Source: Caenispirillum bisanense
GTDB taxonomy: Bacteria > Pseudomonadota > Alphaproteobacteria > Rhodospirillales > UBA2165
DNA: 64,000 nt
Assembly (NCBI GenBank): GCA_945877815.1
Contig: CAMDWJ010000016.1
Coordinates: forward strand, 7,516 to 71,515
Direction: 5' to 3'
In this document: positions 1-64,000 of the stretch, piece by piece
How positions within the stretch are numbered: the first letter of the stretch is position 1
Layout: each line of letters starts with the position of its first letter
Notes under the pieces: model-generated
Databases searched by the model: none
The model's input: only the letters and a program-made list of their open reading frames with translations
Told to the model about the DNA's origin: nothing
Translations under genes and position numbers: made by a program

Positions 1-119
1 AAACATGTCCTGAACTAACATTGCGCCCGGACCGCTCAGTGGGGGCCGGTCACGCTAGCAGGTCTTGCAGTTGATATTGTGAAGGCGAGATAATCAACTT
101 TGCGTTTTGAAAGACCGAA

Positions 120-1295
120 ATGACCAAGCCGAGAATTATAGTCATTGGAGGGGGCATAGGAGGCCTGTTCGCGACGAATGCACTTCTCAAACACGGTTGT
201 GCTGTATCCATTTATGAGCAGGCCCCTGCTCTGGGTGAGATCGGTGCAGGGGTTTACATTACGCCCAATAGCGTTCGCCATATGGAACGCGTCGGACTGG
301 GCGATGCGGTGCGAAGCTGGGGCGCTCCGGTCGGGGATAAATCTTATTATTTCCGACATGATGGTGCGCCGATTGCGCCGGTGCAAGTGACAGACAGCTC
401 AGGCTGGGCGGCAAATTACGGCATGCATCGCGCCGACATTGTGAACTTCCTGGCGGCAGGCATACCAGATGGCGTTGTCCATTGTGGTCATCGCGCCATT
501 GAATTTGCACAAGATGAGCAAGGCGCCAGAGTAAAATTTTCGAATGGCGTGATCGCAGAAGCGGACGTTGTCATCGCCGCAGATGGAATCCATTCAAATT
601 TGGGTCCGTATGTTTCTCCGCCGTCAAAACCCGTCTTTCATGGCACAATCGCCTACCGGGGGTTGGTGTCCGCCGATCGCTTACCCGATTGGCCCATGGA
701 TCGCTGGGAAATGTGGGTCGGTCCTTCCAAACATTTTCTCGTCTTTCCGGTTCGTCACGGCACGATGGTGAATTACGTCGGGTTTGTGCCGACCGATGAG
801 CAAATGAAGGAAAGTTGGTCTGCCCCGGGAGATCCCAACACGTTGCGTGCTGAATTCGAAGGATGGGATCCGCGGATCGGAGCCGTATTATCCCACGTCG
901 ACCAGTGCTTCCGGTGGGCGTTATATGATCGTGAACCTTTACCCACGTGGACGAACCAACGCTTGGCGTTGCTCGGCGATGCTGCCCACCCCATGTTGCC
1001 GCATTTGGGGCAGGGGGCGAATCAAGCGATCGAAGATGGGATGGCTTTAGCGACGATCTTGTCTGAATCCGCGGACATTCTTGGGGCCTTACGGATATAC
1101 GAGAAATTACGCCGCCAGCGCGTCGCGGAGATTCAACTGGGCGCGCGCTTGAACGGTCTGCGAGTCGATTCAATGTCGGGATACTCGGATCTGAAAAAGC
1201 GCGATGAGGAATTGGCTGCGCATGCGGACTTCCGCGCGCACCTCTATGCCTATGACGTTGTGCCGTTTGCTAAGGCTGCTTTAAGGACGGCCTAG
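120..1295 (+). CDS. FAD-dependent monooxygenase (class A flavoprotein, salicylate hydroxylase / NicC-like)
   Basis: GxGxxG (IGGGIGG), DG motif (IAADGIHS), GD motif (LLGDAAHPMLPHLGQGANQAIEDG). Confidence 0.9.
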   Translation: MTKPRIIVIGGGIGGLFATNALLKHGCAVSIYEQAPALGEIGAGVYITPNSVRHMERVGLGDAVRSWGAPVGDKSYYFRHDGAPIAPVQVTDSSGWAANYGMHRADIVNFLAAGIPDGVVHCGHRAIEFAQDEQGARVKFSNGVIAEADVVIAADGIHSNLGPYVSPPSKPVFHGTIAYRGLVSADRLPDWPMDRWEMWVGPSKHFLVFPVRHGTMVNYVGFVPTDEQMKESWSAPGDPNTLRAEFEGWDPRIGAVLSHVDQCFRWALYDREPLPTWTNQRLALLGDAAHPMLPHLGQGANQAIEDGMALATILSESADILGALRIYEKLRRQRVAEIQLGARLNGLRVDSMSGYSDLKKRDEELAAHADFRAHLYAYDVVPFAKAALRTA

Positions 1296-1486
1296 TAAAA
1301 AGTCGCTTTCTATAGTCCTGCCAATTGCTCAAGTGAGTGTAATCGCGACCGAGCGAATTAGTGCCCTTTCAACACCAGTCGGACGACCGAGTGTGAAATC
1401 GGTCACTGTGGCGAAAGCTCTGATCGATCCCTGCAACCAACGAGGCCCGCTTCGTCGACCCGAATCATGTTCCCCGTCAGCACCTA

Positions 1487-1860
1487 TGGCACAGATTTGA
1501 GGTAGTGATTTAAGGAGAATTTGGGTCTCGTCATAGTGACGAAGGAACGAAGATGAGACCCAAATCCTCTATCCCCAAAAGGCCTGCTGAACAGGTGGTG
1601 AAGGACATCCGCCGGGCAACGCGGCGGCATTTCTCGGCTGAAGACAAGATTAGGATCGTGCTGGAGGGCCTGCGCGGCGAGGACAGCATTGCCGAGTTGT
1701 GCCGCAAGGAAGGGATCGCCCATACACCTGGTCGAAGGAGTTCATGGAGGCTGGCAAGCGCCGGCTTGCCGGTGACACTGCCCGTGCGACCACCACCGGC
1801 GCGGTGCAAGACCTGCGCTGGGAGGCCTGTGCCCGGCCGGACGTGCTGCCGACTTTAGAT
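1487..1860 (+). mobile_element. IS3-family insertion sequence remnant (left end plus decayed orfA; no orfB or right end)
   Basis: Begins TGGCACAGATTTGAGG (IS3-type TG end); orfA sequence KDIRRATRRHFSAEDKIRIVLEGLRGEDSIAELCRKEGI; continuation YTWSKEFMEAGKRRLAGDTARA is in another frame. End coordinate approximate. Confidence 0.8.
1553..1858 (+). pseudogene. IS3 transposase OrfA, frameshifted and truncated
   Basis: HTH-type OrfA N-terminus in the 1553 frame; frameshift near 1720-1725; similarity fades near 1850. Confidence 0.8.
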
Positions 1861-2123
1861 GACCTGCACGGACATATTTTCTTGACGCCTAATATAGCAA
1901 TTAGGTCCAGGTTCGGGCCCATACCAAATGGACTGAGTGTAAATCCTATCCCTAGATTCTGCGAATTGCGAATTTGGTCGTAGCGCTTGTGTCTCTCCAC
2001 AATCGAAAAATAATAATTCATTTCTTATACTTACGCTATTTTCCCCAAAATGGGTTTGGTGGAGGCTGTGGTTGCGAGCTTTGAGTGTTATATTATAGCT
2101 ATATATATTTCGATGCTGGTATC

Positions 2124-2140
2124 TTGGCACGGGTATTGCT
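2124..2140 (+). promoter_or_regulatory. sigma54 (RpoN) -24/-12 promoter upstream of the giant repeat gene
   Basis: TTGGCACGGGTATTGCT matches TGGCACG-N4-TTGCW; GG at 2126-2127 and GC at 2138-2139 are exactly 10 nt apart; lies in an AT-rich intergenic tract and points toward 2352. Confidence 0.8.
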
Positions 2141-2351
2141 TTGAGATCCAATCAACGATCGAATGCAATCGAGATCATATCTATTAGGCGCTATAAGGTC
2201 ATATGCTGTGATAATCGTTATATATTGTGATTAAAAGCATACGTAACGGTTCATAAGAATTCTCCTGTAGATTAGCGCTCACGGGCGAAGTTCGAAGGTG
2301 GGGCCGGAGTGCCCCATGACGACTAACGGCTAGAAGGGCTGTATTTTTATA

Positions 2352-5300
2352 ATGGCTATTTCGTCGCTTACAGTTACGCAGATCAGCGCTCTGTCGGCGA
2401 CCGTCATCGAGAGTCTGACGACGACGGAGATAGCCACGTTAAGCGCCACCCAGGTCGGCGCGATCAATACCAGCGGCATCGCGGTCATCGATGCGACCCA
2501 ACTTGCCGCCCTGTCGACCACCCAGGTTAGAGCTCTGTCAACGGCCCAGGTCTCCGGCTTTCAAGGCAGTCTGGCGTTTAGCGCGGCCCAACTGGCGGTT
2601 CTGAGCGACCAACAGTTCGGGGCCTTGACCACCTCTCAACTCGACTCCTTCGACACAAGCCACATCGCGGCCGTCAGCACGACGCAACTCGCGGCTCTCT
2701 CCACTACGAAATTCGACTCTCTCGATGCTGTTCAGATCGACGCTCTGAGCACCACGCAGATCGGTGGCGTCACGGTGACGCAGATCGCAGGATTGAGCAC
2801 GACGGATGCGCTCGAGTTCAACGCGACGCAGATCGGCGCTTTGAGCACGACTCAGCTGCGCGCGGTGTCAGCGACGAACCTGTCGGCGTTGGACGAGACG
2901 CAAGCTGTCGGCCTGACGGCGACGCAGGTCGGTGCTCTGACGACGACGCAGGTCGTGGGCCTGTCTGGAACTGATCTTGGCGAGTTGGGCACGACGCAGC
3001 TTGGCGCGCTGAGCACGACGCAGTTGCGCGCGCTGACCACGACGAGCTTCTCCGGGCTCGGCGAGACCGCGATCGCGGCCCTGACGACAACGCAGCTGCG
3101 TGGGCTTACGGCGACGCATTTCGTCGGCTTGAAAACGACGGACGCGGTGGAATTCACCTCGACGCAAATCGGCGCGCTGACAACGACGCAGCTGGGCTCT
3201 TTAACGACCACGAACCTCAATGCCCTGACGACAACGCAGATAGACGCCCTGACGACCGCGCAACTGGTCTCGCTGTCCACGACAAATCTGTCGGCGTTCG
3301 ATGCGACGCAGGTTGCCAAACTGAGCACCACCCAGATCGGCGTTCTGTCGACGACGCAACTGCGCGCGCTTTCGACAACGGACTTCGTCGAGCTGACTAC
3401 GACCCAATTGGGAGCGCTGACGGCAACGCAGCTAAGTTCGCTATCGACCACGAATTTTGCGTCCATTGATGCGACCACGATTGGAGCTTTGACGACGACG
3501 CAGCTGCGCGGCGTGACCACGACGCAGTTGGGCAGCCTGAGCACGACCGACGCGCTCGAGTTTACCTCGACGCAGGTCGGTGCGCTGAGCACGACTCAGT
3601 TGCGCGCCTTGACGGCGGCGAGCCTGTCGGCTCTGGACGAGACTCAATCGGTCGGACTGACGACCACGCAGATCGGTGCTTTGACGACGACGCAGATTTC
3701 GGGCCTGACGGGCACCGACCTCGGCGAGTTGAACACGACGCAACTGGGTGCTTTGAGCAGTACGCAGGTCGGACTTCTGACATCGACGAATTTCTCGGGT
3801 CTCAGCGAGACCACGGTTGGCGCTTTGACGACGACACAGCTGCGTGGCGTGACCGTGACGCAACTGGGCGGCTTGAATACGACGGACGCGGTCGAGTTCA
3901 CTTCAACGCAGGTCGGCGCGCTGACAACGACGCAGCTGGGCGCTCTGACGACGACGAACTTGAATGCGTTGACGACGACGCAGATCGGCGGGCTGAGCAC
4001 GACGCAGCTGGTCTCCCTGACGACGACCAGGCTGTCGGCGTTCGATGCGACTCAGGTTGCCGAACTGAGCACGACGCAGATCCGCGGATTGACGACAACG
4101 CAGATGCGTTCGCTGTCGACCACGGATTTTGCCGAGATTACAACGACCCAACTGGGGGCGCTGTCGGCGGCACAGCTGGGCGTTCTGTCGACCACCAATT
4201 TGTCGTCCATCGACGCGACGACGATCGCAACGCTGAGCACGACGCAATTCGGCGGCGTGACGACGACACAAATCGCATCGCTGAGCACGACGGACGCACT
4301 CGAATTCACCTCGACTCAACTCGGCTCTCTTAGCACGACGCAACTGCGCGCCTTGGCTGCGACGAACCTGTCGGCGCTGGATGAGACGCAGGTCGTCGGC
4401 CTGACGACGACGCAGGTCGATAGCTTGACGACGACGCAGGCTGCCGGTCTGACGGGCACGGATCTAGGTGAATTGAACACGACACAGTTGGGTGCCTTGA
4501 GCACGACGCAACTGCGCGCGCTGACCACGACGAATTTCTCGGGTCTCAGCGTGACAACGATCGTCGCTTTGACGACGACACAGCTGCGCGGCGTGACGGT
4601 GACGCAGCTGGGTGCCTTGAGCACGACGGATGCGCTCGAATTTACCGCGACGCAGATCGGTGCGCTGACGACGACGCAGGTGGGCGCGCTGACCTCGACC
4701 AACCTAAGCGCCCTGACGACGACCAAGCTCGTCGGTGTGACGACGACGCAGATCGCTTCTTTGACGACGACGCAGGTTTCAGGCCTGACGGGAACCGATC
4801 TCGGTAATCTGACGACGACGCAATTGGGTGCCTTGAGCACGACGCAGCTGCGTGTGCTGACCATGACGAATTTCTCGAGCATCAGCGAGACCACGATAGC
4901 AGCCTTGACGACGACGCAGTTGCGCGGCGTGACCGTGATTCAACTGGGCGGCCTGAGCACGACGGACGCGATCGAGTTCACCTCGACCCAGGTCAGCGCT
5001 TTGACGACGACGCAGCTGGCCGCTCTTACCACGACGAATCTCAATGCCCTGACCACGACGCAGATAGACGGTCTGACAACAACGCAAATAAGTTCTTTGA
5101 CGACGGCAAGGCTGTCGGCGTTCGACGCGACGCAGATCGGCCAGCTGAGAACGACTCAGATCGGCGGTCTGACGACGACGCAGCTGAGTTCTCTGTCGAC
5201 CACGGATTTCGCGGAAATCACGACGACGCAACTGGGCGCACTGACCTCGACGCAATTAGGGGTTCTGTCGACGACCAACCTGTCGTCCATTGACGCAACC

Positions 5301-8300
5301 ACGATCGCCAGGTTGAGCACGACGCAGCTGCGCGGACTCACCGTCACGCAACTCGCCAGCCTGAGCACGACCGACGCGCTTGAATTCACCTCGACGCAGC
5401 TGGGTGCGTTGACGACGACGCAATTGCGCGCTTTCTCGGCGGCAAACCTGTCGGTGTTGGATGAGACGCAGTCGGTCGGCCTGACGACCACGCAGATCGG
5501 TGCCTTTACGACAACGCAGGTGGTGGGCCTGACGGGAACGGATCTGGGCGAGCTGAACACCACGCAGCTTGGTGCTTTGAGCAGTACGCAGATCGGTCTT
5601 TTGACCACGACGAATTTCTCTGGTCTCAGCGAAACCACGGTCGGGACTTTGACGACGACGCAACTGCGCGGCGTCACTGTGACGCAGTTGGGTAGTCTGA
5701 ACACGACGGACGCGGTTGAGTTCACCTCGACGCAGATCGGCGCCTTGACGACGACGCATTTGGCGGCGCTGACGACGACGAACCTGAATGCGCTGACGAC
5801 GACGCAGATCGGCGGGTTAAGTACGACCCAGCTGCGCTCCCTGTCGGCGACGAACCTATCGGCGTTCGGTGCGACGCAGATCGGCCAGTTGAGTACGACG
5901 CAAATCGGCGGTTTGACGACGACGCAGCTCGGACCTCTGTCGAGCACCGACTTCTTGGAATTCACGACGACGCAATTGGTCGCTTTGACCTCGACGCAAT
6001 TGGGCGTGCTGTCGGGCACGAACCTGTCTTCGATTGATGCGACCACAATCGCGGCATTGAGCACGACGCAGCTGCGCGGCCTCACCGTTACGCAGTTCGG
6101 CGGTCTTAACACGACGGATGCGCTCGAATTTACCTCGACGCAGATCGGCTCCCTGAGCACGACTCAGCTACGTGCGGTTACGGCCGCGAGCCTGTCGGCG
6201 CTGGACGTAACCCAGGCGGTCGGTCTGACAACCACGCAGGTCGGCGCTTTGACCACAACGCAAGTCAATGGCCTGACGGGCACTGACTTAGGCGAGCTGA
6301 ACACGACGCAACTTGTTGCGCTGAGGAGTACGCAGATCGGTGTTCTGACCTCGACGAGTTTCTCGGGTCTAACCGAGACCGCAGTCGGCGCCCTGACGAC
6401 GACACAGCTGCGTGGCGTAACGGTCACACAACTCGGCGGTCTGACGACGACGGACGTCGTCGAGTTCACCTCGACGCAGGTCGGCGCGCTGATGACGCAG
6501 CAGCTGGCTGCGCTGACGACGACGAATCTGAATGCACTGACGACCACCCAGATCGGCGGTCTGACGACGACCCAGCTGGTCTCCTTGTCGACCACGAATC
6601 TGTCGGCGTTCGATGCGACGCAGATCGGTCAGCTGAGCACCACCCAGATCGGCGCCTTGACGACGACGCAGTTTGGTTCTCTGTCGACCACTGACTTCGT
6701 CGAATTCACGACGACGCAGTTGGGTGTGCTCACGGCAACGCAAATAAGCTCGCTGTCGACCACGAATCTGTCGTCCGTCGCGGGGACTACGATTGCGGCC
6801 TTGAGCACGACGCAGCTGCGCGGAATTACGACGACGCAGATCGGCGGCCTAACGACGACCGACGCGCTCGAATTCACCTCAACGCAGATCGACGCCCTAA
6901 CGGCAACGCAGCTGCGTGCCTTTTCGGGAACGAACCTGTCGGCGCTGGACGCCACGCAGGTCGTTGGCCTGACGACCACGCAAATCGCGATCGTGACGAC
7001 GACGCAAATTTCTGGTCTGAAGGGGACCGACCTGGGCGAGTTGGACACGACTCAGCTGGGTGCGATGAGTACCACGCAGCTACGCGCGCTGACCACGACA
7101 AGCTTCTCTGAACTCAGCGCGACCACGATCGCGGCCCTGACGACGACGCAAGTGCGCGGCGTTACGGCGACGCAGTTGAGCGCCTTGACCACGACGGACG
7201 CAGTCGAATTCACCTCGACACAGATCGAGGCGCTGACGGTCACCCAGCTGGGTTCCCTGACGACGACCAACCTGAATGCCCTGACGATAACCCAGCTCGA
7301 CGGCCTGACGACGACGCAGCTGGGCTCTCTGACGGCGACGAACCTGTCGGCGTTTGGTGCGACGCAAGTAAGCGAACTGAGCACGACCCAGGTCGGCGGC
7401 TTGACCACGACGCAGCTGGGGGCGTTGAACAGGATAGACTTTGGTGAGTTCACAACGACTCAGCTTGGCGCGCTGACGGCGACGCAGCTTGGGGCGCTGT
7501 CGGCCACCAATCTGTCCTCCATCGACGCGACCGCGGTCGCGATCTTGAGCACGACGCAGATCGGCGGCGTGACGGTGACGCAGATCGCCGGCTTGACCAC
7601 GACGGACGCACTCGAATTCTCCGTGACGCAGATTGGTGCGCTGAGCACGACGCAGCTGCGCGCCGTATCGGTGACGAACCTGTCGGCGTTCGATGCGACA
7701 CAGATCGGCGCTTTGAGCACGTCGCAGATCGTGACGCTGACGACGACGCAGCTGGCGTCTTTGTCGACCACCGACTTCGCCGAATTCACGACGACGCAGG
7801 TGATCGGCCTGACCGCGACGCAGCTGGGGGCGTTGTCGACCAGCAATCTGTCGGCTATTGACGCAGCAACGTTTGTCGAACTCAACACGACGCAGTTGCG
7901 AGGCGTCACTGTTACGCAATTGGGGGCGCTCACCACGACGGACGCGCTCGAATTCTCCTGGACCCAGTTAGGCGCGTTGAGCACTACGCAGCTGCGCGCC
8001 CTGACGGCGACAAACGTGTCGACGCTGGACGAAACGCAAATCGATGGACTGACGACCACTCAGGTTGGGGCTTTGACGATTACGCAGGTGGCCGGCCTGA
8101 CGGGCGTGGACGTCGCCGAATTCGATACAACCCAGCTTGGCGCGTTGAACAGCACGCAGATCGGAGCTCTGACCACCACCAATTTCTCCGATCTCGGCGA
8201 AACCTCGATCACGGCGCTGAACACGACCCAGCTGCGCGGCATAACGGTAACGCAAATCCAAGGTCTGACGACGACGGACGCGATCGAGTTCACCTCGACG

Positions 8301-11300
8301 CAGATCGCCGCACTCACAACGACGCAGCTGCGCGCTTTGACGACGACGAATTTCTCTGAACTGGTCTCGACTCAGGCGGTGGCCTTGACGACCACGCAGA
8401 TCGGCGCCTTGACGATAACGCAGGTTTCGGCGCTGTCGACCACGAACCTATCGGCGATTGATGCGACGCAGATCGGCGGATTGACGACCAGCCAGGTGCG
8501 CGCCTTGACGACGACGCAGCTGGCGTCTTTGTCGACCACGGACTTCGCGGATTTCGCGACCACCCAACTCGTCGCTCTGACCTCGACCCAAATTGGAGCG
8601 CTGTCGACAAGCAATTTCTCCTTCATCGATGCGACCACGGTCGCGGCATTGAGCACGACGCAACTGCGCGGCCTGACGACGACGCAGATCGATAGTCTGA
8701 ATACGACGGATACGCTGGAATTCACCTCGGCGCAGATCGGTAGCCTGACGACGACGCAGCTGACTTCCTTGTCGGCGACGAACCTGTCGGTTCTGGACGC
8801 GACGCAGGTTGCGGGCCTGACTGTAACTCAGGTGCGAGCCTTGACGACGACGCAGGTCGTCGAACTGACCGCCACGGATGTGGCCGATCTCTCGGCAACC
8901 CAGGTTGGTGCGCTGACAACGACGCAGATCGATGCTCTTTCGACGACGACGATCGCCAATATCGCGGAAACGACCGTCGACGGACTGTCGGCAACCCAGA
9001 TCGGTGGGCTGAACACGACGCAGCTGGGCGCGCTGACGACGACGAGACTGTCGACCTTCGACGAAACGCAGATCGGCGGGCTGACGACCACTCAGATCGA
9101 GGGGCTGAGCACGACGCATCTGACGTCGTTGTCGACGACGAATTTTTTGGCGTTCAACGTGACGCAGATCGCCGGACTGAGCACGACCCAGATCGGGGGG
9201 ATCAACCTCACGCAGATCGGCTCGCTGGCCACGACGGATGCGCTCGAATTCACCTCGACGCAGGTGGGCGCGTTGAGCACGACGCAGCTGCGCGCTGTAT
9301 CGGCGACGAATATGTCGGTGCTGACTGCGACGCAAGCCAGCGGACTGACGGAGACGCAGATTGCGGCCTTGACCACTACGCAGATCGGCGAACTTACGGC
9401 CACCGATATCGGCGAGCTCTCGACAACCCAGATTTCTGCGCTGACCACCACTCAAATCGAAGCGGTCGCAACGGCGACCATCGCCAATATTACGATCACA
9501 AGCCTCAGTGGGCTGACCGAGACCCATATTACTGCCCTAACGACGACGCAGATCGACAGCCTGACGACCACCAATGTTGTGGCGCTGACGACGACCCAGA
9601 TCACCGGACTGAGCACGACTCAAGTGGTCGTGCTGACGACATCGCAGTTGTCGGCGCTAAGCGCGACGCAAGCAGCCGAGTTGAACACGACGCAGATCAG
9701 CGGTCTGACGACGACGCAACTCGGAACGCTGTCGAGCGACGATTTCGCGGAATTCACGACCACGCAAGTGGACGTTCTGACCGCGACCCAATTGGGGTCG
9801 TTGTCGGCGACGAACCTGTCCGCCATCGGCGCGGCCACGGTCGCGGAATTCAGCACGACGCAGATCGGCGGGCTTACCGTCACTCAGATCGGCGCTTTGA
9901 GCACGACGGACGCGGTTGAATTCACCTCGACGCAGGTCGGTTCGCTGACGACGACGCAATTGCGGGCCTTGACGGCGGCGAACCTGTCGGCGCTGGCTTC
10001 GACGCAGATCGACGGCCTGACCACGACGCAGGTCTCGGTCTTGACCGTGACGCAGCTCGGCGGCCTGACCACGACCGATGCGCTCGAATTCACCGCGGCG
10101 CAGATCGGGGCCTTGACGACGACACAGTTGCGCAGTTTGTCGGCGGAGAACGTGTCGGCGCTGAACGAGACCCAGGCGGTTGGCCTGACGGAAACCCAAG
10201 TCGGCGCGGTGACGGTGACGCAGGTCGCCGGCCTGACGGGCACCGACCTCGGCGAATTGAACACGACCCAGCTCGGCGCGCTGACCAGCACGCAGCTGCG
10301 CGCATTGACCACGACGAGCTTCTCCGAACTCAGCGCGACCACGGTGACGGCACTCAACACGACGCAACTTGGCGGTGTGACGGTCACGCAGATCGGCGCC
10401 CTGAATACGACGGACGCGATTGAATTCACCTCGACGCAGATCGGCGCGCTCTCGACAACGCAGTTGCGTTCCTTGTCGGCGACGAACCTGTCGGCGCTTG
10501 ATGCGGCGCAGTCCGTCGGGCTGACGATCACGCAGATCGGCGCCTTGACGGTGACTCAGGCGGCCGGCCTAACGGGAACCGATCTCGGGGATCTGAACAC
10601 GACCCAGCTTGGCGGGCTGACCAGCACGCAGATCGGCGTGCTGACGTCTACGAACTTTGCCGGCCTCGGCGCGGCCACGATTGGCGCTCTGACGACGACG
10701 CAACTGCACGGCGCGACAACGACGCAGATCGACGTATTGAACGTGACGCAGATCGGTGCTTTGACGACGACGCAGCTCGGCGGCGTGAGCACGACGCAGC
10801 TACGCGCGCTGTCGACGACGAACCTGTCTGCGCTCGATCCAGGGCAGTTCAGCTCATTGTCGACGACCCAGATCGTTGGGCTGACGACGACGCAGCTCGG
10901 TTCGCTGTCGAACTCCGACTTCGTGGAACTTACGACGACGCAGTTGCGCACCTTGACGGCCACGCAGCTGGGTTCGCTGTCGACCACGAATATATCCTCG
11001 ATTGACGCAGCCACGATCGCAACGCTGAGCACGACGCAACTCGCCGGATTCACTGTCACGCAGCTCGGCAGTCTGGACGCTGTCGATGCGGCCGAGTTCA
11101 CCTCGACGCAAATCGGCGCGCTGAGTACGACCCAACTGCGTGCCCTGTCGTCGACCGGCCTGTCGGCGCTGAGTGCGGTGCAGTCGGCCGGTCTGACGAG
11201 CACGCAGATCGGCGCTTTGACAACGACGCAGGTGGCCGGTCTCGCGGGCGCCGATCTCGAGGAGTTGAATACGACCCAGCTTGGCGGGTTGACCAGCACG

Positions 11301-14300
11301 CAGATCGGGGTCCTGACGACCACAAGCTTCTCTGATTTGAGTGCGGCGACGATTGCGGCGTTGAGCACGACACAGCTGCGCGGAGCTACGCTAACGCAGA
11401 TCGCAGGTCTCGGCGCAGCGGATGCGGTCGAATTCACCTCGACGCAGCTCGGCGGCCTGACGACGACGCAATTGCGCGCCTTCTCGGCCGCGAACCTGTC
11501 GGAATTTGTGTCGACGCAGGTGGTGGGATTGACGAGCACGCAGATCGGCGCGCTGACGACGACCCAGGTGGCCGGCCTAGCGGGCGCCGATCTTGACGAC
11601 TTGAGCGCGACGCAGTTGGGCGGGTTGGCGACCACTCAGATACGCGCGCTTTCCACGACGAGCTTCTCCGATATCGGCGCCACCTCGGTAGCGGCGCTCA
11701 ATACGACTCAGATCGGCGGCGTGACGGTGACGCAGATCGCGGGTCTGAACGTGGCGGATGCGCTTGAATTCACCTCGACGCAGATCGGTGTGCTGACAAC
11801 GACGCAATTGCGCACCCTGTCGACGACGAACCTGTCGGAACTCTTCTCGACGCAGGTGATCGGCCTCACGGAAACCCAGATCGGGGCCATGACAACTTCG
11901 CAGGTGGCATCGCTATCGACGACGAACCTGTCGGCGTTGAACGCGATACAGGTGGGCGGGCTGAGCACGACGCAGATTCGCGTCCTGACGACGACCCAAC
12001 TCGATTCTCTGTCGACCACGGATCTTGCAGATCTGACGACGACGCAATTGGTCGCCTTGACTGCAACGCAACTGGCCGCGCTTTCTACCAGCAACATTTC
12101 TTACTTCGATGCGGCCACGGTCGCCATACTGAGCACGACGCAGCTGCGGGGGCTCACGACCACGCAGATCGACGGTTTGAGCGCGACGGACGCACTCGAA
12201 TTCACCTCGACGCAAGTAAGTGCCTTGACGACCACGCAGTTGACGGCCTTGTCAACGACGAATGTATCGGTATTGACCGCGGAGCAGGTTGCCGGACTGA
12301 CGGTGACGCAGATTGCATCCCTAACCACCACGCAAGTCTCCGAATTGTCCGCCACGGACGCTGGCGAATTCTCCACGACGCAGATCGGCGCGCTGTCCAC
12401 GACCCAGATCGAATCGATCTCGACGACGACCATCGCCAATATCACGGAGGCAACGGTCGCCGGACTGACATCGACACAGATTTTTGCGCTGAACACGTCG
12501 CAGATCGATCGTCTGACCTCGGAAACCGTTGCGTCGCTCAGCACCACGCAGATCAGGGGGCTAAGCACGACACAACTGGATGTGCTGTCGACGACGAATT
12601 TGTCGGCGTTCGCTGAAACCCAGATCGGCGCGCTGAGCGCGACGCAGGTCGCGGGGCTGACGACGACACATGTGGATTCGTTGACGCCGGCGAATTTGGC
12701 CGCGCTTACCGCGACGCAGGTCGGGGCGCTGAGTACCACTCAAATCGGCGCCTTGACGACGATGCAGCTGGATTCGGTGGCGACCGCGGACTTCGCCGAG
12801 TTCACGACAACCCAACTGGTTGCGCTGACCGAGACACAACTCGGCGCGCTGTCGGCTAACAATGTGTCGGCCATCGACGCGGGCACTTTCGCGGTGCTGA
12901 CCACGACTCAGCTCACCGGGGTCACGGCGGCACAAATCGGTGGATTGAGTACCACCGATGCGCTTGAATTCACGTCGACTCAGCTCGGCTCCCTGACGAC
13001 GACGCAGCTGCGTGCCTTCCCGGCTGCAAACCTGTCGGTCCTGGATGCGATACAGGTCGGCGGCCTGACAACGACGCAGATCGAGGCACTGACGATCACG
13101 CAGGTGGCCGAACTGTCCGCCACGGATGCAGATGAATTTACCACGACCCAGGTCGGCGCGCTGACCTCCACTCAAATCGCCGCGCTTTCGACCACGGCCA
13201 TCGCCAATATCACGGCCGCGGCCCTCGGTGGGATGACGACAACCCAGATATCCGCGCTAACGACCCCGCAGATCGCCAGTCTGACCGACGCTAGCGTTGC
13301 ATTGCTGACGACGACGCAGATCGAGGGGCTGAGCACGACGCAGCTGCGCACCTTCTCGACCACGAATCTGGCGGCGTTTGACGCGGCCCAATTCGGCTCG
13401 CTGAACACGACGCAAATCGGCGGATTGACCACAACCCAGATCGGGTCTGTGACGGCCGACGACTTTGTGGAATTCACGACGACGCAACTGGTTGCGCTGA
13501 CGGCGACCCAGCTCGGTTCCTTGTCGACGACAAATCTATCGTCCGTCAATGCAACCACGATCGCGGGGTTGAGCACGACGCAGTTGCGCGGGCTGACGGT
13601 TACGCAGATCGGCAGTCTGACCGACGCGGACGCGCTCGAATTCACCTCGACCCAGATCGGTGGTCTGACGACGACGCAGCTGCGGGCCTTCATGTCGACC
13701 AATCTGTCGACGTTCACTTCGACGCAGATTGACGGCCTGACGACGACGCAATTGAGGGCGCTCACGACGACCCAGGTTGCCGGCCTGACGGGGGCGGACA
13801 TTGGCGAGCTGAACGCGGCCCAGCTTGAGGCTCTGACGGGTACACAGATCGGGGTGTTGACGACGACGAGCGTCGCCGGTCTGAGCTCTACGACGGTTGC
13901 GGCCTTGAGCACGACCCAACTGCGCGGTCTCACGGTAACGCAGATCGACGGCTTGACCGCAGCGGATGCGCTCGAATTCATCTCGACGCAGATCGGCGGT
14001 CTTACGACGACGCAGCTGCGGGCCTTCTCGGCTGCCAATTTGTCGACGTTGAATTCGACGCAGATTGACGGCCTGACGACAACGCAATTACGATCGCTCA
14101 CAACGACCCAGGTCGCCGGCATGACGGGCGCGGACATCAACGAGCTGAACGCGAGCTTGCTCGAAGCGCTCACCGGCACCCAGATCGGGTATTTGACTCC
14201 GGCGAATTTTTCCGCAATCGGCACGACCGCGATCGGCGCTCTATCCACGACACAGCTGCGCGGCGTAACGACAACGCAGCTCGAGGTCTTGACGACTACG

Positions 14301-16610
14301 CAGATTGGGGGCCTGGCGGCGACCCAGTTCGGCGGATTGACCACGACACAGTTGGGCGCATTGACGACGACGAACCTGTCGGCGCTCGATGCGGATCAAA
14401 CCGGCGCACTGAATACGACGCAAATCGTCGGACTGACCATAACGCAGTTGGGGGCTCTGTCGACCACGGACGTCGCGGGGTTCACGACGACGCAAATTGG
14501 TGCGCTGACTGCGACGCAGCTGGGTTCGCTGTCGACTGGCGGCGTGTCAACCTTGGATGCGGCGGCGATTGCGGTGCTGAGCACGACGCAGATTGGCGGA
14601 TTGACCGTTACGCAAATCGGAGCCTTGAACACCACGGATGCGCTTGAATTCGGCTCGACGCAGATCGGGGCGCTGAGCACGACGCAACTGCGTGCCCTGA
14701 CGTCAACCAACCTGTCGGCGCTGGAGGCGGCGCAGTCGGCTGGACTGACAACCACGCAGATCGGTGCTTTGGCGACGACCCAGGTCGCAGGCCTTACCGG
14801 CGCCGACCTTGGCGAATTAACCTCGACACAGCTCGGCGCGTTGAGCAGTACGCAGATCGGCGTTCTGACGACCACCAACTTCGCATCTCTCGATGCGGCA
14901 ACCATTGCGGCACTGACCACGACGCAACTCGCCGGTGCGACGGTATCGCAGATCGCCGGCCTGACCTTGGCAGACGCGGCCGAATTCAGCTCGACGCAGA
15001 TCGGTGCCTTGAGCACGACGCAACTGCGCGCCTTTACGGCAACCAACCTGTCGGCCCTCGATGCGGCGCAGTCGGCGGGCCTGACGGTCGCGCAGATCGG
15101 CTCCTTGATGACGACGCAGGTCGCGGGTCTGAGCGGTGTCGATGTCGGCGATTTGACCACGACGCAGCTCGGTGGCTTGACCAGCGCGCAGATCGGTGCT
15201 CTGACGACGACGAACTTCGCCGGTCTCAGTGCCGCGACGATTACGGCGCTGAGTACGACGCAACTGCAGGGTATGACGATTACGCAGATCGCCGGCCTGA
15301 ATGCTGCGGACGCGCTTGAGTTCACCTCGACGCAGATTGGCGGACTGACGACGACGCAGTTGCGCGCCTTCTCGGCGACGAATCTGTCGGCCCTGGATGC
15401 GGTGCAGTCGGCGGGGCTGACGACCGCGCAGATCGCAACCTTGACCACGACCCAGGTTGCCGGCCTAGTGGGCGCCGATATCGACGAGTTGACCACGACG
15501 CAACTCGACGCCTTGACCAGCTCGCAGATCGGGGTTCTCAGCTCGACGAGCTTCTCCGAAATCAGCGCGGGAACCGTCGCGGCCCTGAGCACGACGCAGC
15601 TCCGCGGGCTCACGGTGACGCAGATCGAGGGCTTGAACGCGGCGGACGCGATCGAATTCACTTCGACGCAAATCGGCGCGCTGACGACAACGCAACTGCG
15701 TGCCTTCTCGGCGACCAATGTGTCGGCGCTGGATGCTGGTCAGGTCGGCGGGCTGACGACCACGCAGCTCAGGGCCTTGACGACAACGCAGATCGCAGGA
15801 CTATCCGCCGCTGATACGGACGAATTCTCGACGACGCAGGTCGGCGCGCTGACCACTACTCAGATCGCGGCTCTCTCGACGACGACCATCGCCAATATTT
15901 CGGAAGCAGCCCTCGATGGCCTGACGATAACCCAGCTTGGCGCGCTGACGACCACGCAAATTAATGTCCTGACGGCGCCGATCGTCTCGACTTTCGACAC
16001 GACGCAGGTCGGCGCATTGAGCACCGGCCAGATCGCGGTGCTGAGCACGACCCAGGTGGATGCGCTGTCGGCCGCTAGCCTTTCGGCCCTCGATGCTGCG
16101 CAGTTCGCGACGCTGAACACGACGCAGATCCGCGGATTGAACGTTACGCAGATCGACGGTCTGAGCGTGACGGATACGGCCGAGTTCAGCTCGACGCAGA
16201 TCGGTGCGCTAAGCACAACGCAACTGCGGGCCTTGTCGGCGGCGTACCTGTCGTCACTGACCGCGGAACAGGCGGTCGGTCTGACGACGACGCAGATCAG
16301 TACCTTGACCGAGACGCAGATCGCTGAATTGACCGCCGTCGACGCCGACGAATTCTCGACGACGCAAATCGGCGCGCTGACCACCACGCAGATCGCGGCG
16401 CTCTCTACCACGACCATCGCCAATATTTCGAACCCTGCGCTCGACGGACTGACGACAACTCAGATCTTCGCGCTGACGATCACGCAGATCGATTATCTGA
16501 CCCCGGCCAGTATCGTCTCGTTGACCACGACGCAGATCGCTGGCTTCAGCACGACCCAGATCGACAGCTTCACGCAGGAACAATTGGACGCCTACAACAG
16601 CGTCGTTTGA
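2352..16610 (+). CDS. giant Thr-rich octapeptide-repeat protein (4752 aa), putative surface or extracellular protein of unknown function
   Basis: Single open frame of 14.26 kb; repeats such as LTTTQIGA/LSTTQLRA/LSTTDALE throughout; no signal peptide, RTX nonamer or autotransporter barrel visible. Confidence 0.9.
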   Translation: MAISSLTVTQISALSATVIESLTTTEIATLSATQVGAINTSGIAVIDATQLAALSTTQVRALSTAQVSGFQGSLAFSAAQLAVLSDQQFGALTTSQLDSFDTSHIAAVSTTQLAALSTTKFDSLDAVQIDALSTTQIGGVTVTQIAGLSTTDALEFNATQIGALSTTQLRAVSATNLSALDETQAVGLTATQVGALTTTQVVGLSGTDLGELGTTQLGALSTTQLRALTTTSFSGLGETAIAALTTTQLRGLTATHFVGLKTTDAVEFTSTQIGALTTTQLGSLTTTNLNALTTTQIDALTTAQLVSLSTTNLSAFDATQVAKLSTTQIGVLSTTQLRALSTTDFVELTTTQLGALTATQLSSLSTTNFASIDATTIGALTTTQLRGVTTTQLGSLSTTDALEFTSTQVGALSTTQLRALTAASLSALDETQSVGLTTTQIGALTTTQISGLTGTDLGELNTTQLGALSSTQVGLLTSTNFSGLSETTVGALTTTQLRGVTVTQLGGLNTTDAVEFTSTQVGALTTTQLGALTTTNLNALTTTQIGGLSTTQLVSLTTTRLSAFDATQVAELSTTQIRGLTTTQMRSLSTTDFAEITTTQLGALSAAQLGVLSTTNLSSIDATTIATLSTTQFGGVTTTQIASLSTTDALEFTSTQLGSLSTTQLRALAATNLSALDETQVVGLTTTQVDSLTTTQAAGLTGTDLGELNTTQLGALSTTQLRALTTTNFSGLSVTTIVALTTTQLRGVTVTQLGALSTTDALEFTATQIGALTTTQVGALTSTNLSALTTTKLVGVTTTQIASLTTTQVSGLTGTDLGNLTTTQLGALSTTQLRVLTMTNFSSISETTIAALTTTQLRGVTVIQLGGLSTTDAIEFTSTQVSALTTTQLAALTTTNLNALTTTQIDGLTTTQISSLTTARLSAFDATQIGQLRTTQIGGLTTTQLSSLSTTDFAEITTTQLGALTSTQLGVLSTTNLSSIDATTIARLSTTQLRGLTVTQLASLSTTDALEFTSTQLGALTTTQLRAFSAANLSVLDETQSVGLTTTQIGAFTTTQVVGLTGTDLGELNTTQLGALSSTQIGLLTTTNFSGLSETTVGTLTTTQLRGVTVTQLGSLNTTDAVEFTSTQIGALTTTHLAALTTTNLNALTTTQIGGLSTTQLRSLSATNLSAFGATQIGQLSTTQIGGLTTTQLGPLSSTDFLEFTTTQLVALTSTQLGVLSGTNLSSIDATTIAALSTTQLRGLTVTQFGGLNTTDALEFTSTQIGSLSTTQLRAVTAASLSALDVTQAVGLTTTQVGALTTTQVNGLTGTDLGELNTTQLVALRSTQIGVLTSTSFSGLTETAVGALTTTQLRGVTVTQLGGLTTTDVVEFTSTQVGALMTQQLAALTTTNLNALTTTQIGGLTTTQLVSLSTTNLSAFDATQIGQLSTTQIGALTTTQFGSLSTTDFVEFTTTQLGVLTATQISSLSTTNLSSVAGTTIAALSTTQLRGITTTQIGGLTTTDALEFTSTQIDALTATQLRAFSGTNLSALDATQVVGLTTTQIAIVTTTQISGLKGTDLGELDTTQLGAMSTTQLRALTTTSFSELSATTIAALTTTQVRGVTATQLSALTTTDAVEFTSTQIEALTVTQLGSLTTTNLNALTITQLDGLTTTQLGSLTATNLSAFGATQVSELSTTQVGGLTTTQLGALNRIDFGEFTTTQLGALTATQLGALSATNLSSIDATAVAILSTTQIGGVTVTQIAGLTTTDALEFSVTQIGALSTTQLRAVSVTNLSAFDATQIGALSTSQIVTLTTTQLASLSTTDFAEFTTTQVIGLTATQLGALSTSNLSAIDAATFVELNTTQLRGVTVTQLGALTTTDALEFSWTQLGALSTTQLRALTATNVSTLDETQIDGLTTTQVGALTITQVAGLTGVDVAEFDTTQLGALNSTQIGALTTTNFSDLGETSITALNTTQLRGITVTQIQGLTTTDAIEFTSTQIAALTTTQLRALTTTNFSELVSTQAVALTTTQIGALTITQVSALSTTNLSAIDATQIGGLTTSQVRALTTTQLASLSTTDFADFATTQLVALTSTQIGALSTSNFSFIDATTVAALSTTQLRGLTTTQIDSLNTTDTLEFTSAQIGSLTTTQLTSLSATNLSVLDATQVAGLTVTQVRALTTTQVVELTATDVADLSATQVGALTTTQIDALSTTTIANIAETTVDGLSATQIGGLNTTQLGALTTTRLSTFDETQIGGLTTTQIEGLSTTHLTSLSTTNFLAFNVTQIAGLSTTQIGGINLTQIGSLATTDALEFTSTQVGALSTTQLRAVSATNMSVLTATQASGLTETQIAALTTTQIGELTATDIGELSTTQISALTTTQIEAVATATIANITITSLSGLTETHITALTTTQIDSLTTTNVVALTTTQITGLSTTQVVVLTTSQLSALSATQAAELNTTQISGLTTTQLGTLSSDDFAEFTTTQVDVLTATQLGSLSATNLSAIGAATVAEFSTTQIGGLTVTQIGALSTTDAVEFTSTQVGSLTTTQLRALTAANLSALASTQIDGLTTTQVSVLTVTQLGGLTTTDALEFTAAQIGALTTTQLRSLSAENVSALNETQAVGLTETQVGAVTVTQVAGLTGTDLGELNTTQLGALTSTQLRALTTTSFSELSATTVTALNTTQLGGVTVTQIGALNTTDAIEFTSTQIGALSTTQLRSLSATNLSALDAAQSVGLTITQIGALTVTQAAGLTGTDLGDLNTTQLGGLTSTQIGVLTSTNFAGLGAATIGALTTTQLHGATTTQIDVLNVTQIGALTTTQLGGVSTTQLRALSTTNLSALDPGQFSSLSTTQIVGLTTTQLGSLSNSDFVELTTTQLRTLTATQLGSLSTTNISSIDAATIATLSTTQLAGFTVTQLGSLDAVDAAEFTSTQIGALSTTQLRALSSTGLSALSAVQSAGLTSTQIGALTTTQVAGLAGADLEELNTTQLGGLTSTQIGVLTTTSFSDLSAATIAALSTTQLRGATLTQIAGLGAADAVEFTSTQLGGLTTTQLRAFSAANLSEFVSTQVVGLTSTQIGALTTTQVAGLAGADLDDLSATQLGGLATTQIRALSTTSFSDIGATSVAALNTTQIGGVTVTQIAGLNVADALEFTSTQIGVLTTTQLRTLSTTNLSELFSTQVIGLTETQIGAMTTSQVASLSTTNLSALNAIQVGGLSTTQIRVLTTTQLDSLSTTDLADLTTTQLVALTATQLAALSTSNISYFDAATVAILSTTQLRGLTTTQIDGLSATDALEFTSTQVSALTTTQLTALSTTNVSVLTAEQVAGLTVTQIASLTTTQVSELSATDAGEFSTTQIGALSTTQIESISTTTIANITEATVAGLTSTQIFALNTSQIDRLTSETVASLSTTQIRGLSTTQLDVLSTTNLSAFAETQIGALSATQVAGLTTTHVDSLTPANLAALTATQVGALSTTQIGALTTMQLDSVATADFAEFTTTQLVALTETQLGALSANNVSAIDAGTFAVLTTTQLTGVTAAQIGGLSTTDALEFTSTQLGSLTTTQLRAFPAANLSVLDAIQVGGLTTTQIEALTITQVAELSATDADEFTTTQVGALTSTQIAALSTTAIANITAAALGGMTTTQISALTTPQIASLTDASVALLTTTQIEGLSTTQLRTFSTTNLAAFDAAQFGSLNTTQIGGLTTTQIGSVTADDFVEFTTTQLVALTATQLGSLSTTNLSSVNATTIAGLSTTQLRGLTVTQIGSLTDADALEFTSTQIGGLTTTQLRAFMSTNLSTFTSTQIDGLTTTQLRALTTTQVAGLTGADIGELNAAQLEALTGTQIGVLTTTSVAGLSSTTVAALSTTQLRGLTVTQIDGLTAADALEFISTQIGGLTTTQLRAFSAANLSTLNSTQIDGLTTTQLRSLTTTQVAGMTGADINELNASLLEALTGTQIGYLTPANFSAIGTTAIGALSTTQLRGVTTTQLEVLTTTQIGGLAATQFGGLTTTQLGALTTTNLSALDADQTGALNTTQIVGLTITQLGALSTTDVAGFTTTQIGALTATQLGSLSTGGVSTLDAAAIAVLSTTQIGGLTVTQIGALNTTDALEFGSTQIGALSTTQLRALTSTNLSALEAAQSAGLTTTQIGALATTQVAGLTGADLGELTSTQLGALSSTQIGVLTTTNFASLDAATIAALTTTQLAGATVSQIAGLTLADAAEFSSTQIGALSTTQLRAFTATNLSALDAAQSAGLTVAQIGSLMTTQVAGLSGVDVGDLTTTQLGGLTSAQIGALTTTNFAGLSAATITALSTTQLQGMTITQIAGLNAADALEFTSTQIGGLTTTQLRAFSATNLSALDAVQSAGLTTAQIATLTTTQVAGLVGADIDELTTTQLDALTSSQIGVLSSTSFSEISAGTVAALSTTQLRGLTVTQIEGLNAADAIEFTSTQIGALTTTQLRAFSATNVSALDAGQVGGLTTTQLRALTTTQIAGLSAADTDEFSTTQVGALTTTQIAALSTTTIANISEAALDGLTITQLGALTTTQINVLTAPIVSTFDTTQVGALSTGQIAVLSTTQVDALSAASLSALDAAQFATLNTTQIRGLNVTQIDGLSVTDTAEFSSTQIGALSTTQLRALSAAYLSSLTAEQAVGLTTTQISTLTETQIAELTAVDADEFSTTQIGALTTTQIAALSTTTIANISNPALDGLTTTQIFALTITQIDYLTPASIVSLTTTQIAGFSTTQIDSFTQEQLDAYNSVV
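2367..16592 (+). repeat. degenerate 24-bp (8-aa) coding tandem repeat with 168-bp and 744-bp higher-order periods
   Basis: Landmark octamers at 2793, 3537, 4281, 5361, 6105, 6849, 7593, 7929, 12177, 13617, 15297 and the tail at 16593 are all multiples of 24 bp from 2793. Confidence 0.95.
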
Positions 16611-16626
16611 TAAGGTGGTGTGCGGC

Positions 16627-17193
16627 CTAGGGCCGGTCCTCGTCGGTGCCGTAGCGGATCTGCAGAACCTCGATGGATTCCCTGCCGGTCGGGGTGCGTA
16701 TTTCGACTGTGTCTCCCTCGCGCGCCTTCATGAGTGCCCGGGCAATCGGGGATATCCAGCTGACGAGATTTTTCTCGATATCCGCTTCGTCAACGCCGAC
16801 GATGGTGACCGTTCTGGGCTCTCCCGTGGCGCCGGCATAGGTGACGGTCGCGCCGAAAAAAATCTGCTTCAGATGCCGCTGCTTGTTGGAATCCACGACT
16901 TCGGCGGATTCGAGCTTTTTCGTGAGATGGCGTAGCCGGCGATCGATTTCGCCCAACCGTTTTTTGCCATAGATGTAGTCGCCGTTTTCCGAGCGGTCGC
17001 CGTTGCCGGCGGCCCAGGAGACGATTTCAACGACCTTTGGTCGTTGGACGTAAAGCAGATCGTGGATTTCCGTCTTTAGGCGGTCGAATCCCGGGCGCGT
17101 GATGTAGTTCTTGGCGCCTGCTGGAAGCGCGTTTTGCGGCTCCAACTCCTCGTCATCGTCTTCGTCGGTTTCTTTTGTAAAAGCTTTGCTCAT
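16627..17193 (-). CDS. greB: transcription elongation factor GreB
   Basis: NYITRPG..RLKTE, WAAGNGDRSENGDYIYGKKRLGEIDRR, IVGVDEAD..SWISPIARAL. Start moved to MSKAFTKE (17193), which overlaps the upstream stop as ATGA. Confidence 0.92.
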   Translation of the reverse strand: MSKAFTKETDEDDDEELEPQNALPAGAKNYITRPGFDRLKTEIHDLLYVQRPKVVEIVSWAAGNGDRSENGDYIYGKKRLGEIDRRLRHLTKKLESAEVVDSNKQRHLKQIFFGATVTYAGATGEPRTVTIVGVDEADIEKNLVSWISPIARALMKAREGDTVEIRTPTGRESIEVLQIRYGTDEDRP

Positions 17194-18425
17194 GGCCCAC
17201 TGGATATAGTCTTCGCATGGCCGCGCAGCCAGTCCAGCACGCCGTGTCCTGCGGCGGAGCCGCTCGCCATGCAACCTTGCATGAGATAGCCCCCCGTGGG
17301 CGCCTCCCAGTCCAGCATTTCGCCGGCCGCGAAAACGCCGGGCCTGCGCCACAGCATCAGCCGTCCATCAACCTCGTCGAGCGCGATGCCGCCGGCGGTC
17401 GAAATCGCGCGCGCCAATCCGAATGGCGCCGTCAGACGCAGCGGTACGGCCTTGATCAGTTCGGCCAGCGGCGTGGCGTCGCCGGCATGCAGGGCCTCCT
17501 GCACCAGGCCGATGGCCGCCGGCGATAGCCGCGCCTGTTTGCGCAGATGCGTGGACAGCGATGCGCCGCCGCGCGCCCGATCGAGCCGTTCTGCCAGTGC
17601 AGCGGTCGTCAGGTCCGGACGCAGGTCGATGTGCAGCAGGGCCGATCCTTTCTGCGCAATTGCCTCGCGCACGGGGGCTGACATCGCGTAAATGGCGCCG
17701 CCCTCGATGCCATCGGCAGCGATTACGGCCTCGCCGCGCACCATCCGGCCAGCAAAGATGACGGCAATGCGCTTCAGCGGCACACCGGCATGGCGGACGC
17801 GGAACTTTGCCGACCATGCGACCGCAAAGCCGCAATTTGCCGGCCGCAAGGGTGCCAGTTCGATATCGGGCATCAACGCGGTCCAGCCGCCATCGGCGCC
17901 GAGCCGCGGCCAGGACGCACCGCCCAAGGCGAGGACGACTGCATCGGCTCGGTGCGTGCTGCCGTCGGCAAAATTTAAAGCCCCGTCCGCATTCCAGCCG
18001 GTCCAATGTGCCCGTGTCACCAAGCGAACGCCCAACGTATCGAGCCGGTGAAGCCAAGCGCGAAGGAGCGGGCTTGACTTCATCGCGCGTGGAAAGACGC
18101 GTCCGCTCGTGCCGACGAAGGTCTTCTGGCCGAGCGATTCGCACCACGCGATCAGTGCGACCGGTGAAAATGCCGCCAGCAGCGGGCCCATCCACGCTGC
18201 CGCATCTTCGTAGCGCGCGACGAATTGGTCGATCGGTTCGGAATGGGTGATGTTCAAGCCGCCGCGTCCGGCCATCAAAAGCTTGCGTCCCGCGCTCGGC
18301 ATCCGTTCGAACACGGTCACGGTCACGGCCACGCCGACGCGCGCGATGACCTCGGCGGCCATTAGCCCGGCTGGGCCGCTTCCGATGATGGCGACGCGGT
18401 ATTTCCCGTGGTCGGGGGTGTCCAT
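17190..18425 (-). CDS. NAD(P)/FAD-dependent oxidoreductase, HI0933/BaiN-like flavoprotein
   Basis: IIGSGPAGLMAA, GRKLLMAGRGGLNITH, GRVFP, AISTAGGI, GEMLDWEAPTGGYLMQ. Confidence 0.88.
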   Translation of the reverse strand: MDTPDHGKYRVAIIGSGPAGLMAAEVIARVGVAVTVTVFERMPSAGRKLLMAGRGGLNITHSEPIDQFVARYEDAAAWMGPLLAAFSPVALIAWCESLGQKTFVGTSGRVFPRAMKSSPLLRAWLHRLDTLGVRLVTRAHWTGWNADGALNFADGSTHRADAVVLALGGASWPRLGADGGWTALMPDIELAPLRPANCGFAVAWSAKFRVRHAGVPLKRIAVIFAGRMVRGEAVIAADGIEGGAIYAMSAPVREAIAQKGSALLHIDLRPDLTTAALAERLDRARGGASLSTHLRKQARLSPAAIGLVQEALHAGDATPLAELIKAVPLRLTAPFGLARAISTAGGIALDEVDGRLMLWRRPGVFAAGEMLDWEAPTGGYLMQGCMASGSAAGHGVLDWLRGHAKTISSGP

Positions 18426-18508
18426 CGTCCCTTATGCACCGGCAATGGGGCGAATTGCCAGCGGCGCATGAACCGACCGCGCCCGGCGTCAGTCTCTCGC
18501 CGCGATCG

Positions 18509-19357
18509 TTACATCGACAGGCGAAGTGCCGTCCAACCGACGACGGTGAGCACGCCCGTGATCAGTGCGAGAGGAACCAAGGGGTGGATGTTGTTGAGCG
18601 AGCGGAAAAGATTGCACAGATGTCCCACGGCGATCTGCGGCGGATTGCTCGGGCTTTTCGAATATTCCATCGCCGCTTTCACGACGTAAAACACCGCCGT
18701 ATTTGCCGCGAGCACTGTCTGTCCTAAGAGGCCGCCGTTCCTCGGCGTGATCAGATAGTTGCATTTGATCAGGATGCGCTGCTGATCGTCGGGGTTGTAG
18801 TCGCCGTCGACCCAATGGAGTTCGCGGTGAAAGTCGAGCAATCCGAACTCATAGGTCACAAATGCCTTTTCAACTCCGCTGTCGCGAAACACGACCTTGT
18901 AGGTCGCATCGGACTGAAGATAGATCAGGGCGCGCACCACCGAACCGTAGGAAAGAAATCGAAGATTGCCGTCATAGTGTTTGTCGTAGAGGCCCTGATC
19001 GCCGCCGGAATCCTTGTTGTAGTGGGAAATATAAAGCTCGTCGGTATGCTTCATCGGCGTGATGACATAGCCCGCCGGAAAGTGCCGCAAAATTTGCGCT
19101 CGGATTACGGGACTGTCGCGGAGCAGATCTATCCGATCGATCACATGCTCGGGTAACTTGCGGATATAGACATGTTTCGACGGTCTTTTCGCCAGGTCTT
19201 CGCGAAAGTGACTTTCCACCCACCTGGCGAGCTTGTCGATCGCGGTCCGAGTGGCAGGCTCGTCGAATCTGCCGATTGTGGCCGGGTATAGCCGCGAAAT
19301 TTTGGCTTTTTGGTCTAGCTCGGCACGTTCCTTGCTCAATAGCGCGGTCGAACTCAT
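18509..19357 (-). CDS. putative 2OG-Fe(II)-type oxygenase with C-terminal membrane anchor
   Basis: H-x-D (KHYDG), distal His (DFHRELHW), R..LIK strand, hydrophobic C-terminus. Start MSSTALL (19357) forms an ATGA overlap with the upstream gene. Confidence 0.5.
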   Translation of the reverse strand: MSSTALLSKERAELDQKAKISRLYPATIGRFDEPATRTAIDKLARWVESHFREDLAKRPSKHVYIRKLPEHVIDRIDLLRDSPVIRAQILRHFPAGYVITPMKHTDELYISHYNKDSGGDQGLYDKHYDGNLRFLSYGSVVRALIYLQSDATYKVVFRDSGVEKAFVTYEFGLLDFHRELHWVDGDYNPDDQQRILIKCNYLITPRNGGLLGQTVLAANTAVFYVVKAAMEYSKSPSNPPQIAVGHLCNLFRSLNNIHPLVPLALITGVLTVVGWTALRLSM

Positions 19358-20217
19358 GGAACACTCCTTACGATGATGTCGCCTCGCTCGGATGGGCCGA
19401 GCGACCGAACTGAATATTGCGAATACAGGATGCAGGCATAAACAAAACAAATCGCGCCGAGCGAGGCCCCGAGCAATATATCGACAGCTCCCGTTCCCGT
19501 ATTTGCAGTTATCCCAGCGATGGCCGCGCCAAGCGCCGCCCCCGCTACGCCCATGAAGCAGATGATCATGATCCGTGCATGTTGTTCATTGCCGTCGGAT
19601 CGGCTTAGCGGGTTGCGGCTCGCGTTGTGACGAGTGGATGCGACGGCGGTTTCCATAATCAAGAGCCCGATATTCAGCGCGATATGCGTACAAGCCAGCG
19701 GCCACCATTGCTCGCGAAATTCGGCATTGATCATGGTGCCGCCAAAGGCCGCGATATTTCCGATCAGCATCGGATGCGGGGTCACCGAATAGGGAAACGT
19801 TGTGACTTTGAGGAGCGGAAGATCGATCAATTCATAACCGTAATAGGTGCGATCCGATCCAAGTACATTCGCTGCGCTGATGTTCAGCAAGAAGCCGAAG
19901 GCAATGAAACCCAACGACGCCAGATCGGGAGTGGTTGCGAGATAGATTGACGACAAGGCCGCGAGCGAAACCGCCTTCATCGCGATGGCGTCACGCTTGA
20001 ATATGTCGAGCGGAACCGCGCCGAAGACATAGGCAAGTACGTACATATAATAGTGCCAAAAACTGAGCACGTAGACAGACACCTGCCAATTTCGTGCGAG
20101 ACACGCGCAGCACAAGACGGCCAAGACAAACAGGGCGCTCGAAGATGTCGATGCATTGCGCCTGGCGAACGCACCCAATTGATCAGCACTCGACCGTGAG
20201 AGGGGTGCGGGCTTCAT
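19354..20217 (-). CDS. PEMT/PEM2-family membrane phospholipid methyltransferase-like protein
   Basis: Multi-TM protein with LGSDRTYYG...VTTFPYSVTPHPMLIGN, the PEMT-family YYG/FP/HPM signature. Confidence 0.72.
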   Translation of the reverse strand: MKPAPLSRSSADQLGAFARRNASTSSSALFVLAVLCCACLARNWQVSVYVLSFWHYYMYVLAYVFGAVPLDIFKRDAIAMKAVSLAALSSIYLATTPDLASLGFIAFGFLLNISAANVLGSDRTYYGYELIDLPLLKVTTFPYSVTPHPMLIGNIAAFGGTMINAEFREQWWPLACTHIALNIGLLIMETAVASTRHNASRNPLSRSDGNEQHARIMIICFMGVAGAALGAAIAGITANTGTGAVDILLGASLGAICFVYACILYSQYSVRSLGPSERGDIIVRSVP

Positions 20218-20486
20218 GCGTGCGGCGCGTCATGAATTGAAGCCTGGGTTTCATCTGCAATCCTCGACGCGAGACGGACAAACGCGGTCGAAATACTCAC
20301 TTCCAACCTATTAGGTCTCGAATATGTAAGTTTCGTGAGCGTTGGATTACGATTTTATGTCGTGCCTTTTGTCGGTTGATTCGAGCGGGCAAAAATCAAA
20401 TCCATGACGTAAACTAACCATGACTTTGCTTAAAAAAACCATCATGTGTTTATATAGGCAATCGAACGATCAAGGATGGAACGACA

Positions 20487-21407
20487 ATGACGGCTAACGA
20501 CTCGGAACTAAACGATACAAGCTGGGTCGAGGCGGAGTTGCAGGACGACTTCGACGAGGAGTTGGAGTTGGAGCTTGACGACGAGCGCATCTCCGAAGAG
20601 ATGCGCGCGATTACGGGCGTTCGGCGGACCTCGTCATTGGAACGGCGCACCTATTTCCGCGAGCTGTTCCGTCTGCAAACGGAGTTGATCCGGCTGCAAG
20701 ACTGGGTCGCGCATACGCGCCAGAAAGTGGTGGTGCTTTTTGAGGGGCGCGATGCGGCCGGTAAGGGCGGCGCCATCAAGCGTATCACGCAACGACTTAA
20801 CCCCCGACTTTGCCGCGTCGTCGCGTTGCCGGCACCCACCGACCGCGAAAAGACGCAATGGTATTTTCAGCGCTATGTCCCGCATCTGCCGGCGGCCGGC
20901 GAAATCGTTTTGTTCGACCGCTCGTGGTACAACCGAGCCGGGGTCGAGCGGGTCATGGGTTTCGCGACGCCCGACGAGGTGGAGCAGTTCTTTAACGACG
21001 TTCCCGAATTCGAGCGGATGCTCGTTCGGTCGGGCATCAAGGTTATCAAATACTGGTTCTCGATCACCGATCAGGAACAGCAGCTTCGCTTTTTGATGCG
21101 AATCCACGATCCGGTGAAGCAGTGGAAACTCAGCCCCATGGACCTGCAATCGCGCGTGCGCTGGGAGTACTACACCAAGGTTAAGGAGGAAATGCTGGAG
21201 CGCACGAATATCCCCGAATCTCCGTGGTATATCGTCGAGGGTAACGATAAGAAACGAGCGCGTCTCAACTGCATCCATCACTTATTGCAGAAAATCCCCT
21301 ACGAGGAAGTGCCCCACGAACCGATACCTTTGCCCGAGCGGGTGTTCAATCCGGATTATGAGCGCAAGGTGATTGCGCCCGAGCTGTACGTCCCGGATGT
21401 TTATTGA
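20487..21407 (+). CDS. ppk2: polyphosphate kinase 2
   Basis: FEGRDAAGKGG Walker A, LFDRSWYNRAGVE, WKLSPMD, GNDKKRARLN. Confidence 0.95.
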   Translation: MTANDSELNDTSWVEAELQDDFDEELELELDDERISEEMRAITGVRRTSSLERRTYFRELFRLQTELIRLQDWVAHTRQKVVVLFEGRDAAGKGGAIKRITQRLNPRLCRVVALPAPTDREKTQWYFQRYVPHLPAAGEIVLFDRSWYNRAGVERVMGFATPDEVEQFFNDVPEFERMLVRSGIKVIKYWFSITDQEQQLRFLMRIHDPVKQWKLSPMDLQSRVRWEYYTKVKEEMLERTNIPESPWYIVEGNDKKRARLNCIHHLLQKIPYEEVPHEPIPLPERVFNPDYERKVIAPELYVPDVY

Positions 21408-21424
21408 GCGATAGTTCTGTCGGC

Positions 21425-22576
21425 TCAGTAACGTATCAGCGCCATCACCACTTCGACAACGATCAGCACGACGATTGCGATTTCGAGCAGTTCGGCGCGT
21501 GCCCCGGCCGCTTCCTCGTAGAGCGCCGTGTAGGTTTCGCGAATGATCGCGAGCTTGCGATTGACCGCCGCCGTTACGCTCGCCACGCGGAACTGATCGA
21601 GCGCCGCGGCATAGACACGGGCGAGGTAGACGTCCTCGGTGACCTGTAACGCATTGTCCACCCGTTCGGTCAATTCGGTGACTTCGGCGACCAGCCCGTA
21701 GAGCCGGCGCGCGAGCCCGGCATAGCGGCGGGACCGCAGCAGGTTCAACCCGCTGCGCGCGGCGGTAACATGGGCGTACATGCGCGGTAACTCGGCATCC
21801 AGTAACTCGTCGTAGTAGCGCATCTCCATCAGCTGGGCGTTGGCGACCTCGATCACGTCGGCGACATCCGAATCGCCGCGTGGCTCGTAGATAAAAGCGC
21901 GATCCCACGTGAGGACCACAAGATCGTCCTCGTAATAGGAGAACCTATGGTGCAGCAAATCGGCTCGGGCGGTTGGCGACAATTGGCGCCGTTCGCCAGA
22001 CAGTAGGGCTGCGAGGTCGGCGCGTCCCATCAATTCTTCTGCGCTCGGTTGGCCGTTGAAGCTGTTGACGACCCCTATCAGATAGTCTTCGTCGAGTTGA
22101 ACCGTGGATGGACGCACCAGCGCAGCCGAGAGGACGCGGGTGACGCGGGTGAGGGCTAAATCCCATAGTTCGGCAGATCCCGCTTCGGGGCCGACCGCGC
22201 GATCGACCGCGTTCATTCTGCCCGCGAATTCTGGCCAGGTCAGTCCACCGGCCGGCACCTTCATCGACAGCGTGATCGCGCCGAAATCGTACATCCGTGC
22301 GGTCATGGTCGCTTCGATCCGCACCTCGCCAATCGTCAGGGTAACGGGATCGAGCGGGATACTCAGCGGCGGTACGCCGAACGCGACCGCCTTGGGCGGT
22401 GTTGCGGATAGCTGCCGCCGCTGCGCACCGCCGACCGGCTGTCGGGCGGCATGCTCGTGCCACAATGCCTCGGCCTGCGCCAGGTCAATCGAGTCGGCGA
22501 CATCGACCAGCCGAAGGGCCAATACATAGCCTGCGGTGACCCCGGGCGCGCATGACTCGGCAATGGATTCGGTCAT
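21425..22576 (-). CDS. conserved hypothetical protein, DUF155/RMD1-like with one C-terminal TM helix
   Basis: YYEDDLVVLTWDRAFIYEP, ANAQLMEMRYYD, long helical region, terminal LEIAIVVLIVVEVV. Confidence 0.5.
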   Translation of the reverse strand: MTESIAESCAPGVTAGYVLALRLVDVADSIDLAQAEALWHEHAARQPVGGAQRRQLSATPPKAVAFGVPPLSIPLDPVTLTIGEVRIEATMTARMYDFGAITLSMKVPAGGLTWPEFAGRMNAVDRAVGPEAGSAELWDLALTRVTRVLSAALVRPSTVQLDEDYLIGVVNSFNGQPSAEELMGRADLAALLSGERRQLSPTARADLLHHRFSYYEDDLVVLTWDRAFIYEPRGDSDVADVIEVANAQLMEMRYYDELLDAELPRMYAHVTAARSGLNLLRSRRYAGLARRLYGLVAEVTELTERVDNALQVTEDVYLARVYAAALDQFRVASVTAAVNRKLAIIRETYTALYEEAAGARAELLEIAIVVLIVVEVVMALIRY

Positions 22577-22716
22577 AAATATTCTCCCGTGGGCAATTTA
22601 GCACGCCGGATCCGTTGGCGGCACTGTTCGCGGAGTCATTCTGTCACGATTGCATAACCGGCGTGTCATACGCCCCGACTAAGAGTCGTCTGTTCGCAAT
22701 CCGAGGAGATGACAAT

Positions 22717-24075
22717 ATGCTTAGCTACGCACGTCTTGCCAGTGTCAGCATTGCCGCGATGCTGGCCATTGCGCCGGCCGCATTGGCGCAACAGGAATTC
22801 CCGGCCACACTGGTCGGACATGCCGTATTGCCGGCGGAAAGCTTCGTTGCGGCCCCGGCCGACGCCCCCGCCGATCTCAAGATCTCAAGCAAATACACGA
22901 CCGGCAAGCGGGTCGACGCGCTGGGCACCGTGATGGGTAAATCCGGCGAGCGCGACACTGGCGTCAAGTTGCCGTTCCAGGGCCAACCACGCCAGGGCCA
23001 TTCCGGCATCAAGACCATGCCCGACGGCACCTTCTGGGTGCTCACCGACAACGGTTCCGGCGCCAAGGCGAATTCGCCGGATTCGATGCTCTATCTCAAC
23101 CGCTACCGGATCGATTGGGCGGCCGGCACTTGGGTGCCGCTCGAGACCATTTTCCTGCACGATCCCGACCGCAAGGTGCCGTTCCGTATCGTCCACGAAG
23201 GAACCGACAAGCGTTATCTCACCGGCTCCGATTTCGATACTGAAGGCTTCCAGATTATCGGCGATACCCTGTGGATCGGCGACGAGTTCGGTCCTTACGT
23301 GCTCAAGGCCGACCGCGCCGGAAAAATTTTGGCGGTCTTTGAGACGCTGGCCGACGGCAAACCGGTTCGCTCGCCCGAGCATTGGCAGGTCCAATCGCCG
23401 GCGGTGCCGGGCGCCGCCTATACCAACGTCAATCTACGTCGGTCCAAGGGCTATGAAGGATTCGCGGCCTCGAAGGACGGGAAGTTTCTCTATGGTCTGC
23501 TCGAGGGTCCGCTATGGGACGCCGAGAAAAAGGATTGGGAAAAGGTCGACGGCAAGGAAGCCGCGCGCATTCTGGAATTCGACGTGGGGGCGGAAAGGTG
23601 GACCGGCCGCTTTTGGTTCTATGCCTTCGAGGAGAACGGGAACGCCATCGGCGATTTCAACATGATCGACGGGGCGACCGGCCTGATCATCGAGCGCGAC
23701 AATGGCGAGGGTACGTCCGACAAGGCCTGCGCGCCCGGCGCGCCCGTTACCGGGTGTTTTTCCAACCTTGCCAAGTTCAAGCGCGTCTACAAGATCGAGC
23801 TGAGCGACGCCACCCTCGGCAAGCCGGCGCGCAAGATCGCCTTTATCGATCTGATGAAGATCAAGGATCCGAACAACAAGTCGCGCAAGCCGCTGACCGA
23901 CGGCGTTTTGACCTTTCCGTTCTTCACCATCGAGAACGTCGATGCGATCGATGAGAGGCATATCGTCGTCGGGAACGACAACAACCTGCCGTTCTCGACC
24001 AGTCGCGAGCCGAACAAAGCCGACGATAACGAGTTGGTGTGGCTGGAGGTCGAGGGATTCCTGAAGGCGAAATAG
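22717..24075 (+). CDS. esterase-like activity of phytase family protein (secreted beta-propeller)
   Basis: Signal peptide ending ALA-QQ; GHSGI, WVLTDNG, FDTEG, IGDEFGPY, SKGYEG, VGNDNNLP; RBS GAGGAG before ATG 22717. Confidence 0.85.
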   Translation: MLSYARLASVSIAAMLAIAPAALAQQEFPATLVGHAVLPAESFVAAPADAPADLKISSKYTTGKRVDALGTVMGKSGERDTGVKLPFQGQPRQGHSGIKTMPDGTFWVLTDNGSGAKANSPDSMLYLNRYRIDWAAGTWVPLETIFLHDPDRKVPFRIVHEGTDKRYLTGSDFDTEGFQIIGDTLWIGDEFGPYVLKADRAGKILAVFETLADGKPVRSPEHWQVQSPAVPGAAYTNVNLRRSKGYEGFAASKDGKFLYGLLEGPLWDAEKKDWEKVDGKEAARILEFDVGAERWTGRFWFYAFEENGNAIGDFNMIDGATGLIIERDNGEGTSDKACAPGAPVTGCFSNLAKFKRVYKIELSDATLGKPARKIAFIDLMKIKDPNNKSRKPLTDGVLTFPFFTIENVDAIDERHIVVGNDNNLPFSTSREPNKADDNELVWLEVEGFLKAK

Positions 24076-24083
24076 CGATTTCT

Positions 24084-24118
24084 CTGGTCCCGGGGCGTTT
24101 CGACGCTCCGGAGACCGG
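24084..24118. other. GC-rich stem-loop just after the phytase-like gene (no U-tract)
   Basis: CCGGGGCGT-TTCG-ACGCTCCGG, extended by GGTC/GACC. Confidence 0.55.
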
Positions 24119-24381
24119 ACGAGGCCAAAACTACCTATTGCGGTTTAATACGCGAATGCCACAATATATTCACAAGATTCGGCTAGCTTAGACTTCAGTT
24201 GCCACATCAGTAGCGTGCCAATGAATAAAGTTGTCGCACCCCGCGCCTTGTACCGTCGCCGCCGGCGTTGCCCAGCTTTGAGCCCCTACTTCCCCACGCT
24301 AGACAACCTCGATCGGCTGCGGAGCATCATCGTCATGCTCGCTGGCTAGCCGCGCTCATTTGACGTGTTTTAACAAAGGAG

Positions 24382-25146
24382 ATGACCTTGTCACATCAGG
24401 CCAACCGGATGAGTAAGCATTCCAACTCCAAGAAAAAACGTCGCAACGCGAGCATGTCTTCCACCGCCGAGGTGATCGATTTCAAGGGGCCGAAATTCGA
24501 GGCCGAGCGCGAATTGCCCCCGATCTCCGCATTGAACCCGAAACAGGCCGAATATCTCCAAGCCCTGCGCACCAGCGACCAGGTGATCGTGTTGGGCCCG
24601 GCAGGCACCGGCAAAACCTGGATTGCCGCTACCTACGCGGCCGATCTCTACCGCAAGCGCCGTATCGAACGCATCGTGCTCACCCGGCCCAACGTGCCGT
24701 GCGGCCGCTCGCTCGGCTTCTTCCCGGGCGCCCTGGAGGAGAAATTCGCCCCCTGGGTGGTCCCCGTGGCCGACGCCATCAAGGATCGCATCGGCACCGC
24801 CGCCTACGATATCGCCGTCAAGCGCGGCGATATCGAGATGGTGCCTTTCGAGGTGATGCGCGGGCGTAGCTGGAAAAACGCCTTCGTTCTGTTGGACGAG
24901 GCGCAGAACACCACGCCTGCTGAGATCAAGACCTTCCTCACACGCGTCGGCGAGGATTGCGCCGTGGTGATCAACGGCGACGTGGCGCAAAGCGATCTCG
25001 GCGAAAACTCGGGTCTGACCACGGTGCTGAACTTGATCCGCCACAAGGGGCTGCCCGTGCCAGTGGTCGAGTTCGGCATGGATGACATCGTGCGCTCCGG
25101 GATGTGTGCCATGTGGGTGCGGGCCTTCGCCGAAGCCCGGGTCTGA
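24382..25146 (+). CDS. PhoH family ATPase (short type)
   Basis: Walker A GPAGTGKT, LTRP, MRGRSW, Walker B VLLDEAQN, NGDVAQSD; start uncertain. Confidence 0.9.
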   Translation: MTLSHQANRMSKHSNSKKKRRNASMSSTAEVIDFKGPKFEAERELPPISALNPKQAEYLQALRTSDQVIVLGPAGTGKTWIAATYAADLYRKRRIERIVLTRPNVPCGRSLGFFPGALEEKFAPWVVPVADAIKDRIGTAAYDIAVKRGDIEMVPFEVMRGRSWKNAFVLLDEAQNTTPAEIKTFLTRVGEDCAVVINGDVAQSDLGENSGLTTVLNLIRHKGLPVPVVEFGMDDIVRSGMCAMWVRAFAEARV

Positions 25147-25243
25147 AGGGCATGGGTTTAAACCGAGGGCGCTGCTAAATGGGATGAATTTCCCCGTGCG
25201 CTGGATTAATGTCCCGACGGCAGACGGCGGGCGGGGAAATCCC

Positions 25244-26230
25244 ATGAACGGAACGATGATGAGCGGCGTGGTGACCTGCGCTATGTACGGCCAGGGCAAG
25301 CGCCTGGCCGACGTCCCGTTCGAACATTGCGCCAAGCAGGATTGTGCCGAAGGCCAGTTTCTCTGGATCAGTCTGTACGAGCCGGAGGAGGAGTTGCTGC
25401 GGATCGCCCAGCAGCATTTTGGCCTGCACGATCTCGCGATCGAGGATGCGCACAACGCCCATCAGCGCCCCAAGGTCGAACTCTACGGCGACTCCCTGTT
25501 CATGGTGCTGCGCACCGCGCAATTGCGGGACGAAGAGATCGCTTATGGCGAGACGCATATTTTTGCCGGCAAGGGCTATCTCATTTCGGTACGCCATGGG
25601 GGGTCGCTGACCTACACCGATGCGCGCAAGCGGCTGGAGCTTAAGCCGGAGTTGCTGCAACTGGGCGAGCAAGCCGCGCTCCATGCCATTCTCGATTACG
25701 TCGCCGATAATTTCTTCCCGGTCATCGACGAGATCGCGCGCGAGCTGACCGAGATCGAATCTCATGTCCTCGATGCGACTCTCGATCGTGCCGTCATCGC
25801 GCGCATTTATCACTTGCGTCAGCAACTGCTCGGCATGCGCAACGCTGTCTCGCCGCTGCTGGAGGTATGCTCCAAGCTAGAGCGGCTGCAATGCCCGGTG
25901 CTGACGCCGGCGATCCAGCCCTATATCCGCGACGTGCACGACCACGTGATGCATGTCGCCGAAGCCATCGACAGCCTGCGCGCCGGCCTCGCCGCCGCCT
26001 TCGAGACGGAAATGCTGCTCGCCAGCTCGCGCCAGAATGATATAGTGCGCCAGCTCGCCGCCTGGGCGGCCATATTGGCCGTGCCGACCGCGATCGCCGG
26101 AATCTATGGGATGAACTTCGACCATATGCCGGAACTGAAGTGGGAGTGGGGATATTTCGCCGTGCTCGGCACCATTGGCACCGTATGCAGCTTTTTGTTC
26201 TGGAAGTTCAAGCGTACCGGCTGGCTGTAG
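25244..26230 (+). CDS. corA: CorA-family Mg2+/Co2+ transporter
   Basis: LHDLAIEDA..HQRPKVE, GIYGMNFDHMPEL, two C-terminal TMs; start approximate. Confidence 0.9.
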   Translation: MNGTMMSGVVTCAMYGQGKRLADVPFEHCAKQDCAEGQFLWISLYEPEEELLRIAQQHFGLHDLAIEDAHNAHQRPKVELYGDSLFMVLRTAQLRDEEIAYGETHIFAGKGYLISVRHGGSLTYTDARKRLELKPELLQLGEQAALHAILDYVADNFFPVIDEIARELTEIESHVLDATLDRAVIARIYHLRQQLLGMRNAVSPLLEVCSKLERLQCPVLTPAIQPYIRDVHDHVMHVAEAIDSLRAGLAAAFETEMLLASSRQNDIVRQLAAWAAILAVPTAIAGIYGMNFDHMPELKWEWGYFAVLGTIGTVCSFLFWKFKRTGWL

Positions 26231-26351
26231 AGCCGGAGGTTCGTGCGTCTCGAATCTGATGGGAGACCGACAAGGCGGGCGGGCGGTGTGGGGGGGATAA
26301 CAATTAGCGCCCGACGGTCGCGCGCGATCGATCGGGCAGGGGGAGCGCTCG

Positions 26352-27449
26352 TTGATTAGGATTGCGATAACGCCACGGCTGCTGGCGTTTGGGGATTGCG
26401 CGGTCGCGACGATTGGTCTTCTGGCGATCATAGTCGCGACGAGCAAAATGATCGCTGTGGATTGGGCGGGGCTGATCGGCGTCATCGTTTGGATCGCGAC
26501 GGTTCTGTTCGCGATGGAAATAATTTTGCGCGCCAAATTCGTTCGTGTCACGGGCGTGCCGCGGATGATGGGTTGGGTTCGCGCCGTGAACGGTTATCTT
26601 CGCACACCCGCGGGGTTGATCAATATGATAGCCGTGCTGGCGATTCCGATCCCAACATTGGCCGGCTTGAGCGACCAGTCCGCGCGTCTATTCGGTCTTT
26701 TCTGGGTATTGAAGTACGCGCGATATTCGGCCGGCCTTGTGCTGCTCGGTCGCGTGTTGCGCAACGCTGCCGATTCCTTGTTATCGGTTATGCTCGGATT
26801 TTTGATCGTTTTGATCGCGGCCGCGAACGCTATGTATCTTTTGGAAGGCGAAAGCCAACCGGACCAGTTCGGCAGTATCCCTCTGGCGATGTGGTGGGCG
26901 ATCGTGACGCTGACGACCACCGGCTACGGCGATGTGACCCCGCTGACCGTGCTCGGCCGTCTGCTGGGCGGGATCGTCATGGTTTGCGGCATTGCCATGT
27001 TCGGGCTCATGGCCGGTATCTTGGCATCGGGCTTTGCGGACGAGCTTCGCCGGCGAGAATTTCTTCAGACCTGGGATCTGGTTGCGCGCGTGCCGTTTTT
27101 TCATGACCTGGGTGCCGATAAAATCGCGGCCGTTGCAAGATTGCTCAAGCGCCGCGAGATGTCTGCGGGCCAAGTTGTCATGCGCAGAGGCCAGTCCGGG
27201 GACGCCATGTATTTCGTGGTGGAGGGGGAAGTTGAGGTCGATCTGGTCTCGGGGCCGGTGAGGCTCGCACACGGGCAGTTCTTCGGCGAAATGGCCCTCA
27301 TCACGGGAGAACCGCGCAGTGTGACTGTGACGGCCAAGGAACCGTGCTTGCTCCTAGAGCTTGATGTCGCCGATTTCAGGCAATTGGCCGGTGACTCACC
27401 GGAATTGCTCCGCGCTATTGCCGACGAGGCCGGGAGACGACGCAGCTAG
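26352..27449 (+). CDS. cyclic nucleotide-binding potassium channel
   Basis: 6-TM layout, selectivity filter TTTGYGD, CNB domain (GDAMYFVVEG, FFGEMALI..PRS). Confidence 0.9.
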   Translation: MIRIAITPRLLAFGDCAVATIGLLAIIVATSKMIAVDWAGLIGVIVWIATVLFAMEIILRAKFVRVTGVPRMMGWVRAVNGYLRTPAGLINMIAVLAIPIPTLAGLSDQSARLFGLFWVLKYARYSAGLVLLGRVLRNAADSLLSVMLGFLIVLIAAANAMYLLEGESQPDQFGSIPLAMWWAIVTLTTTGYGDVTPLTVLGRLLGGIVMVCGIAMFGLMAGILASGFADELRRREFLQTWDLVARVPFFHDLGADKIAAVARLLKRREMSAGQVVMRRGQSGDAMYFVVEGEVEVDLVSGPVRLAHGQFFGEMALITGEPRSVTVTAKEPCLLLELDVADFRQLAGDSPELLRAIADEAGRRRS

Positions 27450-27535
27450 AAGACGAGTTCGTCTTCCTCGCCGCCGCCCGAGATAACGATCTCGCCTGAA
27501 TCGGCCAGCGTCTTGGCGGTGGCCACGACACCGGC
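27446..27535 (-). pseudogene. fliG: 3-prime relic (about 30 codons) of flagellar motor switch protein FliG
   Basis: An unlisted frame reads AGVVATAKTLADSGEIVISGGGEEDELVF*, which I recognise as the alphaproteobacterial FliG C-terminus. No start or upstream part is present. Confidence 0.65.
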
Positions 27536-27788
27536 CGCCCTCGGGTGCCGTATAGATGTTCTGGGTGCTGGGCCACGCGTTGTATGTGGTGCAGAACATC
27601 TCAGCCTTGCGGGTCGAGTCGATCAATCCCTGATCGTTGATATACGAATAAGTGATGCTCGGCTTGGACTGGGATACGGCCACAGGCTCACGGTTCTGTA
27701 CGGCGCAGGCGGCAAGCCCGGCGGCCGAGACGATGACCAGGGCGGCTTTAAATCCGGTACGGGCGATAAGTGATTTGACCTTGCTCAT
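27536..27788 (-). pseudogene. small lipoprotein, apparently truncated and fused out of frame to the fliG tail
   Basis: Signal peptide with lipobox LAAC; after YTAPEGG the ORF runs on as Arg-rich junk to 27396, overlapping the channel gene. Confidence 0.6.
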
Positions 27789-28245
27789 GAAATCCTCGCT
27801 TAATTTATAATAAATACAGAATAAGGCCGCGAGATATCTAATATTTATCGGCTGATTTACTTGAATTTATTAGACAAAATTTTCGATCTACAGAATCCAA
27901 ATATAATATATTGATTAATGGATTGGTGTGTCATTAGAGGGGCATAAAATCGACAATATTCGATCGATGCCGGTCGGAGTTTTACTCACGACTTCGTGAA
28001 CAGCTTTAGTGATATCCACTGTCCGGTGCGGTTTTTCCGCAGAAAACCCTATAGACGTAAACCGTATAGCCGAGGATCACGGGCAAGAGAACGGCCGTAC
28101 CGACCAACAGGAATCCTAGGGATTAATCGGGAGCGTCAGCGTGCCAAATATCGATCGAGACTGGATCGCGGATCGGCGCTCGATATTTCCGTTCCAATCA
28201 TGAGAGCTGTGAGACAGACTTCTAGGGAGTAACCGGAGGCGAACC

Positions 28246-28755
28246 ATGTTGCCGATGCCGATAGCTGATCTGGAAGCCATTTCGCGCGAATTAGCCGAAA
28301 GCGGCGAGCGTGTGCGGGTTTTGTGGCAACAGCCCGATACCTTGGCCTTCGTGGCGCGCGGGCGGGAGTACCGCAGCGAGTTTCACATCAACCCCAGCGA
28401 CGAAGTCATGTACATGATCAAGGGGCAGATGAATCTCCATTTTCGTACGCCCGAAGGGAAGGAAGATATCGCTGTTTTGCGAGAAGGATCTTCAATCTAT
28501 ACCGCGTCCGGTATTCCGCATTCGCCGCGCTTTCCGCCGGACGCATTCTTACTGGTGCTCGAACGCAAGCGGCGCGCGGGCGAGGTCGATCGGTTCCAAT
28601 GGTTCTGTCCGTCCTGCGACGCCTTGCTGCACGAGGAATCCTTCATGGTCAGCGATTATGCGCTCGATCCGGTATCCAAGGCCTATCAGACTTTTTGCGA
28701 TTCGGAAGCCTTCCGTACCTGCAAGTCCTGCGGCACCGTGATGCCGAGACCTTAA
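28246..28755 (+). CDS. 3-hydroxyanthranilate 3,4-dioxygenase-like cupin
   Basis: RSEFHINPSDEVMY (Fe His/Glu), PHSP (Fe His), rubredoxin-like CPSC...CKSC; RBS GGAGG. Confidence 0.8.
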   Translation: MLPMPIADLEAISRELAESGERVRVLWQQPDTLAFVARGREYRSEFHINPSDEVMYMIKGQMNLHFRTPEGKEDIAVLREGSSIYTASGIPHSPRFPPDAFLLVLERKRRAGEVDRFQWFCPSCDALLHEESFMVSDYALDPVSKAYQTFCDSEAFRTCKSCGTVMPRP

Positions 28756-28777
28756 CGACGTTTGGGAGGGAAGAAAA

Positions 28778-29182
28778 ATGCCGAAACAGGTCGTGACGTC
28801 GGCAACCGCGCCGACAACGGGCTTCACGAATGCTGCGACGCCGTCGCCGCTCGCCCAGGCGATCCGCTGGGGCAATACGCTGTTCGTTTCAGGCCAAGGG
28901 CCACTCGATCCGGAAACCCGGACAGTCGTGTCGGAGGACATCCAGGATCAGACGCGCCAAACTTTGCGCAATCTGGACGGGATACTGAAAGCAGCGGGGG
29001 CAACATTCGCCAATGTGGTCAATATGCGCGTCTGCCTGCGCAACACCGCCGACTTCGCGAAATTCAACGAAGCTTTTACCGACTTCATGCAGGGCGAAAA
29101 GGTGACCCGTACCTGCATAGGCGGAACGCCGCATCGCGCTGGGGTCAATGTCGAGATCGACTGTATCGCGATGTTCGATTGA
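28778..29182 (+). CDS. RidA/YjgF family enamine-imine deaminase (2-aminomuconate deaminase-like)
   Basis: LFVSGQGP, N..GIL.AAG, RTCIG (catalytic Arg), VEID. Confidence 0.88.
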   Translation: MPKQVVTSATAPTTGFTNAATPSPLAQAIRWGNTLFVSGQGPLDPETRTVVSEDIQDQTRQTLRNLDGILKAAGATFANVVNMRVCLRNTADFAKFNEAFTDFMQGEKVTRTCIGGTPHRAGVNVEIDCIAMFD

Positions 29183-29189
29183 TGCTCGG

Positions 29190-30485
29190 TTAGTTCCATA
29201 ACGTGCGGCGCCAGTGATAGCCGATGAATGCTGTCACGCCGATGCCGAAGACGACATAGAGCGAGGCGGCAATCGGATAGCCGTAACGGTCGATCAGCGC
29301 ACCTGCGATAAGGAGTCCGACTGGCAGGCCATAGACCACGAGCATGCGAATCCCCATGACCCGGGCGCGGAAGCGTGCTTCCACGTCGCGAAGGAGTACC
29401 GCCGATAGCGTCACCATGGCGAGGTTGTGAATGATTCCCATGACGAACAGGACGATTAATCCGGTCAGCTTGGTTTCCATCTGTGCGAAAACCAGGATCA
29501 GCAGGTACCACAAGACAACGTTGATGAGCATGAAGCGGGCCGAACGCCGTTCGCCGCCCACGACCGTCATGATGATCGAACCGATCAGCGCGCCCGTGGC
29601 GAAGGTGGACACAAGATGCCCAAGGCCGGTCGCGTCGATGTGGTAGATATTCTTCGCCACATGCGGCAACAACTGATGCGACAGCGGGAAGGCGCTGAAA
29701 TTGAGCAAAAAGGCGAGCAACATCAAGCCGGTCACGGACGGCGCGGTCCAGGCATAAGACAGTCCGTCGCGCAGATCGCGCCATTGTCGCGCGATCAACC
29801 CGAGTGGGGCCGCGCCTATCGCCACCTTTTCCGGCGTGTCGGAGGCAGGGACATGGGCGACGCCGAGCGTCAGTAAAAAGCTCAGGGCATAGCAGACGAC
29901 GATGCAGACATAGGCAGGCCCCATGCCGAGGGTCGCGAACAGGCTGGCGCCGATGAGCGAGCCGGCGATACGCGCGCTGTCCATGGTCATGCGCGACAGG
30001 CCCAACGCGCTCATCAGTCGCGCCGGGGTCATGGTATCGCCGATCAAAGAATTGCGCATGACGAGGTCTGACGGCCGCACTAGACCGATCAGCAAGGCGA
30101 TCGGCAGGACATGGATAGGCTTGAGGACGCCGACCAAGGCTAAGGTCATCACGATGCTGGCAAGAAGTGTCAGAAAACCACGTGTCATGCACAGCGTCGT
30201 GCGCCGTCCGATGCGATCTCCCAGTACGCCGGAGAAAGGTGCCAGTAAGGTGCCGACGAAGAGAAGTGCTCCGTAAAGGGTGAGATAGAAAACCGAATCC
30301 GTCTCAACTAGAATGAACCAGCCGAGGATCAGGTTCTCCATTTCGAAGGCCCACGACATCAAAAGATCAGCGGGCCATTGGAACCGAAAGCTGCGTACCG
30401 CAAAGGGTGCCAGGGGAGCAGTCCACCAGTGGTGCGGTGCCGGTTTGCTCTCGATCGATGTATCTAGGTCCGAGCTGTCTTTCAC
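29190..30485 (-). CDS. MFS transporter
   Basis: About 12 hydrophobic segments; GVLGDRIGRR motif A. Confidence 0.88.
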   Translation of the reverse strand: MKDSSDLDTSIESKPAPHHWWTAPLAPFAVRSFRFQWPADLLMSWAFEMENLILGWFILVETDSVFYLTLYGALLFVGTLLAPFSGVLGDRIGRRTTLCMTRGFLTLLASIVMTLALVGVLKPIHVLPIALLIGLVRPSDLVMRNSLIGDTMTPARLMSALGLSRMTMDSARIAGSLIGASLFATLGMGPAYVCIVVCYALSFLLTLGVAHVPASDTPEKVAIGAAPLGLIARQWRDLRDGLSYAWTAPSVTGLMLLAFLLNFSAFPLSHQLLPHVAKNIYHIDATGLGHLVSTFATGALIGSIIMTVVGGERRSARFMLINVVLWYLLILVFAQMETKLTGLIVLFVMGIIHNLAMVTLSAVLLRDVEARFRARVMGIRMLVVYGLPVGLLIAGALIDRYGYPIAASLYVVFGIGVTAFIGYHWRRTLWN

Positions 30486-30540
30486 GGTTCGCCAAGCCTA
30501 TCCGCCGCTTTCGGGCATGGCCCCAGACAAACTCTGTAAT

Positions 30541-32292
30541 TCATGCCTGGCGTAGGCCTGTTCTGCGGACCAGCCACCAATAAAGCGCGACCAGGGGCAC
30601 CATCATGCTCATCAAGATTAGCGTCAACGCCGCGGCCGAGCCAAATCCACCCGAGAACCAGGCATTCCAGACCACGATAGGCAGGGTCAGGTTGTCGCGC
30701 GTCGACAGCACGACCGCCAGGGTCAGTTCGCGATATGTCAGAAGCGCCATCCACAGCCAAGCATAGATCAAGGTCGGGCCCAGCAGCGGGAGGATCACCT
30801 TCCAGATGATCACTCCAGTACCGACTCCGCTCATCGTTGCGGCTTCCTCCAGCTCTTTGTGGATCTGCATGAAGGTCGCGTTGGTCATGCGCGTCGCATA
30901 GCTGAGCCGCGCGACGACGAAAACGAGCAGCAGGATCCAAATGGTGCCGTGGATGGGCACGAATCGCTGCAGTACGAACAGCATGAACAGCATGGCGGCG
31001 AGCCCGAACACGATATTGGGGATCGCGTGCGGAAGAAATGCGACGAAATCGAATCCGACCCGGCCAGGGATCTTAGAACGCAACACAACCCAGGAGAAAC
31101 AGACGGCAATTGCGAGTGTCAGGGTCGGCGTCAGCACCATCAAGATCCCGGTATTGATGATGCCGTCGATGGTCATGTCCCATTGGATGTTCTGGAATTG
31201 TCGCAGCGATATGGTTTTGAACGCTGCCGCCGACGGATAGCGGAAGTAGGGCAGCAGCGACGCCCAGATTATCACCAGGAGTGGGAGTAGCTTGCTGAGA
31301 GTGAAATAGGCGCCGAGGAATCCCCAGGCGAGCCACACTTTACGGCCCAATGCGACGGTGCGGGGGCGATAGCCCTTTCCGGTGACGACCTGATAGCGGT
31401 GCGCATGGGCCTGAAGACGGCTGTACCACCAGATCAGCATGCCGGAGATGAAAATCACGACCATCGACAGCGCCGAGACCGCACCGTAACGCGGCAAGCC
31501 TTCTGCTGCGGACAATTGCAACAGTAGGTAGGTCGAAAAGGTATAGATCTTGTTCGACCAGCCGATGATCGCGGGCACGTCGAAGGCAGCGAAGCCGATG
31601 GTGAAGATATAGATGCCGGCGGCCAGGATGCCCGGCCAGGCCAGCGGCAAGGTCACCTTGCGCATTACGTTGAAGAAGCCGGCGCCCGACATCTGCGCCG
31701 ATTCCTCGAGTGCCGGATCGAGGGCACGCAGCACTGCGGCGGTCATGATGAAGGCAAGCGGCGCGAGGCTGAGACCCATGACCCAGCCCATTCCCATGAT
31801 GGAGGCGATATTGAACGGGGCCTCCGAGAGGGCGAATAGGTCCATCGCCCAGCGATTCACGATGCCGATTCGGGGATGGAGCATGAACAGCCAGCCCATA
31901 GCCGCGGCGAAACCGGGCATCAGCAATCCAATGGTCATGATGGTGAGCACGGCCGGTTTCCCGGGAAGGTCGGTGCGCTCGACGAGCCACGCCGTCGGCA
32001 CGCCGAAAAAGAGCCCGACCGCCAGCGCGATGAGCGAAAATTGGAGCGTATTCGTCAAAACCTTCAGGATGAACGGATCGCCGAATACCTCGGCGAAATG
32101 CAGGAAGGAATAGGCCGAATCCGGCTCGATGGGATGTGCCTCGCGCAGGCTTAGCCATAGCATGAAGAGCGGCATCATGATGATGACGACGCTGACGCAC
32201 GCGACGATTGCGAACATCACGCACGCCCATCGATCCATCTTTGGAAGGGACAACGAAAAGGTGCTGCGTTGCATTATGGCTACTGCGGTCAC
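30541..32292 (-). CDS. ABC permease, FbpB/ThiP-type with two fused domains
   Basis: Two EAA loops (LEESAQMSGA, LEEAATMSGV). Confidence 0.9.
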   Translation of the reverse strand: MTAVAIMQRSTFSLSLPKMDRWACVMFAIVACVSVVIIMMPLFMLWLSLREAHPIEPDSAYSFLHFAEVFGDPFILKVLTNTLQFSLIALAVGLFFGVPTAWLVERTDLPGKPAVLTIMTIGLLMPGFAAAMGWLFMLHPRIGIVNRWAMDLFALSEAPFNIASIMGMGWVMGLSLAPLAFIMTAAVLRALDPALEESAQMSGAGFFNVMRKVTLPLAWPGILAAGIYIFTIGFAAFDVPAIIGWSNKIYTFSTYLLLQLSAAEGLPRYGAVSALSMVVIFISGMLIWWYSRLQAHAHRYQVVTGKGYRPRTVALGRKVWLAWGFLGAYFTLSKLLPLLVIIWASLLPYFRYPSAAAFKTISLRQFQNIQWDMTIDGIINTGILMVLTPTLTLAIAVCFSWVVLRSKIPGRVGFDFVAFLPHAIPNIVFGLAAMLFMLFVLQRFVPIHGTIWILLLVFVVARLSYATRMTNATFMQIHKELEEAATMSGVGTGVIIWKVILPLLGPTLIYAWLWMALLTYRELTLAVVLSTRDNLTLPIVVWNAWFSGGFGSAAALTLILMSMMVPLVALYWWLVRRTGLRQA

Positions 32293-32350
32293 GATACTGT
32301 CTGGGAAAGCAGGCCACCCCGTTTGGCGGGGCGGCGAAACGGGTTACTCG

Positions 32351-33439
32351 TTATTTACCGCTCGCCTGGAAGATTTTGACGACCTCGCGCTGAGCGGCAT
32401 TGCCTGGCTCGTTGGTTTCCTGCCAGTCGATGTCTGCATCGGCGAAGGTGATGCCGAACTTCTTTTCCACGGCCTGAATACCGGCGCGCTGGCGCGATTC
32501 GGGATAGAGATGCAGATCGTTCTGATGGAGTTCCCACATATCAAGTTGGCCCGGCACCGTATGCAGATAGGTGATGAAAAGCTTGGCCGCATTCGGATTG
32601 GGCGCGTTCTTCGGCACGGCGTGGTAGAAATAGCTGATCATCGGGTAGTCGGGCGTAACGACGCGGCGCACCGGCGCACCCTGAAGACTGGCTTTCACCA
32701 TGCTGCCACCACCGCAGTCGGTGACAAAGGCGAGGAATTCGCCGGACGAGATGCGTTCGGCTTCCGGGCAGAGGATGAAGCCGCCGACCTGTTGCCCGAA
32801 CTGGCGGGCGAATTCGAGCGTCTTTTCGGGCCCCCAGGCCTCCTTAGCCGCGAGCTGCTCGAACCCAGCGCCGAAGGCCGTGGTTGCGATCTTGCCCTTG
32901 AATTCGGGTTTAAGAAAATCGGATACGCGTTCCGGATTCGATTTCACGAGGTCCGTGTTGTAGGAAAAGCCAAGCGTCGCCGAGTATGCCTTCACGTAGG
33001 TTTCGCGCTCTATCAGCCGATCCGTCAGCCGCTCGGGATCGTAAGACTTCCACGGTGCCGTCTGGAACAGATCGAATTTCAGGAACGCACCCATGTTGCG
33101 CGAGAACCCGGTATAGAGATCGGTCGGCGCAGGGAGGTTGTTCTTCAGCGACACGGCGATCTCGTTGCCGATCTCGGGCATGGAGCCGCCGGGCGCCCAA
33201 ACCACTTTGACCTTCGTGCCAAAGGCCTTGTTCATGTTATCGGTGTAGATTTTGACGCCGCGTCCGCCATCAAAAAAGTTGCTGCTGTATTTGACGATGA
33301 CCTGGCCTTCCTTGTCGGCGGCGGCGGCCAGTGCCTTCAACTCGGGCGTCATCTTCAAGGTCTGTGCATCGGCGGCGTGAGCGACGAAAAGGGCAGTCGC
33401 AACGGCCCATGCGGCCATCAAGCTCGTAGTATTACGCAT
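32351..33439 (-). CDS. ABC substrate-binding protein (AfuA/FbpA-like fold)
   Basis: Signal peptide AHA-AD; AAADKEGQV; KNAPNPNAAKLFI. Confidence 0.85.
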   Translation of the reverse strand: MRNTTSLMAAWAVATALFVAHAADAQTLKMTPELKALAAAADKEGQVIVKYSSNFFDGGRGVKIYTDNMNKAFGTKVKVVWAPGGSMPEIGNEIAVSLKNNLPAPTDLYTGFSRNMGAFLKFDLFQTAPWKSYDPERLTDRLIERETYVKAYSATLGFSYNTDLVKSNPERVSDFLKPEFKGKIATTAFGAGFEQLAAKEAWGPEKTLEFARQFGQQVGGFILCPEAERISSGEFLAFVTDCGGGSMVKASLQGAPVRRVVTPDYPMISYFYHAVPKNAPNPNAAKLFITYLHTVPGQLDMWELHQNDLHLYPESRQRAGIQAVEKKFGITFADADIDWQETNEPGNAAQREVVKIFQASGK

Positions 33440-33520
33440 CGATAACTCCCTGTTTGCGGCATCTCGACCGCCGCAATTTTCGCGCGGCCGGTGCCTTGTT
33501 CTTGATCGTAAAAGGCCAGT

Positions 33521-34678
33521 TTACTCCGCCGCTTGGCCTAGGCCGCCGGCATAATCGCCTGAATCCCGGCGAGCGTCCATTGCTGCAGCCTTTTGGCGGA
33601 AGTCGATGTTCTGCTCGGCGGGATCGCGGATGACGCCGAATGGATCCTGGCCTTCCTTCACGGCGGCTAATGCGTCGCGCATCATCTTGCGCATCAGGAT
33701 AACGCCGCCATCGGAGACGCCCAGATGCTCGTTCGGTCGATCGGCGATGACGCCCTGTTGCTCGATCGCCATGCGATCGTGATCGCTGACGTCGATACCC
33801 CACCAATCCTCCGCAAGCGGCTTGTATTCGCCGAGCTTCTCGTCGCGTTCGATAACTGTGCGGGTGCGCTTGTCACTGGGATAGAAGCGCACGAAGAATA
33901 GCTTGGTTTTCGTATCGTCAATCGGCACGCGATAGAGGACGGATTGCACCTGCGCGCCGTTCGGTTCGACTGGCGAAACGCTGAAGCGATTTACGGTCGG
34001 GAAGGCGTAGCAGGAGATATGCTCGTCATCGCCCGGGAGTCCGTCGATCATCATGACGTTATCGACGCCGTAGGATTGCGGTTCCCAATGGTAAGATACC
34101 TTCTTGCCGCCGTAGGCTGGATAGGCATAGCCGTGCAGCCACGCGAGGTGGCTAATGTCCAGTATGTTTTCGACATGGTTGAAGTAGTTGGCGTTGACAT
34201 GGCGGATCTGAACGCCCTTCACGCCGTCTTCCATTCGCAGCACATCAAAGAGCGGCAGCAGCGGTGCAGGCAACGGGCCCACATAGCCGAAGACAAGACC
34301 GCTATATTCCTGCACCGGATAGGTCTTGAGCTTGATCTTTTGATTGAAACCACTGCCTTCCGGCTCGGCAGGCTGTGCGGTGCATTGGCCGGTCTGATCG
34401 TAGAGCCAGCCGTGATAGGGGCAGCGGATGCTGTCGCCTTCGATACGGCCGTAATCGAGCGCTAGGCTGCGGTGGGCACAGCGTAGCTGCATGAGGGTGG
34501 CCTGACCGCTGGCACCGCGATACAGCATCAGTTCCTCGCCTAGGACCTTGATGCGTTTCGGCTTGCTAGTGATCTGCTCCGAAACCCCGACCGGATGCCA
34601 ATAACGGCGCAGGAGTTCGCCCATCGGAGTGCTCGGCCCGACGCAGGTGAAAAGCTTGTTTTCTTCGTGACTGAGCAT
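33521..34678 (-). CDS. Rieske non-heme iron oxygenase alpha subunit (phthalate 4,5-dioxygenase/LigX-like group)
   Basis: CAHR...CPYHGW Rieske ligands; ENILDISHLAWLH; distal D in DHDRMAIEQQG. Confidence 0.9.
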   Translation of the reverse strand: MLSHEENKLFTCVGPSTPMGELLRRYWHPVGVSEQITSKPKRIKVLGEELMLYRGASGQATLMQLRCAHRSLALDYGRIEGDSIRCPYHGWLYDQTGQCTAQPAEPEGSGFNQKIKLKTYPVQEYSGLVFGYVGPLPAPLLPLFDVLRMEDGVKGVQIRHVNANYFNHVENILDISHLAWLHGYAYPAYGGKKVSYHWEPQSYGVDNVMMIDGLPGDDEHISCYAFPTVNRFSVSPVEPNGAQVQSVLYRVPIDDTKTKLFFVRFYPSDKRTRTVIERDEKLGEYKPLAEDWWGIDVSDHDRMAIEQQGVIADRPNEHLGVSDGGVILMRKMMRDALAAVKEGQDPFGVIRDPAEQNIDFRQKAAAMDARRDSGDYAGGLGQAAE

Positions 34679-34724
34679 GGCCTACCTCATCCTGTTCGAT
34701 TTATGCGTTCACAGGAGTGCTTCG

Positions 34725-35888
34725 TTATTCCGCAGCGGTCGCGTTCCAATTGACGAACGCGCGGTCGTAGTTCAGGTGATCCTGGCGCTGTTCCATCATG
34801 GACGACTTCTGCGGGAAGATTATTTTCTGCTTGGCGGCATCGCGTATAACGCAGAGTGGATCCTTGCCCTCTTCGATCAAGGCGAGCGATTCGCGCAGCA
34901 TCTTGCGCTGCATAATGATGCCGCCGTCGGAAACTCCGAGGTGTTCGTTTGGGCGATCAGCAACTGTGCCTTGCTGTTCGATAGCCATGCGATCCTGATC
35001 GCCGACATCGATGCCCCACCAATCGTCGGCCAGCGCGCGGTAGACGCCGAGTTTTTCTTCCTTGCGCTGGTAGTTGATCGATTTCTTTTCGCTCGCATAA
35101 AAGCGGATGTAAAACTGCATGGTCGAGGTGTCATCCATCGGCACGCGGAAGATCATCGATCTGACCAGTTCACCGCCTTTTTCCGCCGGCGGGGCGGAGA
35201 AGCGGTTCACGTTGGGAAACGCGTAGCAGGAGACATGCGTGTCATCGATGCCTTCGATGTCCATCACGTTATCCATGCCGTAGTCTTTGCGGTCCCAGTG
35301 ATAGGTCACCTTTTTCGCGCCATATGCCGGAAAGGTATAGCCATGCAGCCACGCCAGGTGGCTGATATCCACGATGTTTTCAATGCAGTTGAGCCAGTTG
35401 CAGTTGACGTTGCGCCGGGCGATGCCCTTGACGCCGTCTTCGTCCATCATGACGTCGTAGATCGGCAGCAAAGGCGCCGGCAACGGCCCCATATATGCGA
35501 AGACGAGGCCGCTCGCCTCCTGCGTCGGATAGGTCGTGAGCTTCACCTTTTCCTTGAAGCCGCTGTCTTCAGGTTCGGCGGGCTGTGCCGTGCATTGGCC
35601 AGTCGCGTCATATAACCAACCGTGATAGGGGCAGCGGATACTGTCGCCTTCGACTCGGCCGTAATCCATGGCGAGGCTGCGGTGCGCGCAGCGCAGTTGA
35701 GTCAGTACCGGCTTGCCACTGGCACCGCGATAGATCAGCAGCTCCTCGCCGAGGATTTTCAGACGAGTTGGCTTGCTGGTGACAAATTCCGTGCATTCGA
35801 CGGGATGCCAATAACGCCGGAGCATTTCGCCCATGGGGGTTCTGCGGCCGACACTGGTAAAGAGGGCATTGTCTTCTTGGCTGAGCAT
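34725..35888 (-). CDS. Rieske non-heme iron oxygenase alpha subunit, tandem paralog
   Basis: CAHR...CPYHGW; ENIVDISHLAWLH; DQDRMAIEQQG. Confidence 0.9.
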   Translation of the reverse strand: MLSQEDNALFTSVGRRTPMGEMLRRYWHPVECTEFVTSKPTRLKILGEELLIYRGASGKPVLTQLRCAHRSLAMDYGRVEGDSIRCPYHGWLYDATGQCTAQPAEPEDSGFKEKVKLTTYPTQEASGLVFAYMGPLPAPLLPIYDVMMDEDGVKGIARRNVNCNWLNCIENIVDISHLAWLHGYTFPAYGAKKVTYHWDRKDYGMDNVMDIEGIDDTHVSCYAFPNVNRFSAPPAEKGGELVRSMIFRVPMDDTSTMQFYIRFYASEKKSINYQRKEEKLGVYRALADDWWGIDVGDQDRMAIEQQGTVADRPNEHLGVSDGGIIMQRKMLRESLALIEEGKDPLCVIRDAAKQKIIFPQKSSMMEQRQDHLNYDRAFVNWNATAAE

Positions 35889-36019
35889 GGGTCACCTCGA
35901 CGCGATTGCCTGACTGCGATGAATTATTCTGTCTTTTTTGGTCCTTCGATCGGATCTGGGGACGGGTTCAGATTAACAGATATAATTGCATGTGTTAAAC
36001 GAGTTAATTAAATCAACGA

Positions 36020-37117
36020 TCAAGCATCCGCGCGCATGGCGAGGCAATGCCGTGCAGCGATATAGAGCGAGACTTGGCTTCCCACAACGGGGGTGCGGTC
36101 CGGATGAAGCTGCACTTTGAAGCTCGTCTGGCCAACTTTGACAATGCAATCGGTCATGTTGCCGACAAACGCAGCGGCTTCCAATGTCCCCACTAGTACG
36201 TTCTCGTCCGCCGAGCCCGACGGGGTGAGTTCAAGATGTTCCGGCCGGATCGCGACCATGATGGCACCGGAGGTAGAGCCAGACGGGGCGGAGCAGGCAA
36301 GGCTGCCCCACGCGCAATCGACCCTGACAATGCCGTTGGCTGAAGGGTTTGTAGTTACGGTGCCGGGTACCAGATTCGATTTGCCGATGAAGTCGGCGAC
36401 GAAAGCATTGGCGGGACGCTGATAGATATCGAGCGGGTTACCTTCCTGCACGATCTTGCCGTTCTTCATGACGGCGATGACGTCGGACAGCGTTAATGCT
36501 TCGATCTGCTCGTGGGTAACGAAAATTGTTGTGACGCCCATTGATTTGACCAGGTGGCGCAGCTCGATGCGCATCTCTTCGCGCAGCTTGGCATCAAGGT
36601 TGGAGAGCGGTTCGTCGAGCAGGAGGACCTTGGGTTCCATCACGAAAGCACGCGCGAGCGCTAGGCGCTGCTGCTGTCCGCCCGATAGGTGCGGTGCTGC
36701 TCGGTCGGCGAGGTGGCCGAGCTGGACCAAATCCAAGGCTTTCTGCACCCGATCGCGGACGTCGCGGCCGGAAACTTTCTTGACGCCGTACCGCAGCGGA
36801 AACGCGACGTTCTCGAAGACCGTCATGTGCGGCCAAATTGCGTAGGACTGGAAGACCATGCCGATGGAACGTCGGTTGGGCGGAATCCAGACGTCTTTGT
36901 TGGAGGACGAAACGGGCGCACCGTCGATCCTGATTTCGCCGAGATCGGGACGTTCCAGTCCCGCAACGCAGCGCAAGGTTGTAGTTTTGCCGCAGCCCGA
37001 CGGCCCGAGCAGCGTATAGAACTGCCCCTGCTTCACCGTGAAGGACACGTCGTCTACGGCCAAGTGAGTCTGCTTCGCCGAATGATAGGTCAGGCTTAGA
37101 TGTTCGACTTCGATCAT
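36020..37117 (-). CDS. ABC ATP-binding subunit (FbpC/PotA type with TOBE domain)
   Basis: GPSGCGKT, LSGGQQQR, LLLDEPLSNLD; start MIEVEH (37117) by ATGA overlap. Confidence 0.93.
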   Translation of the reverse strand: MIEVEHLSLTYHSAKQTHLAVDDVSFTVKQGQFYTLLGPSGCGKTTTLRCVAGLERPDLGEIRIDGAPVSSSNKDVWIPPNRRSIGMVFQSYAIWPHMTVFENVAFPLRYGVKKVSGRDVRDRVQKALDLVQLGHLADRAAPHLSGGQQQRLALARAFVMEPKVLLLDEPLSNLDAKLREEMRIELRHLVKSMGVTTIFVTHEQIEALTLSDVIAVMKNGKIVQEGNPLDIYQRPANAFVADFIGKSNLVPGTVTTNPSANGIVRVDCAWGSLACSAPSGSTSGAIMVAIRPEHLELTPSGSADENVLVGTLEAAAFVGNMTDCIVKVGQTSFKVQLHPDRTPVVGSQVSLYIAARHCLAMRADA

Positions 37118-38934
37118 GTGGTTTGAATTCCTGTCTTGCGTACGGCCCACCAATAAAATGCCGTCAGCGGCACCATCAGGCAAATGAGAAGCAACGTAAT
37201 TGCCGAGGCCGCGCCGTAATCGCCGCTCGACCACATACTCCACACCACGACCGGCAGGGTAAGGTTATCCTTGGTGGTCAGGATCACGGCCAACGTGAGT
37301 TCGCGGAAAGTTAGAAGTGCCATCCATATCCATGCGTAGATCATCGTCGGCGCTAGGATAGGGAGCAACACGCGGCGGATGATGGTGCCCGTACCGACGC
37401 CGCTCATCGTCGCTGCCTCTTCTAGTTCCTTATGCACCTGGATCAGCGTGGAATTTGTCATGCGCGTCGCATAACTGATACGGCCGATGACGAACACGAA
37501 CAACAAGATCCACAAGGTCCCATAGAACGGAATCACATTGCGCAGAAGGAACAGGGCGACGAGCAGGATGCCGACGCCGAACACAATATTGGGGATCGCA
37601 TGGGGCAGAAAGGCCACGAAGTCGAAGGCGAGCCGCCCCGGCACCTTGGAGCGCAGCACCACCCAGGAAAAGGCGACGGCGCAGGCAAGCGTGATCGTTG
37701 GCACCAGCACCATGAGGATGGCGGTATTGCGAAGCCCCAGAAGCGTCATGTCCCACGGGATATTCTCGAAATTCGACCAGGACATGCTCTTGAAGGCGTT
37801 CTCCGACGGGAGCTGGAAGTAAGGCAATGCCGAGGCCCAGACCACGATCAACAGAGGCAGGAACTTGCTGAGCAGGAAATAGACGCCGAGGAATAACCAG
37901 GCGAGCCAGACATAGCGGCCGAGCCCCAAGATGCGGGGCCGGTAACCTTTGCCGGTAACGACCTGGTAGCGATACGCCTGAGATTGCAGCCGCCCGTACC
38001 ACAACGCCAGCAATCCGGAAGCCGCCATGACGACGGTCGAGAGAGCCGCGGCCTTGCCGTAATGCGGCAGGTCGTCGTGCGGCGCGAGCTGGGTCAGCAG
38101 GTAGGTGCTGAAGGTGAAGATGCGGTTGGACATGCCGATGATGCCGGGTACGTCGAAGGCGGCGAAGCCGATGGTAAGGATATATATACCGGCGGCCAGG
38201 ATGCCGGGCCAGGCGAGCCGGAGCGTTACTTTGCGTATGATGTTGAAGAAATTGGCACCCGACATCTGCGCCGATTCCTCAAGCGCGGGATCAATCGCGC
38301 GTAAGACCGCAGCGGTCATGATGAAGGCGATGGGCGCGAGGCTCAGCCCTTGCACCCATCCCATGCCGACGATCGTCGCAATATTGAACGGCGCTTCGGC
38401 GAATCCGACGACGCGCATGAAGAATACGTTCACGAGGCCGATGCGCGGATGCAGCATGAATAACCACCCCATGGCGGTGGCAAAACCCGGCAGCAGGATG
38501 CCGAGTGTCATTAAGGTATAGAGCAGAGGCTTGGCCGGAAGATCGGTGCGTTCGACGAGCCACGCCGCCGGCAGACCGAAGACGAAGGCAACGAGTAGCG
38601 TGACGAGCGAGAAGGTGATCGTGTTGATCAGCGCGCGATAGGCGACGGGATCGGTGAAAACGCTCGCGTAATGCATGAAGGAGTAGGCCGATACCGGATC
38701 GATCGGCCGCCCCTCGCGGAACGACAGAATGATGATGATGACGGGAATCGACAAGATGAACAGGCTGAACAAGCCGACCACACAGACCATGACGATGGCC
38801 CAAGGATCCTCCTTGGGCATGATGAAGCGCCATGATATGCGCCCGGGCTTGGCCCAAGCTGTGGGTTGGATCGCTGCGCCGCCGCCTTGCGGGCGGAGAA
38901 CCAATCCGTCGCGGTTCACGGGACCGTCAGTCAT
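37114..38934 (-). CDS. ABC permease, FbpB-type
   Basis: Two EAA loops; paralog of 30541-32292. Confidence 0.9.
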   Translation of the reverse strand: MTDGPVNRDGLVLRPQGGGAAIQPTAWAKPGRISWRFIMPKEDPWAIVMVCVVGLFSLFILSIPVIIIILSFREGRPIDPVSAYSFMHYASVFTDPVAYRALINTITFSLVTLLVAFVFGLPAAWLVERTDLPAKPLLYTLMTLGILLPGFATAMGWLFMLHPRIGLVNVFFMRVVGFAEAPFNIATIVGMGWVQGLSLAPIAFIMTAAVLRAIDPALEESAQMSGANFFNIIRKVTLRLAWPGILAAGIYILTIGFAAFDVPGIIGMSNRIFTFSTYLLTQLAPHDDLPHYGKAAALSTVVMAASGLLALWYGRLQSQAYRYQVVTGKGYRPRILGLGRYVWLAWLFLGVYFLLSKFLPLLIVVWASALPYFQLPSENAFKSMSWSNFENIPWDMTLLGLRNTAILMVLVPTITLACAVAFSWVVLRSKVPGRLAFDFVAFLPHAIPNIVFGVGILLVALFLLRNVIPFYGTLWILLFVFVIGRISYATRMTNSTLIQVHKELEEAATMSGVGTGTIIRRVLLPILAPTMIYAWIWMALLTFRELTLAVILTTKDNLTLPVVVWSMWSSGDYGAASAITLLLICLMVPLTAFYWWAVRKTGIQTT

Positions 38935-38982
38935 CTCAGCTATGACGGTTCCCCGGTCCCGGGTTTCGATACTCGCGCATGA

Positions 38983-40074
38983 CTACTTCTTGCTTCCCGA
39001 GGCGAGAATTTTCGCGACTTCCTGCTGTGCGGCATTGCCGGCATCGTTGGTCTTCTGCCAGGCAATGTCACCGTTTGCGAATTTCTTGCCCGCGATTTTC
39101 TCCGCCGCTGCGAGTTCATTGGCGACGATCGATTCCGGCATCAGATGGAGATCGCCGAACGTTTGGTCGCGGATGATGGCCTGGCCTTCCTTGGTCAGGG
39201 CATGCGCGACGAACAACTTGCCGAGGTTGGATGCCTTCGCATTCTTGGGCACGGCGAAATAAAAGTAACTGACCAGCGGCACGTCGGGTGCAACCACGCG
39301 CGAGAGAGGTGCGCCCTTAGTGCGCGCAAACTCGCGGGCGCTGTCGCCGCTGCAGTCGGTGACGAGGGCGAGGAACTCGCCCGACGACAACCGTCCCATC
39401 TCGTTACAGCGCAGGAAACCGGCTGCTCCGTCCGAAAACTTCTTGGCGAATTCGATGGTTTTTTCCGGCCCCCAGGCCTCCTTAGCGGCGATCTGGTCGA
39501 AGCCGGCGCCGAAGGCGGTCGTTCCGAATTTTCCCTTCCATTCGGGCTTCAGGAAATCCTCGAGTTTCTCGGGCTTCGACGGGGCGAGCGCATGGTTATA
39601 AGTGAAGCCGAGCGTCGCGCTGACGACCTTCACGTAGGTATCGAATTCGACGATCTCGTCAGTCAGACTGTCGGGGAAATAGCTTTTCCATGGCGCGCTA
39701 TGGAAGAGGTTGCGATCGAGCAGGACTGCCATGTTGCGCGAAAAGCCCATATAGACGTCGGTAGGCGAGGGCAGGCCGTTCTGCTGCGTCGTCGCCACCT
39801 GGTTGCCGACGTTCGGCATGGAGTCGCCCGGGGCCCAGCTGACTTTGATGTTGATTCCGAACATTTTGTTGATGCCGGTCTCGAAGGCTTTGGCACCCTT
39901 CTGCCCGCCCATTGTGGAGTTGCTCCACGTGACGGTCATCTCGCCGTCCTTGGCGGCGGCCGCGGCCAGTTCCTTGATGGCCGGGCTGAGCGCGGATGAC
40001 TGCGCGAATGCGGGTGCGGCAGACGCACTAAGCGCGACGGCGGCGAACGCCGCCTTGGAAACAAACCTCAACAT
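38983..40074 (-). CDS. ABC substrate-binding protein
   Basis: Signal peptide AFA-QS; paralog of 32351-33439 (KEAWGPEKT, SSGEFLA.VTDC). Confidence 0.85.
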   Translation of the reverse strand: MLRFVSKAAFAAVALSASAAPAFAQSSALSPAIKELAAAAAKDGEMTVTWSNSTMGGQKGAKAFETGINKMFGINIKVSWAPGDSMPNVGNQVATTQQNGLPSPTDVYMGFSRNMAVLLDRNLFHSAPWKSYFPDSLTDEIVEFDTYVKVVSATLGFTYNHALAPSKPEKLEDFLKPEWKGKFGTTAFGAGFDQIAAKEAWGPEKTIEFAKKFSDGAAGFLRCNEMGRLSSGEFLALVTDCSGDSAREFARTKGAPLSRVVAPDVPLVSYFYFAVPKNAKASNLGKLFVAHALTKEGQAIIRDQTFGDLHLMPESIVANELAAAEKIAGKKFANGDIAWQKTNDAGNAAQQEVAKILASGSKK

Positions 40075-40104
40075 GTAAACCTCCCTGATATGCCGTTTGT
40101 GTTT

Positions 40105-41250
40105 TTATTCGGCGGCGATGGCTCCGGCGAGTTCCAACTCGCGCGATCTTTCGGTGAAAAACGACTCGGTGGGACGGTGCCATTGCTTCGGCGCGCGCCC
40201 TTCGGCGACCGCCTTCAATTCGCGTTCCCACAATTTGCGCAATACGATGAGTGCCTTGTCGGACTGCCCCAGCCAATCCTTGGATCGATCGACGATCCGG
40301 CCCTGGCCGGCCAGCGCCACATTGTCCTGGACGTTGAACAGACCCGGATAATCGGGGTCGAGATCCTGCACGCGCATCCGTCCGGCCAGCACTTCGTCGG
40401 TGATAAAGTTCGGATCTGGTTTGGTTTCGGGACGCGGTATTACGCCTTGGCCGCCACCCTTCTCGGTGGCGACGATAAAGCTCGCCATTTCGAAATCGGT
40501 GACCGGAACGCGCCAGGCAAGATGCAGCATCCATTGCGGGCGAGACGGCCGGCCCGGCGTGAAGGTCATCAGAACGTTCGGCATCATCCAATAGGCCGTG
40601 CGGGTGACGTTGTGGCCCGATTCCTTGCGGATGCCTTTGCGCAACAGACCGTAGTCGGTCTCGGTCACATTGATTTCGGGGAATTCGACAAGGCCGACCT
40701 CGTCGGTGCTCACCTTATGAACGAAATGCAGATGCAGTTCGTCCATATCGTTTTCGATGCGCTGGAAATAGCTGCATGGAACGGGGTGGCGGTTATAGAG
40801 GACGGTATCCTTCTCAGGATCGATCTCGGGGAACAACGGGAAGGGCGGTGCCTCGCCTTCGCCGAGATAGGCAAAGATCAATCCGAGATATTCGCGCGTC
40901 GGATGGCCGACGATCGAAACCTTGTTCTTGAAGGCTTCGTTCTCGGCCGGCTGTTCGATGCATTTGCCCTGCGGATTGAATTTCCAGCCGTGATAGAAAC
41001 AGCGGATGTCGCTCCCTTCGACCCAGCCCAGGAACAGTTGGGTTTGGCGATGCGGGCAAGCATCCTGCACGATGTGGGCGACCCCATCTTCGCCGCGATA
41101 GGCGGTGTAATGCTGATTCAGAACCTGGATGCGTTTCGGCCGTCCTATCACCAACTCATCGCCGACCAGCACGGGCTGCCAAAAGCTGCGCAGGAATTTA
41201 CCCGCGACCGTGCCCGGGCCGACATGCGCGAAATCTTCATAGGCTTCCAT
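40105..41250 (-). CDS. Rieske non-heme iron oxygenase alpha subunit
   Basis: CPHR...CFYHGW; ENDMDELHLHFVH; QDNVALAGQG. Confidence 0.9.
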   Translation of the reverse strand: MEAYEDFAHVGPGTVAGKFLRSFWQPVLVGDELVIGRPKRIQVLNQHYTAYRGEDGVAHIVQDACPHRQTQLFLGWVEGSDIRCFYHGWKFNPQGKCIEQPAENEAFKNKVSIVGHPTREYLGLIFAYLGEGEAPPFPLFPEIDPEKDTVLYNRHPVPCSYFQRIENDMDELHLHFVHKVSTDEVGLVEFPEINVTETDYGLLRKGIRKESGHNVTRTAYWMMPNVLMTFTPGRPSRPQWMLHLAWRVPVTDFEMASFIVATEKGGGQGVIPRPETKPDPNFITDEVLAGRMRVQDLDPDYPGLFNVQDNVALAGQGRIVDRSKDWLGQSDKALIVLRKLWERELKAVAEGRAPKQWHRPTESFFTERSRELELAGAIAAE

Positions 41251-41278
41251 GAGATCGTTCCTTTGATTTTCTAGTTCG

Positions 41279-41686
41279 TTAGATGGCGTCGCCGAAATGC
41301 TCGCGCGCGTTCACCGCTTCCTTGCCGTGGATTTGCACCAGGTCGGTCGGCTGCTTAGCCTGATAGAGCACCAGCTGTTCCTGGGTCTCGTTCTCGAGTT
41401 GGTAATACTCACCCACCGCCATGACGGCGCATTCGCCTTCCTTCATCTTGTGGATGGTGACCGGCTGATCGACGCCGGGCCGCGTGCGTAGGGTCAATTC
41501 GCCCTTGAGGACGAGGAAGGATTGGCTGGTGCCATTGTGATGATGGAATTCGTTCTTATAGCCGGGCTTGTAGTTATTGAGCGCAATCAGCAGGTCGCTT
41601 TCGCGCGCGACAGGCACATAGGCGCCGGATTTGCCAGCCTTTTGATGATTATCGATGGCGTTCCAGACGTTGCTAACCTTAGCCAC
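41279..41686 (-). CDS. cupin-domain protein
   Basis: EFHHHNGTSQSFLVLKGEL...GEYYQLEN; GTG start at 41686 inferred from a GGGAG RBS. Confidence 0.7.
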   Translation of the reverse strand: MAKVSNVWNAIDNHQKAGKSGAYVPVARESDLLIALNNYKPGYKNEFHHHNGTSQSFLVLKGELTLRTRPGVDQPVTIHKMKEGECAVMAVGEYYQLENETQEQLVLYQAKQPTDLVQIHGKEAVNAREHFGDAI

Positions 41687-41772
41687 AGTGCCCGCTCCCA
41701 TTGAATTTATTAATTTGGTCAATGGTATCCGGGCCGGGTGGGCTGGTCTAGAGGCAAACTCGTTGCCTAGCT

Positions 41773-42606
41773 TCAAGATTGGGCGATTTTCCACTCCGCA
41801 AAGCCGCAGCCGACATAGACTTCCGGCACGGGGAAGTAGTCCACCAACGTGAACCCGCTACTTTGGGCAGCGCCGTGGGCAACCAGCCAGTTGCGGACCT
41901 CCTGCGCGCCGTTTCCGGCCTTAGCGAGGTTGCTCTGCAAAAACGAGAGCAAGGGGGCCTCGGTCCCGCGTTCGAAGGCCTTGATGCAGCTCCTGTCGAA
42001 GTCCTCGTCGATGACACCCATTGTCGGCTCGCCGATGGAATGGCTCAACCCGCCGCTGGTGAGAACCGCAACCTGGATATCCTCCGGGTAGGATTCGACG
42101 GCCTTGCGGATCAACTTGCCCCAGGCGAGACAGCGATTGAGGCTCGGCATCGGCTCTTCGAGGCTATTGATCACGATGGGAACGATGCGCGGCAGCTCGG
42201 CCAACTCCATACGCATCAACGGAATGCAAAAACCGTGATCGAGTTTCATATGGTGCGACACCGACGGCTCGAAATCGTTGTTGAGCGCGGTGGTTAGAAT
42301 ATGCATAGCGAGTTCAGGCGCGCCCAGCATCGGATTGTGGGGAAAATCCTTGAGAAACGGCTCGGGCGGGCCGTCATGGGTTTCGCCGACGCCGATGCAG
42401 ACATTCGGCAAATTGTTTATGAAGAAGTTGGACCAATGATCGGGCGCGATCTCGACGATCACGTCGGGTCTGGCGGCGCTCATCAATCGTCCCAGCGCAC
42501 GATAGGCGGCCGTAAGACGGGTTTTGGCCGGCTCCGGCAATATAAGCCAGTCGCGCGCGACGAGCGGGGCGTGGCTCGCGGCATAGGCCGCGACGATCCT
42601 AGCCAT
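41773..42606 (-). CDS. class III extradiol ring-cleavage dioxygenase catalytic subunit (LigB-like)
   Basis: AASHAP, PDHWSNF, LDHG, SGGLSH, EVRNW. Confidence 0.88.
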   Translation of the reverse strand: MARIVAAYAASHAPLVARDWLILPEPAKTRLTAAYRALGRLMSAARPDVIVEIAPDHWSNFFINNLPNVCIGVGETHDGPPEPFLKDFPHNPMLGAPELAMHILTTALNNDFEPSVSHHMKLDHGFCIPLMRMELAELPRIVPIVINSLEEPMPSLNRCLAWGKLIRKAVESYPEDIQVAVLTSGGLSHSIGEPTMGVIDEDFDRSCIKAFERGTEAPLLSFLQSNLAKAGNGAQEVRNWLVAHGAAQSSGFTLVDYFPVPEVYVGCGFAEWKIAQS

Positions 42607-42877
42607 GTTTCTCCGCCTGCGAGGTGTTCGCAATTGCGCGCAATTTCGCGATGAATTCATCGTCCTTCATGCCGACCGCGAAGAAATAAAAACGCAGCAG
42701 GTAGGGATTGGACAGGCGCGAAAGGGCAGCGACATCGTCGGCCATGACGGCGGCGCGTACATCCTGCTTCAACTGATAGCGTTCCAGCACGGCGACGCGA
42801 TCGGCACGGTATTCCGCCTGCGCCGCCGGTTGCTGCAGATCCCAGAACAGCTTGCTCAGCCAATAATCTGTCGTCAT
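42599..42877 (-). CDS. LigA-like small subunit of the extradiol dioxygenase
   Basis: 92 aa from MTTDYWLSKLFWDL, ..EYRADRVAVLERYQL; directly upstream of the LigB-like gene; start overlaps the upstream stop (TAATG). Confidence 0.7.
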   Translation of the reverse strand: MTTDYWLSKLFWDLQQPAAQAEYRADRVAVLERYQLKQDVRAAVMADDVAALSRLSNPYLLRFYFFAVGMKDDEFIAKLRAIANTSQAEKHG

Positions 42878-43992
42878 TAACCCCAGACCTCGCGGGCGAC
42901 ATCGACGACCAGCCGCAGCTTGTCGATTTCGTTCTGCAGCGACAGCGCGTTGCCGCGCTCGCCCGATGCGAAACCGCATTGCGGGCTGATGGCAAGCTGA
43001 TCGAGGGGTACGATCTTGGCAGCCTCGTCGATGCGGCGTTTGAGCGCATCCTTGCTTTCCAACCGGCCCTGCTTGGTCGTCACAAGCCCGAGGATCGCGA
43101 TCTTGCCCTTGGGCAGGAAGCGCAATGGACGGAAGTCCCCAGCGCGATCGGTGTCGTATTCAAGGAAGTAGCCGGTCACGTCGATTGCGTTGAACAGGGT
43201 TTCCGCCACCGGCTCGTAACCGCCTTCGGCGACCCACGCCCCTTCGAAATTGCCCCGGCACAGATGCATCGTTACGACCATGTCCTTCGGCCGCGTCGCG
43301 ATGGCATCGTTGATCAGGCGCGCATAGGTATGCGGCAGCTCATCGGGGTTTTCGCCGATCTTGATTGCCTGAGCACGCATATTGGGATCGCACAAATAGG
43401 CGAAATTGACCTCGTCGATTTGAAGATAGCGGCAGCCGGCGGCGCCCAGGTCGTGCACCTCTTCTTGGTAGATGCGCGCGAGATCGGCATAGAAAGACGG
43501 AATCGTCGGATAGGCAGCTTGGTCGATCGCATCGCGCCCACCCCGGAAGTGCAGGATGCTGGGCGACGGAATAGTGATCTTGGGTGTGACCCTGGTCGTT
43601 TGTTTCAAAAACGCGAAGTGATCGACGAAGATCGGTTTTGGCCGGCCGAGCTTGCCGGTGATTTTGAATGACGACATGTCGCGTTCCATATCGCCGTCAT
43701 GGGTATGAAATTTCACCTTTACGCCGGTGGGCGCCACGACGACGTTCGCAAACGACGTCAGGAAATCGCGATGCCAATAGGTGCGGCGGAATTCACCGTC
43801 GGTCACAACCTGAAATCCGAGATCTTCCTGCATTTTGACGACACTGCGGATCGCTTCATCCTCGATGCGGTGAAGCACGTCGGCCGATATCTTGCCGTCC
43901 TTGCGGGCTTCACGTGCCTCGAACAATTCGGCGGGACGCAGCAAACTGCCGACGTGATCGGCGCGGAAGGGCGGTGTTGTGCGTTCTGCCAC
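42877..43992 (-). CDS. cobalamin-independent methionine synthase II-like (single-barrel MetE/YxjH family) Zn enzyme
   Basis: PFRADHVGSLLRP, TDGEFRR, HLCRGN, LEYD, PQCGF. Confidence 0.88.
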   Translation of the reverse strand: MAERTTPPFRADHVGSLLRPAELFEAREARKDGKISADVLHRIEDEAIRSVVKMQEDLGFQVVTDGEFRRTYWHRDFLTSFANVVVAPTGVKVKFHTHDGDMERDMSSFKITGKLGRPKPIFVDHFAFLKQTTRVTPKITIPSPSILHFRGGRDAIDQAAYPTIPSFYADLARIYQEEVHDLGAAGCRYLQIDEVNFAYLCDPNMRAQAIKIGENPDELPHTYARLINDAIATRPKDMVVTMHLCRGNFEGAWVAEGGYEPVAETLFNAIDVTGYFLEYDTDRAGDFRPLRFLPKGKIAILGLVTTKQGRLESKDALKRRIDEAAKIVPLDQLAISPQCGFASGERGNALSLQNEIDKLRLVVDVAREVWG

Positions 43993-44030
43993 TTTCTGAT
44001 TCTCCGAGAAACGCGGTCGGCGACCTTATA

Positions 44031-45005
44031 TCAGGGCCAATGCCAGCGCGCGATTTCCACAAGCGTGGCCGGAAGAGGGATCAGGTTCAAGACGAAATCG
44101 GTGCTGACCGAGAGGGCCATCGCGCCCAGCAGGGAAATGGCGATGCCGAGAATGACCCAGCCGTCGAAAGCCTCGTGCTCGCGATTGAGGAACCAAGCGA
44201 AAACGGTCCGGAAGACGGCTTGCAGTTGTAGGATGGGTGCGACGACCGTGACGGGTGCGACGGCCAGAGCCATATAACGGAACGCCTGCGACAGGCAAAC
44301 GAAGACGCCCGATATGGCGAACCAGCGCACCGCGACGGGGTCGATCGCCAATACGTGACTTAATTGCTTGCGGCTCAACAAGACGAGGCAAACCGCAAGG
44401 GTCGCCGCGACATAGGAGATCGTGCCGCCGGCGAGACTGGTTCCGAGGCTCTGGTTCTCAAGCGCGGCGCGAACCAAGATCGGGGATGTGCCATAGCCGA
44501 GGGCGGCGAGCATGGAGAAGAAAAAACCTTCCGCATAACGCGGCGTAAAGTTTGCAGTGGCAGCCTTGCGCTCAAATGCTTTTCGTCCCGGTAGCATCGT
44601 GACGGGCCCCAGGAAGATAAGTGCGATACCAAAAATACGCAGCGGTGTCAGCGTTTCGCCGAGCAGGGCGATTGCGAAGCACAATGTAATCAGGATCGAG
44701 GATTGTTGCACCAGTCCGGCAAGATTGCCGCCCCAAGACTGGATGCCGCGGTAATTGCCATAGCGGCCGATCACGAAATGCACAACGCCGGCCGCGGCGA
44801 GAAGAAGCGTCGTTTCGGGTGTGAATCCGAACAAGGCTTCTAGGCCGCCCAACAGCGCGCAGCACAGAAGAAAAATCGGAACCCCGATGGGGACAGTGAT
44901 GGCCAGGCCTTGCAGCACGGAGCCGGTCAGAACGCCGCGCCGCACCGCAGCATTGTTCAAACCGAACGTTGCGGCCGAGAGAAGTGAGAGGATACCGCCG
45001 AGCAT
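44031..45005 (-). CDS. EamA/DMT family transporter
   Basis: About 10 TM in two repeats; LLGETLT...GIALIFLG. Confidence 0.8.
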   Translation of the reverse strand: MLGGILSLLSAATFGLNNAAVRRGVLTGSVLQGLAITVPIGVPIFLLCCALLGGLEALFGFTPETTLLLAAAGVVHFVIGRYGNYRGIQSWGGNLAGLVQQSSILITLCFAIALLGETLTPLRIFGIALIFLGPVTMLPGRKAFERKAATANFTPRYAEGFFFSMLAALGYGTSPILVRAALENQSLGTSLAGGTISYVAATLAVCLVLLSRKQLSHVLAIDPVAVRWFAISGVFVCLSQAFRYMALAVAPVTVVAPILQLQAVFRTVFAWFLNREHEAFDGWVILGIAISLLGAMALSVSTDFVLNLIPLPATLVEIARWHWP

Positions 45006-45023
45006 GAAGAGTTTCGTATGCCT

Positions 45024-46247
45024 CTATTCGGCGGCTTGTGGCGTCGGGTTTCGCAAGCGCGCGATCGGACGTTCGTCGATCGGATAATGCACAAGCGACG
45101 CAGCGAAGCCGACGATGATGGCGGCCCAGAAGACCGGCTCGTAGGTGCCGTAGAGATCGTAGCTAATGCCGCCCATCCAAACGCCGAGGAAGCTGCCGAT
45201 CTGGTGGCTGATGAAGGTCACACCGACGAGCGTCGCCATGTATCGAGTGCCGAAGATCTGCGCCACGATCCCGCTGGTCAGCGGGACGGTGCCGAGCCAC
45301 ATCAAGCCCATTACAGAGGTGAAGATGATCACGCTGGTCGGCGTGATCGGAAACATGATGAAGACCAGCATCGCGCACGATCGTAGCGCATACAGAATGC
45401 AGAGCATGTTTTTCTTGGGATAGATGCCGCCGAGTTTGCCCCAGATGATGCTGCCGACAATGTTGAATGCGCCGATGAGTGTGATGGCAACTGTGGCGAC
45501 CCAGGCAGGATGGCCGAGATCGCTGAGATACGCGGGCATGTGCTGGGTGATGAACATGACCTGCGCGCCGCAGACGAAATAGCCGCACACCAACAACCGG
45601 AAGCTTTTATGCGCGAAGGCCTCGCGCATCGAGTCCTTGAAACCTAGAGTGGAATGGTCGTCCACGGCGCGCGTGTTGCCCCCGGCAAGCGCGGTCGAAA
45701 GCGGGATGGTCAAGCCGACGATAAGCGCCAGATAAATGAAGGCGATGGCCCAGCCGTTCGCTTGAATGAACTGCTGGCCAAGTGGAACGAAAAGCAATTG
45801 TCCCGATGCGCCCCCGGCGCTGGCGATGCCTAGATAGAAGCTTCGCGTTTCGGGCGGAAACTTTCGTCCGATCACCGACAATACGATGGGAAAGCCGGTC
45901 ATCGCGGCGGCGAGGCCGCACATGACGCCGATGCCCAGTATCGCGTCGGCTGGCTGGGCCGCCTGCGACATCACCAAAAGCCCGCCGACGTAAAGAGCGC
46001 CGCCGAAAGCGGCGACCTTGGCGGGGCCGAAGCGGTCCGACAGGAAACCGAAGAACGGAGTTGAAATGCCCCAAACGAGATTTTGCAGCGCCGCTGCGAA
46101 AGACAAGGTTTCGCGGCCCCAGCCGAGATCGGCGCTGACGGGTGCCATAAAGAAGCCGAATGTCGTGCGCACACCGAAGGACAGGAAAACGAGAAGCGTG
46201 CCGCATACGAGTACGACGAAAGCCGCCTGCGCCGTACGTGTCGTCAT
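45024..46247 (-). CDS. MFS transporter
   Basis: GFLSDRFG motif A; about 12 TM. Confidence 0.88.
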   Translation of the reverse strand: MTTRTAQAAFVVLVCGTLLVFLSFGVRTTFGFFMAPVSADLGWGRETLSFAAALQNLVWGISTPFFGFLSDRFGPAKVAAFGGALYVGGLLVMSQAAQPADAILGIGVMCGLAAAMTGFPIVLSVIGRKFPPETRSFYLGIASAGGASGQLLFVPLGQQFIQANGWAIAFIYLALIVGLTIPLSTALAGGNTRAVDDHSTLGFKDSMREAFAHKSFRLLVCGYFVCGAQVMFITQHMPAYLSDLGHPAWVATVAITLIGAFNIVGSIIWGKLGGIYPKKNMLCILYALRSCAMLVFIMFPITPTSVIIFTSVMGLMWLGTVPLTSGIVAQIFGTRYMATLVGVTFISHQIGSFLGVWMGGISYDLYGTYEPVFWAAIIVGFAASLVHYPIDERPIARLRNPTPQAAE

Positions 46248-46359
46248 GGAAGCGCCCCCTTAAATATGGCCGAAACAATGGAAGCGCGTAGGCTGGCGGT
46301 CAAGCATTCTTGGGACTAGGGTCTCGTTACAAAAAAATACGCTACAAAGGGCCGGGAGT

Positions 46360-48714
46360 ATGATCAAACGTCGCGGTGACGGGAAAATCGGCGATGCGGT
46401 TCCGCGCCGGGAGGACCTGCGCCTCCTGCGCGGTCGGGGGCGTTATAGCGACGACATCAATGTTGAAGGCCAAGCCTATGCCATGATGGTCCGTTCACCG
46501 CACGCCCATGCGCGCATCCGCAAGATCGATTCGACCGATGCATTGAAAGTTCCAGGCGTACTGGCGGTGCTGACGGGTGCAGACGTCATTGCCGATGGCT
46601 TGAAGCCGATTCCGCACACGCCTTATCCGACTGCCGGCATGGATATCCAACTGGTCAATCGCGATGGCAGCGCACCGCCCGTTAAGTTGCCGCCTATTCT
46701 GCCGGCAGATCGCGCTCGCTTCGTTGGCGAAGCAATCGTCATGGTGATTGGCGAGACCTTGGCTGCGGCGCGCGACGGTGCCGAACAGGTGTTGGTCGAT
46801 TACGAGCCGCTTCGCGCAATCACGGCGACGCCGGACGCGATTGGGCCGGATGTTCCACTGTTGTGGGACGATCTCAAATCGAATGTCTGCATGGACGCCG
46901 ACGTCGGCAACAAAGAGGCCGCCGAGGGGGCATTTGCGCAGGCAGACTATACTGTTCGACTTGAGACATGGATTCCTCGGGTCACGGGCGTGCCCATGGA
47001 GCCGCGCGCGGCGGTTGGCGATTTCGACATGACGGCAGATAAATACACGTTGTTCGCCGGCTCGGGGGGTGTCGTGCGCCAGAAGTCGGAACTCGCCATC
47101 ATCCTCGGGGTGCCCGAGGCGCAGGTGCGGGTTGCCGCTTGGGACATCGGCGGCAATTTCGGCACGCGCAATTCCTTCTTCCCGGAATTCGCCCTGGTCG
47201 TCTGGGCGGCGAAGCGGCTCGGGCGTCCGGTTAAATGGACGGCGACGCGCGAGGAAGCCTTCCTCAGCGATTTCCAGGGGCGCGATCTCTTCGTTGAGGC
47301 CGAGTTGGCTTTGGACAAGCAAGGCAACTTCCTCGGCTTGCGTGGCTCGAATGTCAGCAATATGGGTGCCTATACGGCGTCGATGGTTCCGCTCACCAAG
47401 GGCGTTGAAATCATGACGGGTGCCTATCGCATTCCGGCCGCCTATTTCCGCGCGCGCGGCGTCATGACCAACACGCCGTGCACGGCGCCCTATCGTTCGG
47501 CCGGGCGGCCAGAGGTGATTTTTGTCATTGAACGTCTGGTCGATCTTGCCTGTCGACAGCACGGATTCGACCCAGTCGATTTGCGTCGACGCAATCTGAT
47601 TCCGGCCGATGCCATGCCCTATGAAAACGGTCTCGGCATGACCTACGACAGCGGCGATTACCGTGCTGCCCTCGAAGCCGCGATTAAACTCGGCGATTGG
47701 TCCGGGTTCGAAACGCGCAAACGGGAATCAATCGGACGTAGGAAATTACTCGGGCGGGGGCTCGCGAGTTACATGGAAACCTCAACGGGTGCCCCACGCG
47801 AGCGGGCCGAGGTGACGGTACGGCCCGAAGGCAAGATTGATCTTCTTATTGGTACCTTGTCGTCGGGGCAGGGACATGAGACCAGCTTTCCCCAACTTAT
47901 TACTGAGTTTCTCGGCATTTCCGGCGATGACGTCAATTTCATCCAAGGCGACAGCGACATCGTACCGGTCGGTGGCGGTTCTCATTCGGGCCGCTCGATG
48001 CGCCTCGCCGGTATCGTAGTCGGCAACGCGACCGAACTGATCATCGCCAAAGGCAAACAGATCGCGGCTCATATAATGGAGGCCTCCCCCGCTGATATCG
48101 AATTCTCCGATGCCCGTTTTAAAGTTGCGGGCACGGATCGCGAGATTGGTTTGTTCGAAGTGGCGAAGGCGGCAATCGAGCGCAACGATTTACCGGACGA
48201 TTTGCGCGGTCCGCTCAAGGCGGAGTCCGATATCGTGCGGCGCATTCCCTCATTTCCATACGGCTGCCACGTCTGCGAGGTCGAACTCGATCCGGAAACG
48301 GGCAAGGTCGAGGTCGTGCAATATGCGGGAGTCGACGACGTCGGCCGGGCCGTCAATCCGTTGATCCTGCATGGACAGGCGCACGGCGGCATCGTGCAGG
48401 GTTTGGGTCAGGCGATGAGCGAGCTGTGTCATTACGAGCCCAGCAGCGGGCAAATGCTGTCGGCCTCCTTCATGGATTACGCGATGTTGCGCGCGGACAA
48501 TGTTCCATCGTTCCTGACCGAAATCAGCGAGACGCCGTCACCCAACAATCCGTTGGGCATTCGCGCCGGAGGCGAGGGCGGAACGACGCCGGCGCTCGCG
48601 GTTTTCGTCAATGCCGTGGTTGACGCGCTGTCGCCCTTCGGGATCACGCATGTCGAGATGCCGACCACCTCCGCTCGCATCTGGCAGGCAATTCGCGAAT
48701 CTCGAAGCGATTGA
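46360..48714 (+). CDS. xanthine dehydrogenase family molybdopterin-binding subunit (CoxL/CutL-like)
   Basis: RSPHAHARI, GGNFG, PYRSAGRPE, QGHET, GQAHGGIVQG, GGEGG. Confidence 0.9.
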   Translation: MIKRRGDGKIGDAVPRREDLRLLRGRGRYSDDINVEGQAYAMMVRSPHAHARIRKIDSTDALKVPGVLAVLTGADVIADGLKPIPHTPYPTAGMDIQLVNRDGSAPPVKLPPILPADRARFVGEAIVMVIGETLAAARDGAEQVLVDYEPLRAITATPDAIGPDVPLLWDDLKSNVCMDADVGNKEAAEGAFAQADYTVRLETWIPRVTGVPMEPRAAVGDFDMTADKYTLFAGSGGVVRQKSELAIILGVPEAQVRVAAWDIGGNFGTRNSFFPEFALVVWAAKRLGRPVKWTATREEAFLSDFQGRDLFVEAELALDKQGNFLGLRGSNVSNMGAYTASMVPLTKGVEIMTGAYRIPAAYFRARGVMTNTPCTAPYRSAGRPEVIFVIERLVDLACRQHGFDPVDLRRRNLIPADAMPYENGLGMTYDSGDYRAALEAAIKLGDWSGFETRKRESIGRRKLLGRGLASYMETSTGAPRERAEVTVRPEGKIDLLIGTLSSGQGHETSFPQLITEFLGISGDDVNFIQGDSDIVPVGGGSHSGRSMRLAGIVVGNATELIIAKGKQIAAHIMEASPADIEFSDARFKVAGTDREIGLFEVAKAAIERNDLPDDLRGPLKAESDIVRRIPSFPYGCHVCEVELDPETGKVEVVQYAGVDDVGRAVNPLILHGQAHGGIVQGLGQAMSELCHYEPSSGQMLSASFMDYAMLRADNVPSFLTEISETPSPNNPLGIRAGGEGGTTPALAVFVNAVVDALSPFGITHVEMPTTSARIWQAIRESRSD

Positions 48715-48865
48715 TCCTAGGCCACTTTATTCTCCTTCTTGACTGGAATCGGTCACAACCCGGACGGGACCTCTTGTCTATGCTTGTGGTTGTAACAAGC
48801 AATTCCGCACTCATGGGCACACCGCACATGAGTAAAAACTTCACGATGTTCAAGGAGATACTCAG

Positions 48866-49117
48866 ATGAAACTCAATGGTTTGACCCTTGCCGCCGCGAC
48901 TGTCGCTATGCTGGGACTCGCCGCATGTGGCACCAATCCGAACGATCGCGCGCTCAGCGGTGCCGGTCTTGGCGCCGGTGCGGGTGCCGCCATCGGTGCC
49001 GTGACCGGTGGTAGTGTGGTTGGTGGCGCGCTTCTGGGTGCCGCCGGCGGCGCCGCTGCCGGATATCTAACCGATTCGGATAAGATCAATCTCGGCAAGC
49101 CGGCCTGGGATCGTTGA
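48866..49117 (+). CDS. glycine-zipper lipoprotein
   Basis: Lipobox LAAC; GAGLGAGAGAAIG...GALLGAAGG; RBS AAGGAG. Confidence 0.85.
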   Translation: MKLNGLTLAAATVAMLGLAACGTNPNDRALSGAGLGAGAGAAIGAVTGGSVVGGALLGAAGGAAAGYLTDSDKINLGKPAWDR

Positions 49118-49256
49118 ACGAGAGGCCTCTGATGGCCCCGTAAAGGCAGACATTCAACGATACCCGATGTTCGAGCCTAAGCTTGATCAAAAATTGTCAC
49201 ACTCACGAGAGCCTCGAATAGCTGTAAAAATCGGGTAACTCTGAAGGAGATTTCTT

Positions 49257-49505
49257 ATGAAACGCAACGGTTTGACGATTGCCCTAACGACGATTGCCAT
49301 GTTGGGTCTCGCGGGTTGCGGCACCAAATCGGGCGAACGTGCGGTCAGTGGTGCGGGTCTTGGCGCCGGTGCAGGTGCTGTCATCGGCGCCCTGACCGGC
49401 GTCAGCGTCCTCAACGGCGCTCTGTTGGGCGCTGCAGTTGGCGGCGCGGCGGGTCTGATCTCGGATCCGAATAAGGTTAACCTCGGCAAGCCCGCCTGGG
49501 AATAA
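49257..49505 (+). CDS. glycine-zipper lipoprotein, tandem paralog
   Basis: Lipobox LAGC; same zipper and NLGKPAW tail; RBS AAGGAG. Confidence 0.85.
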   Translation: MKRNGLTIALTTIAMLGLAGCGTKSGERAVSGAGLGAGAGAVIGALTGVSVLNGALLGAAVGGAAGLISDPNKVNLGKPAWE

Positions 49506-49561
49506 TATCTCCAGCGGATAGAGGCTCGCGCCCCAAGGAACGCCCGGCTACCCTAAGGGGT

Positions 49562-50626
49562 ATGCGCGGGCGTTCTTTTATGCGATGGCTGTTAGTGGGC
49601 CTTGTAACGATTGCTCTCGGCGTGGGGGTGGTTGTCTATATGCGCGCTTCGCTGGTACGCGTCGCTGTTATGGCGATGCTGGAACGAGCCGGCATCCCGG
49701 TCCGCACACTCGATGTCGGGTCGGTGAAGCCAGACGGATTGGTTCTCGACAGCATTGCCATTGGCGGCCTGACCGGTCCGAATGCGCGGAACGTTCGCAT
49801 CTTCTGGACGGCTGAAACCTTGGCCGCGCGCCGCGTTGTTCGCGTGGAGATCGGCGAGTTGGAAGTCTCGCTCACTTACGCCGAAGGTGTGTTGAACGTG
49901 AATGGCCTGGCGCTCCCGACGGGCGGACCCGGCAATGCTGCCGCATTCGACCGCTTGGATATTGCGTCGGTAAAAATTTTAGCGACGACCCCATGGGGGC
50001 AAGCGGCGGCAACGGGCAATGCCGGAATCGTCTCCGGTACTGGCGGGATGACGCCTGCCCGCATTGGCCTTGCGACCGCTACGTTCGAATTGGCAGGCGG
50101 GCGATTGTCGCTGTCCGATATCGTTTTCGAGCTGAACAAGTCGGTCGACGGGACTTTAATGTTAGAGCGGGTCGATCTGCAGGCTCTGTTCAACTTGATC
50201 GATGTGGAAGGTTTATCCGGGTCCGGGTCGATTTCCGGAGCGCTTCCCATTCGCCTCGATGGAGCCGGCGTGCGTATTTCGGACGGCAAGCTGGCTGCGA
50301 CAGAGCCGGGCATCTTGAGGTATTTGGGCGATGCCCTACCGCACGACGTTCCTGGCGCAGACGACAAGGCATCGGATGCCATCGATTTGACGCGGGTAGC
50401 CTTGGCCGATTTTCATTATAGCGCGCTGTTGCTTGGGCTCGAGCGCGCGGCGTCGGGCGATGGAAGTCTGACGGCCAGGATCGAAGGCTCAAATCCAAAT
50501 GTCTTGGACAATCATCCCTTCATCGTGAACATCCGTCTCGACGCCAACTTCGATACGCTCGCCGAAATCCTCCTCGACGGTTACGCGATGGCCGAGCAAT
50601 TATTGCGGGGCAGGTTGGCGCGCTAG
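49562..50626 (+). CDS. ydbH: YdbH-like (AsmA-like) intermembrane lipid transport protein, unusually short
   Basis: N-terminal TM; C-terminal GLSGSGSISGALPI...ALADFHYSAL...IEGSNP...NI; synteny with ynbE and ydbL. Confidence 0.75.
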   Translation: MRGRSFMRWLLVGLVTIALGVGVVVYMRASLVRVAVMAMLERAGIPVRTLDVGSVKPDGLVLDSIAIGGLTGPNARNVRIFWTAETLAARRVVRVEIGELEVSLTYAEGVLNVNGLALPTGGPGNAAAFDRLDIASVKILATTPWGQAAATGNAGIVSGTGGMTPARIGLATATFELAGGRLSLSDIVFELNKSVDGTLMLERVDLQALFNLIDVEGLSGSGSISGALPIRLDGAGVRISDGKLAATEPGILRYLGDALPHDVPGADDKASDAIDLTRVALADFHYSALLLGLERAASGDGSLTARIEGSNPNVLDNHPFIVNIRLDANFDTLAEILLDGYAMAEQLLRGRLAR

Positions 50627-50647
50627 CTGTATCCTGTATGAAGGTGT

Positions 50648-50851
50648 ATGGTAACTCGCATGGCATATTATCGAACCATCTTTGGGGGTTTGGCCCTCTT
50701 ACTGGTGTTCTCGGCTTGTACGCCGACCGTGAAGGTCGAGGCGCCACGCGAGCCGATCACGATCAATCTGAATATTAAGCTCGATGCCGAGGTTCGCTTG
50801 CGTGTCGAGGAACGGGCCAAGGAAGATGTTAAGAATAAGCCTATTTTTTAG
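50648..50851 (+). CDS. ynbE: YnbE family lipoprotein
   Basis: Lipobox FSAC, TPTVKVEAPREPITINLNIKLD...DIF-like end. Confidence 0.85.
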   Translation: MVTRMAYYRTIFGGLALLLVFSACTPTVKVEAPREPITINLNIKLDAEVRLRVEERAKEDVKNKPIF

Positions 50852-51164
50852 ACTGACTGCTGCCGCCCTCGTCCTGATCGCGCTGGCCGGTGGCGCTTTC
50901 GCGCAGAGCCAGCTCCTGAACGGTCCGCGCGCGGCCGGTAGCGTGGGCGAGCGTTATGACGGTTTGGCCGTCGTACGCAGCAGTGGCGATGCGGCCTTGG
51001 TCGACAGCATCAATACCGAGCGGCGCAAGGTTTATGCCGAGCGTGCCCAAAAGGAAAACGTGCCCGTCGATCAGATCGCTCGGGTCTATGCGGCCGAAAT
51101 ATTGAAGTCCGCGCCTGCGGGAACATGGTTCCTGAAGGAAGATGGTCAGTGGATCCGCAAGTAA
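50826..51164 (+). CDS. ydbL: YdbL / DUF1318 family protein
   Basis: Signal peptide; VGERYDGL, INTERRKVY, APAGTWF...GQWIRK. Confidence 0.85.
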   Translation: MLRISLFFRLTAAALVLIALAGGAFAQSQLLNGPRAAGSVGERYDGLAVVRSSGDAALVDSINTERRKVYAERAQKENVPVDQIARVYAAEILKSAPAGTWFLKEDGQWIRK

Positions 51165-51978
51165 CGGTCGGTCGGCAATAAGCCTCGTATCGACTATTTA
51201 CGGGACAACTCGTCCCGCGCCGCCGATCCGCGTCGATCGGAATACCCCCAGTTTATTGCTGACCCTTATTGCGGCGATCTTGCTGCATGCCGTTGTCATC
51301 TCTGCGTTGCTGGTGAAGTTGCCGGACAGAGGCCCGCCGATCGAGCCGCCGCCAATCACTGTCGAACTGGTAAACGAGCCGCCGCCGGCCACCGAGACGC
51401 AAGAAACTCGGAAACCGCCACCCCAGAAATTTCGGGAATCCGGGGGCGATCCGGACTTGGCGCCGGGCCGGGTTCCCGAGACGGATCGTATTGATCCCAC
51501 ACCCAACGATTCGCGTCGGCAATCCGTCAACGAGGCCACCCCCCCGCCGGCTCAACCGCGCAGCGATCCGGCATTGGCGTTGGAACTACCGTCGCGCAAG
51601 CCAGTACCGAAGGCGGCGACGGCCCCGCCAGCGAAGACAGCCGAGCAATCAAAGCTCTCGTCCCGACAGGCGGTCGGCGAGGGCGGCGGCGATCGCTATC
51701 TCAATGAGATCCGCGATAAGATCGAGGAGCAGCGCGTTTACCCCGCGATTGCGGGCCCCATGCAGCTATCGGGCTACGCCTCCTTCGAGCTTATGCTTGG
51801 CCGCAGTGGCGATTTGTTGCGGTTGCGGCTGATGAAGAGTTCTGGGATTGGACCTTTGGACCAGGTGGGTATCGGAATGATCCAACGCGCGGCGCCATTC
51901 CCGCCCCTTCCGGCGTATTTTCCCGGGGAATTTCTCCCCGTCGACCTCGTCATGTATCTCGGGCCTAGGTCTGAGTAA
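51142..51978 (+). CDS. TonB-like energy transducer
   Basis: TM with His (AAILLH), Pro-rich linker, C-terminal YP..A...SSG..PLD..AAPFPPLP; start uncertain. Confidence 0.75.
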   Translation: MVSGSASNGRSAISLVSTIYGTTRPAPPIRVDRNTPSLLLTLIAAILLHAVVISALLVKLPDRGPPIEPPPITVELVNEPPPATETQETRKPPPQKFRESGGDPDLAPGRVPETDRIDPTPNDSRRQSVNEATPPPAQPRSDPALALELPSRKPVPKAATAPPAKTAEQSKLSSRQAVGEGGGDRYLNEIRDKIEEQRVYPAIAGPMQLSGYASFELMLGRSGDLLRLRLMKSSGIGPLDQVGIGMIQRAAPFPPLPAYFPGEFLPVDLVMYLGPRSE

Positions 51979-52062
51979 TCGGTGGACCCGCGTTCTGCTG
52001 TGGACAAGCGGCAGTCCTCGGTGGGACAATTTCCCATAATAATAAGTTTGGGAGATTTCACG

Positions 52063-53085
52063 ATGAAGGCCCTCGTCTCGTCTTTGCTTCTGTCGACCTT
52101 TTTGGCGCTTCTAAGCGTGCCGTCCTCGGCGCAATCGCTGGCCGAGTTCTACAAGGACAAAAAGCTCAACATGATTATCGGCTTCGGGCCGGGCGGCGGG
52201 TACGATCAGTGGGCCCGTGTCGTCGCGCGTCACATGGGCAAGCATATCCCGGGCAATCCGACCTTCGTGCCGCAGAACATGCCGGGTGCCGGCAGTCTGA
52301 CGGCGGCCAATCATATCTACAGCGTGGCGCCCAAGGACGGCACGACGATCGGAATCATCGCGCGCGATGCGCCACTGGCGCCGCTCACCGGAGCCGAAGG
52401 CGGACGCTTCGATGCGCTCAAATTTACGTGGCTCGGCAGTCCGACGGCGGAGACCAATGTCTGCATCGCGCACAAGAATTCGGGCATGAAGATACTGGCC
52501 GACGTGCAGGCGAAGGAGTTGATTATCGGAGATACCGGCCCTGGCACTGGCACCTATACCTATCCACGCGTACTCAATGCGATTCTCGGCACCAAGTTCA
52601 AGGTTGTCGGCGGGTTCCCGGCCTCTTCGGACGTGTTCCTTGCGATGGAGCGTGGCGAAGTGCACGGCATCTGCGAAAGTTATGACAGCGTAATGGGCAA
52701 GAAGCCGGATTGGATCAAGGACGGCACCGTAAACGTACTGGTTCAGGGCGGCGCGGAACCCAATCCGCATCTCAAGGCGCCGTTCATCTTCGATCTCGCC
52801 AAGACCGACGAGCAGAAACAGGCGCTGGTCTTCGTCTATTCGGGCCAGGGCATCGGACGTCCGTTCGTGGCGCCGCCGGATATGCCGGCCGACCGCGTGA
52901 AGGTGCTTCAAGCGGCCTTCGACGCAACGATGAAGGATCCCGAATTCATCGCCGATGCGGCCAAGCAGAAGCTCGAAGTCGAGCCGGTTCCGGGCGATAG
53001 GCTTGCTGCGATCCTGAAATCGATCTACGCGACGCCGAAGCCGATCATCGATCGGATCGCGAAAATTCTCGAAGATACGAAATAG
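52063..53085 (+). CDS. Bug/TctC tripartite tricarboxylate transporter substrate-binding protein
   Basis: GFGPGGGYD, NMPGAGS, PKDGTTI, AMERGEV. Confidence 0.88.
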   Translation: MKALVSSLLLSTFLALLSVPSSAQSLAEFYKDKKLNMIIGFGPGGGYDQWARVVARHMGKHIPGNPTFVPQNMPGAGSLTAANHIYSVAPKDGTTIGIIARDAPLAPLTGAEGGRFDALKFTWLGSPTAETNVCIAHKNSGMKILADVQAKELIIGDTGPGTGTYTYPRVLNAILGTKFKVVGGFPASSDVFLAMERGEVHGICESYDSVMGKKPDWIKDGTVNVLVQGGAEPNPHLKAPFIFDLAKTDEQKQALVFVYSGQGIGRPFVAPPDMPADRVKVLQAAFDATMKDPEFIADAAKQKLEVEPVPGDRLAAILKSIYATPKPIIDRIAKILEDTK

Positions 53086-53105
53086 AGACGGTGGTGCCGC
53101 TCGAT

Positions 53106-53903
53106 CTATAGACCGAGCGGCCCCCAACCGATGGGTTTGCAGGCCTTTTCGACGTTCTGTTTGCCCGGCAATTTCTCATCCCACACCTTCGCATCGATAC
53201 GCTTGGCGGTGATGCCGTCCGCTTCGTCGGATGCGAACCAGGCGACGGCCGGTCCCATCACGCTGGGCTGCAGTAGGTCTTCGCGTTTCATCCCTGGCCG
53301 ATCGGGCACCAGGCGGGTATCCACCATGCCGCCCGGCGTGATCGCGTTGACGGTGATGCCGCTGTCCTTGAGATCGATTGCTAGGCCCGCCGTGAAGGCT
53401 TCGCTCGCGGCTTTAGCGCCGCCGTAGGCGGTGAAGCTGGGACGCATCATCACCGCAAAGTCCGTGACCACTGTCAGGATGCGGCCGCGGCCTTGCGCCC
53501 GCATGGTCGGGATTACGGCCGCTGCCAAACGGAGCGGCGCGATTGAATGGACCGCGAAGAATTCCATCAAATTATGCGGCGGCACGTCCCACGGATGCAG
53601 CGGGTTCGTCGCATAATCCGTGCGGATGGTCTGCTGTCCGATGCCGGCATTGTTGACCAGCATGTCGATCCGCCCGAAGGCGGATTTACATGTCTCCGCG
53701 ATCCGGGTGCGTTCTTCATCGCGGGTTACATCGGCGTTCAGATGCTGGATTCGTCCTTCTGGGATTCCCGGCTCGCCGACCGGTTCGCCGTCGATATCCA
53801 CCACCAATACATTGGCGCCCGCGCGCGCGAGTGCGATCACCATCGCACGGCCGAGGCCGCGCGATCCGCCGGTGACGATGCAAGCCTTACCTGCGAGGTT
53901 CAT
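53106..53903 (-). CDS. short-chain dehydrogenase/reductase
   Basis: TGGSRGLG, VNNAG, YGGAK. Confidence 0.9.
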   Translation of the reverse strand: MNLAGKACIVTGGSRGLGRAMVIALARAGANVLVVDIDGEPVGEPGIPEGRIQHLNADVTRDEERTRIAETCKSAFGRIDMLVNNAGIGQQTIRTDYATNPLHPWDVPPHNLMEFFAVHSIAPLRLAAAVIPTMRAQGRGRILTVVTDFAVMMRPSFTAYGGAKAASEAFTAGLAIDLKDSGITVNAITPGGMVDTRLVPDRPGMKREDLLQPSVMGPAVAWFASDEADGITAKRIDAKVWDEKLPGKQNVEKACKPIGWGPLGL

Positions 53904-53906
53904 TGT

Positions 53907-55004
53907 TTATTTCCGCATAACCTCTTTGAATATTTTCACGACAGCTTCGACTTCCTTTTCGCCATCCTCAGTCGCGACCCAAACGTATTGCTCCGGCTTG
54001 GAGAAATCCGGCAAATCCTCGCCGTGGTTAGGGGCCGGCGCGACATCCTTGCGCATGCTGATCGCGCCGTTTGCGTTATATTTTGCCCATTCCTGGACGA
54101 AGAGCGCCTGACCTTCTTTACTCAGCAGCCAGTTGACAAAAATTTTCGTTGCTTCTGGATTCGGCGCATTCTTGAAAACCGACAGTCCACGTGACGAGGC
54201 CGCGGCCAATCCGCGGATCGGCTCAATGTTCTTGCATCCCCCATCGACGATACATTGCGAATAGGACGTACTTTGCATGCCGATCGCGAGTGTCGCGCCG
54301 CCACGCAAAATCGCCGTGTCTATCTGCTGTGGATTGTCGAGAACGCGGGGATCCATCTCCGTGAGGAACGTTCTCAGAAAGTCAGCGCCCTTCGCTTTGT
54401 AAATGGGTGCCAGTGCCCATGCGCCGGCATTCGGCTGGGATGCATCGCGCAACACGATTTTCCCCTTGATTTTCGGATTAAGCATATCGTTCGGGAAGAT
54501 GCTCTTCACTTCGGGCACGACGCTGACGTTGTGATAAGCCGATACGGTCACTTCGTGCGAATGGGTGAACACGAAGCGCTTCGCATCGCCATAGATGTAG
54601 TTGGGATGCCGCCAATTCGAAACTTCCTTAACTTCGGGAAGGATTAGAAAGGGCTCAAACGGCTGAAGCATGCCGGCGGGGGCTGCGACCCCAACCATAT
54701 TCGACGTGGTTGCCCACCATATATCCCAAAGATATTGACCGTTGCCTTGCTCCGTTCTGACGCGTGGCAGGATAACGGTCGGTCGGGCTGCGGATGCCTC
54801 GACCTTGATCCCGAATTTCTTCGTGAATTCCTCGATGACTGCGTCGAAGCCTTTATTGCCCTGATTGACCATGACGAGAGTCTGAGTTTTGGCTTTAGCG
54901 AGGGTTGCATTCCATTCCGGGTTGGCATTCTGCGCCTCCACGACGGACGGAAATGCTAACAGCAGTGCGAGTGCGCCAAGCACCCGATGTTTGATCGAAG
55001 ACAT
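53907..55004 (-). CDS. ABC substrate-binding protein (array copy 5, 365 aa)
   Basis: Signal peptide; QYLWDIWW, KNAPNPEATKIFVNWLLSKEGQ; RBS AAGGAG. Confidence 0.88.
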   Translation of the reverse strand: MSSIKHRVLGALALLLAFPSVVEAQNANPEWNATLAKAKTQTLVMVNQGNKGFDAVIEEFTKKFGIKVEASAARPTVILPRVRTEQGNGQYLWDIWWATTSNMVGVAAPAGMLQPFEPFLILPEVKEVSNWRHPNYIYGDAKRFVFTHSHEVTVSAYHNVSVVPEVKSIFPNDMLNPKIKGKIVLRDASQPNAGAWALAPIYKAKGADFLRTFLTEMDPRVLDNPQQIDTAILRGGATLAIGMQSTSYSQCIVDGGCKNIEPIRGLAAASSRGLSVFKNAPNPEATKIFVNWLLSKEGQALFVQEWAKYNANGAISMRKDVAPAPNHGEDLPDFSKPEQYVWVATEDGEKEVEAVVKIFKEVMRK

Positions 55005-55031
55005 GTTGAACTCCTTGTCGAATATGGGGCA

Positions 55032-56129
55032 CTATTTGCCGGTTACTTGCTTGAATATCTTCACGACCGCATCGACTTCCGCGGCTCCGTCCTGCGTGGC
55101 GACCCAAACATAGTCGTCCGCGCGCGAGAAATCGGGCACATGCTCCACGTGATCGGGATGCGGCTCTACATCCTTACGCATACTAATGGCACCCGATAAA
55201 CTGGATGCGGCCCATTCTTTTACCCAAAGGGTTTGGCCTTCCTTGCTGAGCACCCAATTCAGGAAGATCTTCGTTGCTTCCGGATTGGGTGCGTTTTTAA
55301 AGACCGACAATCCGCGAGAGGCAATATTCGCAAAACCTGGGAGGGGTCTGATATTCTTGCAACCGCCGTCCTTCACGCACTGCGAATAGGCCGAACGTTG
55401 CATGCCGAGTGCGATCGCGGCGCCGCCACGCATGATCGCGCTATCGATCTGTTGCGGATTATCAAGTACGCGCGGCTCCTGGTCTTTGAGGAGTTTGGTC
55501 ACAAAATCGCCGCCTTTCACCCGGTAGAGCGGGGCAAGCGACCATGAGCCGGCATTCGGTTGAGAGGCATCCCGCATCACGATTTTCCCCTTGAGCCTGG
55601 GATCGAGCAACTGCCCGATGTCGTCGGAGTTCAACTCCTTCTCGACGTCTATGTTGCGATAGGCGGAAAAAGAAACCTCGTGTGAGTGCGTGAAGACCAG
55701 TTTGCCCGCATCGCCCCAAATATATTTCGGGTGGCGCCACTGCGCGATATCCTTGATCTCTGGCAGCATCAAGAACGGTTCCATCGGCTGCAGCATGCCC
55801 GCTGGCCCCGCGACGCCAGTCATGTTCGACGTCGAGGACCACCAGAGATCCCAGATGTACTGGCCGTTGGCTTGCTCGGTCTTCACGCGCGGCAGGATCA
55901 CCGTCGGTCGCGCGACGGTCGCGTTAACCTTGATGCCGTATTTCTCGGTGAAGGCGCTAATCATCTTTTCGTAGGTAGGTTCGCCCTGGTTGACGATGAA
56001 GAGAGTCTGGGTCTTGGCCTTAGCCAGTGTCGCATTCCATTCCGCGCTGGTCGATTGGGCGTAGAGTTCCGTGTTCGTTACGGCCAGAACTGCGAGGACG
56101 CCAAGCGTCCCTTTAATGATTCGTGACAA
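55032..56129 (-). CDS. ABC substrate-binding protein (array copy 4, 365 aa)
   Basis: Paralog of its neighbours; TTG start with AAGGA RBS. Confidence 0.88.
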   Translation of the reverse strand: MSRIIKGTLGVLAVLAVTNTELYAQSTSAEWNATLAKAKTQTLFIVNQGEPTYEKMISAFTEKYGIKVNATVARPTVILPRVKTEQANGQYIWDLWWSSTSNMTGVAGPAGMLQPMEPFLMLPEIKDIAQWRHPKYIWGDAGKLVFTHSHEVSFSAYRNIDVEKELNSDDIGQLLDPRLKGKIVMRDASQPNAGSWSLAPLYRVKGGDFVTKLLKDQEPRVLDNPQQIDSAIMRGGAAIALGMQRSAYSQCVKDGGCKNIRPLPGFANIASRGLSVFKNAPNPEATKIFLNWVLSKEGQTLWVKEWAASSLSGAISMRKDVEPHPDHVEHVPDFSRADDYVWVATQDGAAEVDAVVKIFKQVTGK

Positions 56130-56157
56130 TGCATTTATCCTTATTCGTCGAGACTGA

Positions 56158-57255
56158 TTATTTGCCCATCACTTCCTTGAAAATCTTCACGACCGCGTCG
56201 ATTTCCTTCGCGCCGTCGTCGGTCGATACCCAAACATATTGTTCGGGCTTGTTGAAATCGGGCTGGTCTGCCTTGTGATCGGGGTGGGGTTCCACGTCTT
56301 TGCGCATGCTGACCGCGCCCGTAAGATTATGCTTCGCCCATTCGCGCACCGCGACGGTTTGGCCGTCTTTGCTGAGAAGCCAGTTCACAAAAACCTTGGT
56401 GGCATCGGGATGGGGTGCGTTCTTGAAGACCGAGAGGCCCCGCGACAGCGTTATCGCCAACTGAGACACCGGCGTGATATTCTTGCAACCACCGTCTTTC
56501 AGGCATGTCGCATAAGACGTGTTCTGCATGCCGAACGCGACGGCAGCGCCGCCCCGCATCAGAGTTGTGTCCAGTTGCTGCGGATTGTCCAGAACCTTGG
56601 GGTCCTGATCTTTCATGAATTGACGGACGAAATCCCCGCCTTTGGCCTTGTAGAGCGGCGCCAAAGCGAAGGCGCCGGAATTGGGCTGGGACGCATCGCG
56701 TGCAACGATCTTTCCTTTTAAGCGGGGATCGAGCAGGGCATCGAGATTGTCGAGTTTCAACTCGGGCACTACATCGATATTGCGATAGAGCGAGAAGCTG
56801 ACCTCGTGCGAATAGGTGAAGACGAATCGGGTCGGATCGCCATAGAGGTAGTCCTTATGGCGCCACTGGTTGACGTCCTTTACCTCGGGCAGCATCAGCA
56901 GAGGTTCGAACGACTGTAACATGCCGGCCGGCGCGGCGACGTTTACCATATTTGCCGTGATTGACCACCACACGTCCCACAGATACTGGCCGTTGTTTTG
57001 TTCGGTCTTCACGCGCGGGAGGATGACGGTCGGCCGCGATACGGTCGATTGGACTTTGATGCCGAATTTCTTCGTGAATTCCTCGACGATGGTGTCGAAA
57101 GCCTTGTTGTCCGAATAAACAACGACCAAGGTTTGACCCTTGGCTTTTTCGACCGTCGCCCTCCAGGCGGCATCGCCGTCTTGAGCGAATCCCGCGCTCA
57201 GACTGAAAGCGAATGCCGCGAGCGCGCTAAGCGCTCCGGTCAGGATTTTCCTCAT
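56158..57255 (-). CDS. ABC substrate-binding protein (array copy 3, 365 aa)
   Basis: Paralog; signal peptide GFA-QD. Confidence 0.88.
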   Translation of the reverse strand: MRKILTGALSALAAFAFSLSAGFAQDGDAAWRATVEKAKGQTLVVVYSDNKAFDTIVEEFTKKFGIKVQSTVSRPTVILPRVKTEQNNGQYLWDVWWSITANMVNVAAPAGMLQSFEPLLMLPEVKDVNQWRHKDYLYGDPTRFVFTYSHEVSFSLYRNIDVVPELKLDNLDALLDPRLKGKIVARDASQPNSGAFALAPLYKAKGGDFVRQFMKDQDPKVLDNPQQLDTTLMRGGAAVAFGMQNTSYATCLKDGGCKNITPVSQLAITLSRGLSVFKNAPHPDATKVFVNWLLSKDGQTVAVREWAKHNLTGAVSMRKDVEPHPDHKADQPDFNKPEQYVWVSTDDGAKEIDAVVKIFKEVMGK

Positions 57256-57272
57256 GCGGAATTCCCCTCGGC

Positions 57273-58364
57273 TTATTTGCCCATTACTTCCTTGAATATC
57301 TTCACGACCGCATCGATCTCCTTCGATCCGTCGTCAGTCGATACCCAGACATACTGATTAGGATTGGAGAAGTCGGGCTGGTTTTCCTTGTGATCCGGAT
57401 GCGGCTCCACGTCCTTGCGCATGCTGACCGCGCCGGTCTGGTTGTACTTCGCCCATTCGGCGACGAGGCGTGTCTGGCCTTCCTTGCTGAGGATCCAGTT
57501 GACGAAGACCTTGGTGGCTTCGGGATTTGGCGCGTTCTTGAAAACGGCGAAGCCACGCGAGACGGCGGTCGACATGTGCGGGATAGGGAAAATATTCTTG
57601 CAGCCGCCATCCTTCAGGCATTGCGAATAGGCAGCGCCCTGCATGCCGAACGCCACGGCCGCGCCGCCGCGGATGATGGTAGTGTCGATCTGCTGCGGAT
57701 TGTCGAGTACGCGAGGGTCCTGCTCCTTCAGCAGCTTGGTCACAAACGCGCCGCCCTTCGCTTTGTAGAGTGGCGATAACGCGAACGAGCCGGCGTTCGG
57801 TGCCGACGCATCGCGCAGGATGACTTTGCCTTTCAACCTCGGATCGAGCAGAGAATCTAATGTATCGAGTTTGAGCTCGGGCACGACATCGCGGTTGCGA
57901 TAGGCCGAGTAGGAAACCTCGTGGCTATAGGTGAAGACGTGTTTGATCGGATCGCCATGCAGATAGTCCTTGTGGCGCCACTGATTTACGTCTTTCACTT
58001 CCGGTAGAACCAGGAACGGATCGAATGGTTGCAGCATTCCGGCAGGCGAAGCGACATTTACCATGTTCGCCGTAATCGCCCACCAGATGTCCCAGAGGTA
58101 CTGGCCGTTCGCTTGTTCGGTTTTGACACGTGGAAGGATGACGGTCGGCCGCGCCGTGGTCGATTCAACCTTGATGCCGGTCTTCTTGGTGAATTCGGCC
58201 AACAATTCATCGACCGCTTTATTCTCCTGATAGACCATCACGAGCTTTTGCGTTTTGGCTTTCTCGATGACGGCCTTCCATTCGGCGTCCTGCGCCTGGA
58301 CTGTTCCGACCGATGCGACGAGCAGTGCGAATACACCGAGAGTCCAATTGAAAATCCGCGACAT
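57273..58364 (-). CDS. ABC substrate-binding protein (array copy 2, 363 aa)
   Basis: Paralog; start moved to MSRIFNW (58364) with GGAGG RBS. Confidence 0.88.
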   Translation of the reverse strand: MSRIFNWTLGVFALLVASVGTVQAQDAEWKAVIEKAKTQKLVMVYQENKAVDELLAEFTKKTGIKVESTTARPTVILPRVKTEQANGQYLWDIWWAITANMVNVASPAGMLQPFDPFLVLPEVKDVNQWRHKDYLHGDPIKHVFTYSHEVSYSAYRNRDVVPELKLDTLDSLLDPRLKGKVILRDASAPNAGSFALSPLYKAKGGAFVTKLLKEQDPRVLDNPQQIDTTIIRGGAAVAFGMQGAAYSQCLKDGGCKNIFPIPHMSTAVSRGFAVFKNAPNPEATKVFVNWILSKEGQTRLVAEWAKYNQTGAVSMRKDVEPHPDHKENQPDFSNPNQYVWVSTDDGSKEIDAVVKIFKEVMGK

Positions 58365-58499
58365 TTGAAACCTCCGTTTCGGCTCTATGGGCCGATCGTG
58401 CCTGTGTGATCCGTTCCCCGATCTCAGGGCCGCCATTGTTGTAAGGAGCATGCATATTGGCCCGGCATGACGAAGCGGCGCAAGTGTTCGTTCGGGCAT

Positions 58500-58535
58500 A
58501 AAAAAAACGCCAAGGACCGGCAAGGGGCCTTGGCG
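58500..58535 (-). terminator. intrinsic terminator after the first binding protein
   Basis: On the minus strand, an 8-bp stem CGCCAAGG/CCTTGGCG followed by an 8-T run. Confidence 0.8.
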
Positions 58536-58554
58536 CCGATCGGTGGGCGGCGGC

Positions 58555-59652
58555 TCAGTGGCCGGTTACGGCCTTGAATATTTTGATCGTCTCGTTGATT
58601 TCCTGGCTGCCTTTTTCGCTCGATACGAAGACATATTTATCCGGCTGAGTGAAATCCGGCAAATACTGCGAGTGACCAGGGGCCGGTTCTACATCCTTGC
58701 GCATACTGACTGCACCTGAGTTGTTGACTTTGGCCCATTCGCGCACGGAAACCTCCTGGCCTTCCTTGGACAGGAACCAATTGAGCCAGACCTTCGTTGC
58801 CTCCGGATTCGGCGGATTTTTCGGCACCGAAAGCCCCCAGGAAATGGCAATGGAGAATTGCTTCAACTCATCGACGCTCTTGCAGCCGCCGTCGCGGCGG
58901 CATTGTTCCCAGATCGATGATTCAAGCCCGATCGAGATCGCCTGGCCGCCACGCGTGATGGCGGTTTCGAGTTGCTGGGGGTTCGCATAGACCTTTACGT
59001 CCTGTTCCTTCAGGAGGCGGGTCAGGAACTCAGGGCCCTTCGCATGATAAAGCGTCGCGAGGGCGAATGTCCCGAAATTCGGAACCGACGCGTCGCGCAT
59101 CGAGATTTTGCCCTTGAGCCGAGGATCGAGGAGGGAGTCCAGGGTGGCGATCTTCAATTCCGGCAGCACCGCCTCGTTGCGGAGGATGGGGAAGCTCAGC
59201 TCATTGAGGTGCGTAAAGACGCGCTTGCCGCTGTCGCCGTAAATGAAATCGGGGTGGCGCCAATTGGCCGCTTCCTTGATCTCGGGAAGGATGAAGTAGT
59301 TTTCCAATGGTTCCAGCATTCCAGCCGGCGCCGCCGAGTTTACCATGTTGGACGTGCCGCCCATCCAAACGTCCCAAACGTATTGACCGTTTTTTTGTTC
59401 GGTCTGCATACGGGTAAGCGTGGCTGAGGGCCGCGAGATGGTGGCTGCGACCTTAATGCCAAATTTTTTCGTGAATTCGGCCAGGATGGCGTCGATGGCA
59501 AGACTTGGTTGCTGGGCGAAGACGAGGCTCTGGCTCTTGGCCTTCTCAACGGTCGCCTTCCATTCCGCTTCCCACGATTGCGCGGACGATACGCTGGGGA
59601 TCGCGGCCGACATCATAAGCGCGCTGCAGATGGCTATGGTTCTGGACAGCAT
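58555..59652 (-). CDS. ABC substrate-binding protein (array copy 1, 365 aa)
   Basis: Most divergent paralog; follows the permease; GGAGGAA RBS. Confidence 0.88.
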   Translation of the reverse strand: MLSRTIAICSALMMSAAIPSVSSAQSWEAEWKATVEKAKSQSLVFAQQPSLAIDAILAEFTKKFGIKVAATISRPSATLTRMQTEQKNGQYVWDVWMGGTSNMVNSAAPAGMLEPLENYFILPEIKEAANWRHPDFIYGDSGKRVFTHLNELSFPILRNEAVLPELKIATLDSLLDPRLKGKISMRDASVPNFGTFALATLYHAKGPEFLTRLLKEQDVKVYANPQQLETAITRGGQAISIGLESSIWEQCRRDGGCKSVDELKQFSIAISWGLSVPKNPPNPEATKVWLNWFLSKEGQEVSVREWAKVNNSGAVSMRKDVEPAPGHSQYLPDFTQPDKYVFVSSEKGSQEINETIKIFKAVTGH

Positions 59653-59703
59653 CGTTTCCTCCGTATTGGCGCGGGGGCGGAACGGTTTTGTCCGAGCCCC
59701 GTT

Positions 59704-61434
59704 TTATTCCGCGCGGCCGAGGCCGGCCTTCAATCCGATATGACGCGCGAGCAATGCCGCGACGATCGTTATCACCATGATCATGATGCCGATCACCGAA
59801 GCGGGCTCGAACAAGCCGCTATCGAGATAGATGAGCTGAACGATGGACAGGGGCTGTGTCGCCCCGGTGCCGAGCAGCGCGACAAGGCCGACAACGGAGA
59901 CGCCGGTCGCGAAGATCTCGAGGCCGATCACGGCGACGGACGGTGCGATCAGTGGCAGCACGACGCGTCGGAACGTATAGAAGCGCGATGCGCCGGCCGC
60001 GGCCGAGGCTTCCTCCAGTTCCGCGCCGAGGCGCATCAGGCTCGTTTTGATGATCTGCGTGCCGAGCGCCAGCGAACCCACGATTACCGCGAGAACGAGG
60101 ACGGCGATCGTTCCGTAGATCGGTCGGAAGATCGGCGTTCCCGCGAACATCTGCAAGAAGCCGAGGCCGAGGACGAGGCCCGGGATGATCGCCGGAAGCC
60201 ACGTGAGGAAATCAAGGAGGCGCCGGCCCCAGAATTTGGTCTTAACGACGATGTACGCGAGCAGGGAATAGACCGCCATGCCGATCAGCGCTGCCGAGAT
60301 CGCAAGCCGCATCGAGTTCCAAAAGGCACGCGGAATGTCGCCGCGGCTGAAGGCATCGACCCAATTGCGCGTCGTCCACGGCTGAGGCAGGTCGAACATA
60401 CCGAACTTCTTCATGAAGCTGCTCACGAGCAGCAGAATGAAGGGAAGGATCGTCATGAAGAACAGCAGCGCGGCGATCACGCCGAACAAGATCCAGCGCC
60501 AGCTTCCCAGATCCATGCTGCGGTTGGAGAACTTGCCCGAGATCGAGGAATGAGCCGATGCGCCGTACCATTGCTGGAGTGCTACCAGTGGCGCGATGAC
60601 GGCCAGGAAGGTCACCGAGAGCGCCGCCGCGATGCCGTGGCCGGGCGGCGTGGCGTTGATCGCCTTGTAGATTGCCGTGGAGTAGACCTCGATGCGAACG
60701 GGGCCACCCAGGATCAATTCGATTTCGAAGGCCTGCATGGAGCGGATCATGCCCAGCATGATGACCACGATGATGGTCGGTGCCATAATCGGCACGACGA
60801 TGTGAAGGAGCGTCTTGAAGATCGGCGCGCCGCAGGTGCGCGCGGCCTCTTCGAGGGCCGCATCCATACCGCGGAAGGCGGGCACCAACAGAAAAACCTT
60901 GATCGCAAGGGTCGAGGTCATGAGGTGGACCCAGATGATGCCCCACCACGAGTAGATCTTGAAGAGGTCGTAATCGATGCCGAACAGCCAGCGCGCGCCG
61001 ATATTGAGCAGGCCGATACTTTCGTCGGCGAGCAGCACCCAGGCGAGCGTGATGGGCAGGGCCGGCATGAACAGCGCAATCCAGAAGCCGACCTCGATCC
61101 AGCCCGCGAAGGGCAGATTGGTGCGCGCAATCAGCCATGCGAGGATCACGCCAAAGATGAGCGAGATGAACTGGCGCCCGACGGCGAGTGTCAGGGTGTT
61201 CTGAATCGCATCGACGAGGCGCGGGCGCGAGAAGATTTCGCGCCAATTGTCGAGCCCCGTCGAGGGATTGAGGGTGAAGGCATTCACCTGGAAGCTCGTT
61301 ATGACCAGCATCAACGCCGGGTAGATCACCAAGAAAGCGACCATCGCCAGGACAATCGTGTAGAAAAGAGATTGTGCGCTGACGCCAGGTTTGTTTATTG
61401 ACCAGGTGCCGCGTTGAAGAACCGCTTCGCTCAT
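59704..61434 (-). CDS. ABC permease, FbpB-type
   Basis: LEEAARTCGA and LEEASAAAGA EAA loops. Confidence 0.9.
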   Translation of the reverse strand: MSEAVLQRGTWSINKPGVSAQSLFYTIVLAMVAFLVIYPALMLVITSFQVNAFTLNPSTGLDNWREIFSRPRLVDAIQNTLTLAVGRQFISLIFGVILAWLIARTNLPFAGWIEVGFWIALFMPALPITLAWVLLADESIGLLNIGARWLFGIDYDLFKIYSWWGIIWVHLMTSTLAIKVFLLVPAFRGMDAALEEAARTCGAPIFKTLLHIVVPIMAPTIIVVIMLGMIRSMQAFEIELILGGPVRIEVYSTAIYKAINATPPGHGIAAALSVTFLAVIAPLVALQQWYGASAHSSISGKFSNRSMDLGSWRWILFGVIAALLFFMTILPFILLLVSSFMKKFGMFDLPQPWTTRNWVDAFSRGDIPRAFWNSMRLAISAALIGMAVYSLLAYIVVKTKFWGRRLLDFLTWLPAIIPGLVLGLGFLQMFAGTPIFRPIYGTIAVLVLAVIVGSLALGTQIIKTSLMRLGAELEEASAAAGASRFYTFRRVVLPLIAPSVAVIGLEIFATGVSVVGLVALLGTGATQPLSIVQLIYLDSGLFEPASVIGIMIMVITIVAALLARHIGLKAGLGRAE

Positions 61435-61440
61435 GTTGTC

Positions 61441-62586
61441 TTACTCGCTGTGCGAATCGGTGGCGGACCGATCCCACAATTGCAGCTTGTTTGGCGGCAA
61501 CGTGAGTCGGACGGGTTGGCCTTCGCGCCAGTCGTACGCCGGCGAAAGGCGTAGCAGAGCCATATGACCACCTGGCAGCTCGATGTCGGCCTCGTAGGTT
61601 TCGCCCATGAAAAGCAATGTGCGAATGGTTGCTTTCAGACTGTTGGTGCCGGCGGCGTTGGTCGTTTCGGCAGGTTCGACGATGATCGATTCAGGGCGCA
61701 CCGAGACAAGGCACTTCTCGTCGATGGCACGCGACGAGGTCCGAATCGGTCCGGCGACGCTGAATACCTGACCGTCTGCGACGCTCACGTCCACGTTCGC
61801 CCCAGTGGTGCCGACGATACGTGCCGGCATCAGGATCGAACGGCCCAGGAAGTCGCGCACGGCCGGCGTACCGGGTTCGGCATATAATTGCTCGGGCGGA
61901 CCGATCTGTTCGATGCGGCCATCCTTCATCACTGCTATGCGGTCGCTGAGCGCGAGCGCCTCGCTCTGGTCGTGCGTGACGAACAGGATGGAGATGCCGA
62001 TACGGCGTTGCAGACGCTTCAGCTCGGCACGCATGTTCTCACGAAGGCGGGCGTCGAGATTGCTGAAGGGCTCGTCCATCAGCAGAACGCTCGGATTGGC
62101 GACCAGGCCGCGCGCCACGGCGACGCGCTGCATCTGTCCGCCCGAAAGTTGCGTCCCGCGACGGTTCTCATAGCCTTTGAGGCCGACCTGATCGAGTGTT
62201 TCCAACACCCGGCGATTGGCTTCGGCCTTGGGCACTTTGCGGTAGCGCAGCGGGTAGGCGACGTTCTCCAACACGCTCATGTGCGGCCAGATGGCATAGG
62301 ATTGGAACACCATGCCCATGCCGCGCTTTTCAGGCTCGACGAAGAGGCGATCGGCCGGACTATCGACGAGCTTGCCCTCGTAGCTCACCCGCCCGCTGGA
62401 CAGCCGTTCCAGCCCAATGGACATGCGTAAGGTCGTCGTCTTGCCGCAACCGGAAGGGCCGAGCAGTGTCAGAATTTCACCGCGCTTCAGCTCGAACGAA
62501 ACGTCATTAACGGCCCGCACCGGGCCGAACATGCGTGAGACGTTCTCAAAAGTCAGGATCGCGTCCTGGGTTTCGTTTTGCGACAT
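61441..62586 (-). CDS. ABC ATP-binding subunit (FbpC type)
   Basis: GPSGCGKT, LSGGQMQR, LLMDEPFSNLD. Confidence 0.93.
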   Translation of the reverse strand: MSQNETQDAILTFENVSRMFGPVRAVNDVSFELKRGEILTLLGPSGCGKTTTLRMSIGLERLSSGRVSYEGKLVDSPADRLFVEPEKRGMGMVFQSYAIWPHMSVLENVAYPLRYRKVPKAEANRRVLETLDQVGLKGYENRRGTQLSGGQMQRVAVARGLVANPSVLLMDEPFSNLDARLRENMRAELKRLQRRIGISILFVTHDQSEALALSDRIAVMKDGRIEQIGPPEQLYAEPGTPAVRDFLGRSILMPARIVGTTGANVDVSVADGQVFSVAGPIRTSSRAIDEKCLVSVRPESIIVEPAETTNAAGTNSLKATIRTLLFMGETYEADIELPGGHMALLRLSPAYDWREGQPVRLTLPPNKLQLWDRSATDSHSE

Positions 62587-62596
62587 GCCTCCCCCG

Positions 62597-62614
62597 TCCT
62601 GATTTCAATCAGGA
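62597..62614. promoter_or_regulatory. 18-bp inverted repeat, candidate operator
   Basis: TCCTGATT-TC-AATCAGGA, perfect 8-bp arms, directly upstream of the RBS of the ATPase gene. Confidence 0.55.
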
Positions 62615-62655
62615 TCAATACAACACCAAACTCTAATATAAAAGAGGGGCCGGCG

Positions 62656-63945
62656 TTACCACTTACAGACTAGATCTTCGGCGTATTGTTCGCGCCAGTC
62701 CTTGCCTGCGGGAACCAGTCCGTCGTGCGGCCGGCATTGGCCATGCGTTTTCGGATCGGTGCCGCGCGGCCGATTGCCTGCCTCGACATCGCGCGTCGCT
62801 TCCAGCAGCAAGTTGCGCATAGAGATGATCGCCTTGTCCGACGAGCCGAGATTCTCTTTGGTCCGATCGCAGATCATCTTTCCATCGGCGCCGCCCATGG
62901 CTTCTTGCAGCGCGAAGTCCTGGGTGTTGACGCCGACAATGCCGGTGAAGTTCGAGGTCTTCTGCATCTGTCGGTCGATCAGGTAATCATTCGACGGATT
63001 CTTTTTCAGAACGAACGTGATCGGGTCCAGATCGTCTTTGCCGCGACCGGCCGACTTTTCCATTTCCTCAACATATTCAGGGCTCAGCGCCGCATTCTGA
63101 TTGGCGCCGACCATCCAGTTGTAGACAAAGGTATGTTCATCGTCGATTGGCACCCAGATATGGCCGTCATGCTTCGGGACACGATTGGAGCGTGAACCCG
63201 GATTGCCTTGGACGTTGGCGCGCATCTGCTGCCCCGGCATGACATATTGATAGACGCGCACATAGGTGCCGTCCTCGTTCGCGTTGCGGTGCGAGACGTA
63301 ATAGAAGCCGTAATCGGTTTTCTCGACGTCGAGGCGAGGGGCGCGGTCGCGTTGGCGGAATTCGAGCTTGTCGCCCAATTTGTTGTTATGCAGGTACGAC
63401 GAATGCGCGGTGTCGAGCCCGCCTTCGAGCGCCTGCAGCCAATTGCAATGTTCGAAGGTCTTGGAAACGTGGCGATGGGTTTCGGGTGCACGCATCCATT
63501 CGTAATTCGGCGGCTCGGGCATCTGATCCTTGGGCCCGAGATAGGCGAAAATGAGGCCGGCTTTCTCAAAGGTCGGGTAAGCGCCGATCTTGATATGATC
63601 CTTCATCTTGCTCGAGGCGGGTTCGGTCGGCACATCGACGCAATTGCCGTCGGCATCGAATTTCCAGCCGTGATAGACGCAGCGCAGGCCGCATTCTTCG
63701 TTGCGCCCGTAGAACATCGGCGCGCGGCGGTGCGGGCAATAGGCCTCGACTAAGCCGACCTTGCCGTTGGTATCGCGGAAGGCTACGAGGTCCTCGCCTA
63801 ATAGCCGGACGCGAACGGGAGCGCCGTCTGGCTCCGGCGCTTCGCTCGACAGCAAGATCGGCTGCCAATATCTACGCATCAACTCGCCCGTGGGCGTGTT
63901 GCGGGAGACTCGGGTCAGGCGGACATTGTCTTCTTGCGACAACAT
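62656..63945 (-). CDS. Rieske oxygenase alpha subunit, phthalate 4,5-dioxygenase-like
   Basis: CPHRRAP...CVYHGW; EGGLDTAHSSYLH; QDFALQE. Confidence 0.9.
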   Translation of the reverse strand: MLSQEDNVRLTRVSRNTPTGELMRRYWQPILLSSEAPEPDGAPVRVRLLGEDLVAFRDTNGKVGLVEAYCPHRRAPMFYGRNEECGLRCVYHGWKFDADGNCVDVPTEPASSKMKDHIKIGAYPTFEKAGLIFAYLGPKDQMPEPPNYEWMRAPETHRHVSKTFEHCNWLQALEGGLDTAHSSYLHNNKLGDKLEFRQRDRAPRLDVEKTDYGFYYVSHRNANEDGTYVRVYQYVMPGQQMRANVQGNPGSRSNRVPKHDGHIWVPIDDEHTFVYNWMVGANQNAALSPEYVEEMEKSAGRGKDDLDPITFVLKKNPSNDYLIDRQMQKTSNFTGIVGVNTQDFALQEAMGGADGKMICDRTKENLGSSDKAIISMRNLLLEATRDVEAGNRPRGTDPKTHGQCRPHDGLVPAGKDWREQYAEDLVCKW

Positions 63946-64000
63946 GATTTGCGTTCCTCGGTGCTAGTGGTTGTACCTGTTCCACGTGCCTAAATGGCAT

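What the first reader, a model, noticed from the sequence alone, without database searches (positions are those of the whole stretch)
2352..16610. 4752-aa protein made of about 590 in-register octapeptides, a candidate giant surface filament or adhesin
Seen: apart from a 5-aa head, one 6-aa break (FQGSLA) and a 5-aa tail, the protein is L/F/I/V-[T/S/N/D]-x-T-[Q/D/N]-[I/L/V]-x-x. From residue 148 (nt 2793) to nt 16593 the distance is exactly 575 x 24 bp, and every landmark I checked is in phase. I saw no Cys and only one Trp; Lys and Pro are rare, and it is Thr-rich and acidic. Synonymous codons vary widely between units while length is conserved, which points to selection on a rigid register. 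Established: hydrophobic-[S/T]-x-x-[Q/E/D] is the helix N-capping box with hydrophobic staple. Inference: a solenoid or superhelix of very short helices, roughly 0.5 MDa, possibly O-glycosylated, acting as an adhesin, sheath, S-layer-like or mineral/ice-templating fibre. I cannot assign it to a characterised family.
Basis: partly seen in the sequence, partly recalled or inferred. Interest (0 to 1): 0.85.

Follow-up and report, generated by a model that had tools for sequence, protein, structure and literature searches.

The report
Giant ALTTAQ-repeat helical-screw rod protein
This is a real, transcribed gene for a 480-kDa protein built only of 592 in-register eight-residue repeats of the catalogued but unstudied Pfam "ALTTAQ" family; it probably folds into one very long rod of tiny capped helices, a shape that designers recently called almost absent from nature, and it is probably sugar-coated and exported, though that is unproven.

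Summary
The ORF at 2352-16610 encodes 4752 aa: 5 aa, 8 octads, FQGSLA, 584 octads, then YNSVV, with no phase slip. It is not an assembly artefact. The longest exact DNA repeat is 34 bp, a second assembly agrees, and lake metagenomes from several studies lie collinear on it without indels.

It is not an unassignable family. Pfam PF20080 (ALTTAQ repeat) hits it 168 times, although nothing is published on that family. AlphaFold2 (pLDDT 92) puts one five-residue helix in every octad, with position 2 as N-cap. The best PDB sequence match is HeliScrew4 (9ZEM), a designed 8-mer "alpha-helical screw".

New context:
- It is the giant member of four paralogs with conserved head and tail caps.
- These paralogs are absent from 60 relatives.
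- Two paralog loci sit among glycosyltransferase and methyltransferase genes, one directly beside an OGT-like GT41 gene.
- The gene has one of only six perfect sigma-54 promoter sites in the genome.
- Lake metatranscriptomes cover it.

The export route and function are inferred, not shown. Verdict: the largest pure member of a known, uncharacterised kind, of moderate interest.

The parts
1553..1858 (+). Remnant of an IS3-family transposase orfA (HTH_Tnp_1), followed by an A+T-rich spacer (about 1860-2350)
   Evidence: Weak Pfam hit, E=2e-4; sequence read. Suggests an acquired or rearranged locus.
2125..2140 (+). Perfect sigma-54 (RpoN) -24/-12 promoter consensus, TGGCACGGGTATTGCT, 211 nt before the ATG
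   Evidence: It is the only perfect match in the window and one of 6 in the 3.98-Mb genome. Near-consensus sites precede flgF, flgE, flgI and fliK in the same genome. Function is not shown.
2260..2273 (+). Leader block TTCTCCTGTAGATT; exact pattern matches found in three of the four paralog leaders
   Evidence: Alignment of the four upstream regions. The exact pattern searches found it at the C16, C13-end and C47 paralog leaders and nowhere else in the genome; the C13 small paralog's copy is diverged.
2327..2342 (+). Conserved CGGCTAGAAGGGCTGT block holding the likely ribosome-binding site (GAAGGG)
   Evidence: Identical in three paralog leaders.
2352..16610 (+). Coding sequence of the 4752-aa all-repeat protein (P0001), stop codon included
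   Evidence: PF20080 ALTTAQ_rpt, 1537 bits, 168 stretches.
2352..2576 (+). Conserved head: MAISS, 8 octads and the 6-residue register break FQGSLA (nt 2559-2576)
   Evidence: Heads are 79-80% identical over 133 aa among the four paralogs, with the break at the same place. In the paralog model the break is a 9-residue loop and residues 41-47 form an irregular loop.
2577..16592 (+). Body: 584 octads in one unbroken register, with nested 7-, 14-, 31-, 32- and 42-octad super-repeats
   Evidence: AlphaFold2 of res 860-1307 gives pLDDT 91.7 and 56 helices in 56 octads.
2577..7301 (+). Region of 248-aa (31-octad) super-repeats, 62-82% identical
   Evidence: dS 0.7-1.0 and dN/dS 0.15-0.38, so these are old duplications under purifying selection.
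16398..16610 (+). Conserved tail (about 70 aa: ..LDGLTTTQI.ALTITQID.LT..SI.SLTTTQIAGF.TTQ..SF..EQ.DAY...), ending in YNSVV and the stop codon
   Evidence: Shared by all four paralog C-termini. In the paralog model the last 10 residues form a longer helix. It is a candidate cap or C-terminal export signal; this is inference.

Best explanation
The gene encodes a 480-kDa, very acidic, cysteine-free protein that is a pure array of 592 ALTTAQ-family octads (consensus L-T-T-T-Q-L/I-G-A).

Fold:
- Each octad forms a five-residue helix on positions 3-7.
- Position 2 (Thr/Ser/Asp/Asn) is the N-cap.
- Position 5 (Gln/Asp/Asn) is the capping-box partner.
- Positions 1 and 6 (Leu/Ile/Val/Phe) form the hydrophobic staple and core.
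- The mini-helices wind into one continuous alpha-helical screw, the fold solved for the designed protein HeliScrew4.
- The resulting rod would be very roughly 0.15-0.25 micrometres long, with a surface dense in Thr and Ser. The length is inferred.

Family: it is the giant member of a species-restricted family of four paralogs. These differ mainly in octad number (66 to 592) and share a conserved head, including the FQxSLA break, and a conserved tail.

Inferred steps:
1. Transcription comes from a sigma-54 promoter.
2. Surface Thr/Ser are O-glycosylated in the cytoplasm by the OGT-like and other glycosyltransferases encoded around the paralogs.
3. The protein is exported without a Sec signal. 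Type I secretion is the leading guess and the flagellar type III route is an alternative.
4. Outside the cell it forms a long glycosylated surface or extracellular fibre.

Shown here: the gene, its register, family membership, purifying selection and presence in lake metatranscriptomes. Predicted: the fold. Inferred: glycosylation, export and role.
For: - Real gene and register.
- Family: PF20080, 1537 bits.
- Fold, window segment: AlphaFold2 gives pLDDT 91.7 and pTM 0.75, with one helix per octad. Helix occupancy by octad position is 0, 0, 1, 1, 1, 1, 0.88, 0.18.
- Fold, whole 544-aa paralog: pLDDT 86.9, helical octads end to end.
- PDB: the best sequence hit is HeliScrew4, 9ZEM, at E=9e-10 for a single sequence and 5e-16 for the profile, aligned octad on octad.
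- The preprint 10.64898/2025.12.04.691947 describes 8-mer screws with an apolar core and S/T/D/N N-caps, and reports a 2.2-A crystal structure.
- Selection: dN/dS is 0.15-0.38 between internal repeats. Strain variants are substitutions only.
- Transcription: metatranscriptome contigs from several lake studies lie on the gene at 99-100% identity, while the neighbours at 17.3-20 kb are almost bare.
- Paralog family with conserved caps.
- Glycosylation context on contig C13: GT4, TPR-GT9-like-methyltransferase, the 544-aa paralog, TPR-GT41 and a Glyco_trans_1_2-like gene lie on one strand, with another paralog divergent.
- Glycosylation context on C22: a paralog 3' end is followed by an FkbM methyltransferase and a Glyco_trans_1_2-like gene, with a DegT gene nearby.
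- The GT41 enzyme is OGT-like: human OGT E=1e-84, XcOGT 6e-74, HMW1C-like only 1e-6.
- The flagellin genes lie elsewhere, so this is not the flagellin glycosylation island.
- Extracellular precedent: in homologues ALTTAQ stretches sit with RTX, TPS, Big, Calx-beta, cadherin and FG-GAP domains. In L037 one is followed by a complete T1SS operon.
- The genome has one HlyD-type MFP with a PrtD-like ABC.
- Sigma-54 site.
Against: - No glycosyltransferase or secretion gene lies next to this gene. Its neighbours are an FAD monooxygenase, an IS remnant, GreA and an HI0933-like protein.
- The protein has no RTX repeats and no Sec or Tat signal by inspection.
- The genome's T1SS pair has a more obvious substrate, a 3615-aa RTX ORF on C32.
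- The genome holds about 12 GT41 genes, so one adjacency could be chance.
- GT41 is not near ALTTAQ genes in the 7 other loci I examined.
- The AlphaFold2 alignments were built from the protein's own repeats and paralogs, and repeat proteins can give over-confident models.
- Foldseek found no convincing PDB match. The best was mesothelin, TM 0.2-0.4.
- I had no access to the model coordinates, so superhelix geometry and rod length are not measured.
- RNA evidence comes from assembled metatranscriptome contigs, which can contain DNA.
Confidence: 0.55

Rival explanations
1. The protein has the same fold but stays in the cytoplasm. There it would act as a glycosylated structural rod, spacer or ruler, and as a native cytoplasmic substrate of the OGT homologues, rather than as a surface fibre.
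For: - No signal peptide, no RTX repeats and no adjacent secretion genes.
- OGT-type enzymes act in the cytoplasm (established knowledge; homology).
- None of the three pure or nearly pure ALTTAQ loci examined elsewhere has secretion genes nearby.
Against: - In multidomain homologues ALTTAQ stretches sit almost only with extracellular-type domains and T1SS or TPS signals.
- The composition (no Cys, pI 4, hardly any Lys) is typical of exported giant repeat proteins.
- A 0.15-0.25 micrometre rigid rod is a sizeable fraction of the length of a small planktonic cell.
Confidence: 0.2
2. The protein is exported like a flagellin. Expression would come from a sigma-54 promoter together with late flagellar genes. 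The protein would be glycosylated in the cytoplasm and then pass unfolded through the flagellar type III apparatus by an N-terminal signal in the conserved head.
For: - A perfect sigma-54 site lies upstream.
- In this genome near-consensus sigma-54 sites precede flgF, flgE, flgI and fliK.
- Flagellins are the classic Gram-negative cargo that is O-glycosylated in the cytoplasm and exported without a Sec signal (established knowledge).
- The four paralogs conserve the N-terminal head.
- The flagellin leader contains GGCAGAAGGGCCTGTAA, which resembles the paralogs' CGGCTAGAAGGGCTGT block.
I treat that as a lead only.
Against: - The ftr-like enhancer CCCGGCA-N5-TGCCG seen clearly upstream of the flgF and flgE promoters is absent within 300 nt of this gene's promoter.
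- Other sigma-54 sites in the genome serve nitrogen-scavenging transporters.
- The flagellar genes are on other contigs.
- No precedent is known to me for a 480-kDa flagellar type III substrate.
Confidence: 0.1
3. The array is a flexible, mucin-like, largely disordered Thr-rich polymer, and the predicted helical screw is a modelling artefact.
For: - 24% Thr and 9% Ser, low complexity, and self-derived alignments for AlphaFold2.
- No solved natural structure matched by fold.
Against: - The register is strictly conserved over 4672 residues, with hydrophobic residues at positions 1 and 6 in 573 of 584 octads.
- dN/dS is 0.15-0.38, and there are no indels among strains. Disordered linkers tolerate indels.
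- A designed protein with the same octad pattern crystallised as the screw.
Confidence: 0.07
4. The regular Thr lattice on the rod is the functional surface itself: an ice-binding or mineral-templating fibre of a lake bacterium.
For: - Thr at positions 2-4 repeats on a rigid 8-residue lattice.
- The organism is found in lake and freshwater metagenomes.
- Thr arrays on rigid repeats mark several ice-binding proteins (established knowledge).
Against: - There is no sequence or fold similarity to any ice-binding family.
- If the Thr residues are glycosylated, the flat lattice would be masked.
- Surface geometry could not be measured here.
Confidence: 0.05
5. The ORF length is an assembly artefact of a shorter repeat gene.
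For: - The genome is a short-read draft (84 contigs).
- Two other paralogs are broken at contig ends.
- No long read spans the gene.
Against: - The longest exact repeat is 34 bp and repeats are 49-78% identical in DNA.
- A second assembly calls a product of the same length.
- Collinear contigs come from several independent studies.
Confidence: 0.02

Closest known systems
Pfam PF20080, ALTTAQ repeat (ALTTAQ_rpt)
   Same: Direct member: 168 matched stretches, 1537 bits against a cut-off of 26.4. About 1,670 cluster representatives among 1.84 billion proteins match the first 600 residues.
   Different: - The family has no published function or structure.
- Most members carry the repeats as one segment of a multidomain protein, with RTX, TPS, Big, calpain and others.
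- This protein is 100% repeat. Its 4752-residue run is more than twice the longest continuous run (2005 aa) among 301 homologues fetched.
- No homologue fetched exceeds about 49% identity, and the two highest values come from alignments covering less than half of the query. None of 60 relatives' genomes matches the head.
HeliScrew4 (PDB 9ZEM), designed 8-mer alpha-helical screw (bioRxiv 10.64898/2025.12.04.691947)
   Same: - Eight-residue period.
- Octad L-T-P-E-Q-I-A-A against L-T-T-T-Q-L-G-A here.
- S/T N-cap and apolar positions 1 and 6.
- Significant sequence match, E=9e-10 single sequence and 5e-16 profile.
- One short helix per octad in the AlphaFold2 models here.
   Different: - HeliScrew4 is a 120-residue, 15-octad artificial protein, with Pro at N1 where this protein has Thr.
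- The authors found only one natural PDB example (7QLR) and called the fold 'dark matter'. Here a natural protein would contain 592 units.
- Units per turn and handedness could not be compared, because no coordinates were available.
Giant type I-secreted repeat adhesins (LapA, SiiE, MpIBP, RTX adhesins)
   Same: - Half-megadalton size, acidic, Cys-free, mostly a tandem-repeat extender, no N-terminal signal peptide.
- Homologues with ALTTAQ stretches carry RTX repeats or sit beside T1SS genes.
   Different: - Here there are no RTX nonapeptides, no Big-type beta domains, no N-terminal retention module, no ligand-binding domain and no adjacent T1SS genes.
- The extender is alpha-helical, not a string of beta-sandwich domains.
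Repeat glycoprotein adhesins with dedicated cytoplasmic glycosyltransferases (Gram-positive serine-rich repeat proteins with GtfA/B; AIDA-I with the heptosyltransferase Aah; flagellins with FlmG or Maf)
   Same: A Ser/Thr-rich repetitive substrate whose paralogs are encoded beside soluble, TPR-bearing or GT-B glycosyltransferases: OGT-like GT41, GT9-like and GT4.
   Different: - Different fold and no sequence relation.
- No accessory Sec system or autotransporter domain.
- Glycosylation here is inferred only from gene neighbourhood of the paralogs, not of this gene.
Mesothelin / stereocilin-type alpha-superhelix (best Foldseek hits)
   Same: A superhelix of short helices in an extracellular adhesion protein.
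   Different: TM-scores are only 0.2-0.4, rmsd 9-12 A, with longer helices and no 8-residue period. This is a resemblance only.

Membership tests
Pfam PF20080 ALTTAQ repeat | Matches the family HMM above the curated gathering score | tested here: met
   1536.7 bits against 26.4, 168 stretches over the whole length. Genome search with the family confirms it.
8-mer alpha-helical screw (HeliScrew type) | Strict 8-residue repeat with one short helix per unit | tested here: met
   592 in-phase octads. DSSP on the AlphaFold2 model shows 56 helices in 56 octads on positions 3-7. This is a prediction, not an experiment.
8-mer alpha-helical screw (HeliScrew type) | S/T/D/N at the N-cap and apolar side chains forming the core | tested here: met
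   Position 2 is T/S/D/N in 545 of 584 octads. Positions 1 and 6 are both hydrophobic in 573 of 584. This matches the description in the preprint.
8-mer alpha-helical screw (HeliScrew type) | Sequence similarity to the solved example | tested here: met
   9zem_A, E=9.2e-10 (phmmer) and 5.1e-16 (profile), aligned in octad register.
8-mer alpha-helical screw (HeliScrew type) | Tight clockwise superhelix with 2.5-4 units per turn | not testable with these tools
   Model coordinates are not returned. Foldseek did not list 9ZEM or 7QLR among its top 50.
RTX / type I-secreted giant adhesin | RTX Ca-binding nonapeptide repeats near the C-terminus | tested here: not met
   No PF00353 hit in the protein. 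The only RTX ORF of the genome is on contig C32.
RTX / type I-secreted giant adhesin | Cognate ABC, MFP and OMP genes at the locus | tested here: not met
   Neighbours are unrelated. The genome's single HlyD-type MFP and PrtD-like ABC lie on C43, 27 kb from a paralog fragment.
RTX / type I-secreted giant adhesin | Uncleaved C-terminal secretion signal | not testable with these tools
   The conserved about 70-aa tail is a candidate, but T1SS signals have no usable consensus.
Substrate of an OGT-like (GT41) protein glycosyltransferase | Substrate gene linked to the transferase gene | tested here: inconclusive
   - Met for the 544-aa paralog: the GT41 gene lies 208 nt downstream on the same strand, inside a glycosyltransferase run.
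- Not met for the window gene.
- Not met at 7 ALTTAQ loci in other organisms.
- The genome has about 12 GT41 genes.
Substrate of an OGT-like (GT41) protein glycosyltransferase | Sugar actually attached to Ser/Thr | not testable with these tools
   Needs mass spectrometry or glycan staining.
Flagellar (sigma-54 / FlbD-type) regulon | -24/-12 promoter upstream of the gene | tested here: met
   A perfect TGGCAC-N5-TTGCT at 2125-2140.
Flagellar (sigma-54 / FlbD-type) regulon | ftr-like enhancer as at this genome's flagellar sigma-54 promoters | tested here: not met
   CCCGGCA-N5-TGCCG is clear at flgF, flgE and a C53 gene, and degenerate at flgI and fliK. Nothing equivalent lies within 300 nt upstream of the giant gene's site.
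Sec/Tat-exported protein | N-terminal signal peptide | tested here: not met
   The N-terminus MAISSLTVTQISALSATVIESL has no basic n-region, no uninterrupted hydrophobic core and no twin arginine. This is by inspection; no predictor was available.

The most novel reading that the evidence does not exclude
This paralog family is the natural, giant form of the alpha-helical screw. It would be a rod of hundreds of capped mini-helices whose length is set simply by octad number (66 to 592 units). It would also be a native substrate of bacterial OGT homologues, whose targets are largely unknown. The cell would coat the rod with O-linked sugars in the cytoplasm and then export it without a Sec signal, possibly through the flagellar type III or a type I system. 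Expression would be under sigma-54 control, giving a previously undescribed class of glycosylated bacterial surface fibre.
Probability: 0.25. Interest if true: 0.75.

Novelty: new member of a known kind. Interest (0 to 1): 0.5.

Why it matters
If the predicted fold is right, three things follow.
- A shape that protein designers recently reported as nearly absent from nature (one PDB example) is in fact a catalogued bacterial repeat family with well over a thousand sequence clusters. This gene would be its longest uninterrupted example, a 592-unit, roughly 0.2-micrometre single-chain rod.
- The 544-aa paralog, with the same caps and only 66 octads, is a convenient object for solving the first natural structure.
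- The glycosyltransferase island around the paralogs offers a concrete candidate substrate for bacterial OGT homologues, a long-standing gap.

The biological role in an uncultured lake alphaproteobacterium is still unknown. Similar ALTTAQ giants have already been flagged elsewhere in this scan, so this case is an extreme and well-contextualised member rather than a new kind.

Tried and rejected
- **Fold search.** Both models searched against the PDB gave only weak alpha-solenoid matches (mesothelin, TM 0.2-0.4). Neither 9ZEM nor 7QLR was listed, so there is no independent fold confirmation.
- **Literature.** There are no papers on 'ALTTAQ'. 7QLR appears only as a molecular-replacement example.
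- **Secretion genes.** No PrtD-type ABC is above cut-off anywhere. One HlyD-type MFP and ABC pair lies on C43, not adjacent to any paralog, and an RTX ORF on C32 is the likelier substrate.
- **N-glycosylation idea.** N-X-S/T sequons are enriched (90 against 49±4 in column-preserving shuffles). However, the adjacent GT41 is OGT-like, not HMW1C/NGT-like, so I did not adopt it.
- **Flagellar regulon.** The sigma-54 site was found, but there is no ftr-like enhancer, and no convincing sigma-54 site upstream of the other paralogs or the flagellin gene.
- **Conserved neighbourhood in other organisms.** Seven loci were examined. None has GT41, and one has a full T1SS operon, but that protein has ALTTAQ octads only at its N-terminus.
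- **Empty-site comparison.** In the same-genus genome G001 the flanking genes are not syntenic, so there is no conclusion about insertion.
- **Exact look-up.** The protein is not in the 15-billion-protein collection.
- **Minus-strand ORFs.** The long ORFs inside the gene (up to 440 aa) were rejected as by-products of the periodic composition.
Full report
**1. The observation**

The window has one ORF at 2352..16610 (+) of 4752 aa. A phase scan shows a single register change, of +6, near residue 70 and none afterwards. Cutting the sequence accordingly gives MAISS, 8 octads, FQGSLA, 584 octads and YNSVV, which is 592 octads.

Repeats are nested. There are 7 octads (56 aa) and 14 octads (112 aa). 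In residues 76-1650 there are 31-octad (248-aa) units at up to 82% identity, and 32- and 42-octad units occur elsewhere. At position 5 the residues follow a seven-octad pattern, Q-Q-Q-D-Q-Q-N alternating with T-Q-Q-D-Q-Q-N.

**2. Is it real?**

- The longest exact DNA repeat inside the CDS is 34 bp. Adjacent super-repeats are 49-78% identical in DNA, with dS 0.7-1.0 and dN/dS 0.15-0.38. These are old duplications kept by selection on the protein, and a short-read assembler has ample unique sequence.
- An ENA metagenome assembly (159-kb contig) calls a 4752-aa product at the same place. It differs at 1 of the first 11,295 bases compared.
- Assembled contigs from lake and freshwater metagenomes of at least four studies lie collinear along the gene. 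A roughly 1-2% diverged strain shows 187 substitution sites over the 15-kb stretch laid. The only indels listed lie just after the stop codon.
- Metatranscriptome contigs from several lake studies lie on many parts of the gene at 99-100% identity, while the neighbouring genes at 17.3-20 kb are nearly bare. This points to transcription in situ, with the caveat that such libraries can contain DNA.
- No long read spans the gene.

**3. What family?**

Pfam-A gives PF20080, "ALTTAQ repeat", with 168 stretches and 1537 bits. NCBIfam gives nothing. No paper in the library contains the word ALTTAQ. The protein therefore belongs to a catalogued but unstudied repeat family.

A full HMMER scan of 1.84 billion cluster representatives with the first 600 residues finds 1672 proteins at E≤1e-3, 625 at ≤1e-10 and 126 at ≤1e-30, none above 44% identity. 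In homologues the repeats usually form one segment of large multidomain proteins. Partner domains include RTX, two-partner-secretion (TPS), Big, Calx-beta, cadherin, FG-GAP/VCBS, DUF4347 and calpain-like domains.

Among 301 homologues fetched, this is the only one that is octad-periodic over 100% of its length. The next longest continuous run is 2005 residues.

**4. Fold**

I built an alignment from the protein's own best-matching segments and predicted residues 860-1307. The result was mean pLDDT 91.7 and pTM 0.75, with 56 helices in 56 octads. Helix occupancy by octad position is 0, 0, 1, 1, 1, 1, 0.88, 0.18.

So position 2 (T/S/D/N) is the N-cap and position 5 (Q/D/N) is N3. Positions 1 and 6 are N' and N4.

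The best PDB sequence match is 9ZEM, "HeliScrew4", at E=9e-10 and 5e-16 with a profile. It aligns octad on octad, LTPEQIAA against LTTTQLGA. The source preprint (10.64898/2025.12.04.691947) describes:
- 2.5-4 units per turn, an apolar core and S/T/D/N N-caps;
- a 2.2-A crystal structure;
- only one natural PDB example (7QLR), which led the authors to call the fold "dark matter".

Foldseek against the PDB gave only weak alpha-superhelix hits (mesothelin, TM 0.2-0.4). At 592 octads, 2.5-4 octads per turn and about 1 nm per turn, it comes to roughly 0.15-0.25 micrometres.

**5. A paralog family with conserved caps**

The 3.98-Mb draft genome, from an uncultured lake alphaproteobacterium, holds further copies:
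- a complete 544-aa gene (C13:100540-102174, minus strand);
- two 5' fragments running off contig ends (C47, at least 1923 aa, and the end of C13);
- two 3' fragments (the end of C43 and the start of C22).

That makes four genes in all. Their heads are 79-80% identical over 133 aa and include the FQxSLA break at the same place. Their tails share ..LDGLTTTQIAALTITQID.LT..SI.SLTTTQ..GF..TQ..SF...Q.DAY.N... The small paralog has exactly the same plan: 5 aa, 8 octads, FQSSLA, 58 octads and YINAS.

Its AlphaFold2 model (pLDDT 86.9) is helical octads end to end. It has an irregular loop at residues 41-47, a 9-residue loop at the break and a longer C-terminal helix. The register break is therefore a conserved feature of a cap, not an accident.

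The family is patchy. No match to the head or body was found in 60 genomes of the same genus, family and order. PF20080 occurs in only 2 of 150 other genomes sampled from the class. An IS3 orfA remnant and an A+T-rich spacer precede the window gene.

**6. Glycosylation context**

On C13 the small paralog lies in a same-strand run: GT4, TPR-GT9-like-methyltransferase, the paralog, TPR-GT41, then a Glyco_trans_1_2-like gene. A weak GT25-like gene sits beyond, and a second paralog is divergent from the run. On C22 a paralog 3' end is followed by an FkbM methyltransferase and a paralogous Glyco_trans_1_2-like gene, with a DegT aminotransferase nearby.

The GT41 protein is OGT-like: human OGT E=1e-84, Xanthomonas XcOGT 6e-74 over nearly its full length, and the N-glycosyltransferase HMW1C-like only 1e-6. 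Flagellin genes are on other contigs. Soluble TPR-bearing transferases beside a Thr-rich repeat protein point to cytoplasmic O-glycosylation.

The caveats are real:
- The genome has about 12 GT41 genes.
- The window gene has no transferase neighbour.
- None of seven ALTTAQ loci I examined in other organisms has GT41 nearby.

**7. Regulation**

A perfect sigma-54 consensus (TGGCACGGGTATTGCT) lies at 2125-2140, 211 nt before the ATG. It is the only perfect site in the window and one of six in the genome. Near-consensus sites precede flgF, flgE, flgI and fliK, and perfect sites precede an SLT-domain gene and two nitrogen-type binding-protein genes.

The flgF and flgE promoters carry a clear ftr-like CCCGGCA-N5-TGCCG motif about 100 nt upstream; flgI and fliK have only degenerate versions. 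The giant gene has none, so membership of the flagellar regulon is not supported.

The paralog leaders share an AATTYTCCTGTARATT-type block and a block holding the likely ribosome-binding site. The first has exact pattern matches in three of the four leaders and a diverged copy in the small C13 paralog; the second is identical in three leaders.

**8. Export**

There is no Sec or Tat signal by inspection, no RTX repeats and no adjacent secretion genes. The genome has one HlyD-type MFP (371 bits, over cut-off) beside a PrtD-like ABC on C43, and an RTX ORF of 3615 aa on C32 that is its obvious substrate.

Extracellular location is argued only by analogy:
- the domain company ALTTAQ keeps in homologues;
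- a full T1SS operon after one of them (though that protein is mostly non-repeat);
- the acidic, Cys-free composition.

**9. Comparison and verdict**

The gene is a member of PF20080. It works, by prediction, like the designed HeliScrew proteins. It resembles giant T1SS adhesins in size and composition but fails their defining tests. It resembles glycosylated repeat adhesins only through the neighbourhood of its paralogs.

Earlier notes of this scan, read after I had reached the Pfam and HeliScrew results, describe similar ALTTAQ giants of up to 2,942 aa in at least eight other genomes. This one is the largest and purest. It adds the capped paralog family, the sigma-54 site, the evidence of selection and the evidence of transcription.

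I rate it a new member of a known but uncharacterised kind, of moderate interest.

Noticed in passing
window 2125-2140; genome contigs C37, C45, C26, C51, C53, C39: The genome has only six perfect sigma-54 consensus sites. Near-consensus sites precede flgF, flgE, flgI and fliK; flgF and flgE carry a clear ftr-like CCCGGCA-N5-TGCCG motif about 100 nt upstream, flgI and fliK only degenerate versions. This looks like a Caulobacter-style sigma-54/FlbD flagellar hierarchy in this lake alphaproteobacterium.
   Followed up: partly
window 2327-2342 and genome C37, upstream of the flagellin gene at 26067: The paralogs' leader block CGGCTAGAAGGGCTGT resembles GGCAGAAGGGCCTGTAA in the flagellin leader. 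This could be chance or a shared translational-control element.
   Followed up: no
window 2352-16610 (protein positions): N-X-S/T sequons are enriched: 90 of 124 Asn, against 49±4 in column-preserving shuffles. Most are N5-x-S7 (TNLS/TNFS) and N2-T-T. Their meaning is unclear, because the linked GT41 is OGT-like rather than NGT-like.
   Followed up: partly
window 1553-1858: A frameshifted or truncated IS3-family transposase orfA remnant lies directly upstream of the A+T-rich promoter region of the giant gene. An IS3 orfA start also sits at the very beginning of contig C43, next to the T1SS genes.
   Followed up: no
window 16610-16627: The giant gene's stop and the stop of the convergent GreA gene (16627-17352, minus strand) are only 16 nt apart, with no terminator-like hairpin visible in the 16-nt gap (the terminator scan itself did not cover this region).
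   Followed up: no
genome-wide (G000): There are about 12 OGT-like GT41 genes in a 4-Mb genome, one of them about 10 kb from the flagellin genes on C37. This is an unusually large complement of protein-glycosyltransferase candidates.
   Followed up: no
genome contig C32, around 22593-22886 (minus strand): A 3615-aa open frame carries RTX repeats. It is the likely substrate of the single T1SS pair on C43.
   Followed up: no
L037 (Logan ERR9698321 contig), 460-17191: A 3756-aa protein with ALTTAQ-like octads only at its N-terminus is followed by a 145-aa ORF, a C39-ABC, an MFP and an OEP, which together form a complete type I secretion operon.
   Followed up: partly
window 2818-16583, minus strand: Dozens of long ORFs (up to 440 aa) lie antisense to the giant gene. 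They are periodic by-products of the repeat composition, not genes.
   Followed up: yes
genome contig C47, 5991-8787: Upstream of one paralog lie genes that I read from their sequences as the EF-P lysylation set: a lysine 2,3-aminomutase-like gene, a GenX/EpmA-like gene and EF-P. They are probably unrelated (assignment by inspection only).
   Followed up: no

What the first reader, a model, noticed from the sequence alone, without database searches (positions are those of the whole stretch)
29190..63945. Recurring cassette: a Rieske oxygenase joined to an FbpABC-type importer, three times
Seen, in transcription order: Rieske-SBP-permease-ATPase (41250 to 36020); Rieske-Rieske-SBP-permease-MFS (35888 to 29190, no ATPase of its own); Rieske-ATPase-permease-SBP x5-SDR (63945 to 53106). 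None of the seven SBPs shows the adjacent Tyr-Tyr Fe3+ ligands of FbpA/FutA. Established: aromatic acids are usually imported by Liv-type ABC, TRAP, TTT or MFS carriers, while this fused-permease class is annotated for Fe3+, thiamine or phosphorylated solutes. Inference: an under-described branch of iron-type ABC systems repurposed for aromatic or heteroaromatic substrates, with the 36020 ATPase shared by two permeases.
Basis: partly seen in the sequence, partly recalled or inferred. Interest (0 to 1): 0.65.

Follow-up and report, generated by a model that had tools for sequence, protein, structure and literature searches.

The report
Aromatic-acid importers mislabelled as iron transporters
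Three gene sets annotated as iron importers sit next to iron-sulfur (Rieske) oxygenases and most likely import acidic aromatic compounds for those enzymes to break down. They belong to a genome-wide pattern in which about half of this bacterium's 64 such oxygenases have their own binding-protein gene next door.

Summary
All 18 listed genes are present, intact, on the minus strand and tightly spaced. None of the seven binding proteins (SBPs) has a Tyr-Tyr pair.

"Three times" is really two lineages. Cassettes A and B are paralogs in one gene string. Cassette C is a separate subfamily, 25-28% identical.

The pairing is not chance. Genome-wide, 36 of 64 Rieske genes abut an SBP gene, against about 5 expected. 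Five of six distant A-type loci elsewhere keep the Rieske-SBP-permease order. Near C-type SBPs in other phyla, Rieske genes are about 5.6-fold enriched, and the commonest neighbours are UbiD decarboxylases, bicupins and LigB.

Rsk_C keeps the three carboxylate-binding arginines of phthalate dioxygenase. The SBP fold is FbpA/AfuA/MctA-like, but both the iron ligands and the AfuA phosphate clamp are replaced. An invariant Arg-Pro/Thr/Asn core sits beside hypervariable positions that align with AfuA ligand contacts.

Best reading (about 0.7): an uncharacterised branch of "Fe3+-type" ABC importers takes up aromatic carboxylates. Oxygenase-SBP pairs act as specificity modules that share permeases, ATPases and reductases. 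ATPase sharing is untested, but it has an experimental precedent in the closest relatives (P5PAB/AfuC). No ligand has been shown.

The parts
62656..63945 (-). Rsk_C: alpha-only phthalate-family Rieske oxygenase, first gene of cassette C
   Evidence: Pfam Rieske + LigXa_C, 3e-44. PDB isophthalate dioxygenase 9ina 6e-91 and phthalate dioxygenase 7fjl 4e-87. CxH-x17-CxxH and D-x2-H-x4-H are intact. It keeps PDO-KF1 Arg207, Arg231 and Arg244 and has His at the position of iPDO His257.
61441..62586 (-). ATPase of cassette C (ABC_tran + TOBE_2)
   Evidence: Pfam; 43% identical to ATP_A.
59704..61434 (-). Fused two-domain permease of cassette C
   Evidence: Two BPD_transp_1 stretches. Best NCBIfam match is the fused PhnU2 type, 166 bits, far below its 593-bit cut-off. 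About 12 hydrophobic segments. Only one other C-type permease exists in the genome.
58555..59652 (-). SBP_C1, class-D (FbpA/AfuA-fold) periplasmic binding protein
   Evidence: Pfam SBP_bac_11/8/6/1. AF2 model pLDDT 86.7. Foldseek top hits are MctA, VcA0625, FbpA, P5PA and AfuA. No YY.
57273..58364 (-). SBP_C2. The ORF extends to 58523; the probable start is at 58364.
   Evidence: Pfam; signal peptide begins at MSRIFNW; 54-72% identical to the other C SBPs.
56158..57255 (-). SBP_C3
   Evidence: Pfam; identities.
55032..56129 (-). SBP_C4
   Evidence: Pfam; identities.
53907..55004 (-). SBP_C5
   Evidence: Pfam; identities.
53106..53903 (-). SDR oxidoreductase, last gene of cassette C. Candidate cis-dihydrodiol dehydrogenase (inferred).
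   Evidence: Pfam adh_short. It lies 3 nt after SBP_C5. No NCBIfam model reaches its cut-off.
42877..43992 (-). MetE-like (Meth_synt_2) protein heading the A/B gene string
   Evidence: Pfam. NCBIfam subfamily PRK06520, 461 bits, above its cut-off. The same family sits beside A-type cassettes in L097 and L094.
42599..42877 (-).
   Evidence: ORF. 77% identical to the 90-aa gene of L097 that carries a weak LigA Pfam hit.
41773..42606 (-). LigB-type class III extradiol ring-cleavage dioxygenase. The ORF extends to 42660.
   Evidence: Pfam LigB 1e-34. Best NCBIfam matches are class III extradiol dioxygenase models, all below their cut-offs.
41279..41794 (-). Cupin_2 protein
   Evidence: Pfam; conserved in L097.
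40105..41250 (-). Rsk_A, Rieske oxygenase of cassette A
   Evidence: Pfam Rieske. PDB 7fhr 1e-35. Motifs intact. Keeps the Arg231 and Arg244 equivalents.
38983..40074 (-). SBP_A, class-D binding protein (A/B subfamily)
   Evidence: Pfam SBP_bac_6/11. Distant PDB matches to YfuA/SfuA/P5PA. No YY. Found in 2 of 401 sampled alphaproteobacterial genomes.
37114..38934 (-). Fused permease of cassette A
   Evidence: Two BPD_transp_1 stretches; 66% identical to perm_B.
36020..37117 (-). ATPase of cassette A (ABC_tran + TOBE_2). The ORF extends to 37243. It is the only ATPase in the A/B string.
   Evidence: Pfam. The start at 37117 overlaps the permease stop by 4 nt.
34725..35888 (-). Rsk_B1, Rieske oxygenase
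   Evidence: Pfam; PDB 7fhr 3e-46; 66% identical to Rsk_B2.
33521..34678 (-). Rsk_B2, Rieske oxygenase
   Evidence: Pfam; motifs intact.
32351..33439 (-). SBP_B, class-D binding protein, paralog of SBP_A (53%)
   Evidence: Pfam; identities.
30541..32292 (-). Fused permease of cassette B, with no ATPase of its own
   Evidence: Pfam. The same ATPase-less layout occurs in L091, L092, L094 and L095.
29190..30485 (-). MFS_1/MFS_3 (EntS-like) carrier ending cassette B
   Evidence: Pfam; NCBIfam. An MFS_3 gene holds the same position in L092.
28246..28755 (+). 3-hydroxyanthranilate-dioxygenase-like cupin, convergent with cassette B
   Evidence: Pfam 3-HAO 6e-19. Best NCBIfam matches are below their cut-offs. 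Syntenic in L092.
28778..29182 (+). RidA/YjgF-family deaminase
   Evidence: ORF. NCBIfam TIGR00004, 98.9 bits, just under its 106-bit cut-off. Syntenic in L092.

Best explanation
The three cassettes encode binding-protein-dependent ABC importers. Their architecture is FbpABC/AfuABC-like: a class-D SBP, one fused 12-TM permease and a TOBE ATPase. They have lost the iron site and most likely take up anionic aromatic compounds, above all aromatic mono- and polycarboxylic acids. The co-transcribed alpha-only Rieske oxygenases then hydroxylate or demethylate those compounds in the cytoplasm.

In cassette C, five divergent SBPs would dock on one permease and widen its substrate range. Rsk_C would dihydroxylate a carboxylated ring, and the terminal SDR would re-aromatise the cis-diol. 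In the A/B string, the products would feed LigAB or 3-HAO-like ring cleavage.

The cassettes are one form of a genome-wide design. Oxygenase+SBP gene pairs act as specificity modules. Permeases (2 of C type for 13 C-type SBPs), ATPases and reductases (about 2 PDR-like candidates for 64 oxygenases) are shared in trans. ATP_A would then power permeases A and B.

Shown: the gene content, the conserved synteny, the enrichment, the loss of metal and phosphate ligands, and the conserved arginines in the oxygenase. Inferred: the ligand class, co-transcription, SBP sharing, ATPase sharing and the role of the SDR.
For: 1. Anatomy and tight spacing.
2. Non-random pairing: 36 of 64 Rieske genes abut an SBP gene, against 5.1 expected and a maximum of 16 in 1000 shuffles.
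3. A-type synteny: a Rieske gene lies directly upstream of SBP-permease in G128 and in L091, L094, L095 and L096, whose SBPs are 49-56% identical. It also does so in the orthologous loci L092 and L097.
4. C-type loci: 18 of 79 loci from several phyla carry a Rieske gene, and in 12 it is directly adjacent. The density is 21 per Mb, against 3.7 per Mb genome-wide in 20 host genomes. Seventeen of those 20 hosts carry LigXa_C oxygenases (2-64 each); none of 14 control genomes does.
5. Other recurrent neighbours of C-type SBPs are UbiD decarboxylases (33 loci), bicupins (27), LigB, meta-cleavage-type hydrolases and Mo-hydroxylases. UbiD enzymes act on aromatic or unsaturated carboxylic acids (established knowledge).
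6. Rsk_C and the four other Rieske paralogs that abut a close C-type SBP (plus one unpaired copy on C73) keep PDO-KF1 Arg207, Arg231, Arg244 and Ser182, and have His at the iPDO His257 position. Forty-six of 59 genome paralogs keep Arg244 (residue roles from PMC8649396).
7. SBP model pLDDT is 86.7. Foldseek places it with MctA (Mg-citrate), G6P-binding VcA0625/AfuA, P5PA and FbpA.
8. The FbpA Tyr-Tyr and the AfuA/P5PA phosphate clamp (S/T-G and S-G-T) are replaced by variable residues, by R74-P75 and by P191-N192 (PMC8427247).
9. Among 12 C-type paralogs, the anchor positions R74, P75, T100, F146, P191, N192 and S271 are invariant. The most variable segments (46-49, 245-248, 262-268) include or adjoin positions that align with AfuA ligand contacts.
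10. P5PAB lacks an ATPase and uses AfuC (PMC8427247). Five of the eight A-type loci lack an adjacent ATPase.
Against:
- 61 of 79 C-type loci show no Rieske gene in the fetched flanks, although many are short contigs. The oxygenase link is therefore lineage-specific and not a family rule.
- L001 (creatininase, MR_MLE, phosphonate-type SBP) and L093 lack a Rieske gene.
- Rsk_B1 and Rsk_B2 have Ile/His where PDO has Arg231/Arg244, so cassette B may take a less acidic substrate.
- Phthalate-family Rieske enzymes also act on non-aromatic substrates.
- Consensus scans found no more promoter or terminator sites than shuffles, so the operon boundaries are not defined.
- Pocket mapping rests on sequence alignments at about 20% identity.
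Confidence: 0.7

Rival explanations
1. The importers take up anionic organic compounds that are not aromatic carboxylates. Candidates are alicyclic carboxyl-rich molecules, sugar acids, sulfonates, phosphonates or phosphate esters, or N-methylated compounds. The Rieske enzymes would act as hydroxylases or demethylases on these.
For: - The nearest solved SBPs bind PLP, sugar phosphates and metal-citrate.
- NCBIfam's best, far sub-threshold matches are 2-aminoethylphosphonate components.
- C-type loci also carry GD_AH-type dehydratases, MR_MLE, MmgE/PrpD and class II aldolases.
- Phthalate-family Rieske enzymes include steroid, betaine and saxitoxin oxygenases.
Against: - The AfuA/P5PA phosphate clamp is not conserved.
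- The surrounding genes are ring-cleavage and aromatic-acid enzymes: LigAB, 3-HAO-like cupin, bicupin and UbiD.
- The Rsk_C pocket matches phthalate and isophthalate dioxygenases residue for residue at the carboxylate-binding positions.
Confidence: 0.18
2. These are genuine iron or metal-chelate importers. They would bring in ferric ion, or ferric/magnesium complexes of organic acids, to supply the many Fe-S and non-heme-iron oxygenases encoded beside them.
For: - Sources name the homologs 'iron(III) transport system substrate-binding protein'.
- The fold matches FbpA/FutA, and the top Foldseek hit is the metal-citrate protein MctA.
- The genome has a heavy iron demand, with 64 Rieske enzymes.
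Against: - No SBP has a Tyr-Tyr, and the cFbpA Tyr-Tyr aligns to variable Ser/Ala.
- There are 13 C-type paralogs with hypervariable residues at positions that align with AfuA ligand contacts. This fits many organic ligands, not one metal.
- Pairing is roughly one SBP per oxygenase paralog. It also involves SBP_bac_5 and TctC families, which are not iron carriers.
- UbiD enzymes (prFMN-dependent, by established knowledge) are the commonest neighbours elsewhere.
Confidence: 0.06
3. The co-location is incidental. The genome is so rich in Rieske, SBP and ABC genes that adjacency arises by chance or by hitch-hiking on a catabolic island, with no functional coupling.
For: - The genome holds 64 Rieske and 140 SBP genes of three families among about 3460 ORFs.
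- Identities of adjacent Rieske and SBP paralogs do not co-vary among the five close pairs (r = -0.02).
Against: - Shuffles give 5.1 adjacent pairs (maximum 16) against 36 observed.
- The same Rieske-SBP-permease order recurs in distant genomes at about 50% SBP identity.
- Gaps of 30-80 nt on the same strand point to co-transcription.
Confidence: 0.04

Closest known systems
AfuABC and P5PAB of Actinobacillus pleuropneumoniae (PDB 4r72, 6wce; PMC4546632, PMC8427247)
   Same: - These are the best sequence matches of the C-type profile (1.6e-16 and 1.6e-19).
- The class-D SBP fold is the same.
- They too were annotated as iron importers but carry organic anions, one of them a heteroaromatic (PLP).
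- P5PAB has no ATPase of its own and borrows AfuC. This is the same situation proposed for cassette B.
   Different: - Only about 20% identical.
- Their phosphate clamp (S/T37-G38, S-G-T148-150) is replaced here by R74-P75 and P191-N192.
- The ring contacts His203/205 and Glu229 fall in hypervariable positions here.
- They are single SBPs not linked to oxygenases.
FbpABC/HitABC/SfuABC/FutABC ferric-ion importers (TC 3.A.1.10)
   Same: Three-part architecture: a class-D SBP, one fused permease with two BPD_transp_1 domains, and an ATPase with a TOBE domain.
   Different: The Tyr-Tyr iron ligands are absent. SBPs occur in multi-copy arrays. The genes are embedded in aromatic catabolic operons.
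MctA metal-citrate binding protein of Thermus thermophilus (PDB 7f6e and mutants)
   Same: Top Foldseek match (1e-16, TM 0.66-0.70). It shows that this fold can bind a polycarboxylate.
   Different: 18% identity. It binds a metal-citrate complex, not an aromatic. No oxygenase context is known to me.
TTT systems for phthalate isomers in Comamonas (TphC/IphC binding proteins with the shared TpiBA membrane unit; iphACBDR operon). From my own knowledge; not tested here.
   Same: The logic is the same. A binding-protein gene sits inside the operon next to a phthalate-family or related Rieske oxygenase and a diol dehydrogenase. Many orphan binding proteins share one membrane translocator. This genome also has TctC-like partners next to 5 Rieske genes.
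   Different: An unrelated, secondary-active transporter superfamily, not an ABC system.
Phthalate and isophthalate dioxygenases PDO-KF1 and IPDO (PDB 7fjl, 9ina; PMC8649396, PMC12445078)
   Same: - Rsk_C matches at 4e-87 and 6e-91.
- The Rieske and 2-His-1-carboxylate motifs are intact, and the bridging Asp178 is present.
- Arg207, Arg231 and Arg244 are kept, with His at the position of iPDO His257.
   Different: The aromatic-stacking Phe278 and Phe280 are Val and Asn. The substrate is therefore probably a different carboxylated aromatic. No reductase gene is adjacent.
PatDABC (Rhodococcus jostii RHA1) and OphFGH (Burkholderia) phthalate ABC importers (listed in PMC10973024)
   Same: ABC uptake of phthalate linked to phthalate catabolic genes.
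   Different: Their SBP families could not be compared here, because no sequences were at hand and PMC2704722 is not held. I could not test whether they belong to the class-D branch.
SBP_bac_5-Rieske pairs and Rieske paralog expansions in SAR202 and other Chloroflexota (PMC6946804; scan notes e1-4944742, e1-2198395)
   Same: Large expansions of alpha-only LigXa_C-type oxygenases, each often beside an orphan SBP gene. In this genome 23 Rieske genes have an SBP_bac_5 neighbour.
   Different: A different SBP superfamily (PepT type) and a different phylum. The class-D cassettes described here carry their own fused permease.

Membership tests
Ferric-ion ABC importers (FbpABC/FutABC type) | Class-D type II periplasmic binding-protein fold | tested here: met
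   AF2 model pLDDT 86.7. Foldseek hits to FbpA, HitA and FutA have probability 1.00 and TM 0.6-0.75.
Ferric-ion ABC importers (FbpABC/FutABC type) | Single fused permease with two BPD_transp_1 halves, plus an ATPase with a C-terminal TOBE domain | tested here: met
   Pfam finds two BPD_transp_1 stretches in each permease and ABC_tran+TOBE_2 in both ATPases.
Ferric-ion ABC importers (FbpABC/FutABC type) | Fe3+ ligand set with adjacent Tyr-Tyr (plus His/Glu or further Tyr) | tested here: not met
   None of the seven SBPs contains YY. The cFbpA 'NTYYIG' aligns to 'lqsssl' of the C-type profile. That segment is the most variable one among 12 paralogs.
Ferric-ion ABC importers (FbpABC/FutABC type) | Iron-responsive regulation (Fur or an equivalent) and an iron-uptake phenotype | not testable with these tools
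AfuABC/P5PAB organophosphate importers | Phosphate clamp formed by S/T37-G38, T60 and S147/148-G-T149/150 at helix N-termini (PMC8427247) | tested here: not met
   In the HMMER alignment to 4r72, S37-G38 aligns to P75-S76 (preceded by the invariant R74) and S-G-T aligns to P191-N192-A. Only T60 is kept, as T100.
AfuABC/P5PAB organophosphate importers | Ring-contacting Tyr103 and His203/205 | tested here: not met
   Tyr103 aligns to the invariant Phe146. His205 aligns to hypervariable position 245.
AfuABC/P5PAB organophosphate importers | SBP-permease pair that can work with an ATPase encoded by a paralogous operon | not testable with these tools
   Cassette B and 5 of the 8 A-type loci lack an adjacent ATPase. 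Function needs experiment.
Phthalate-family (class IA, alpha-only) Rieske oxygenases | Rieske CxH...CxxH cluster motif and a D-x2-H-x4-H iron site with the bridging Asp | tested here: met
   Both motifs are present in all four window Rieske proteins. D178, H181 and H186 are invariant in 59 genome paralogs.
Phthalate-family (class IA, alpha-only) Rieske oxygenases | LigXa_C/VanA_C-type catalytic domain and no beta-subunit gene | tested here: met
   Pfam LigXa_C 3e-44 for Rsk_C, weaker for A and B. No small-subunit ORF lies between the cassette genes.
Phthalate 4,5-dioxygenase / isophthalate dioxygenase proper | Carboxylate-binding Arg207 and Arg244 (PDO), or Arg234 and His257 (iPDO) | tested here: met
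   Rsk_C has R197, R220, R230 and H262 at these positions. Rsk_A keeps two Arg. Rsk_B1 and Rsk_B2 have Ile/His.
Phthalate 4,5-dioxygenase / isophthalate dioxygenase proper | Ring-stacking Phe278/Phe280/Phe339, and equivalog-level sequence identity | tested here: not met
   Phe278 and Phe280 align to Val and Asn. No NCBIfam equivalog reaches its cut-off. I therefore file Rsk_C as a family relative, not as a PDO or IPDO.
Phthalate 4,5-dioxygenase / isophthalate dioxygenase proper | Cognate FMN/[2Fe-2S] reductase encoded with the oxygenase | tested here: not met
   No reductase in the window. No Fer2 hit on contig C16. PDR-sized Fer2 ORFs lie only at C52:18916 and C9:75317.

The most novel reading that the evidence does not exclude
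The cassettes reveal a 'plug-in specificity module' strategy. Each new oxygenase paralog is genetically coupled to its own periplasmic receptor. The receptors come from three unrelated superfamilies: class-D 'Fe3+-type', PepT-type SBP_bac_5 and TctC. A handful of permeases, ATPases and reductases serve all modules in trans.

The class-D branch comprises about 530 clusters at 50% identity and spans Alphaproteobacteria, Binatia, 'Deltaproteobacteria', Chloroflexota and Verrucomicrobiota. It would be a dedicated receptor family with a fixed carboxylate anchor (R74-P75/T100/N192) and a hypervariable selectivity rim. Its role would be to harvest the many aromatic polycarboxylates of humic dissolved organic matter.
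Probability: 0.4. Interest if true: 0.7.

Novelty: new variant of a known kind. Interest (0 to 1): 0.55.

Why it matters
- Hundreds of protein clusters now labelled 'iron(III) transport substrate-binding protein' would be relabelled as organic-acid receptors. That would change iron-uptake inferences from metagenomes.
- It would add a fifth carrier type for aromatic acids, beside Liv-type ABC, TRAP, TTT and MFS.
- It offers a practical route to de-orphaning large Rieske (and UbiD) paralog expansions in bacteria that degrade humic or dissolved organic matter. The soluble SBP next to each enzyme can be screened for ligands far more easily than the oxygenase itself.
- It gives a second, natural test case for ATPase sharing between paralogous ABC importers.

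Tried and rejected
- Promoter and terminator consensus scans of both regions gave no more sites than shuffles. The only suggestive feature is a weak hairpin plus T-run after SBP_C1 (58522-58508).
- NCBIfam gave no hit above cut-off for any SBP, permease or Rieske protein. The best were PhnS/PhnU2 and 4beta-methylsterol monooxygenase (SdmA) models, far below threshold. I rejected both a phosphonate-importer and a sterol-oxygenase assignment.
- Co-duplication of Rieske and SBP as a unit: identity matrices of the five close pairs do not correlate (r = -0.02). I do not claim strict co-duplication.
- Five literature searches found no description of this SBP branch or of class-D SBP-Rieske pairing. 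The OphFGH paper is not held.
- I first considered quaternary-amine or N-methyl substrates (GbcA/CntA/Stc2-like). I dropped this because the matches to those enzymes are marginal (1e-4 or worse) and the context is ring cleavage.
- I considered the Rieske genes as simple O-demethylases (VanA/LigXa). This is still possible for A and B. For C, the PDO/IPDO pocket and the terminal SDR favour dihydroxylation.

Full report
OBSERVATION

- Cassette A: Rieske 40105-41250, SBP 38983-40074, fused permease 37114-38934 and ATPase 36020-37243.
- Cassette B: two Rieske genes (34725-35888 and 33521-34678), SBP 32351-33439, fused permease 30541-32292 and an MFS carrier 29190-30485. It has no ATPase.
- Cassette C: Rieske 62656-63945, ATPase 61441-62586, fused permease 59704-61434, five SBPs between 59652 and 53907, and an SDR 53106-53903.

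Each permease has two BPD_transp_1 stretches and both ATPases end in TOBE_2. All seven SBPs have a Sec-type signal peptide, two conserved cysteines and no 'YY'. Gaps between genes run from -22 to 216 nt.

I make two refinements. First, A and B are paralogs (SBP 53%, permease 66% identical), while C is only 25-28% identical to them. The 'three' cassettes therefore represent two lineages. Second, A and B lie in one continuous co-directional string. It begins upstream with a MetE-like gene, an unlisted 92-aa LigA-like ORF (42599-42877), LigB and a cupin. A 3-HAO-like cupin and a RidA gene lie convergent to its end.

IS IT MORE THAN CHANCE?

The window lies on contig C16 of a 3.98-Mb, 84-contig genome. 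Its closest relative in the public genome set is a 'Rhodospirillaceae bacterium' MAG. HMMs built from the window proteins and their recurrent neighbours find 64 phthalate-family Rieske genes. They also find 86 SBP_bac_5, 32 class-D and 22 TctC-like binding-protein genes, among about 3460 non-overlapping ORFs.

Thirty-six of the 64 Rieske genes have a binding-protein gene as their immediate neighbour: 23 SBP_bac_5, 8 class-D and 5 TctC-like. A thousand label shuffles gave a mean of 5.1 and a maximum of 16. The finding is therefore real, and it is the class-D form of a much wider oxygenase-receptor pairing in this genome.

There are 13 C-type SBPs but only two C-type permeases. Rieske-SBP pairs without any permease sit on contigs C7 (three pairs) and C27.

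OTHER GENOMES

A-type SBPs are rare, occurring in 2 of 401 sampled alphaproteobacterial genomes. Eight loci were examined.
- In five, the SBPs are 49-56% identical to SBP_A and a Rieske gene lies directly upstream of SBP-permease. These are G128/L088, L091, L094, L095 and L096.
- L093 (56%) lacks a Rieske gene.
- L092 and L097 are orthologous loci from close relatives (Rsk_A 94% identical). L097 reproduces the A part of the string with both following Rieske genes. L092 reproduces the cassette B layout, with three Rieske genes instead of two and the RidA/3-HAO pair.
- Five of the eight loci have no ATPase next to the permease.

For the C type, 79 loci were fetched from Alphaproteobacteria, Binatia, 'Deltaproteobacteria', Chloroflexota and Verrucomicrobiota.
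- Forty-seven carry tandem arrays of 2-7 SBPs.
- Eighteen carry a Rieske gene, and in 12 it is directly adjacent.
- The Rieske density is 21 per Mb. In 20 of the host genomes, LigXa_C genes occur at 3.7 per Mb genome-wide.
- Seventeen of those 20 hosts carry 2-64 LigXa_C oxygenases. None of 14 reference genomes has any.
- The commonest other neighbours are UbiD-family decarboxylases (33 loci) and bicupins (27 loci). NMT1-type SBPs, Zn-ADH, Mo-hydroxylase subunits, LigB and meta-cleavage-type hydrolases follow.

A profile search of 1.84 billion representative proteins finds 532 clusters at E<=1e-30 and 2035 at E<=1e-10. Source names, where given, read 'iron(III) transport system substrate-binding protein'.

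WHAT THE PROTEINS SAY

The C-type profile is closest to P5PA (1.6e-19) and AfuA (1.6e-16), and only then to true ferric-binding proteins. An AlphaFold model (pLDDT 86.7) matches MctA (metal-citrate), the G6P-binding VcA0625, FbpA, P5PA and AfuA. That class already contains receptors for organic anions.

The Tyr-Tyr of Campylobacter FbpA aligns to 'QSSS'. The phosphate clamp of AfuA/P5PA (S/T37-G38 and S-G-T148-150; PMC8427247) aligns to R74-P75 and P191-N192. Tyr103 aligns to the invariant Phe146, and His205 aligns to a hypervariable residue.

Across 12 C-type paralogs of this genome, R74, P75, T100, F146, P191, N192 and S271 never vary. The most variable segments (46-49, 245-248, 262-268) include or adjoin positions that align with AfuA ligand contacts. 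That pattern fits a constant anchor for one functional group and a variable rim for the rest of the ligand. This is inference, and the alignments are at about 20% identity.

All four Rieske proteins have intact cluster and iron motifs. Rsk_C matches isophthalate dioxygenase (9ina, 6e-91) and phthalate dioxygenase PDO-KF1 (7fjl, 4e-87). In the pairwise alignments it keeps Arg207, Arg231, Arg244 and Ser182 of PDO-KF1. These residues salt-bridge or hydrogen-bond the phthalate carboxylates (PMC8649396). It has His where iPDO has His257. The stacking Phe278 and Phe280 are Val and Asn.

The four other Rieske paralogs that abut a close C-type SBP carry the same signature, as does one unpaired copy on C73. 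Forty-six of 59 genome paralogs keep Arg244. Rsk_A keeps two of the arginines. Rsk_B1 and Rsk_B2 have Ile and His instead, and their cassette sits beside 3-HAO-like and RidA genes. That hints at an amino-aromatic substrate, which is speculative.

No reductase gene lies in the window or on contig C16. Only two PDR-sized Fer2 ORFs were seen in the genome.

MECHANISM PROPOSED

Periplasmic class-D SBPs capture aromatic carboxylates and deliver them to a fused 12-TM permease driven by a TOBE ATPase. In the cytoplasm the co-encoded alpha-only Rieske oxygenase attacks the ring, with electrons from a reductase encoded elsewhere.

In cassette C, the SDR would re-aromatise a cis-diol. In the A/B string, LigAB or the 3-HAO-like cupin would cleave the product. 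Five SBPs (C1-C5), and probably the orphan C7 and C27 SBPs, would share permease C. ATP_A would serve permeases A and B.

ATPase sharing is shown experimentally for the nearest relatives, P5PAB with AfuC (PMC8427247). It matches the ATPase-less layout of most A-type loci. It is inference here.

COMPARISON AND NOVELTY

- The system has the architecture of an FbpABC/AfuABC importer, but it fails the defining ligand features of both subfamilies.
- Rsk_C is a relative of PDO and IPDO, not an equivalog.
- The logic resembles the Comamonas TTT systems (TphC/IphC with a shared TpiBA). This comparison rests on my own knowledge.
- It also resembles the SBP_bac_5-Rieske pairs noted elsewhere in this scan.
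- Five literature searches found no description of this SBP branch or of its link to Rieske or UbiD enzymes.

I rate it a new variant of a known kind: an uncharacterised substrate class and a modular genomic organisation within a known transporter class.

LIMITS

- Operon boundaries are not defined.
- Most C-type loci outside Alphaproteobacteria lack a Rieske neighbour.
- The residue mapping depends on remote alignments.
- The exact substrates remain unknown.

Noticed in passing
whole genome G000 (e.g. C34:13220-26302, C52:4973-15135, C1:105850-110262): A 4-Mb genome carries 64 alpha-only phthalate-family Rieske genes and 86 SBP_bac_5 genes. On C34, five Rieske genes are spaced about 1.65 kb apart, each apparently followed by an SBP_bac_5-sized (~510-aa) gene; a representative from C1 was confirmed as SBP_bac_5.
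   Followed up: partly
window 42599-42877 (-): An unlisted 92-aa LigA-like small-subunit ORF. Its start overlaps the MetE-like stop by 1 nt and it ends 2 nt before the likely LigB start. It is 77% identical to the LigA-annotated gene of L097.
   Followed up: yes
window 42877-43992 (-): A MetE-like (cobalamin-independent methionine-synthase family) gene heads the LigAB-Rieske-ABC string. The family recurs beside A-type cassettes in L097 and L094. Its role in an aromatic catabolic operon is unexplained.
   Followed up: no
window 28246-29182 (+): A 3-hydroxyanthranilate-dioxygenase-like cupin plus a RidA deaminase lie convergent to cassette B, and the pair is syntenic in L092. This suggests an amino-aromatic pathway downstream of Rsk_B1/B2.
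   Followed up: partly
window 46360-48714 (+): A 784-aa Mo-hydroxylase large subunit with no medium or small subunit ORF of normal size seen next to it. The same family recurs in 9 of the 79 C-type SBP loci of other phyla.
   Followed up: no
window 58508-58522 (-): A weak hairpin followed by a run of eight T in the 190-nt gap after SBP_C1. It could be a partial terminator that sets SBP_C1 apart from SBP_C2-C5 and the SDR.
   Followed up: no
L018-L086 (Binatia, Deltaproteobacteria, Chloroflexota loci): Tandem arrays of up to 7 class-D SBPs next to UbiD-family decarboxylases (57 genes in 33 loci) and 370-aa bicupins (27 loci). This is a recurrent, apparently undescribed gene set.
   Followed up: partly
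G000 C7:59043-60554 and L005:11144-12655: A 503-aa GD_AH (altronate/galactarate dehydratase-like) gene is interleaved between Rieske-SBP pairs in L005. A 503-aa ORF (not itself annotated) holds the same position on contig C7.
   Followed up: no
G000 C52:18916 and C9:75317: Only two phthalate-dioxygenase-reductase-sized Fer2 ORFs were seen for 64 oxygenases. This implies extensive sharing of electron donors.
   Followed up: partly
C16:71662-72948 (just beyond the window end): A further Rieske gene (37% identical to Rsk_C) is transcribed divergently from Rsk_C, 202 nt away. The shared intergenic region is the likely control region of cassette C.
   Followed up: no

What the first reader, a model, noticed from the sequence alone, without database searches (positions are those of the whole stretch)
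53907..59652. Five tandem binding-protein paralogs serving one permease, varied at likely pocket positions
Seen: five head-to-tail genes of 365, 363, 365, 365 and 365 aa, each with its own RBS and signal peptide. The scaffold is conserved, but three segments vary in a patterned way: WMGGTSNM / WWAITANM / WWSITANM / WWSSTSNM / WWATTSNM; THLNEL / TYSHEV / TYSHEV / THSHEV / THSHEV; NFGTFAL / NAGSFAL / NSGAFAL / NAGSWSL / NAGAWAL. Copies 2 and 3 still share near-identical 3-prime DNA. Inference: a receptor repertoire expanded by duplication, letting one translocator scavenge a family of related ligands for the adjacent oxygenase and SDR.
Basis: partly seen in the sequence, partly recalled or inferred. 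Interest (0 to 1): 0.65.

Follow-up and report, generated by a model that had tools for sequence, protein, structure and literature searches.

The report
Five-receptor ABC importer for aromatic acids
One nutrient pump in an uncultured freshwater bacterium has five different periplasmic "catcher" proteins encoded beside it and seven more elsewhere in the genome, probably so it can take up a range of related aromatic acids; the design is already known from other transporters, but this protein family is unstudied and is mislabelled as an iron carrier.

Summary
The five head-to-tail binding-protein genes are real. They lie on the minus strand, encode 365/363/365/365/365 aa, and each has an RBS and a Sec signal peptide. 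They follow a Rieske oxygenase, one ABC ATPase and one fused permease, and an SDR gene comes after them.

The copies are old: 51-72% aa identity, saturated dS, dN/dS 0.10-0.35. Each has its own orthologues in other assemblies. The "near-identical 3' DNA" of copies 2 and 3 is overstated.

Paralogue-specific positions are enriched at pocket-aligned sites (p=0.002). The enrichment is only about threefold, and the strongest segment (243-249) was missed.

The genome holds 12 close paralogues but only one closely matching translocator. Seven are orphans, and four of those sit directly behind Rieske paralogues.

The oxygenase keeps the carboxylate-binding Arg/His of phthalate and isophthalate dioxygenases. 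One orphan neighbours a 4,5-dihydroxyphthalate-decarboxylase homologue.

Best reading: a multi-receptor importer for aromatic carboxylates, which is a new member of a known kind (compare DppA1-5). No ligand has been tested.

The parts
62656..63945 (-). Rieske non-haem iron oxygenase, alpha subunit (429 aa), of the phthalate/isophthalate dioxygenase type. First gene of the unit.
   Evidence: Pfam Rieske plus LigXa_C. PDB matches: 9ina 6e-91, 7fjl (PDO_KF1) 4e-87, 7fhr 3e-85. It keeps PDO R207/R231/R244 as R197/R220/R230, and IPDO H257 as H262.
61441..62586 (-). ABC ATPase with a C-terminal TOBE_2 domain (381 aa).
   Evidence: Pfam ABC_tran plus TOBE_2. NCBIfam shows it is PotA/PhnT2/Fbp-like, below the equivalog cut-offs.
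59704..61434 (-). Fused two-domain ABC permease (576 aa). It is the only translocator in the locus.
   Evidence: Two BPD_transp_1 stretches; PhnU2-like, 1.4e-48. Only one other permease in the genome is closely related (C47, 58.6% identity).
58555..59652 (-). S1, binding protein copy 1 (365 aa). Clade A, pocket signature WMGGT / N150 / W272.
   Evidence: AlphaFold2 model with pLDDT 94.3.
58500..58536 (-). Intrinsic-terminator-like hairpin (CGCCAAGG...CCTTGGCG) followed by eight T (U8 in RNA), about 20 nt (19 nt) after the S1 stop. It lies inside a 190-nt spacer before S2.
   Evidence: The spacers at this position are short in L001 (47 nt) and L010 (20 nt).
57273..58364 (-). S2, binding protein copy 2 (363 aa). 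Clade B, sister to S3.
   Evidence: 87% identical to L001 copy 2, with an identical pocket signature.
56158..57255 (-). S3, binding protein copy 3 (365 aa). Clade B.
   Evidence: 91% identical to L001 copy 3.
55032..56129 (-). S4, binding protein copy 4 (365 aa, TTG start). Clade B.
   Evidence: A 95% orthologue in L011/L012 covers residues 1-365.
53907..55004 (-). S5, binding protein copy 5 (365 aa). Clade B. It has no counterpart in the congener locus L001.
53106..53903 (-). Classical SDR oxidoreductase (265 aa), starting 3 nt after S5. Candidate cis-diol dehydrogenase.
   Evidence: Pfam adh_short, 2.9e-37. It follows the last SBP in L001 and L010 and is truncated in L011/L012.
51982..53085 (+). 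Convergent TctC/Bug-like periplasmic receptor gene. A neighbour whose role in the system is uncertain.
   Evidence: Weak Pfam TctC hit, 8.6e-5, below the cut-off. The syntenic gene in L010 is recorded as PF03401. TctC genes also flank the single-copy betaproteobacterial loci.

Best explanation
The locus encodes one type-I ABC importer (a TOBE-domain ATPase and a fused two-domain permease) that is served by several periplasmic receptors of a small, uncharacterised subfamily of cluster-D (FbpA/AfuA/PotD-like) binding proteins.

Shown:
- The five cis-encoded receptors are intact and exported.
- They diverged long ago and are each kept under purifying selection as a separate orthologue group.
- They share an invariant set of pocket-aligned residues (R74-P75, T100, F146, P191-N192, Q227). 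They differ at other pocket-aligned sites (47-51, 97-101, 148-150, 193-196, 243-249, 269-272). These sites are fixed within each orthologue group.

Inferred:
- Each receptor binds a different member of one chemical family through a common anionic anchor, most probably a carboxylate.
- All five dock on the same permease.
- The seven orphan paralogues elsewhere in the genome use the same permease. Four of them are co-oriented directly behind paralogues of the locus's Rieske oxygenase.
- The ligands are aromatic (poly)carboxylates of the phthalate/isophthalate kind.
- After import they are dihydroxylated by the Rieske oxygenase. The reductase for that enzyme is encoded elsewhere.
- The SDR then re-aromatises the product.
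- The terminator after S1 suggests that S1 is made with the pump, while S2-S5 and the SDR are expressed by read-through or from a promoter of their own.
For: Gene order and domains:
-.

Age and selection:
- The copies share 51-72% aa and 59-71% nt identity. dS is 1.3 to above 2.7 and dN/dS is 0.10-0.35.
- In a 139-sequence tree, every paralogue has its own orthologues in other assemblies.
- Orthologues in the congener are 87-91% identical overall. In the pocket blocks, S2 is identical to its L001 orthologue and S3 differs at one position, while paralogues differ.

Pocket mapping:
- The profile alignment to AfuA (4r72) and P5PA (6wce) comes. Ligand-contact residues come from PMC4546632 and PMC8427247.
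- 7 of 18 pocket-aligned columns are among the 40 most group-specific of 340 columns (Fisher p=0.002). Seven more are near-invariant.
- The AlphaFold model (pLDDT 94.3) has helix N-termini at 75, 193 and 225, matching the three helix dipoles that hold the anion in P5PA.
- 17 of the top 40 columns lie in beta-to-alpha switch or hinge-strand elements (p=0.004).

One translocator for many receptors:
- The genome has 12 close paralogues plus one divergent copy, but only two related permeases. The second (58.6% identity) has its own ATPase, SBP and Rieske gene.
- 7 of the genome's 8 orphan cluster-D SBPs belong to this family.
- Both family clades are represented next to the window's permease.

Ligand class:
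- The Rieske protein matches a solved KF1 Rieske protein (9ina; identified as isophthalate dioxygenase IPDO_KF1 from residue numbering, and PMC12445078) and phthalate dioxygenase PDO_KF1 (7fjl), at 6e-91 and 4e-87. It keeps their carboxylate-binding R207/R231/R244 and H257, as do the SBP-linked paralogues.
- The neighbour of the C38 orphan is a homologue of 4,5-dihydroxyphthalate decarboxylase (9jp7, 1.5e-54).
- The single-copy betaproteobacterial loci carry the same decarboxylase-like gene (shown in L003), a LigB extradiol dioxygenase (L004), a fumarylacetoacetate (FAA) hydrolase-family gene and TctC genes (both).

Precedent:
- P. aeruginosa DppA1-5 (PMC12728205).
Against: - No ligand, binding or expression data exist.
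- The pocket map rests on alignments at 21% identity or less, and on a model whose coordinates I could not measure.
- The enrichment is moderate. 23 of the top 40 group-specific columns lie outside the pocket-type elements, and the pocket set is no more variable than the protein as a whole.
- There is one oxygenase for five receptors in cis.
- The canonical phthalate, isophthalate and terephthalate cis-diol dehydrogenases are not SDRs (own knowledge).
- Some orphans sit beside non-aromatic-looking genes: a PhoX phosphatase, a galactarate/altronate-dehydratase-family enzyme and TPP enzymes.
- The best structural matches include metal-citrate and Fe3+ binders.
- Docking of all paralogues on one permease is inferred only from gene counts in a 84-contig assembly.
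Confidence: 0.62

Rival explanations
1. Iso-receptors for one ligand. The five copies bind the same compound and differ only in affinity, in expression condition, or in stability at different pH or temperature. On this view the array tunes dosage or dynamic range and does not widen substrate range.
For: - Many pocket-aligned residues are invariant in all copies (R74, P75, T100, F146, P191, N192, Q227).
- There is a single oxygenase and a single SDR in cis.
- A terminator after S1 hints at differential expression.
Against: - The paralogues differ at positions aligned with the specificity determinants of AfuA and P5PA (245/246, 148, 99, 47/49). These residues are fixed within each orthologue group across species.
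- The separation is ancient and each group persists independently.
- Other paralogues are paired with distinct oxygenase paralogues.
Confidence: 0.12
2. The database label is right. These are Fe3+ or metal-chelate (for example metal-citrate) binding proteins, and the importer supplies iron to a cell that carries dozens of iron-dependent Rieske oxygenases.
For: - Source annotations call family members 'iron(III) transport system substrate-binding protein'.
- The best Foldseek matches are MctA (metal-citrate), FbpA, HitA and FutA.
- The genome has 42 LigXa_C-type Rieske genes.
Against: - No adjacent Tyr-Tyr pair, the hallmark Fe3+ ligands of FbpA/FutA/HitA (own knowledge), occurs anywhere in S1-S5. 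Only 4 of 139 family members have any YY.
- Identity to all iron binders is 21% or less.
- AfuA and P5PA show that such labels are often wrong in this cluster (PMC4546632, PMC8427247).
- Twelve receptors with diversified pockets would be unnecessary for one metal.
- The genes are embedded in catabolic contexts, not iron-regulated ones.
Confidence: 0.07
3. A multi-receptor importer as in the best explanation, but for a non-aromatic or non-carboxylate ligand family. Candidates are sugar acids, phosphonates or sulfonates, or N-methylated compounds that Rieske monooxygenases demethylate. The phthalate-type reading would then be wrong.
For: - The nearest NCBIfam models are 2-aminoethylphosphonate SBPs and permease.
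- Characterised relatives bind sugar phosphates and PLP.
- One orphan is followed by a galactarate/altronate-dehydratase-family gene, and two contexts hold TPP enzymes.
- The LigXa_C family includes demethylases.
Against: - NCBIfam scores are 23-38 bits against cut-offs of 310-395.
- AfuA's sugar-binding triad H205/D206/E229 is not present.
- The oxygenase keeps all three pocket Arg of phthalate dioxygenase and the meta-carboxylate His of isophthalate dioxygenase.
- A dihydroxyphthalate-decarboxylase homologue and a LigB ring-cleavage enzyme occur in family contexts.
Confidence: 0.15
4. Some copies are not transport receptors. They would act as periplasmic sensors for signalling or chemotaxis, or be decaying duplicates on the way to loss.
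For: - Copy number is unstable among relatives. The congener has four copies, L010 has a fourth copy split into 81 and 284 aa, and slot 1 is only 67-69% identical between relatives.
- DppA5 of P. aeruginosa bound none of the peptides tested (PMC12728205).
Against: - All five window copies are full-length with no stops, keep the family's 32 invariant residues and the disulfide pair C251/C257, and have dN/dS of 0.35 or less.
- No kinase or chemoreceptor gene is in the locus.
Confidence: 0.04

Closest known systems
Pseudomonas aeruginosa DppA1-5 with DppBCDF (PMC12728205). Also, from my own knowledge, HisJ/ArgT sharing HisQMP, Borrelia OppA1-5, and pneumococcal AmiA/AliA/AliB.
   Same: Several paralogous periplasmic binding proteins, partly encoded in tandem, feed one ABC translocator. 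Four of the five DppA paralogues showed distinct substrate profiles. This is the same architecture and the same logic as proposed here.
   Different: Those are cluster-C peptide binders or cluster-F amino-acid binders with tested ligands. Here the receptors belong to an uncharacterised cluster-D subfamily and the permease is a single fused polypeptide. Seven further paralogues are dispersed in the genome, and four of those are directly coupled to Rieske oxygenase genes. Nothing has been tested.
AfuA (sugar-phosphate binder, PDB 4r72-4r75) and P5PA (pyridoxal-phosphate binder, 6wce) of Actinobacillus
   Same: They are the best sequence matches among solved structures (5.6e-14 and 4.4e-11) and have the same class-II fold. 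An anion site is formed by helix N-termini. A fused permease is the partner. They too were annotated as iron transporters and later shown to bind organic anions.
   Different: Identity is about 20%. AfuA's H205/D206/E229 and the Ser/Gly/Thr phosphate cradle are replaced: an invariant Arg-Pro sits at the 36-37 position and P-N-x-G at 148-150. There is a single SBP per operon and no link to an oxygenase.
Phthalate and isophthalate catabolic clusters of Comamonas (PDO_KF1 7fjl/7v25; IPDO_KF1 9ina) and their uptake systems (MFS, TTT TphC/IphC, OphFGH and PatDABC ABC systems, TAXI-TRAP; PMC8649396, PMC12445078, PMC13040137)
   Same: The oxygenase is a homologue (E about 1e-90) with the same carboxylate-binding Arg/His. 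A dehydrogenase and a periplasmic receptor are encoded alongside. A TctC-type receptor gene lies next door.
   Different: Going by the identities the paper gives between the solved homologues themselves (31-38%; PMC12445078), the window's oxygenase is probably similarly distant; I did not compute its identity. The true substrate is therefore unknown. The dehydrogenase here is an SDR. The receptor family is not among the four transporter types listed for phthalates in the 2026 review. No pathway genes for the later steps are in the locus.
Bug/TctC orphan receptor expansions of Bordetella and other Betaproteobacteria (own knowledge; Antoine et al. 2003)
   Same: Many orphan periplasmic receptors, often next to catabolic genes, far outnumber the membrane components they must share.
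   Different: That is the TTT secondary-transporter family, not an ABC importer. The expansions there reach dozens to hundreds of genes and are not arranged in tandem behind the permease.

Membership tests
Cluster-D / class-II periplasmic binding proteins (Pfam SBP_bac_8, SBP_bac_11, SBP_bac_6; FbpA/AfuA/PotD-like) | Sequence match to the family models above the curated cut-off | tested here: met
   All five score 38-68 bits on SBP_bac_8 (cut-off 27) and 39-49 bits on SBP_bac_11 (cut-off 25).
Cluster-D / class-II periplasmic binding proteins | Two-lobed alpha/beta fold with two hinge strands, similar to solved members | tested here: met
   AlphaFold2 gives pLDDT 94.3 and pTM 0.88. Foldseek probability is 1.00 to MctA, FbpA, AfuA, HitA, FutA, P5PA and PotD, with TM about 0.6-0.75.
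Cluster-D / class-II periplasmic binding proteins | Export signal, and genetic linkage to a type-I ABC importer (permease plus ATPase) | tested here: met
   Signal peptides are present in all five. A fused BPD_transp_1 permease and an ABC_tran/TOBE_2 ATPase lie directly upstream.
FbpA/FutA/HitA ferric-ion binding proteins | Two adjacent tyrosines that ligate Fe3+ (H. influenzae Y195/Y196; own knowledge) | tested here: not met
   No YY dipeptide occurs in S1-S5. 4 of 139 family members have one anywhere. The aligned region 243-248 reads [LM][EQ]xxx[YW].
AfuA-type sugar-phosphate binding proteins | Sugar-coordinating motif H205, D206, E229 (PMC4546632) | tested here: not met
   The aligned columns 245, 246 and 269 hold S/G/N/R, S/A/T and A/I/T/S in the five copies.
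PhnS / PhnS2 2-aminoethylphosphonate binding proteins (NCBIfam NF011620, TIGR03227, TIGR03261) | Score above the equivalog cut-off | tested here: not met
   Scores are 21-38 bits against cut-offs of 310-395.
Multi-receptor ABC importers (DppA1-5 / HisJ-ArgT type) | More than one intact SBP gene of one family in cis with a single permease/ATPase set | tested here: met
   Five SBPs, one permease and one ATPase. The same layout, with 4 copies or 3 plus 1 split copy, occurs in relatives.
Multi-receptor ABC importers | The receptors differ in ligand specificity | tested here: inconclusive
   Group-specific residues are enriched at pocket-aligned sites (p=0.002) and in beta-alpha switch and hinge elements (p=0.004).
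Multi-receptor ABC importers | All receptors dock on and activate the same translocator | not testable with these tools
   Only gene counts are available: 12 close paralogues against 2 related permeases, and 7 orphans.
Phthalate-family Rieske oxygenases (PDO/IPDO-like, alpha-only) | Rieske CxH...CxxH motif, mononuclear-iron His pair, LigXa_C-type catalytic domain | tested here: met
   CPH...CVYH and DTAHSSYLH are present in the sequence. Pfam Rieske 2.6e-19 and LigXa_C 3.2e-44.
Phthalate-family Rieske oxygenases | Carboxylate-binding residues of the solved enzymes (PDO R207, R231, R244; IPDO R234, H257) | tested here: met
   They align to R197, R220, R230 and H262. They are conserved in the C27, C7 (three copies) and C73 paralogues.
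Phthalate-family Rieske oxygenases | Dihydroxylation of a phthalate isomer | not testable with these tools
   An enzyme assay is needed. RO_CH34 (7fhr), which is equally similar, turns over neither phthalate nor isophthalate (PMC8649396).

The most novel reading that the evidence does not exclude
This genus may run a hub-and-spoke uptake system. One ABC translocator, the one in this window, would serve at least 12 receptors of a previously unrecognised cluster-D subfamily specific for aromatic polycarboxylates. Five receptors are encoded behind the pump. Seven are encoded elsewhere, four of them as receptor-plus-Rieske-oxygenase pairs. New substrates could then be added by duplicating a two-gene module without a new transporter. 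If so, this would also be a fifth, unrecognised transporter type for phthalate-like compounds, currently mislabelled as an iron transporter in the databases.
Probability: 0.35. Interest if true: 0.6.

Novelty: new member of a known kind. Interest (0 to 1): 0.45.

Why it matters
- It would add a well-resolved natural example of how bacteria widen the substrate range of one ABC pump by multiplying receptors. Here that is coupled genome-wide to an expansion of Rieske oxygenases: 42 in a 4-Mb genome.
- It flags a small protein family that databases call 'iron(III)-binding' as probable organic-acid receptors.
- If the ligands are phthalate-like aromatic acids, the family is a new source of high-affinity binders and uptake parts. 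These could be useful for lignin or plastic-monomer bioconversion and for biosensors.
- It would also help explain how uncultured freshwater Alphaproteobacteria scavenge dilute aromatic dissolved organic matter.

Tried and rejected
- Recent duplication or gene conversion between copies 2 and 3: rejected. dS is saturated, the longest exact match is 20 nt, and synonymous identity is not raised at the 3' end.
- Assembly artefact: rejected. The copies are only 59-71% identical in DNA, and the array recurs in independent assemblies.
- Named equivalogs: none reached a cut-off (NCBIfam).
- RNA elements in the window: none at gathering threshold. The whole 196-nt spacer does not fold better than shuffled sequence (z=0.8). 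Only the terminator hairpin stands out.
- Sigma-70 promoter in the S1-S2 spacer: none found.
- Literature on Rieske-plus-ABC cassettes in freshwater MAGs: nothing relevant found.
- Simple excess variability in the pocket: not seen. 11 of 18 pocket-aligned columns vary, against 228 of 365 overall. Only the group-specific measure is enriched.
- Measuring distances on the AlphaFold model: not possible, because coordinates are not returned.
- An independent pocket map through MctA: not possible, because its alignment could not be displayed.

Full report
**What is there**

On the minus strand the window carries one compact gene row:
- A Rieske oxygenase (62656-63945) with Rieske and LigXa_C domains.
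- An ABC ATPase with a TOBE_2 domain (61441-62586).
- A 576-aa fused two-domain permease (59704-61434).
- Five binding-protein genes: S1 58555-59652, S2 57273-58364, S3 56158-57255, S4 55032-56129, S5 53907-55004.
- A classical SDR (53106-53903) that starts 3 nt after S5.

Gaps between genes are 3-69 nt, with one exception. A 190-nt spacer follows S1. It begins with an 8-bp GC-rich hairpin plus U8, which looks like an intrinsic terminator (58500-58536).

The same contig structure is present in independent metagenome assemblies.

**Age of the copies**

- S1 is 51-54% identical to the others. S2-S5 are 62-72% identical to each other. DNA identity is 59-71%.
- Synonymous divergence is saturated (dS 1.3 to above 2.7) and dN/dS is 0.10-0.35.
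- For copies 2 and 3, the last 60 nt are 90% identical and the last 150 nt are 85% identical. The longest exact match is 20 nt. Identical-codon usage at conserved residues is not raised at the 3' end.
- The 'near-identical 3' DNA' is therefore overstated, and there is no sign of recent conversion.

**Family and relatives**

- The five belong to a small family. Against 1.84 billion 50%-identity representatives, only three score above 450 bits and 289 reach E<=1e-30.
- The sources that name members label them 'iron(III) transport system substrate-binding protein'.
- In a tree of 139 members, every paralogue of this genome has its own orthologues from other assemblies.
- Clade A holds S1 and the paralogues C7a-c and C27. 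Clade B holds S2 and S3 (sisters), S4, S5, C38, C20 and C51.
- A third clade comes from Betaproteobacteria. The two loci fetched from it (L003, L004) hold a single copy next to a permease that is 71% identical to the window's.

Among 40 relatives, the expansion is confined to the genus: 13 copies here, 9 in the congener, 1 copy in one other genus and none in the other 38 genomes.

The syntenic locus varies in content among relatives:

| Locus | SBP copies | Notes |
|---|---|---|
| Window | 5 | S1-S5, then the SDR |
| L001 (congener; record title 'Rhodospirillaceae' MAG) | 4 | 67, 87, 91 and 72% identical to S1-S4; no S5 |
| L010 | 3 plus 1 split | Fourth copy split into 81 and 284 aa |
| L011 / L012 | at least 2 | S4 (95%) and S5 (89%), followed by a truncated SDR |

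**Are the variable sites in the pocket?**

The closest solved proteins by sequence are P5PA (6wce, 5.6e-14) and AfuA (4r72, 4.4e-11).

I used the published ligand contacts of AfuA and P5PA (PMC4546632, PMC8427247) with the printed alignment. The contacts map to columns 47, 49, 74-76, 99, 100, 146, 148, 191-193, 227, 228, 243, 245, 246 and 269, in S1 numbering.

An AlphaFold2 model of S1 (pLDDT 94.3, pTM 0.88) supports the register. Helices start at 75, 193 and 225, matching the three helix N-termini that hold the anion in P5PA. Foldseek finds only cluster-D proteins, all at 21% identity or less.

- Segment 96-103 covers the end of strand 95-99 and the start of helix 101, which are AfuA G59/T60.
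- Segment 147-152 is the first hinge strand, which carries AfuA Y103 and P5PA L105.
- Segment 192-198 is the N-terminus of helix 193, which is AfuA S148-G149-T150.

So the three segments do lie on pocket-forming elements.

I then scored each column by mutual information with 11 orthologue groups (99 sequences):
- 7 of the 18 pocket-aligned columns are in the top 40 of 340 (Fisher p=0.002).
- 7 more are near-invariant: R74, P75, T100, F146, P191, N192, Q227.
- 17 of the top 40 lie in beta-to-alpha switch or hinge-strand elements of the model (p=0.004).

The strongest discriminating stretch is 243-249, aligned with AfuA's essential H205/D206. It is followed by 47-51 and 270-272 (R272 in clade B, W in S1).

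In the pocket blocks, S2 and its orthologue in the congener are identical and S3 differs from its orthologue at one position, although the proteins are only 87-91% identical overall.

Two caveats apply. The alignment is remote, and I could not measure distances on the model. More than half of the group-specific columns lie elsewhere, and the pocket set is not more variable than the protein as a whole.

**One pump, many receptors**

- The assembly is 3.98 Mb in 84 contigs and is estimated 100% complete. It has 12 close paralogues plus a divergent one.
- Only two permeases of this type exist: the window's, and one at 58.6% identity that has its own ATPase, divergent SBP and Rieske gene.
- Of 32 cluster-D-like SBP genes and 12 fused permeases genome-wide, 8 SBPs are orphans, and 7 of these belong to this family.
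- Four orphans (C7 with three copies, and C27) lie 13-70 nt behind paralogues of the window's Rieske gene (69-86% identical).
- Because both clades sit next to the window's permease, that pump probably serves all 12. This is an inference from gene counts only.
- A second locus (contig 14) has ATPase, permease and eight tandem SBPs of another subfamily, 50-73% identical to each other. Receptor arrays are therefore a habit of this organism.

**What is transported**

- The Rieske protein matches a solved KF1 Rieske protein (9ina, 6e-91; taken to be isophthalate dioxygenase IPDO_KF1 from residue numbering and PMC12445078), phthalate dioxygenase (7fjl, 4e-87) and RO_CH34 (7fhr).
- It keeps R197, R220 and R230, which are PDO R207, R231 and R244. 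It also keeps H262, which is IPDO H257. These residues bind the substrate carboxylates (PMC8649396, PMC12445078). The SBP-linked paralogues keep them too.
- The gene after the C38 orphan is a homologue of 4,5-dihydroxyphthalate decarboxylase (9jp7, 1.5e-54).
- The betaproteobacterial single-copy loci carry the same decarboxylase-like gene (shown in L003), a LigB-type ring-cleavage dioxygenase (L004), a fumarylacetoacetate (FAA) hydrolase-family gene and several TctC receptors (both loci).
- The receptors have an invariant Arg-Pro at the anion-site helix. They lack the Fe3+ Tyr-Tyr pair, the AfuA sugar triad and any PhnS-level score.

I therefore favour aromatic (poly)carboxylates as the ligand family, at about 55%. 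Against this, some orphans neighbour a PhoX phosphatase, a galactarate/altronate-dehydratase-family enzyme or TPP enzymes. The SDR is also not the dehydrogenase type used in the known phthalate pathways (own knowledge).

**Comparison and verdict**

Several receptors feeding one ABC translocator is an established design. P. aeruginosa DppA1-5 is a direct five-copy parallel (PMC12728205).

The case here is a new, untested member of that kind, in an unstudied and mislabelled SBP subfamily. Its more interesting extension is the dispersed receptor-oxygenase modules in a genome with 42 LigXa_C-type Rieske genes.

Noticed in passing
own genome, contig C14:692-12289 (outside the window): A second receptor array: ATPase, fused permease, then eight tandem SBP genes of a different cluster-D subfamily. 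The eight are 50-73% identical to one another. The architecture is the same as in the window.
   Followed up: partly
whole genome G000 and relatives: There are 42 LigXa_C-type Rieske oxygenase genes in a 3.98-Mb genome and 33 in the congener. The other genera of the family sampled have 0-29, and the genomes from other families of the order 0-2.
   Followed up: partly
window 29190-41250, minus strand: Two further cassettes join a Rieske oxygenase to an FbpABC-type importer. One is Rieske, SBP, fused permease, ATPase (41250-36020). The other is Rieske, Rieske, SBP, fused permease, MFS (35888-29190). Their SBPs and permeases are only distantly related to the five-copy system (permeases 26-27% identical).
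   Followed up: partly
window 58365-58554: The 190-nt spacer with a strong terminator-like hairpin plus U8 between S1 and S2 is specific to this lineage. The congener has 47 nt at this position and another relative has 20 nt.
   Followed up: partly
L010:12254-13350; L011:2816-3031; L012:2723-3235: Relatives show decay at the distal end of the array. In L010 the fourth SBP is split into 81 and 284 aa. In L011 and L012 the SDR is truncated to 71 and 170 aa and the TctC-like gene is missing. Assembly errors are not excluded.
   Followed up: no
own genome C38:20179-21177 and L003:5942-6958: Cytoplasmic proteins of 332-338 aa have an SBP-like (SsuA/NMT1) fold and match 4,5-dihydroxyphthalate decarboxylase (PDB 9jp7, 1.5e-54). 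They sit next to members of the SBP family in two different classes of Proteobacteria.
   Followed up: partly
L001 vs window, slot 1 (window 58555-59652): The first SBP of the array is only 67-69% identical between relatives. The adjacent permease and ATPase are 90-92% identical and copies 2-3 are 87-91% identical. Slot 1 is either evolving fast or has been replaced, yet it keeps the same pocket signature (F193, W272, L149).
   Followed up: partly
window 46360-48714 (+) and 51982-53085 (+): A molybdopterin-binding xanthine-dehydrogenase/aldehyde-oxidase large subunit lies upstream. A TctC-like receptor that scores below the Pfam cut-off (22.6 bits) is convergent with the SDR.
   Followed up: no
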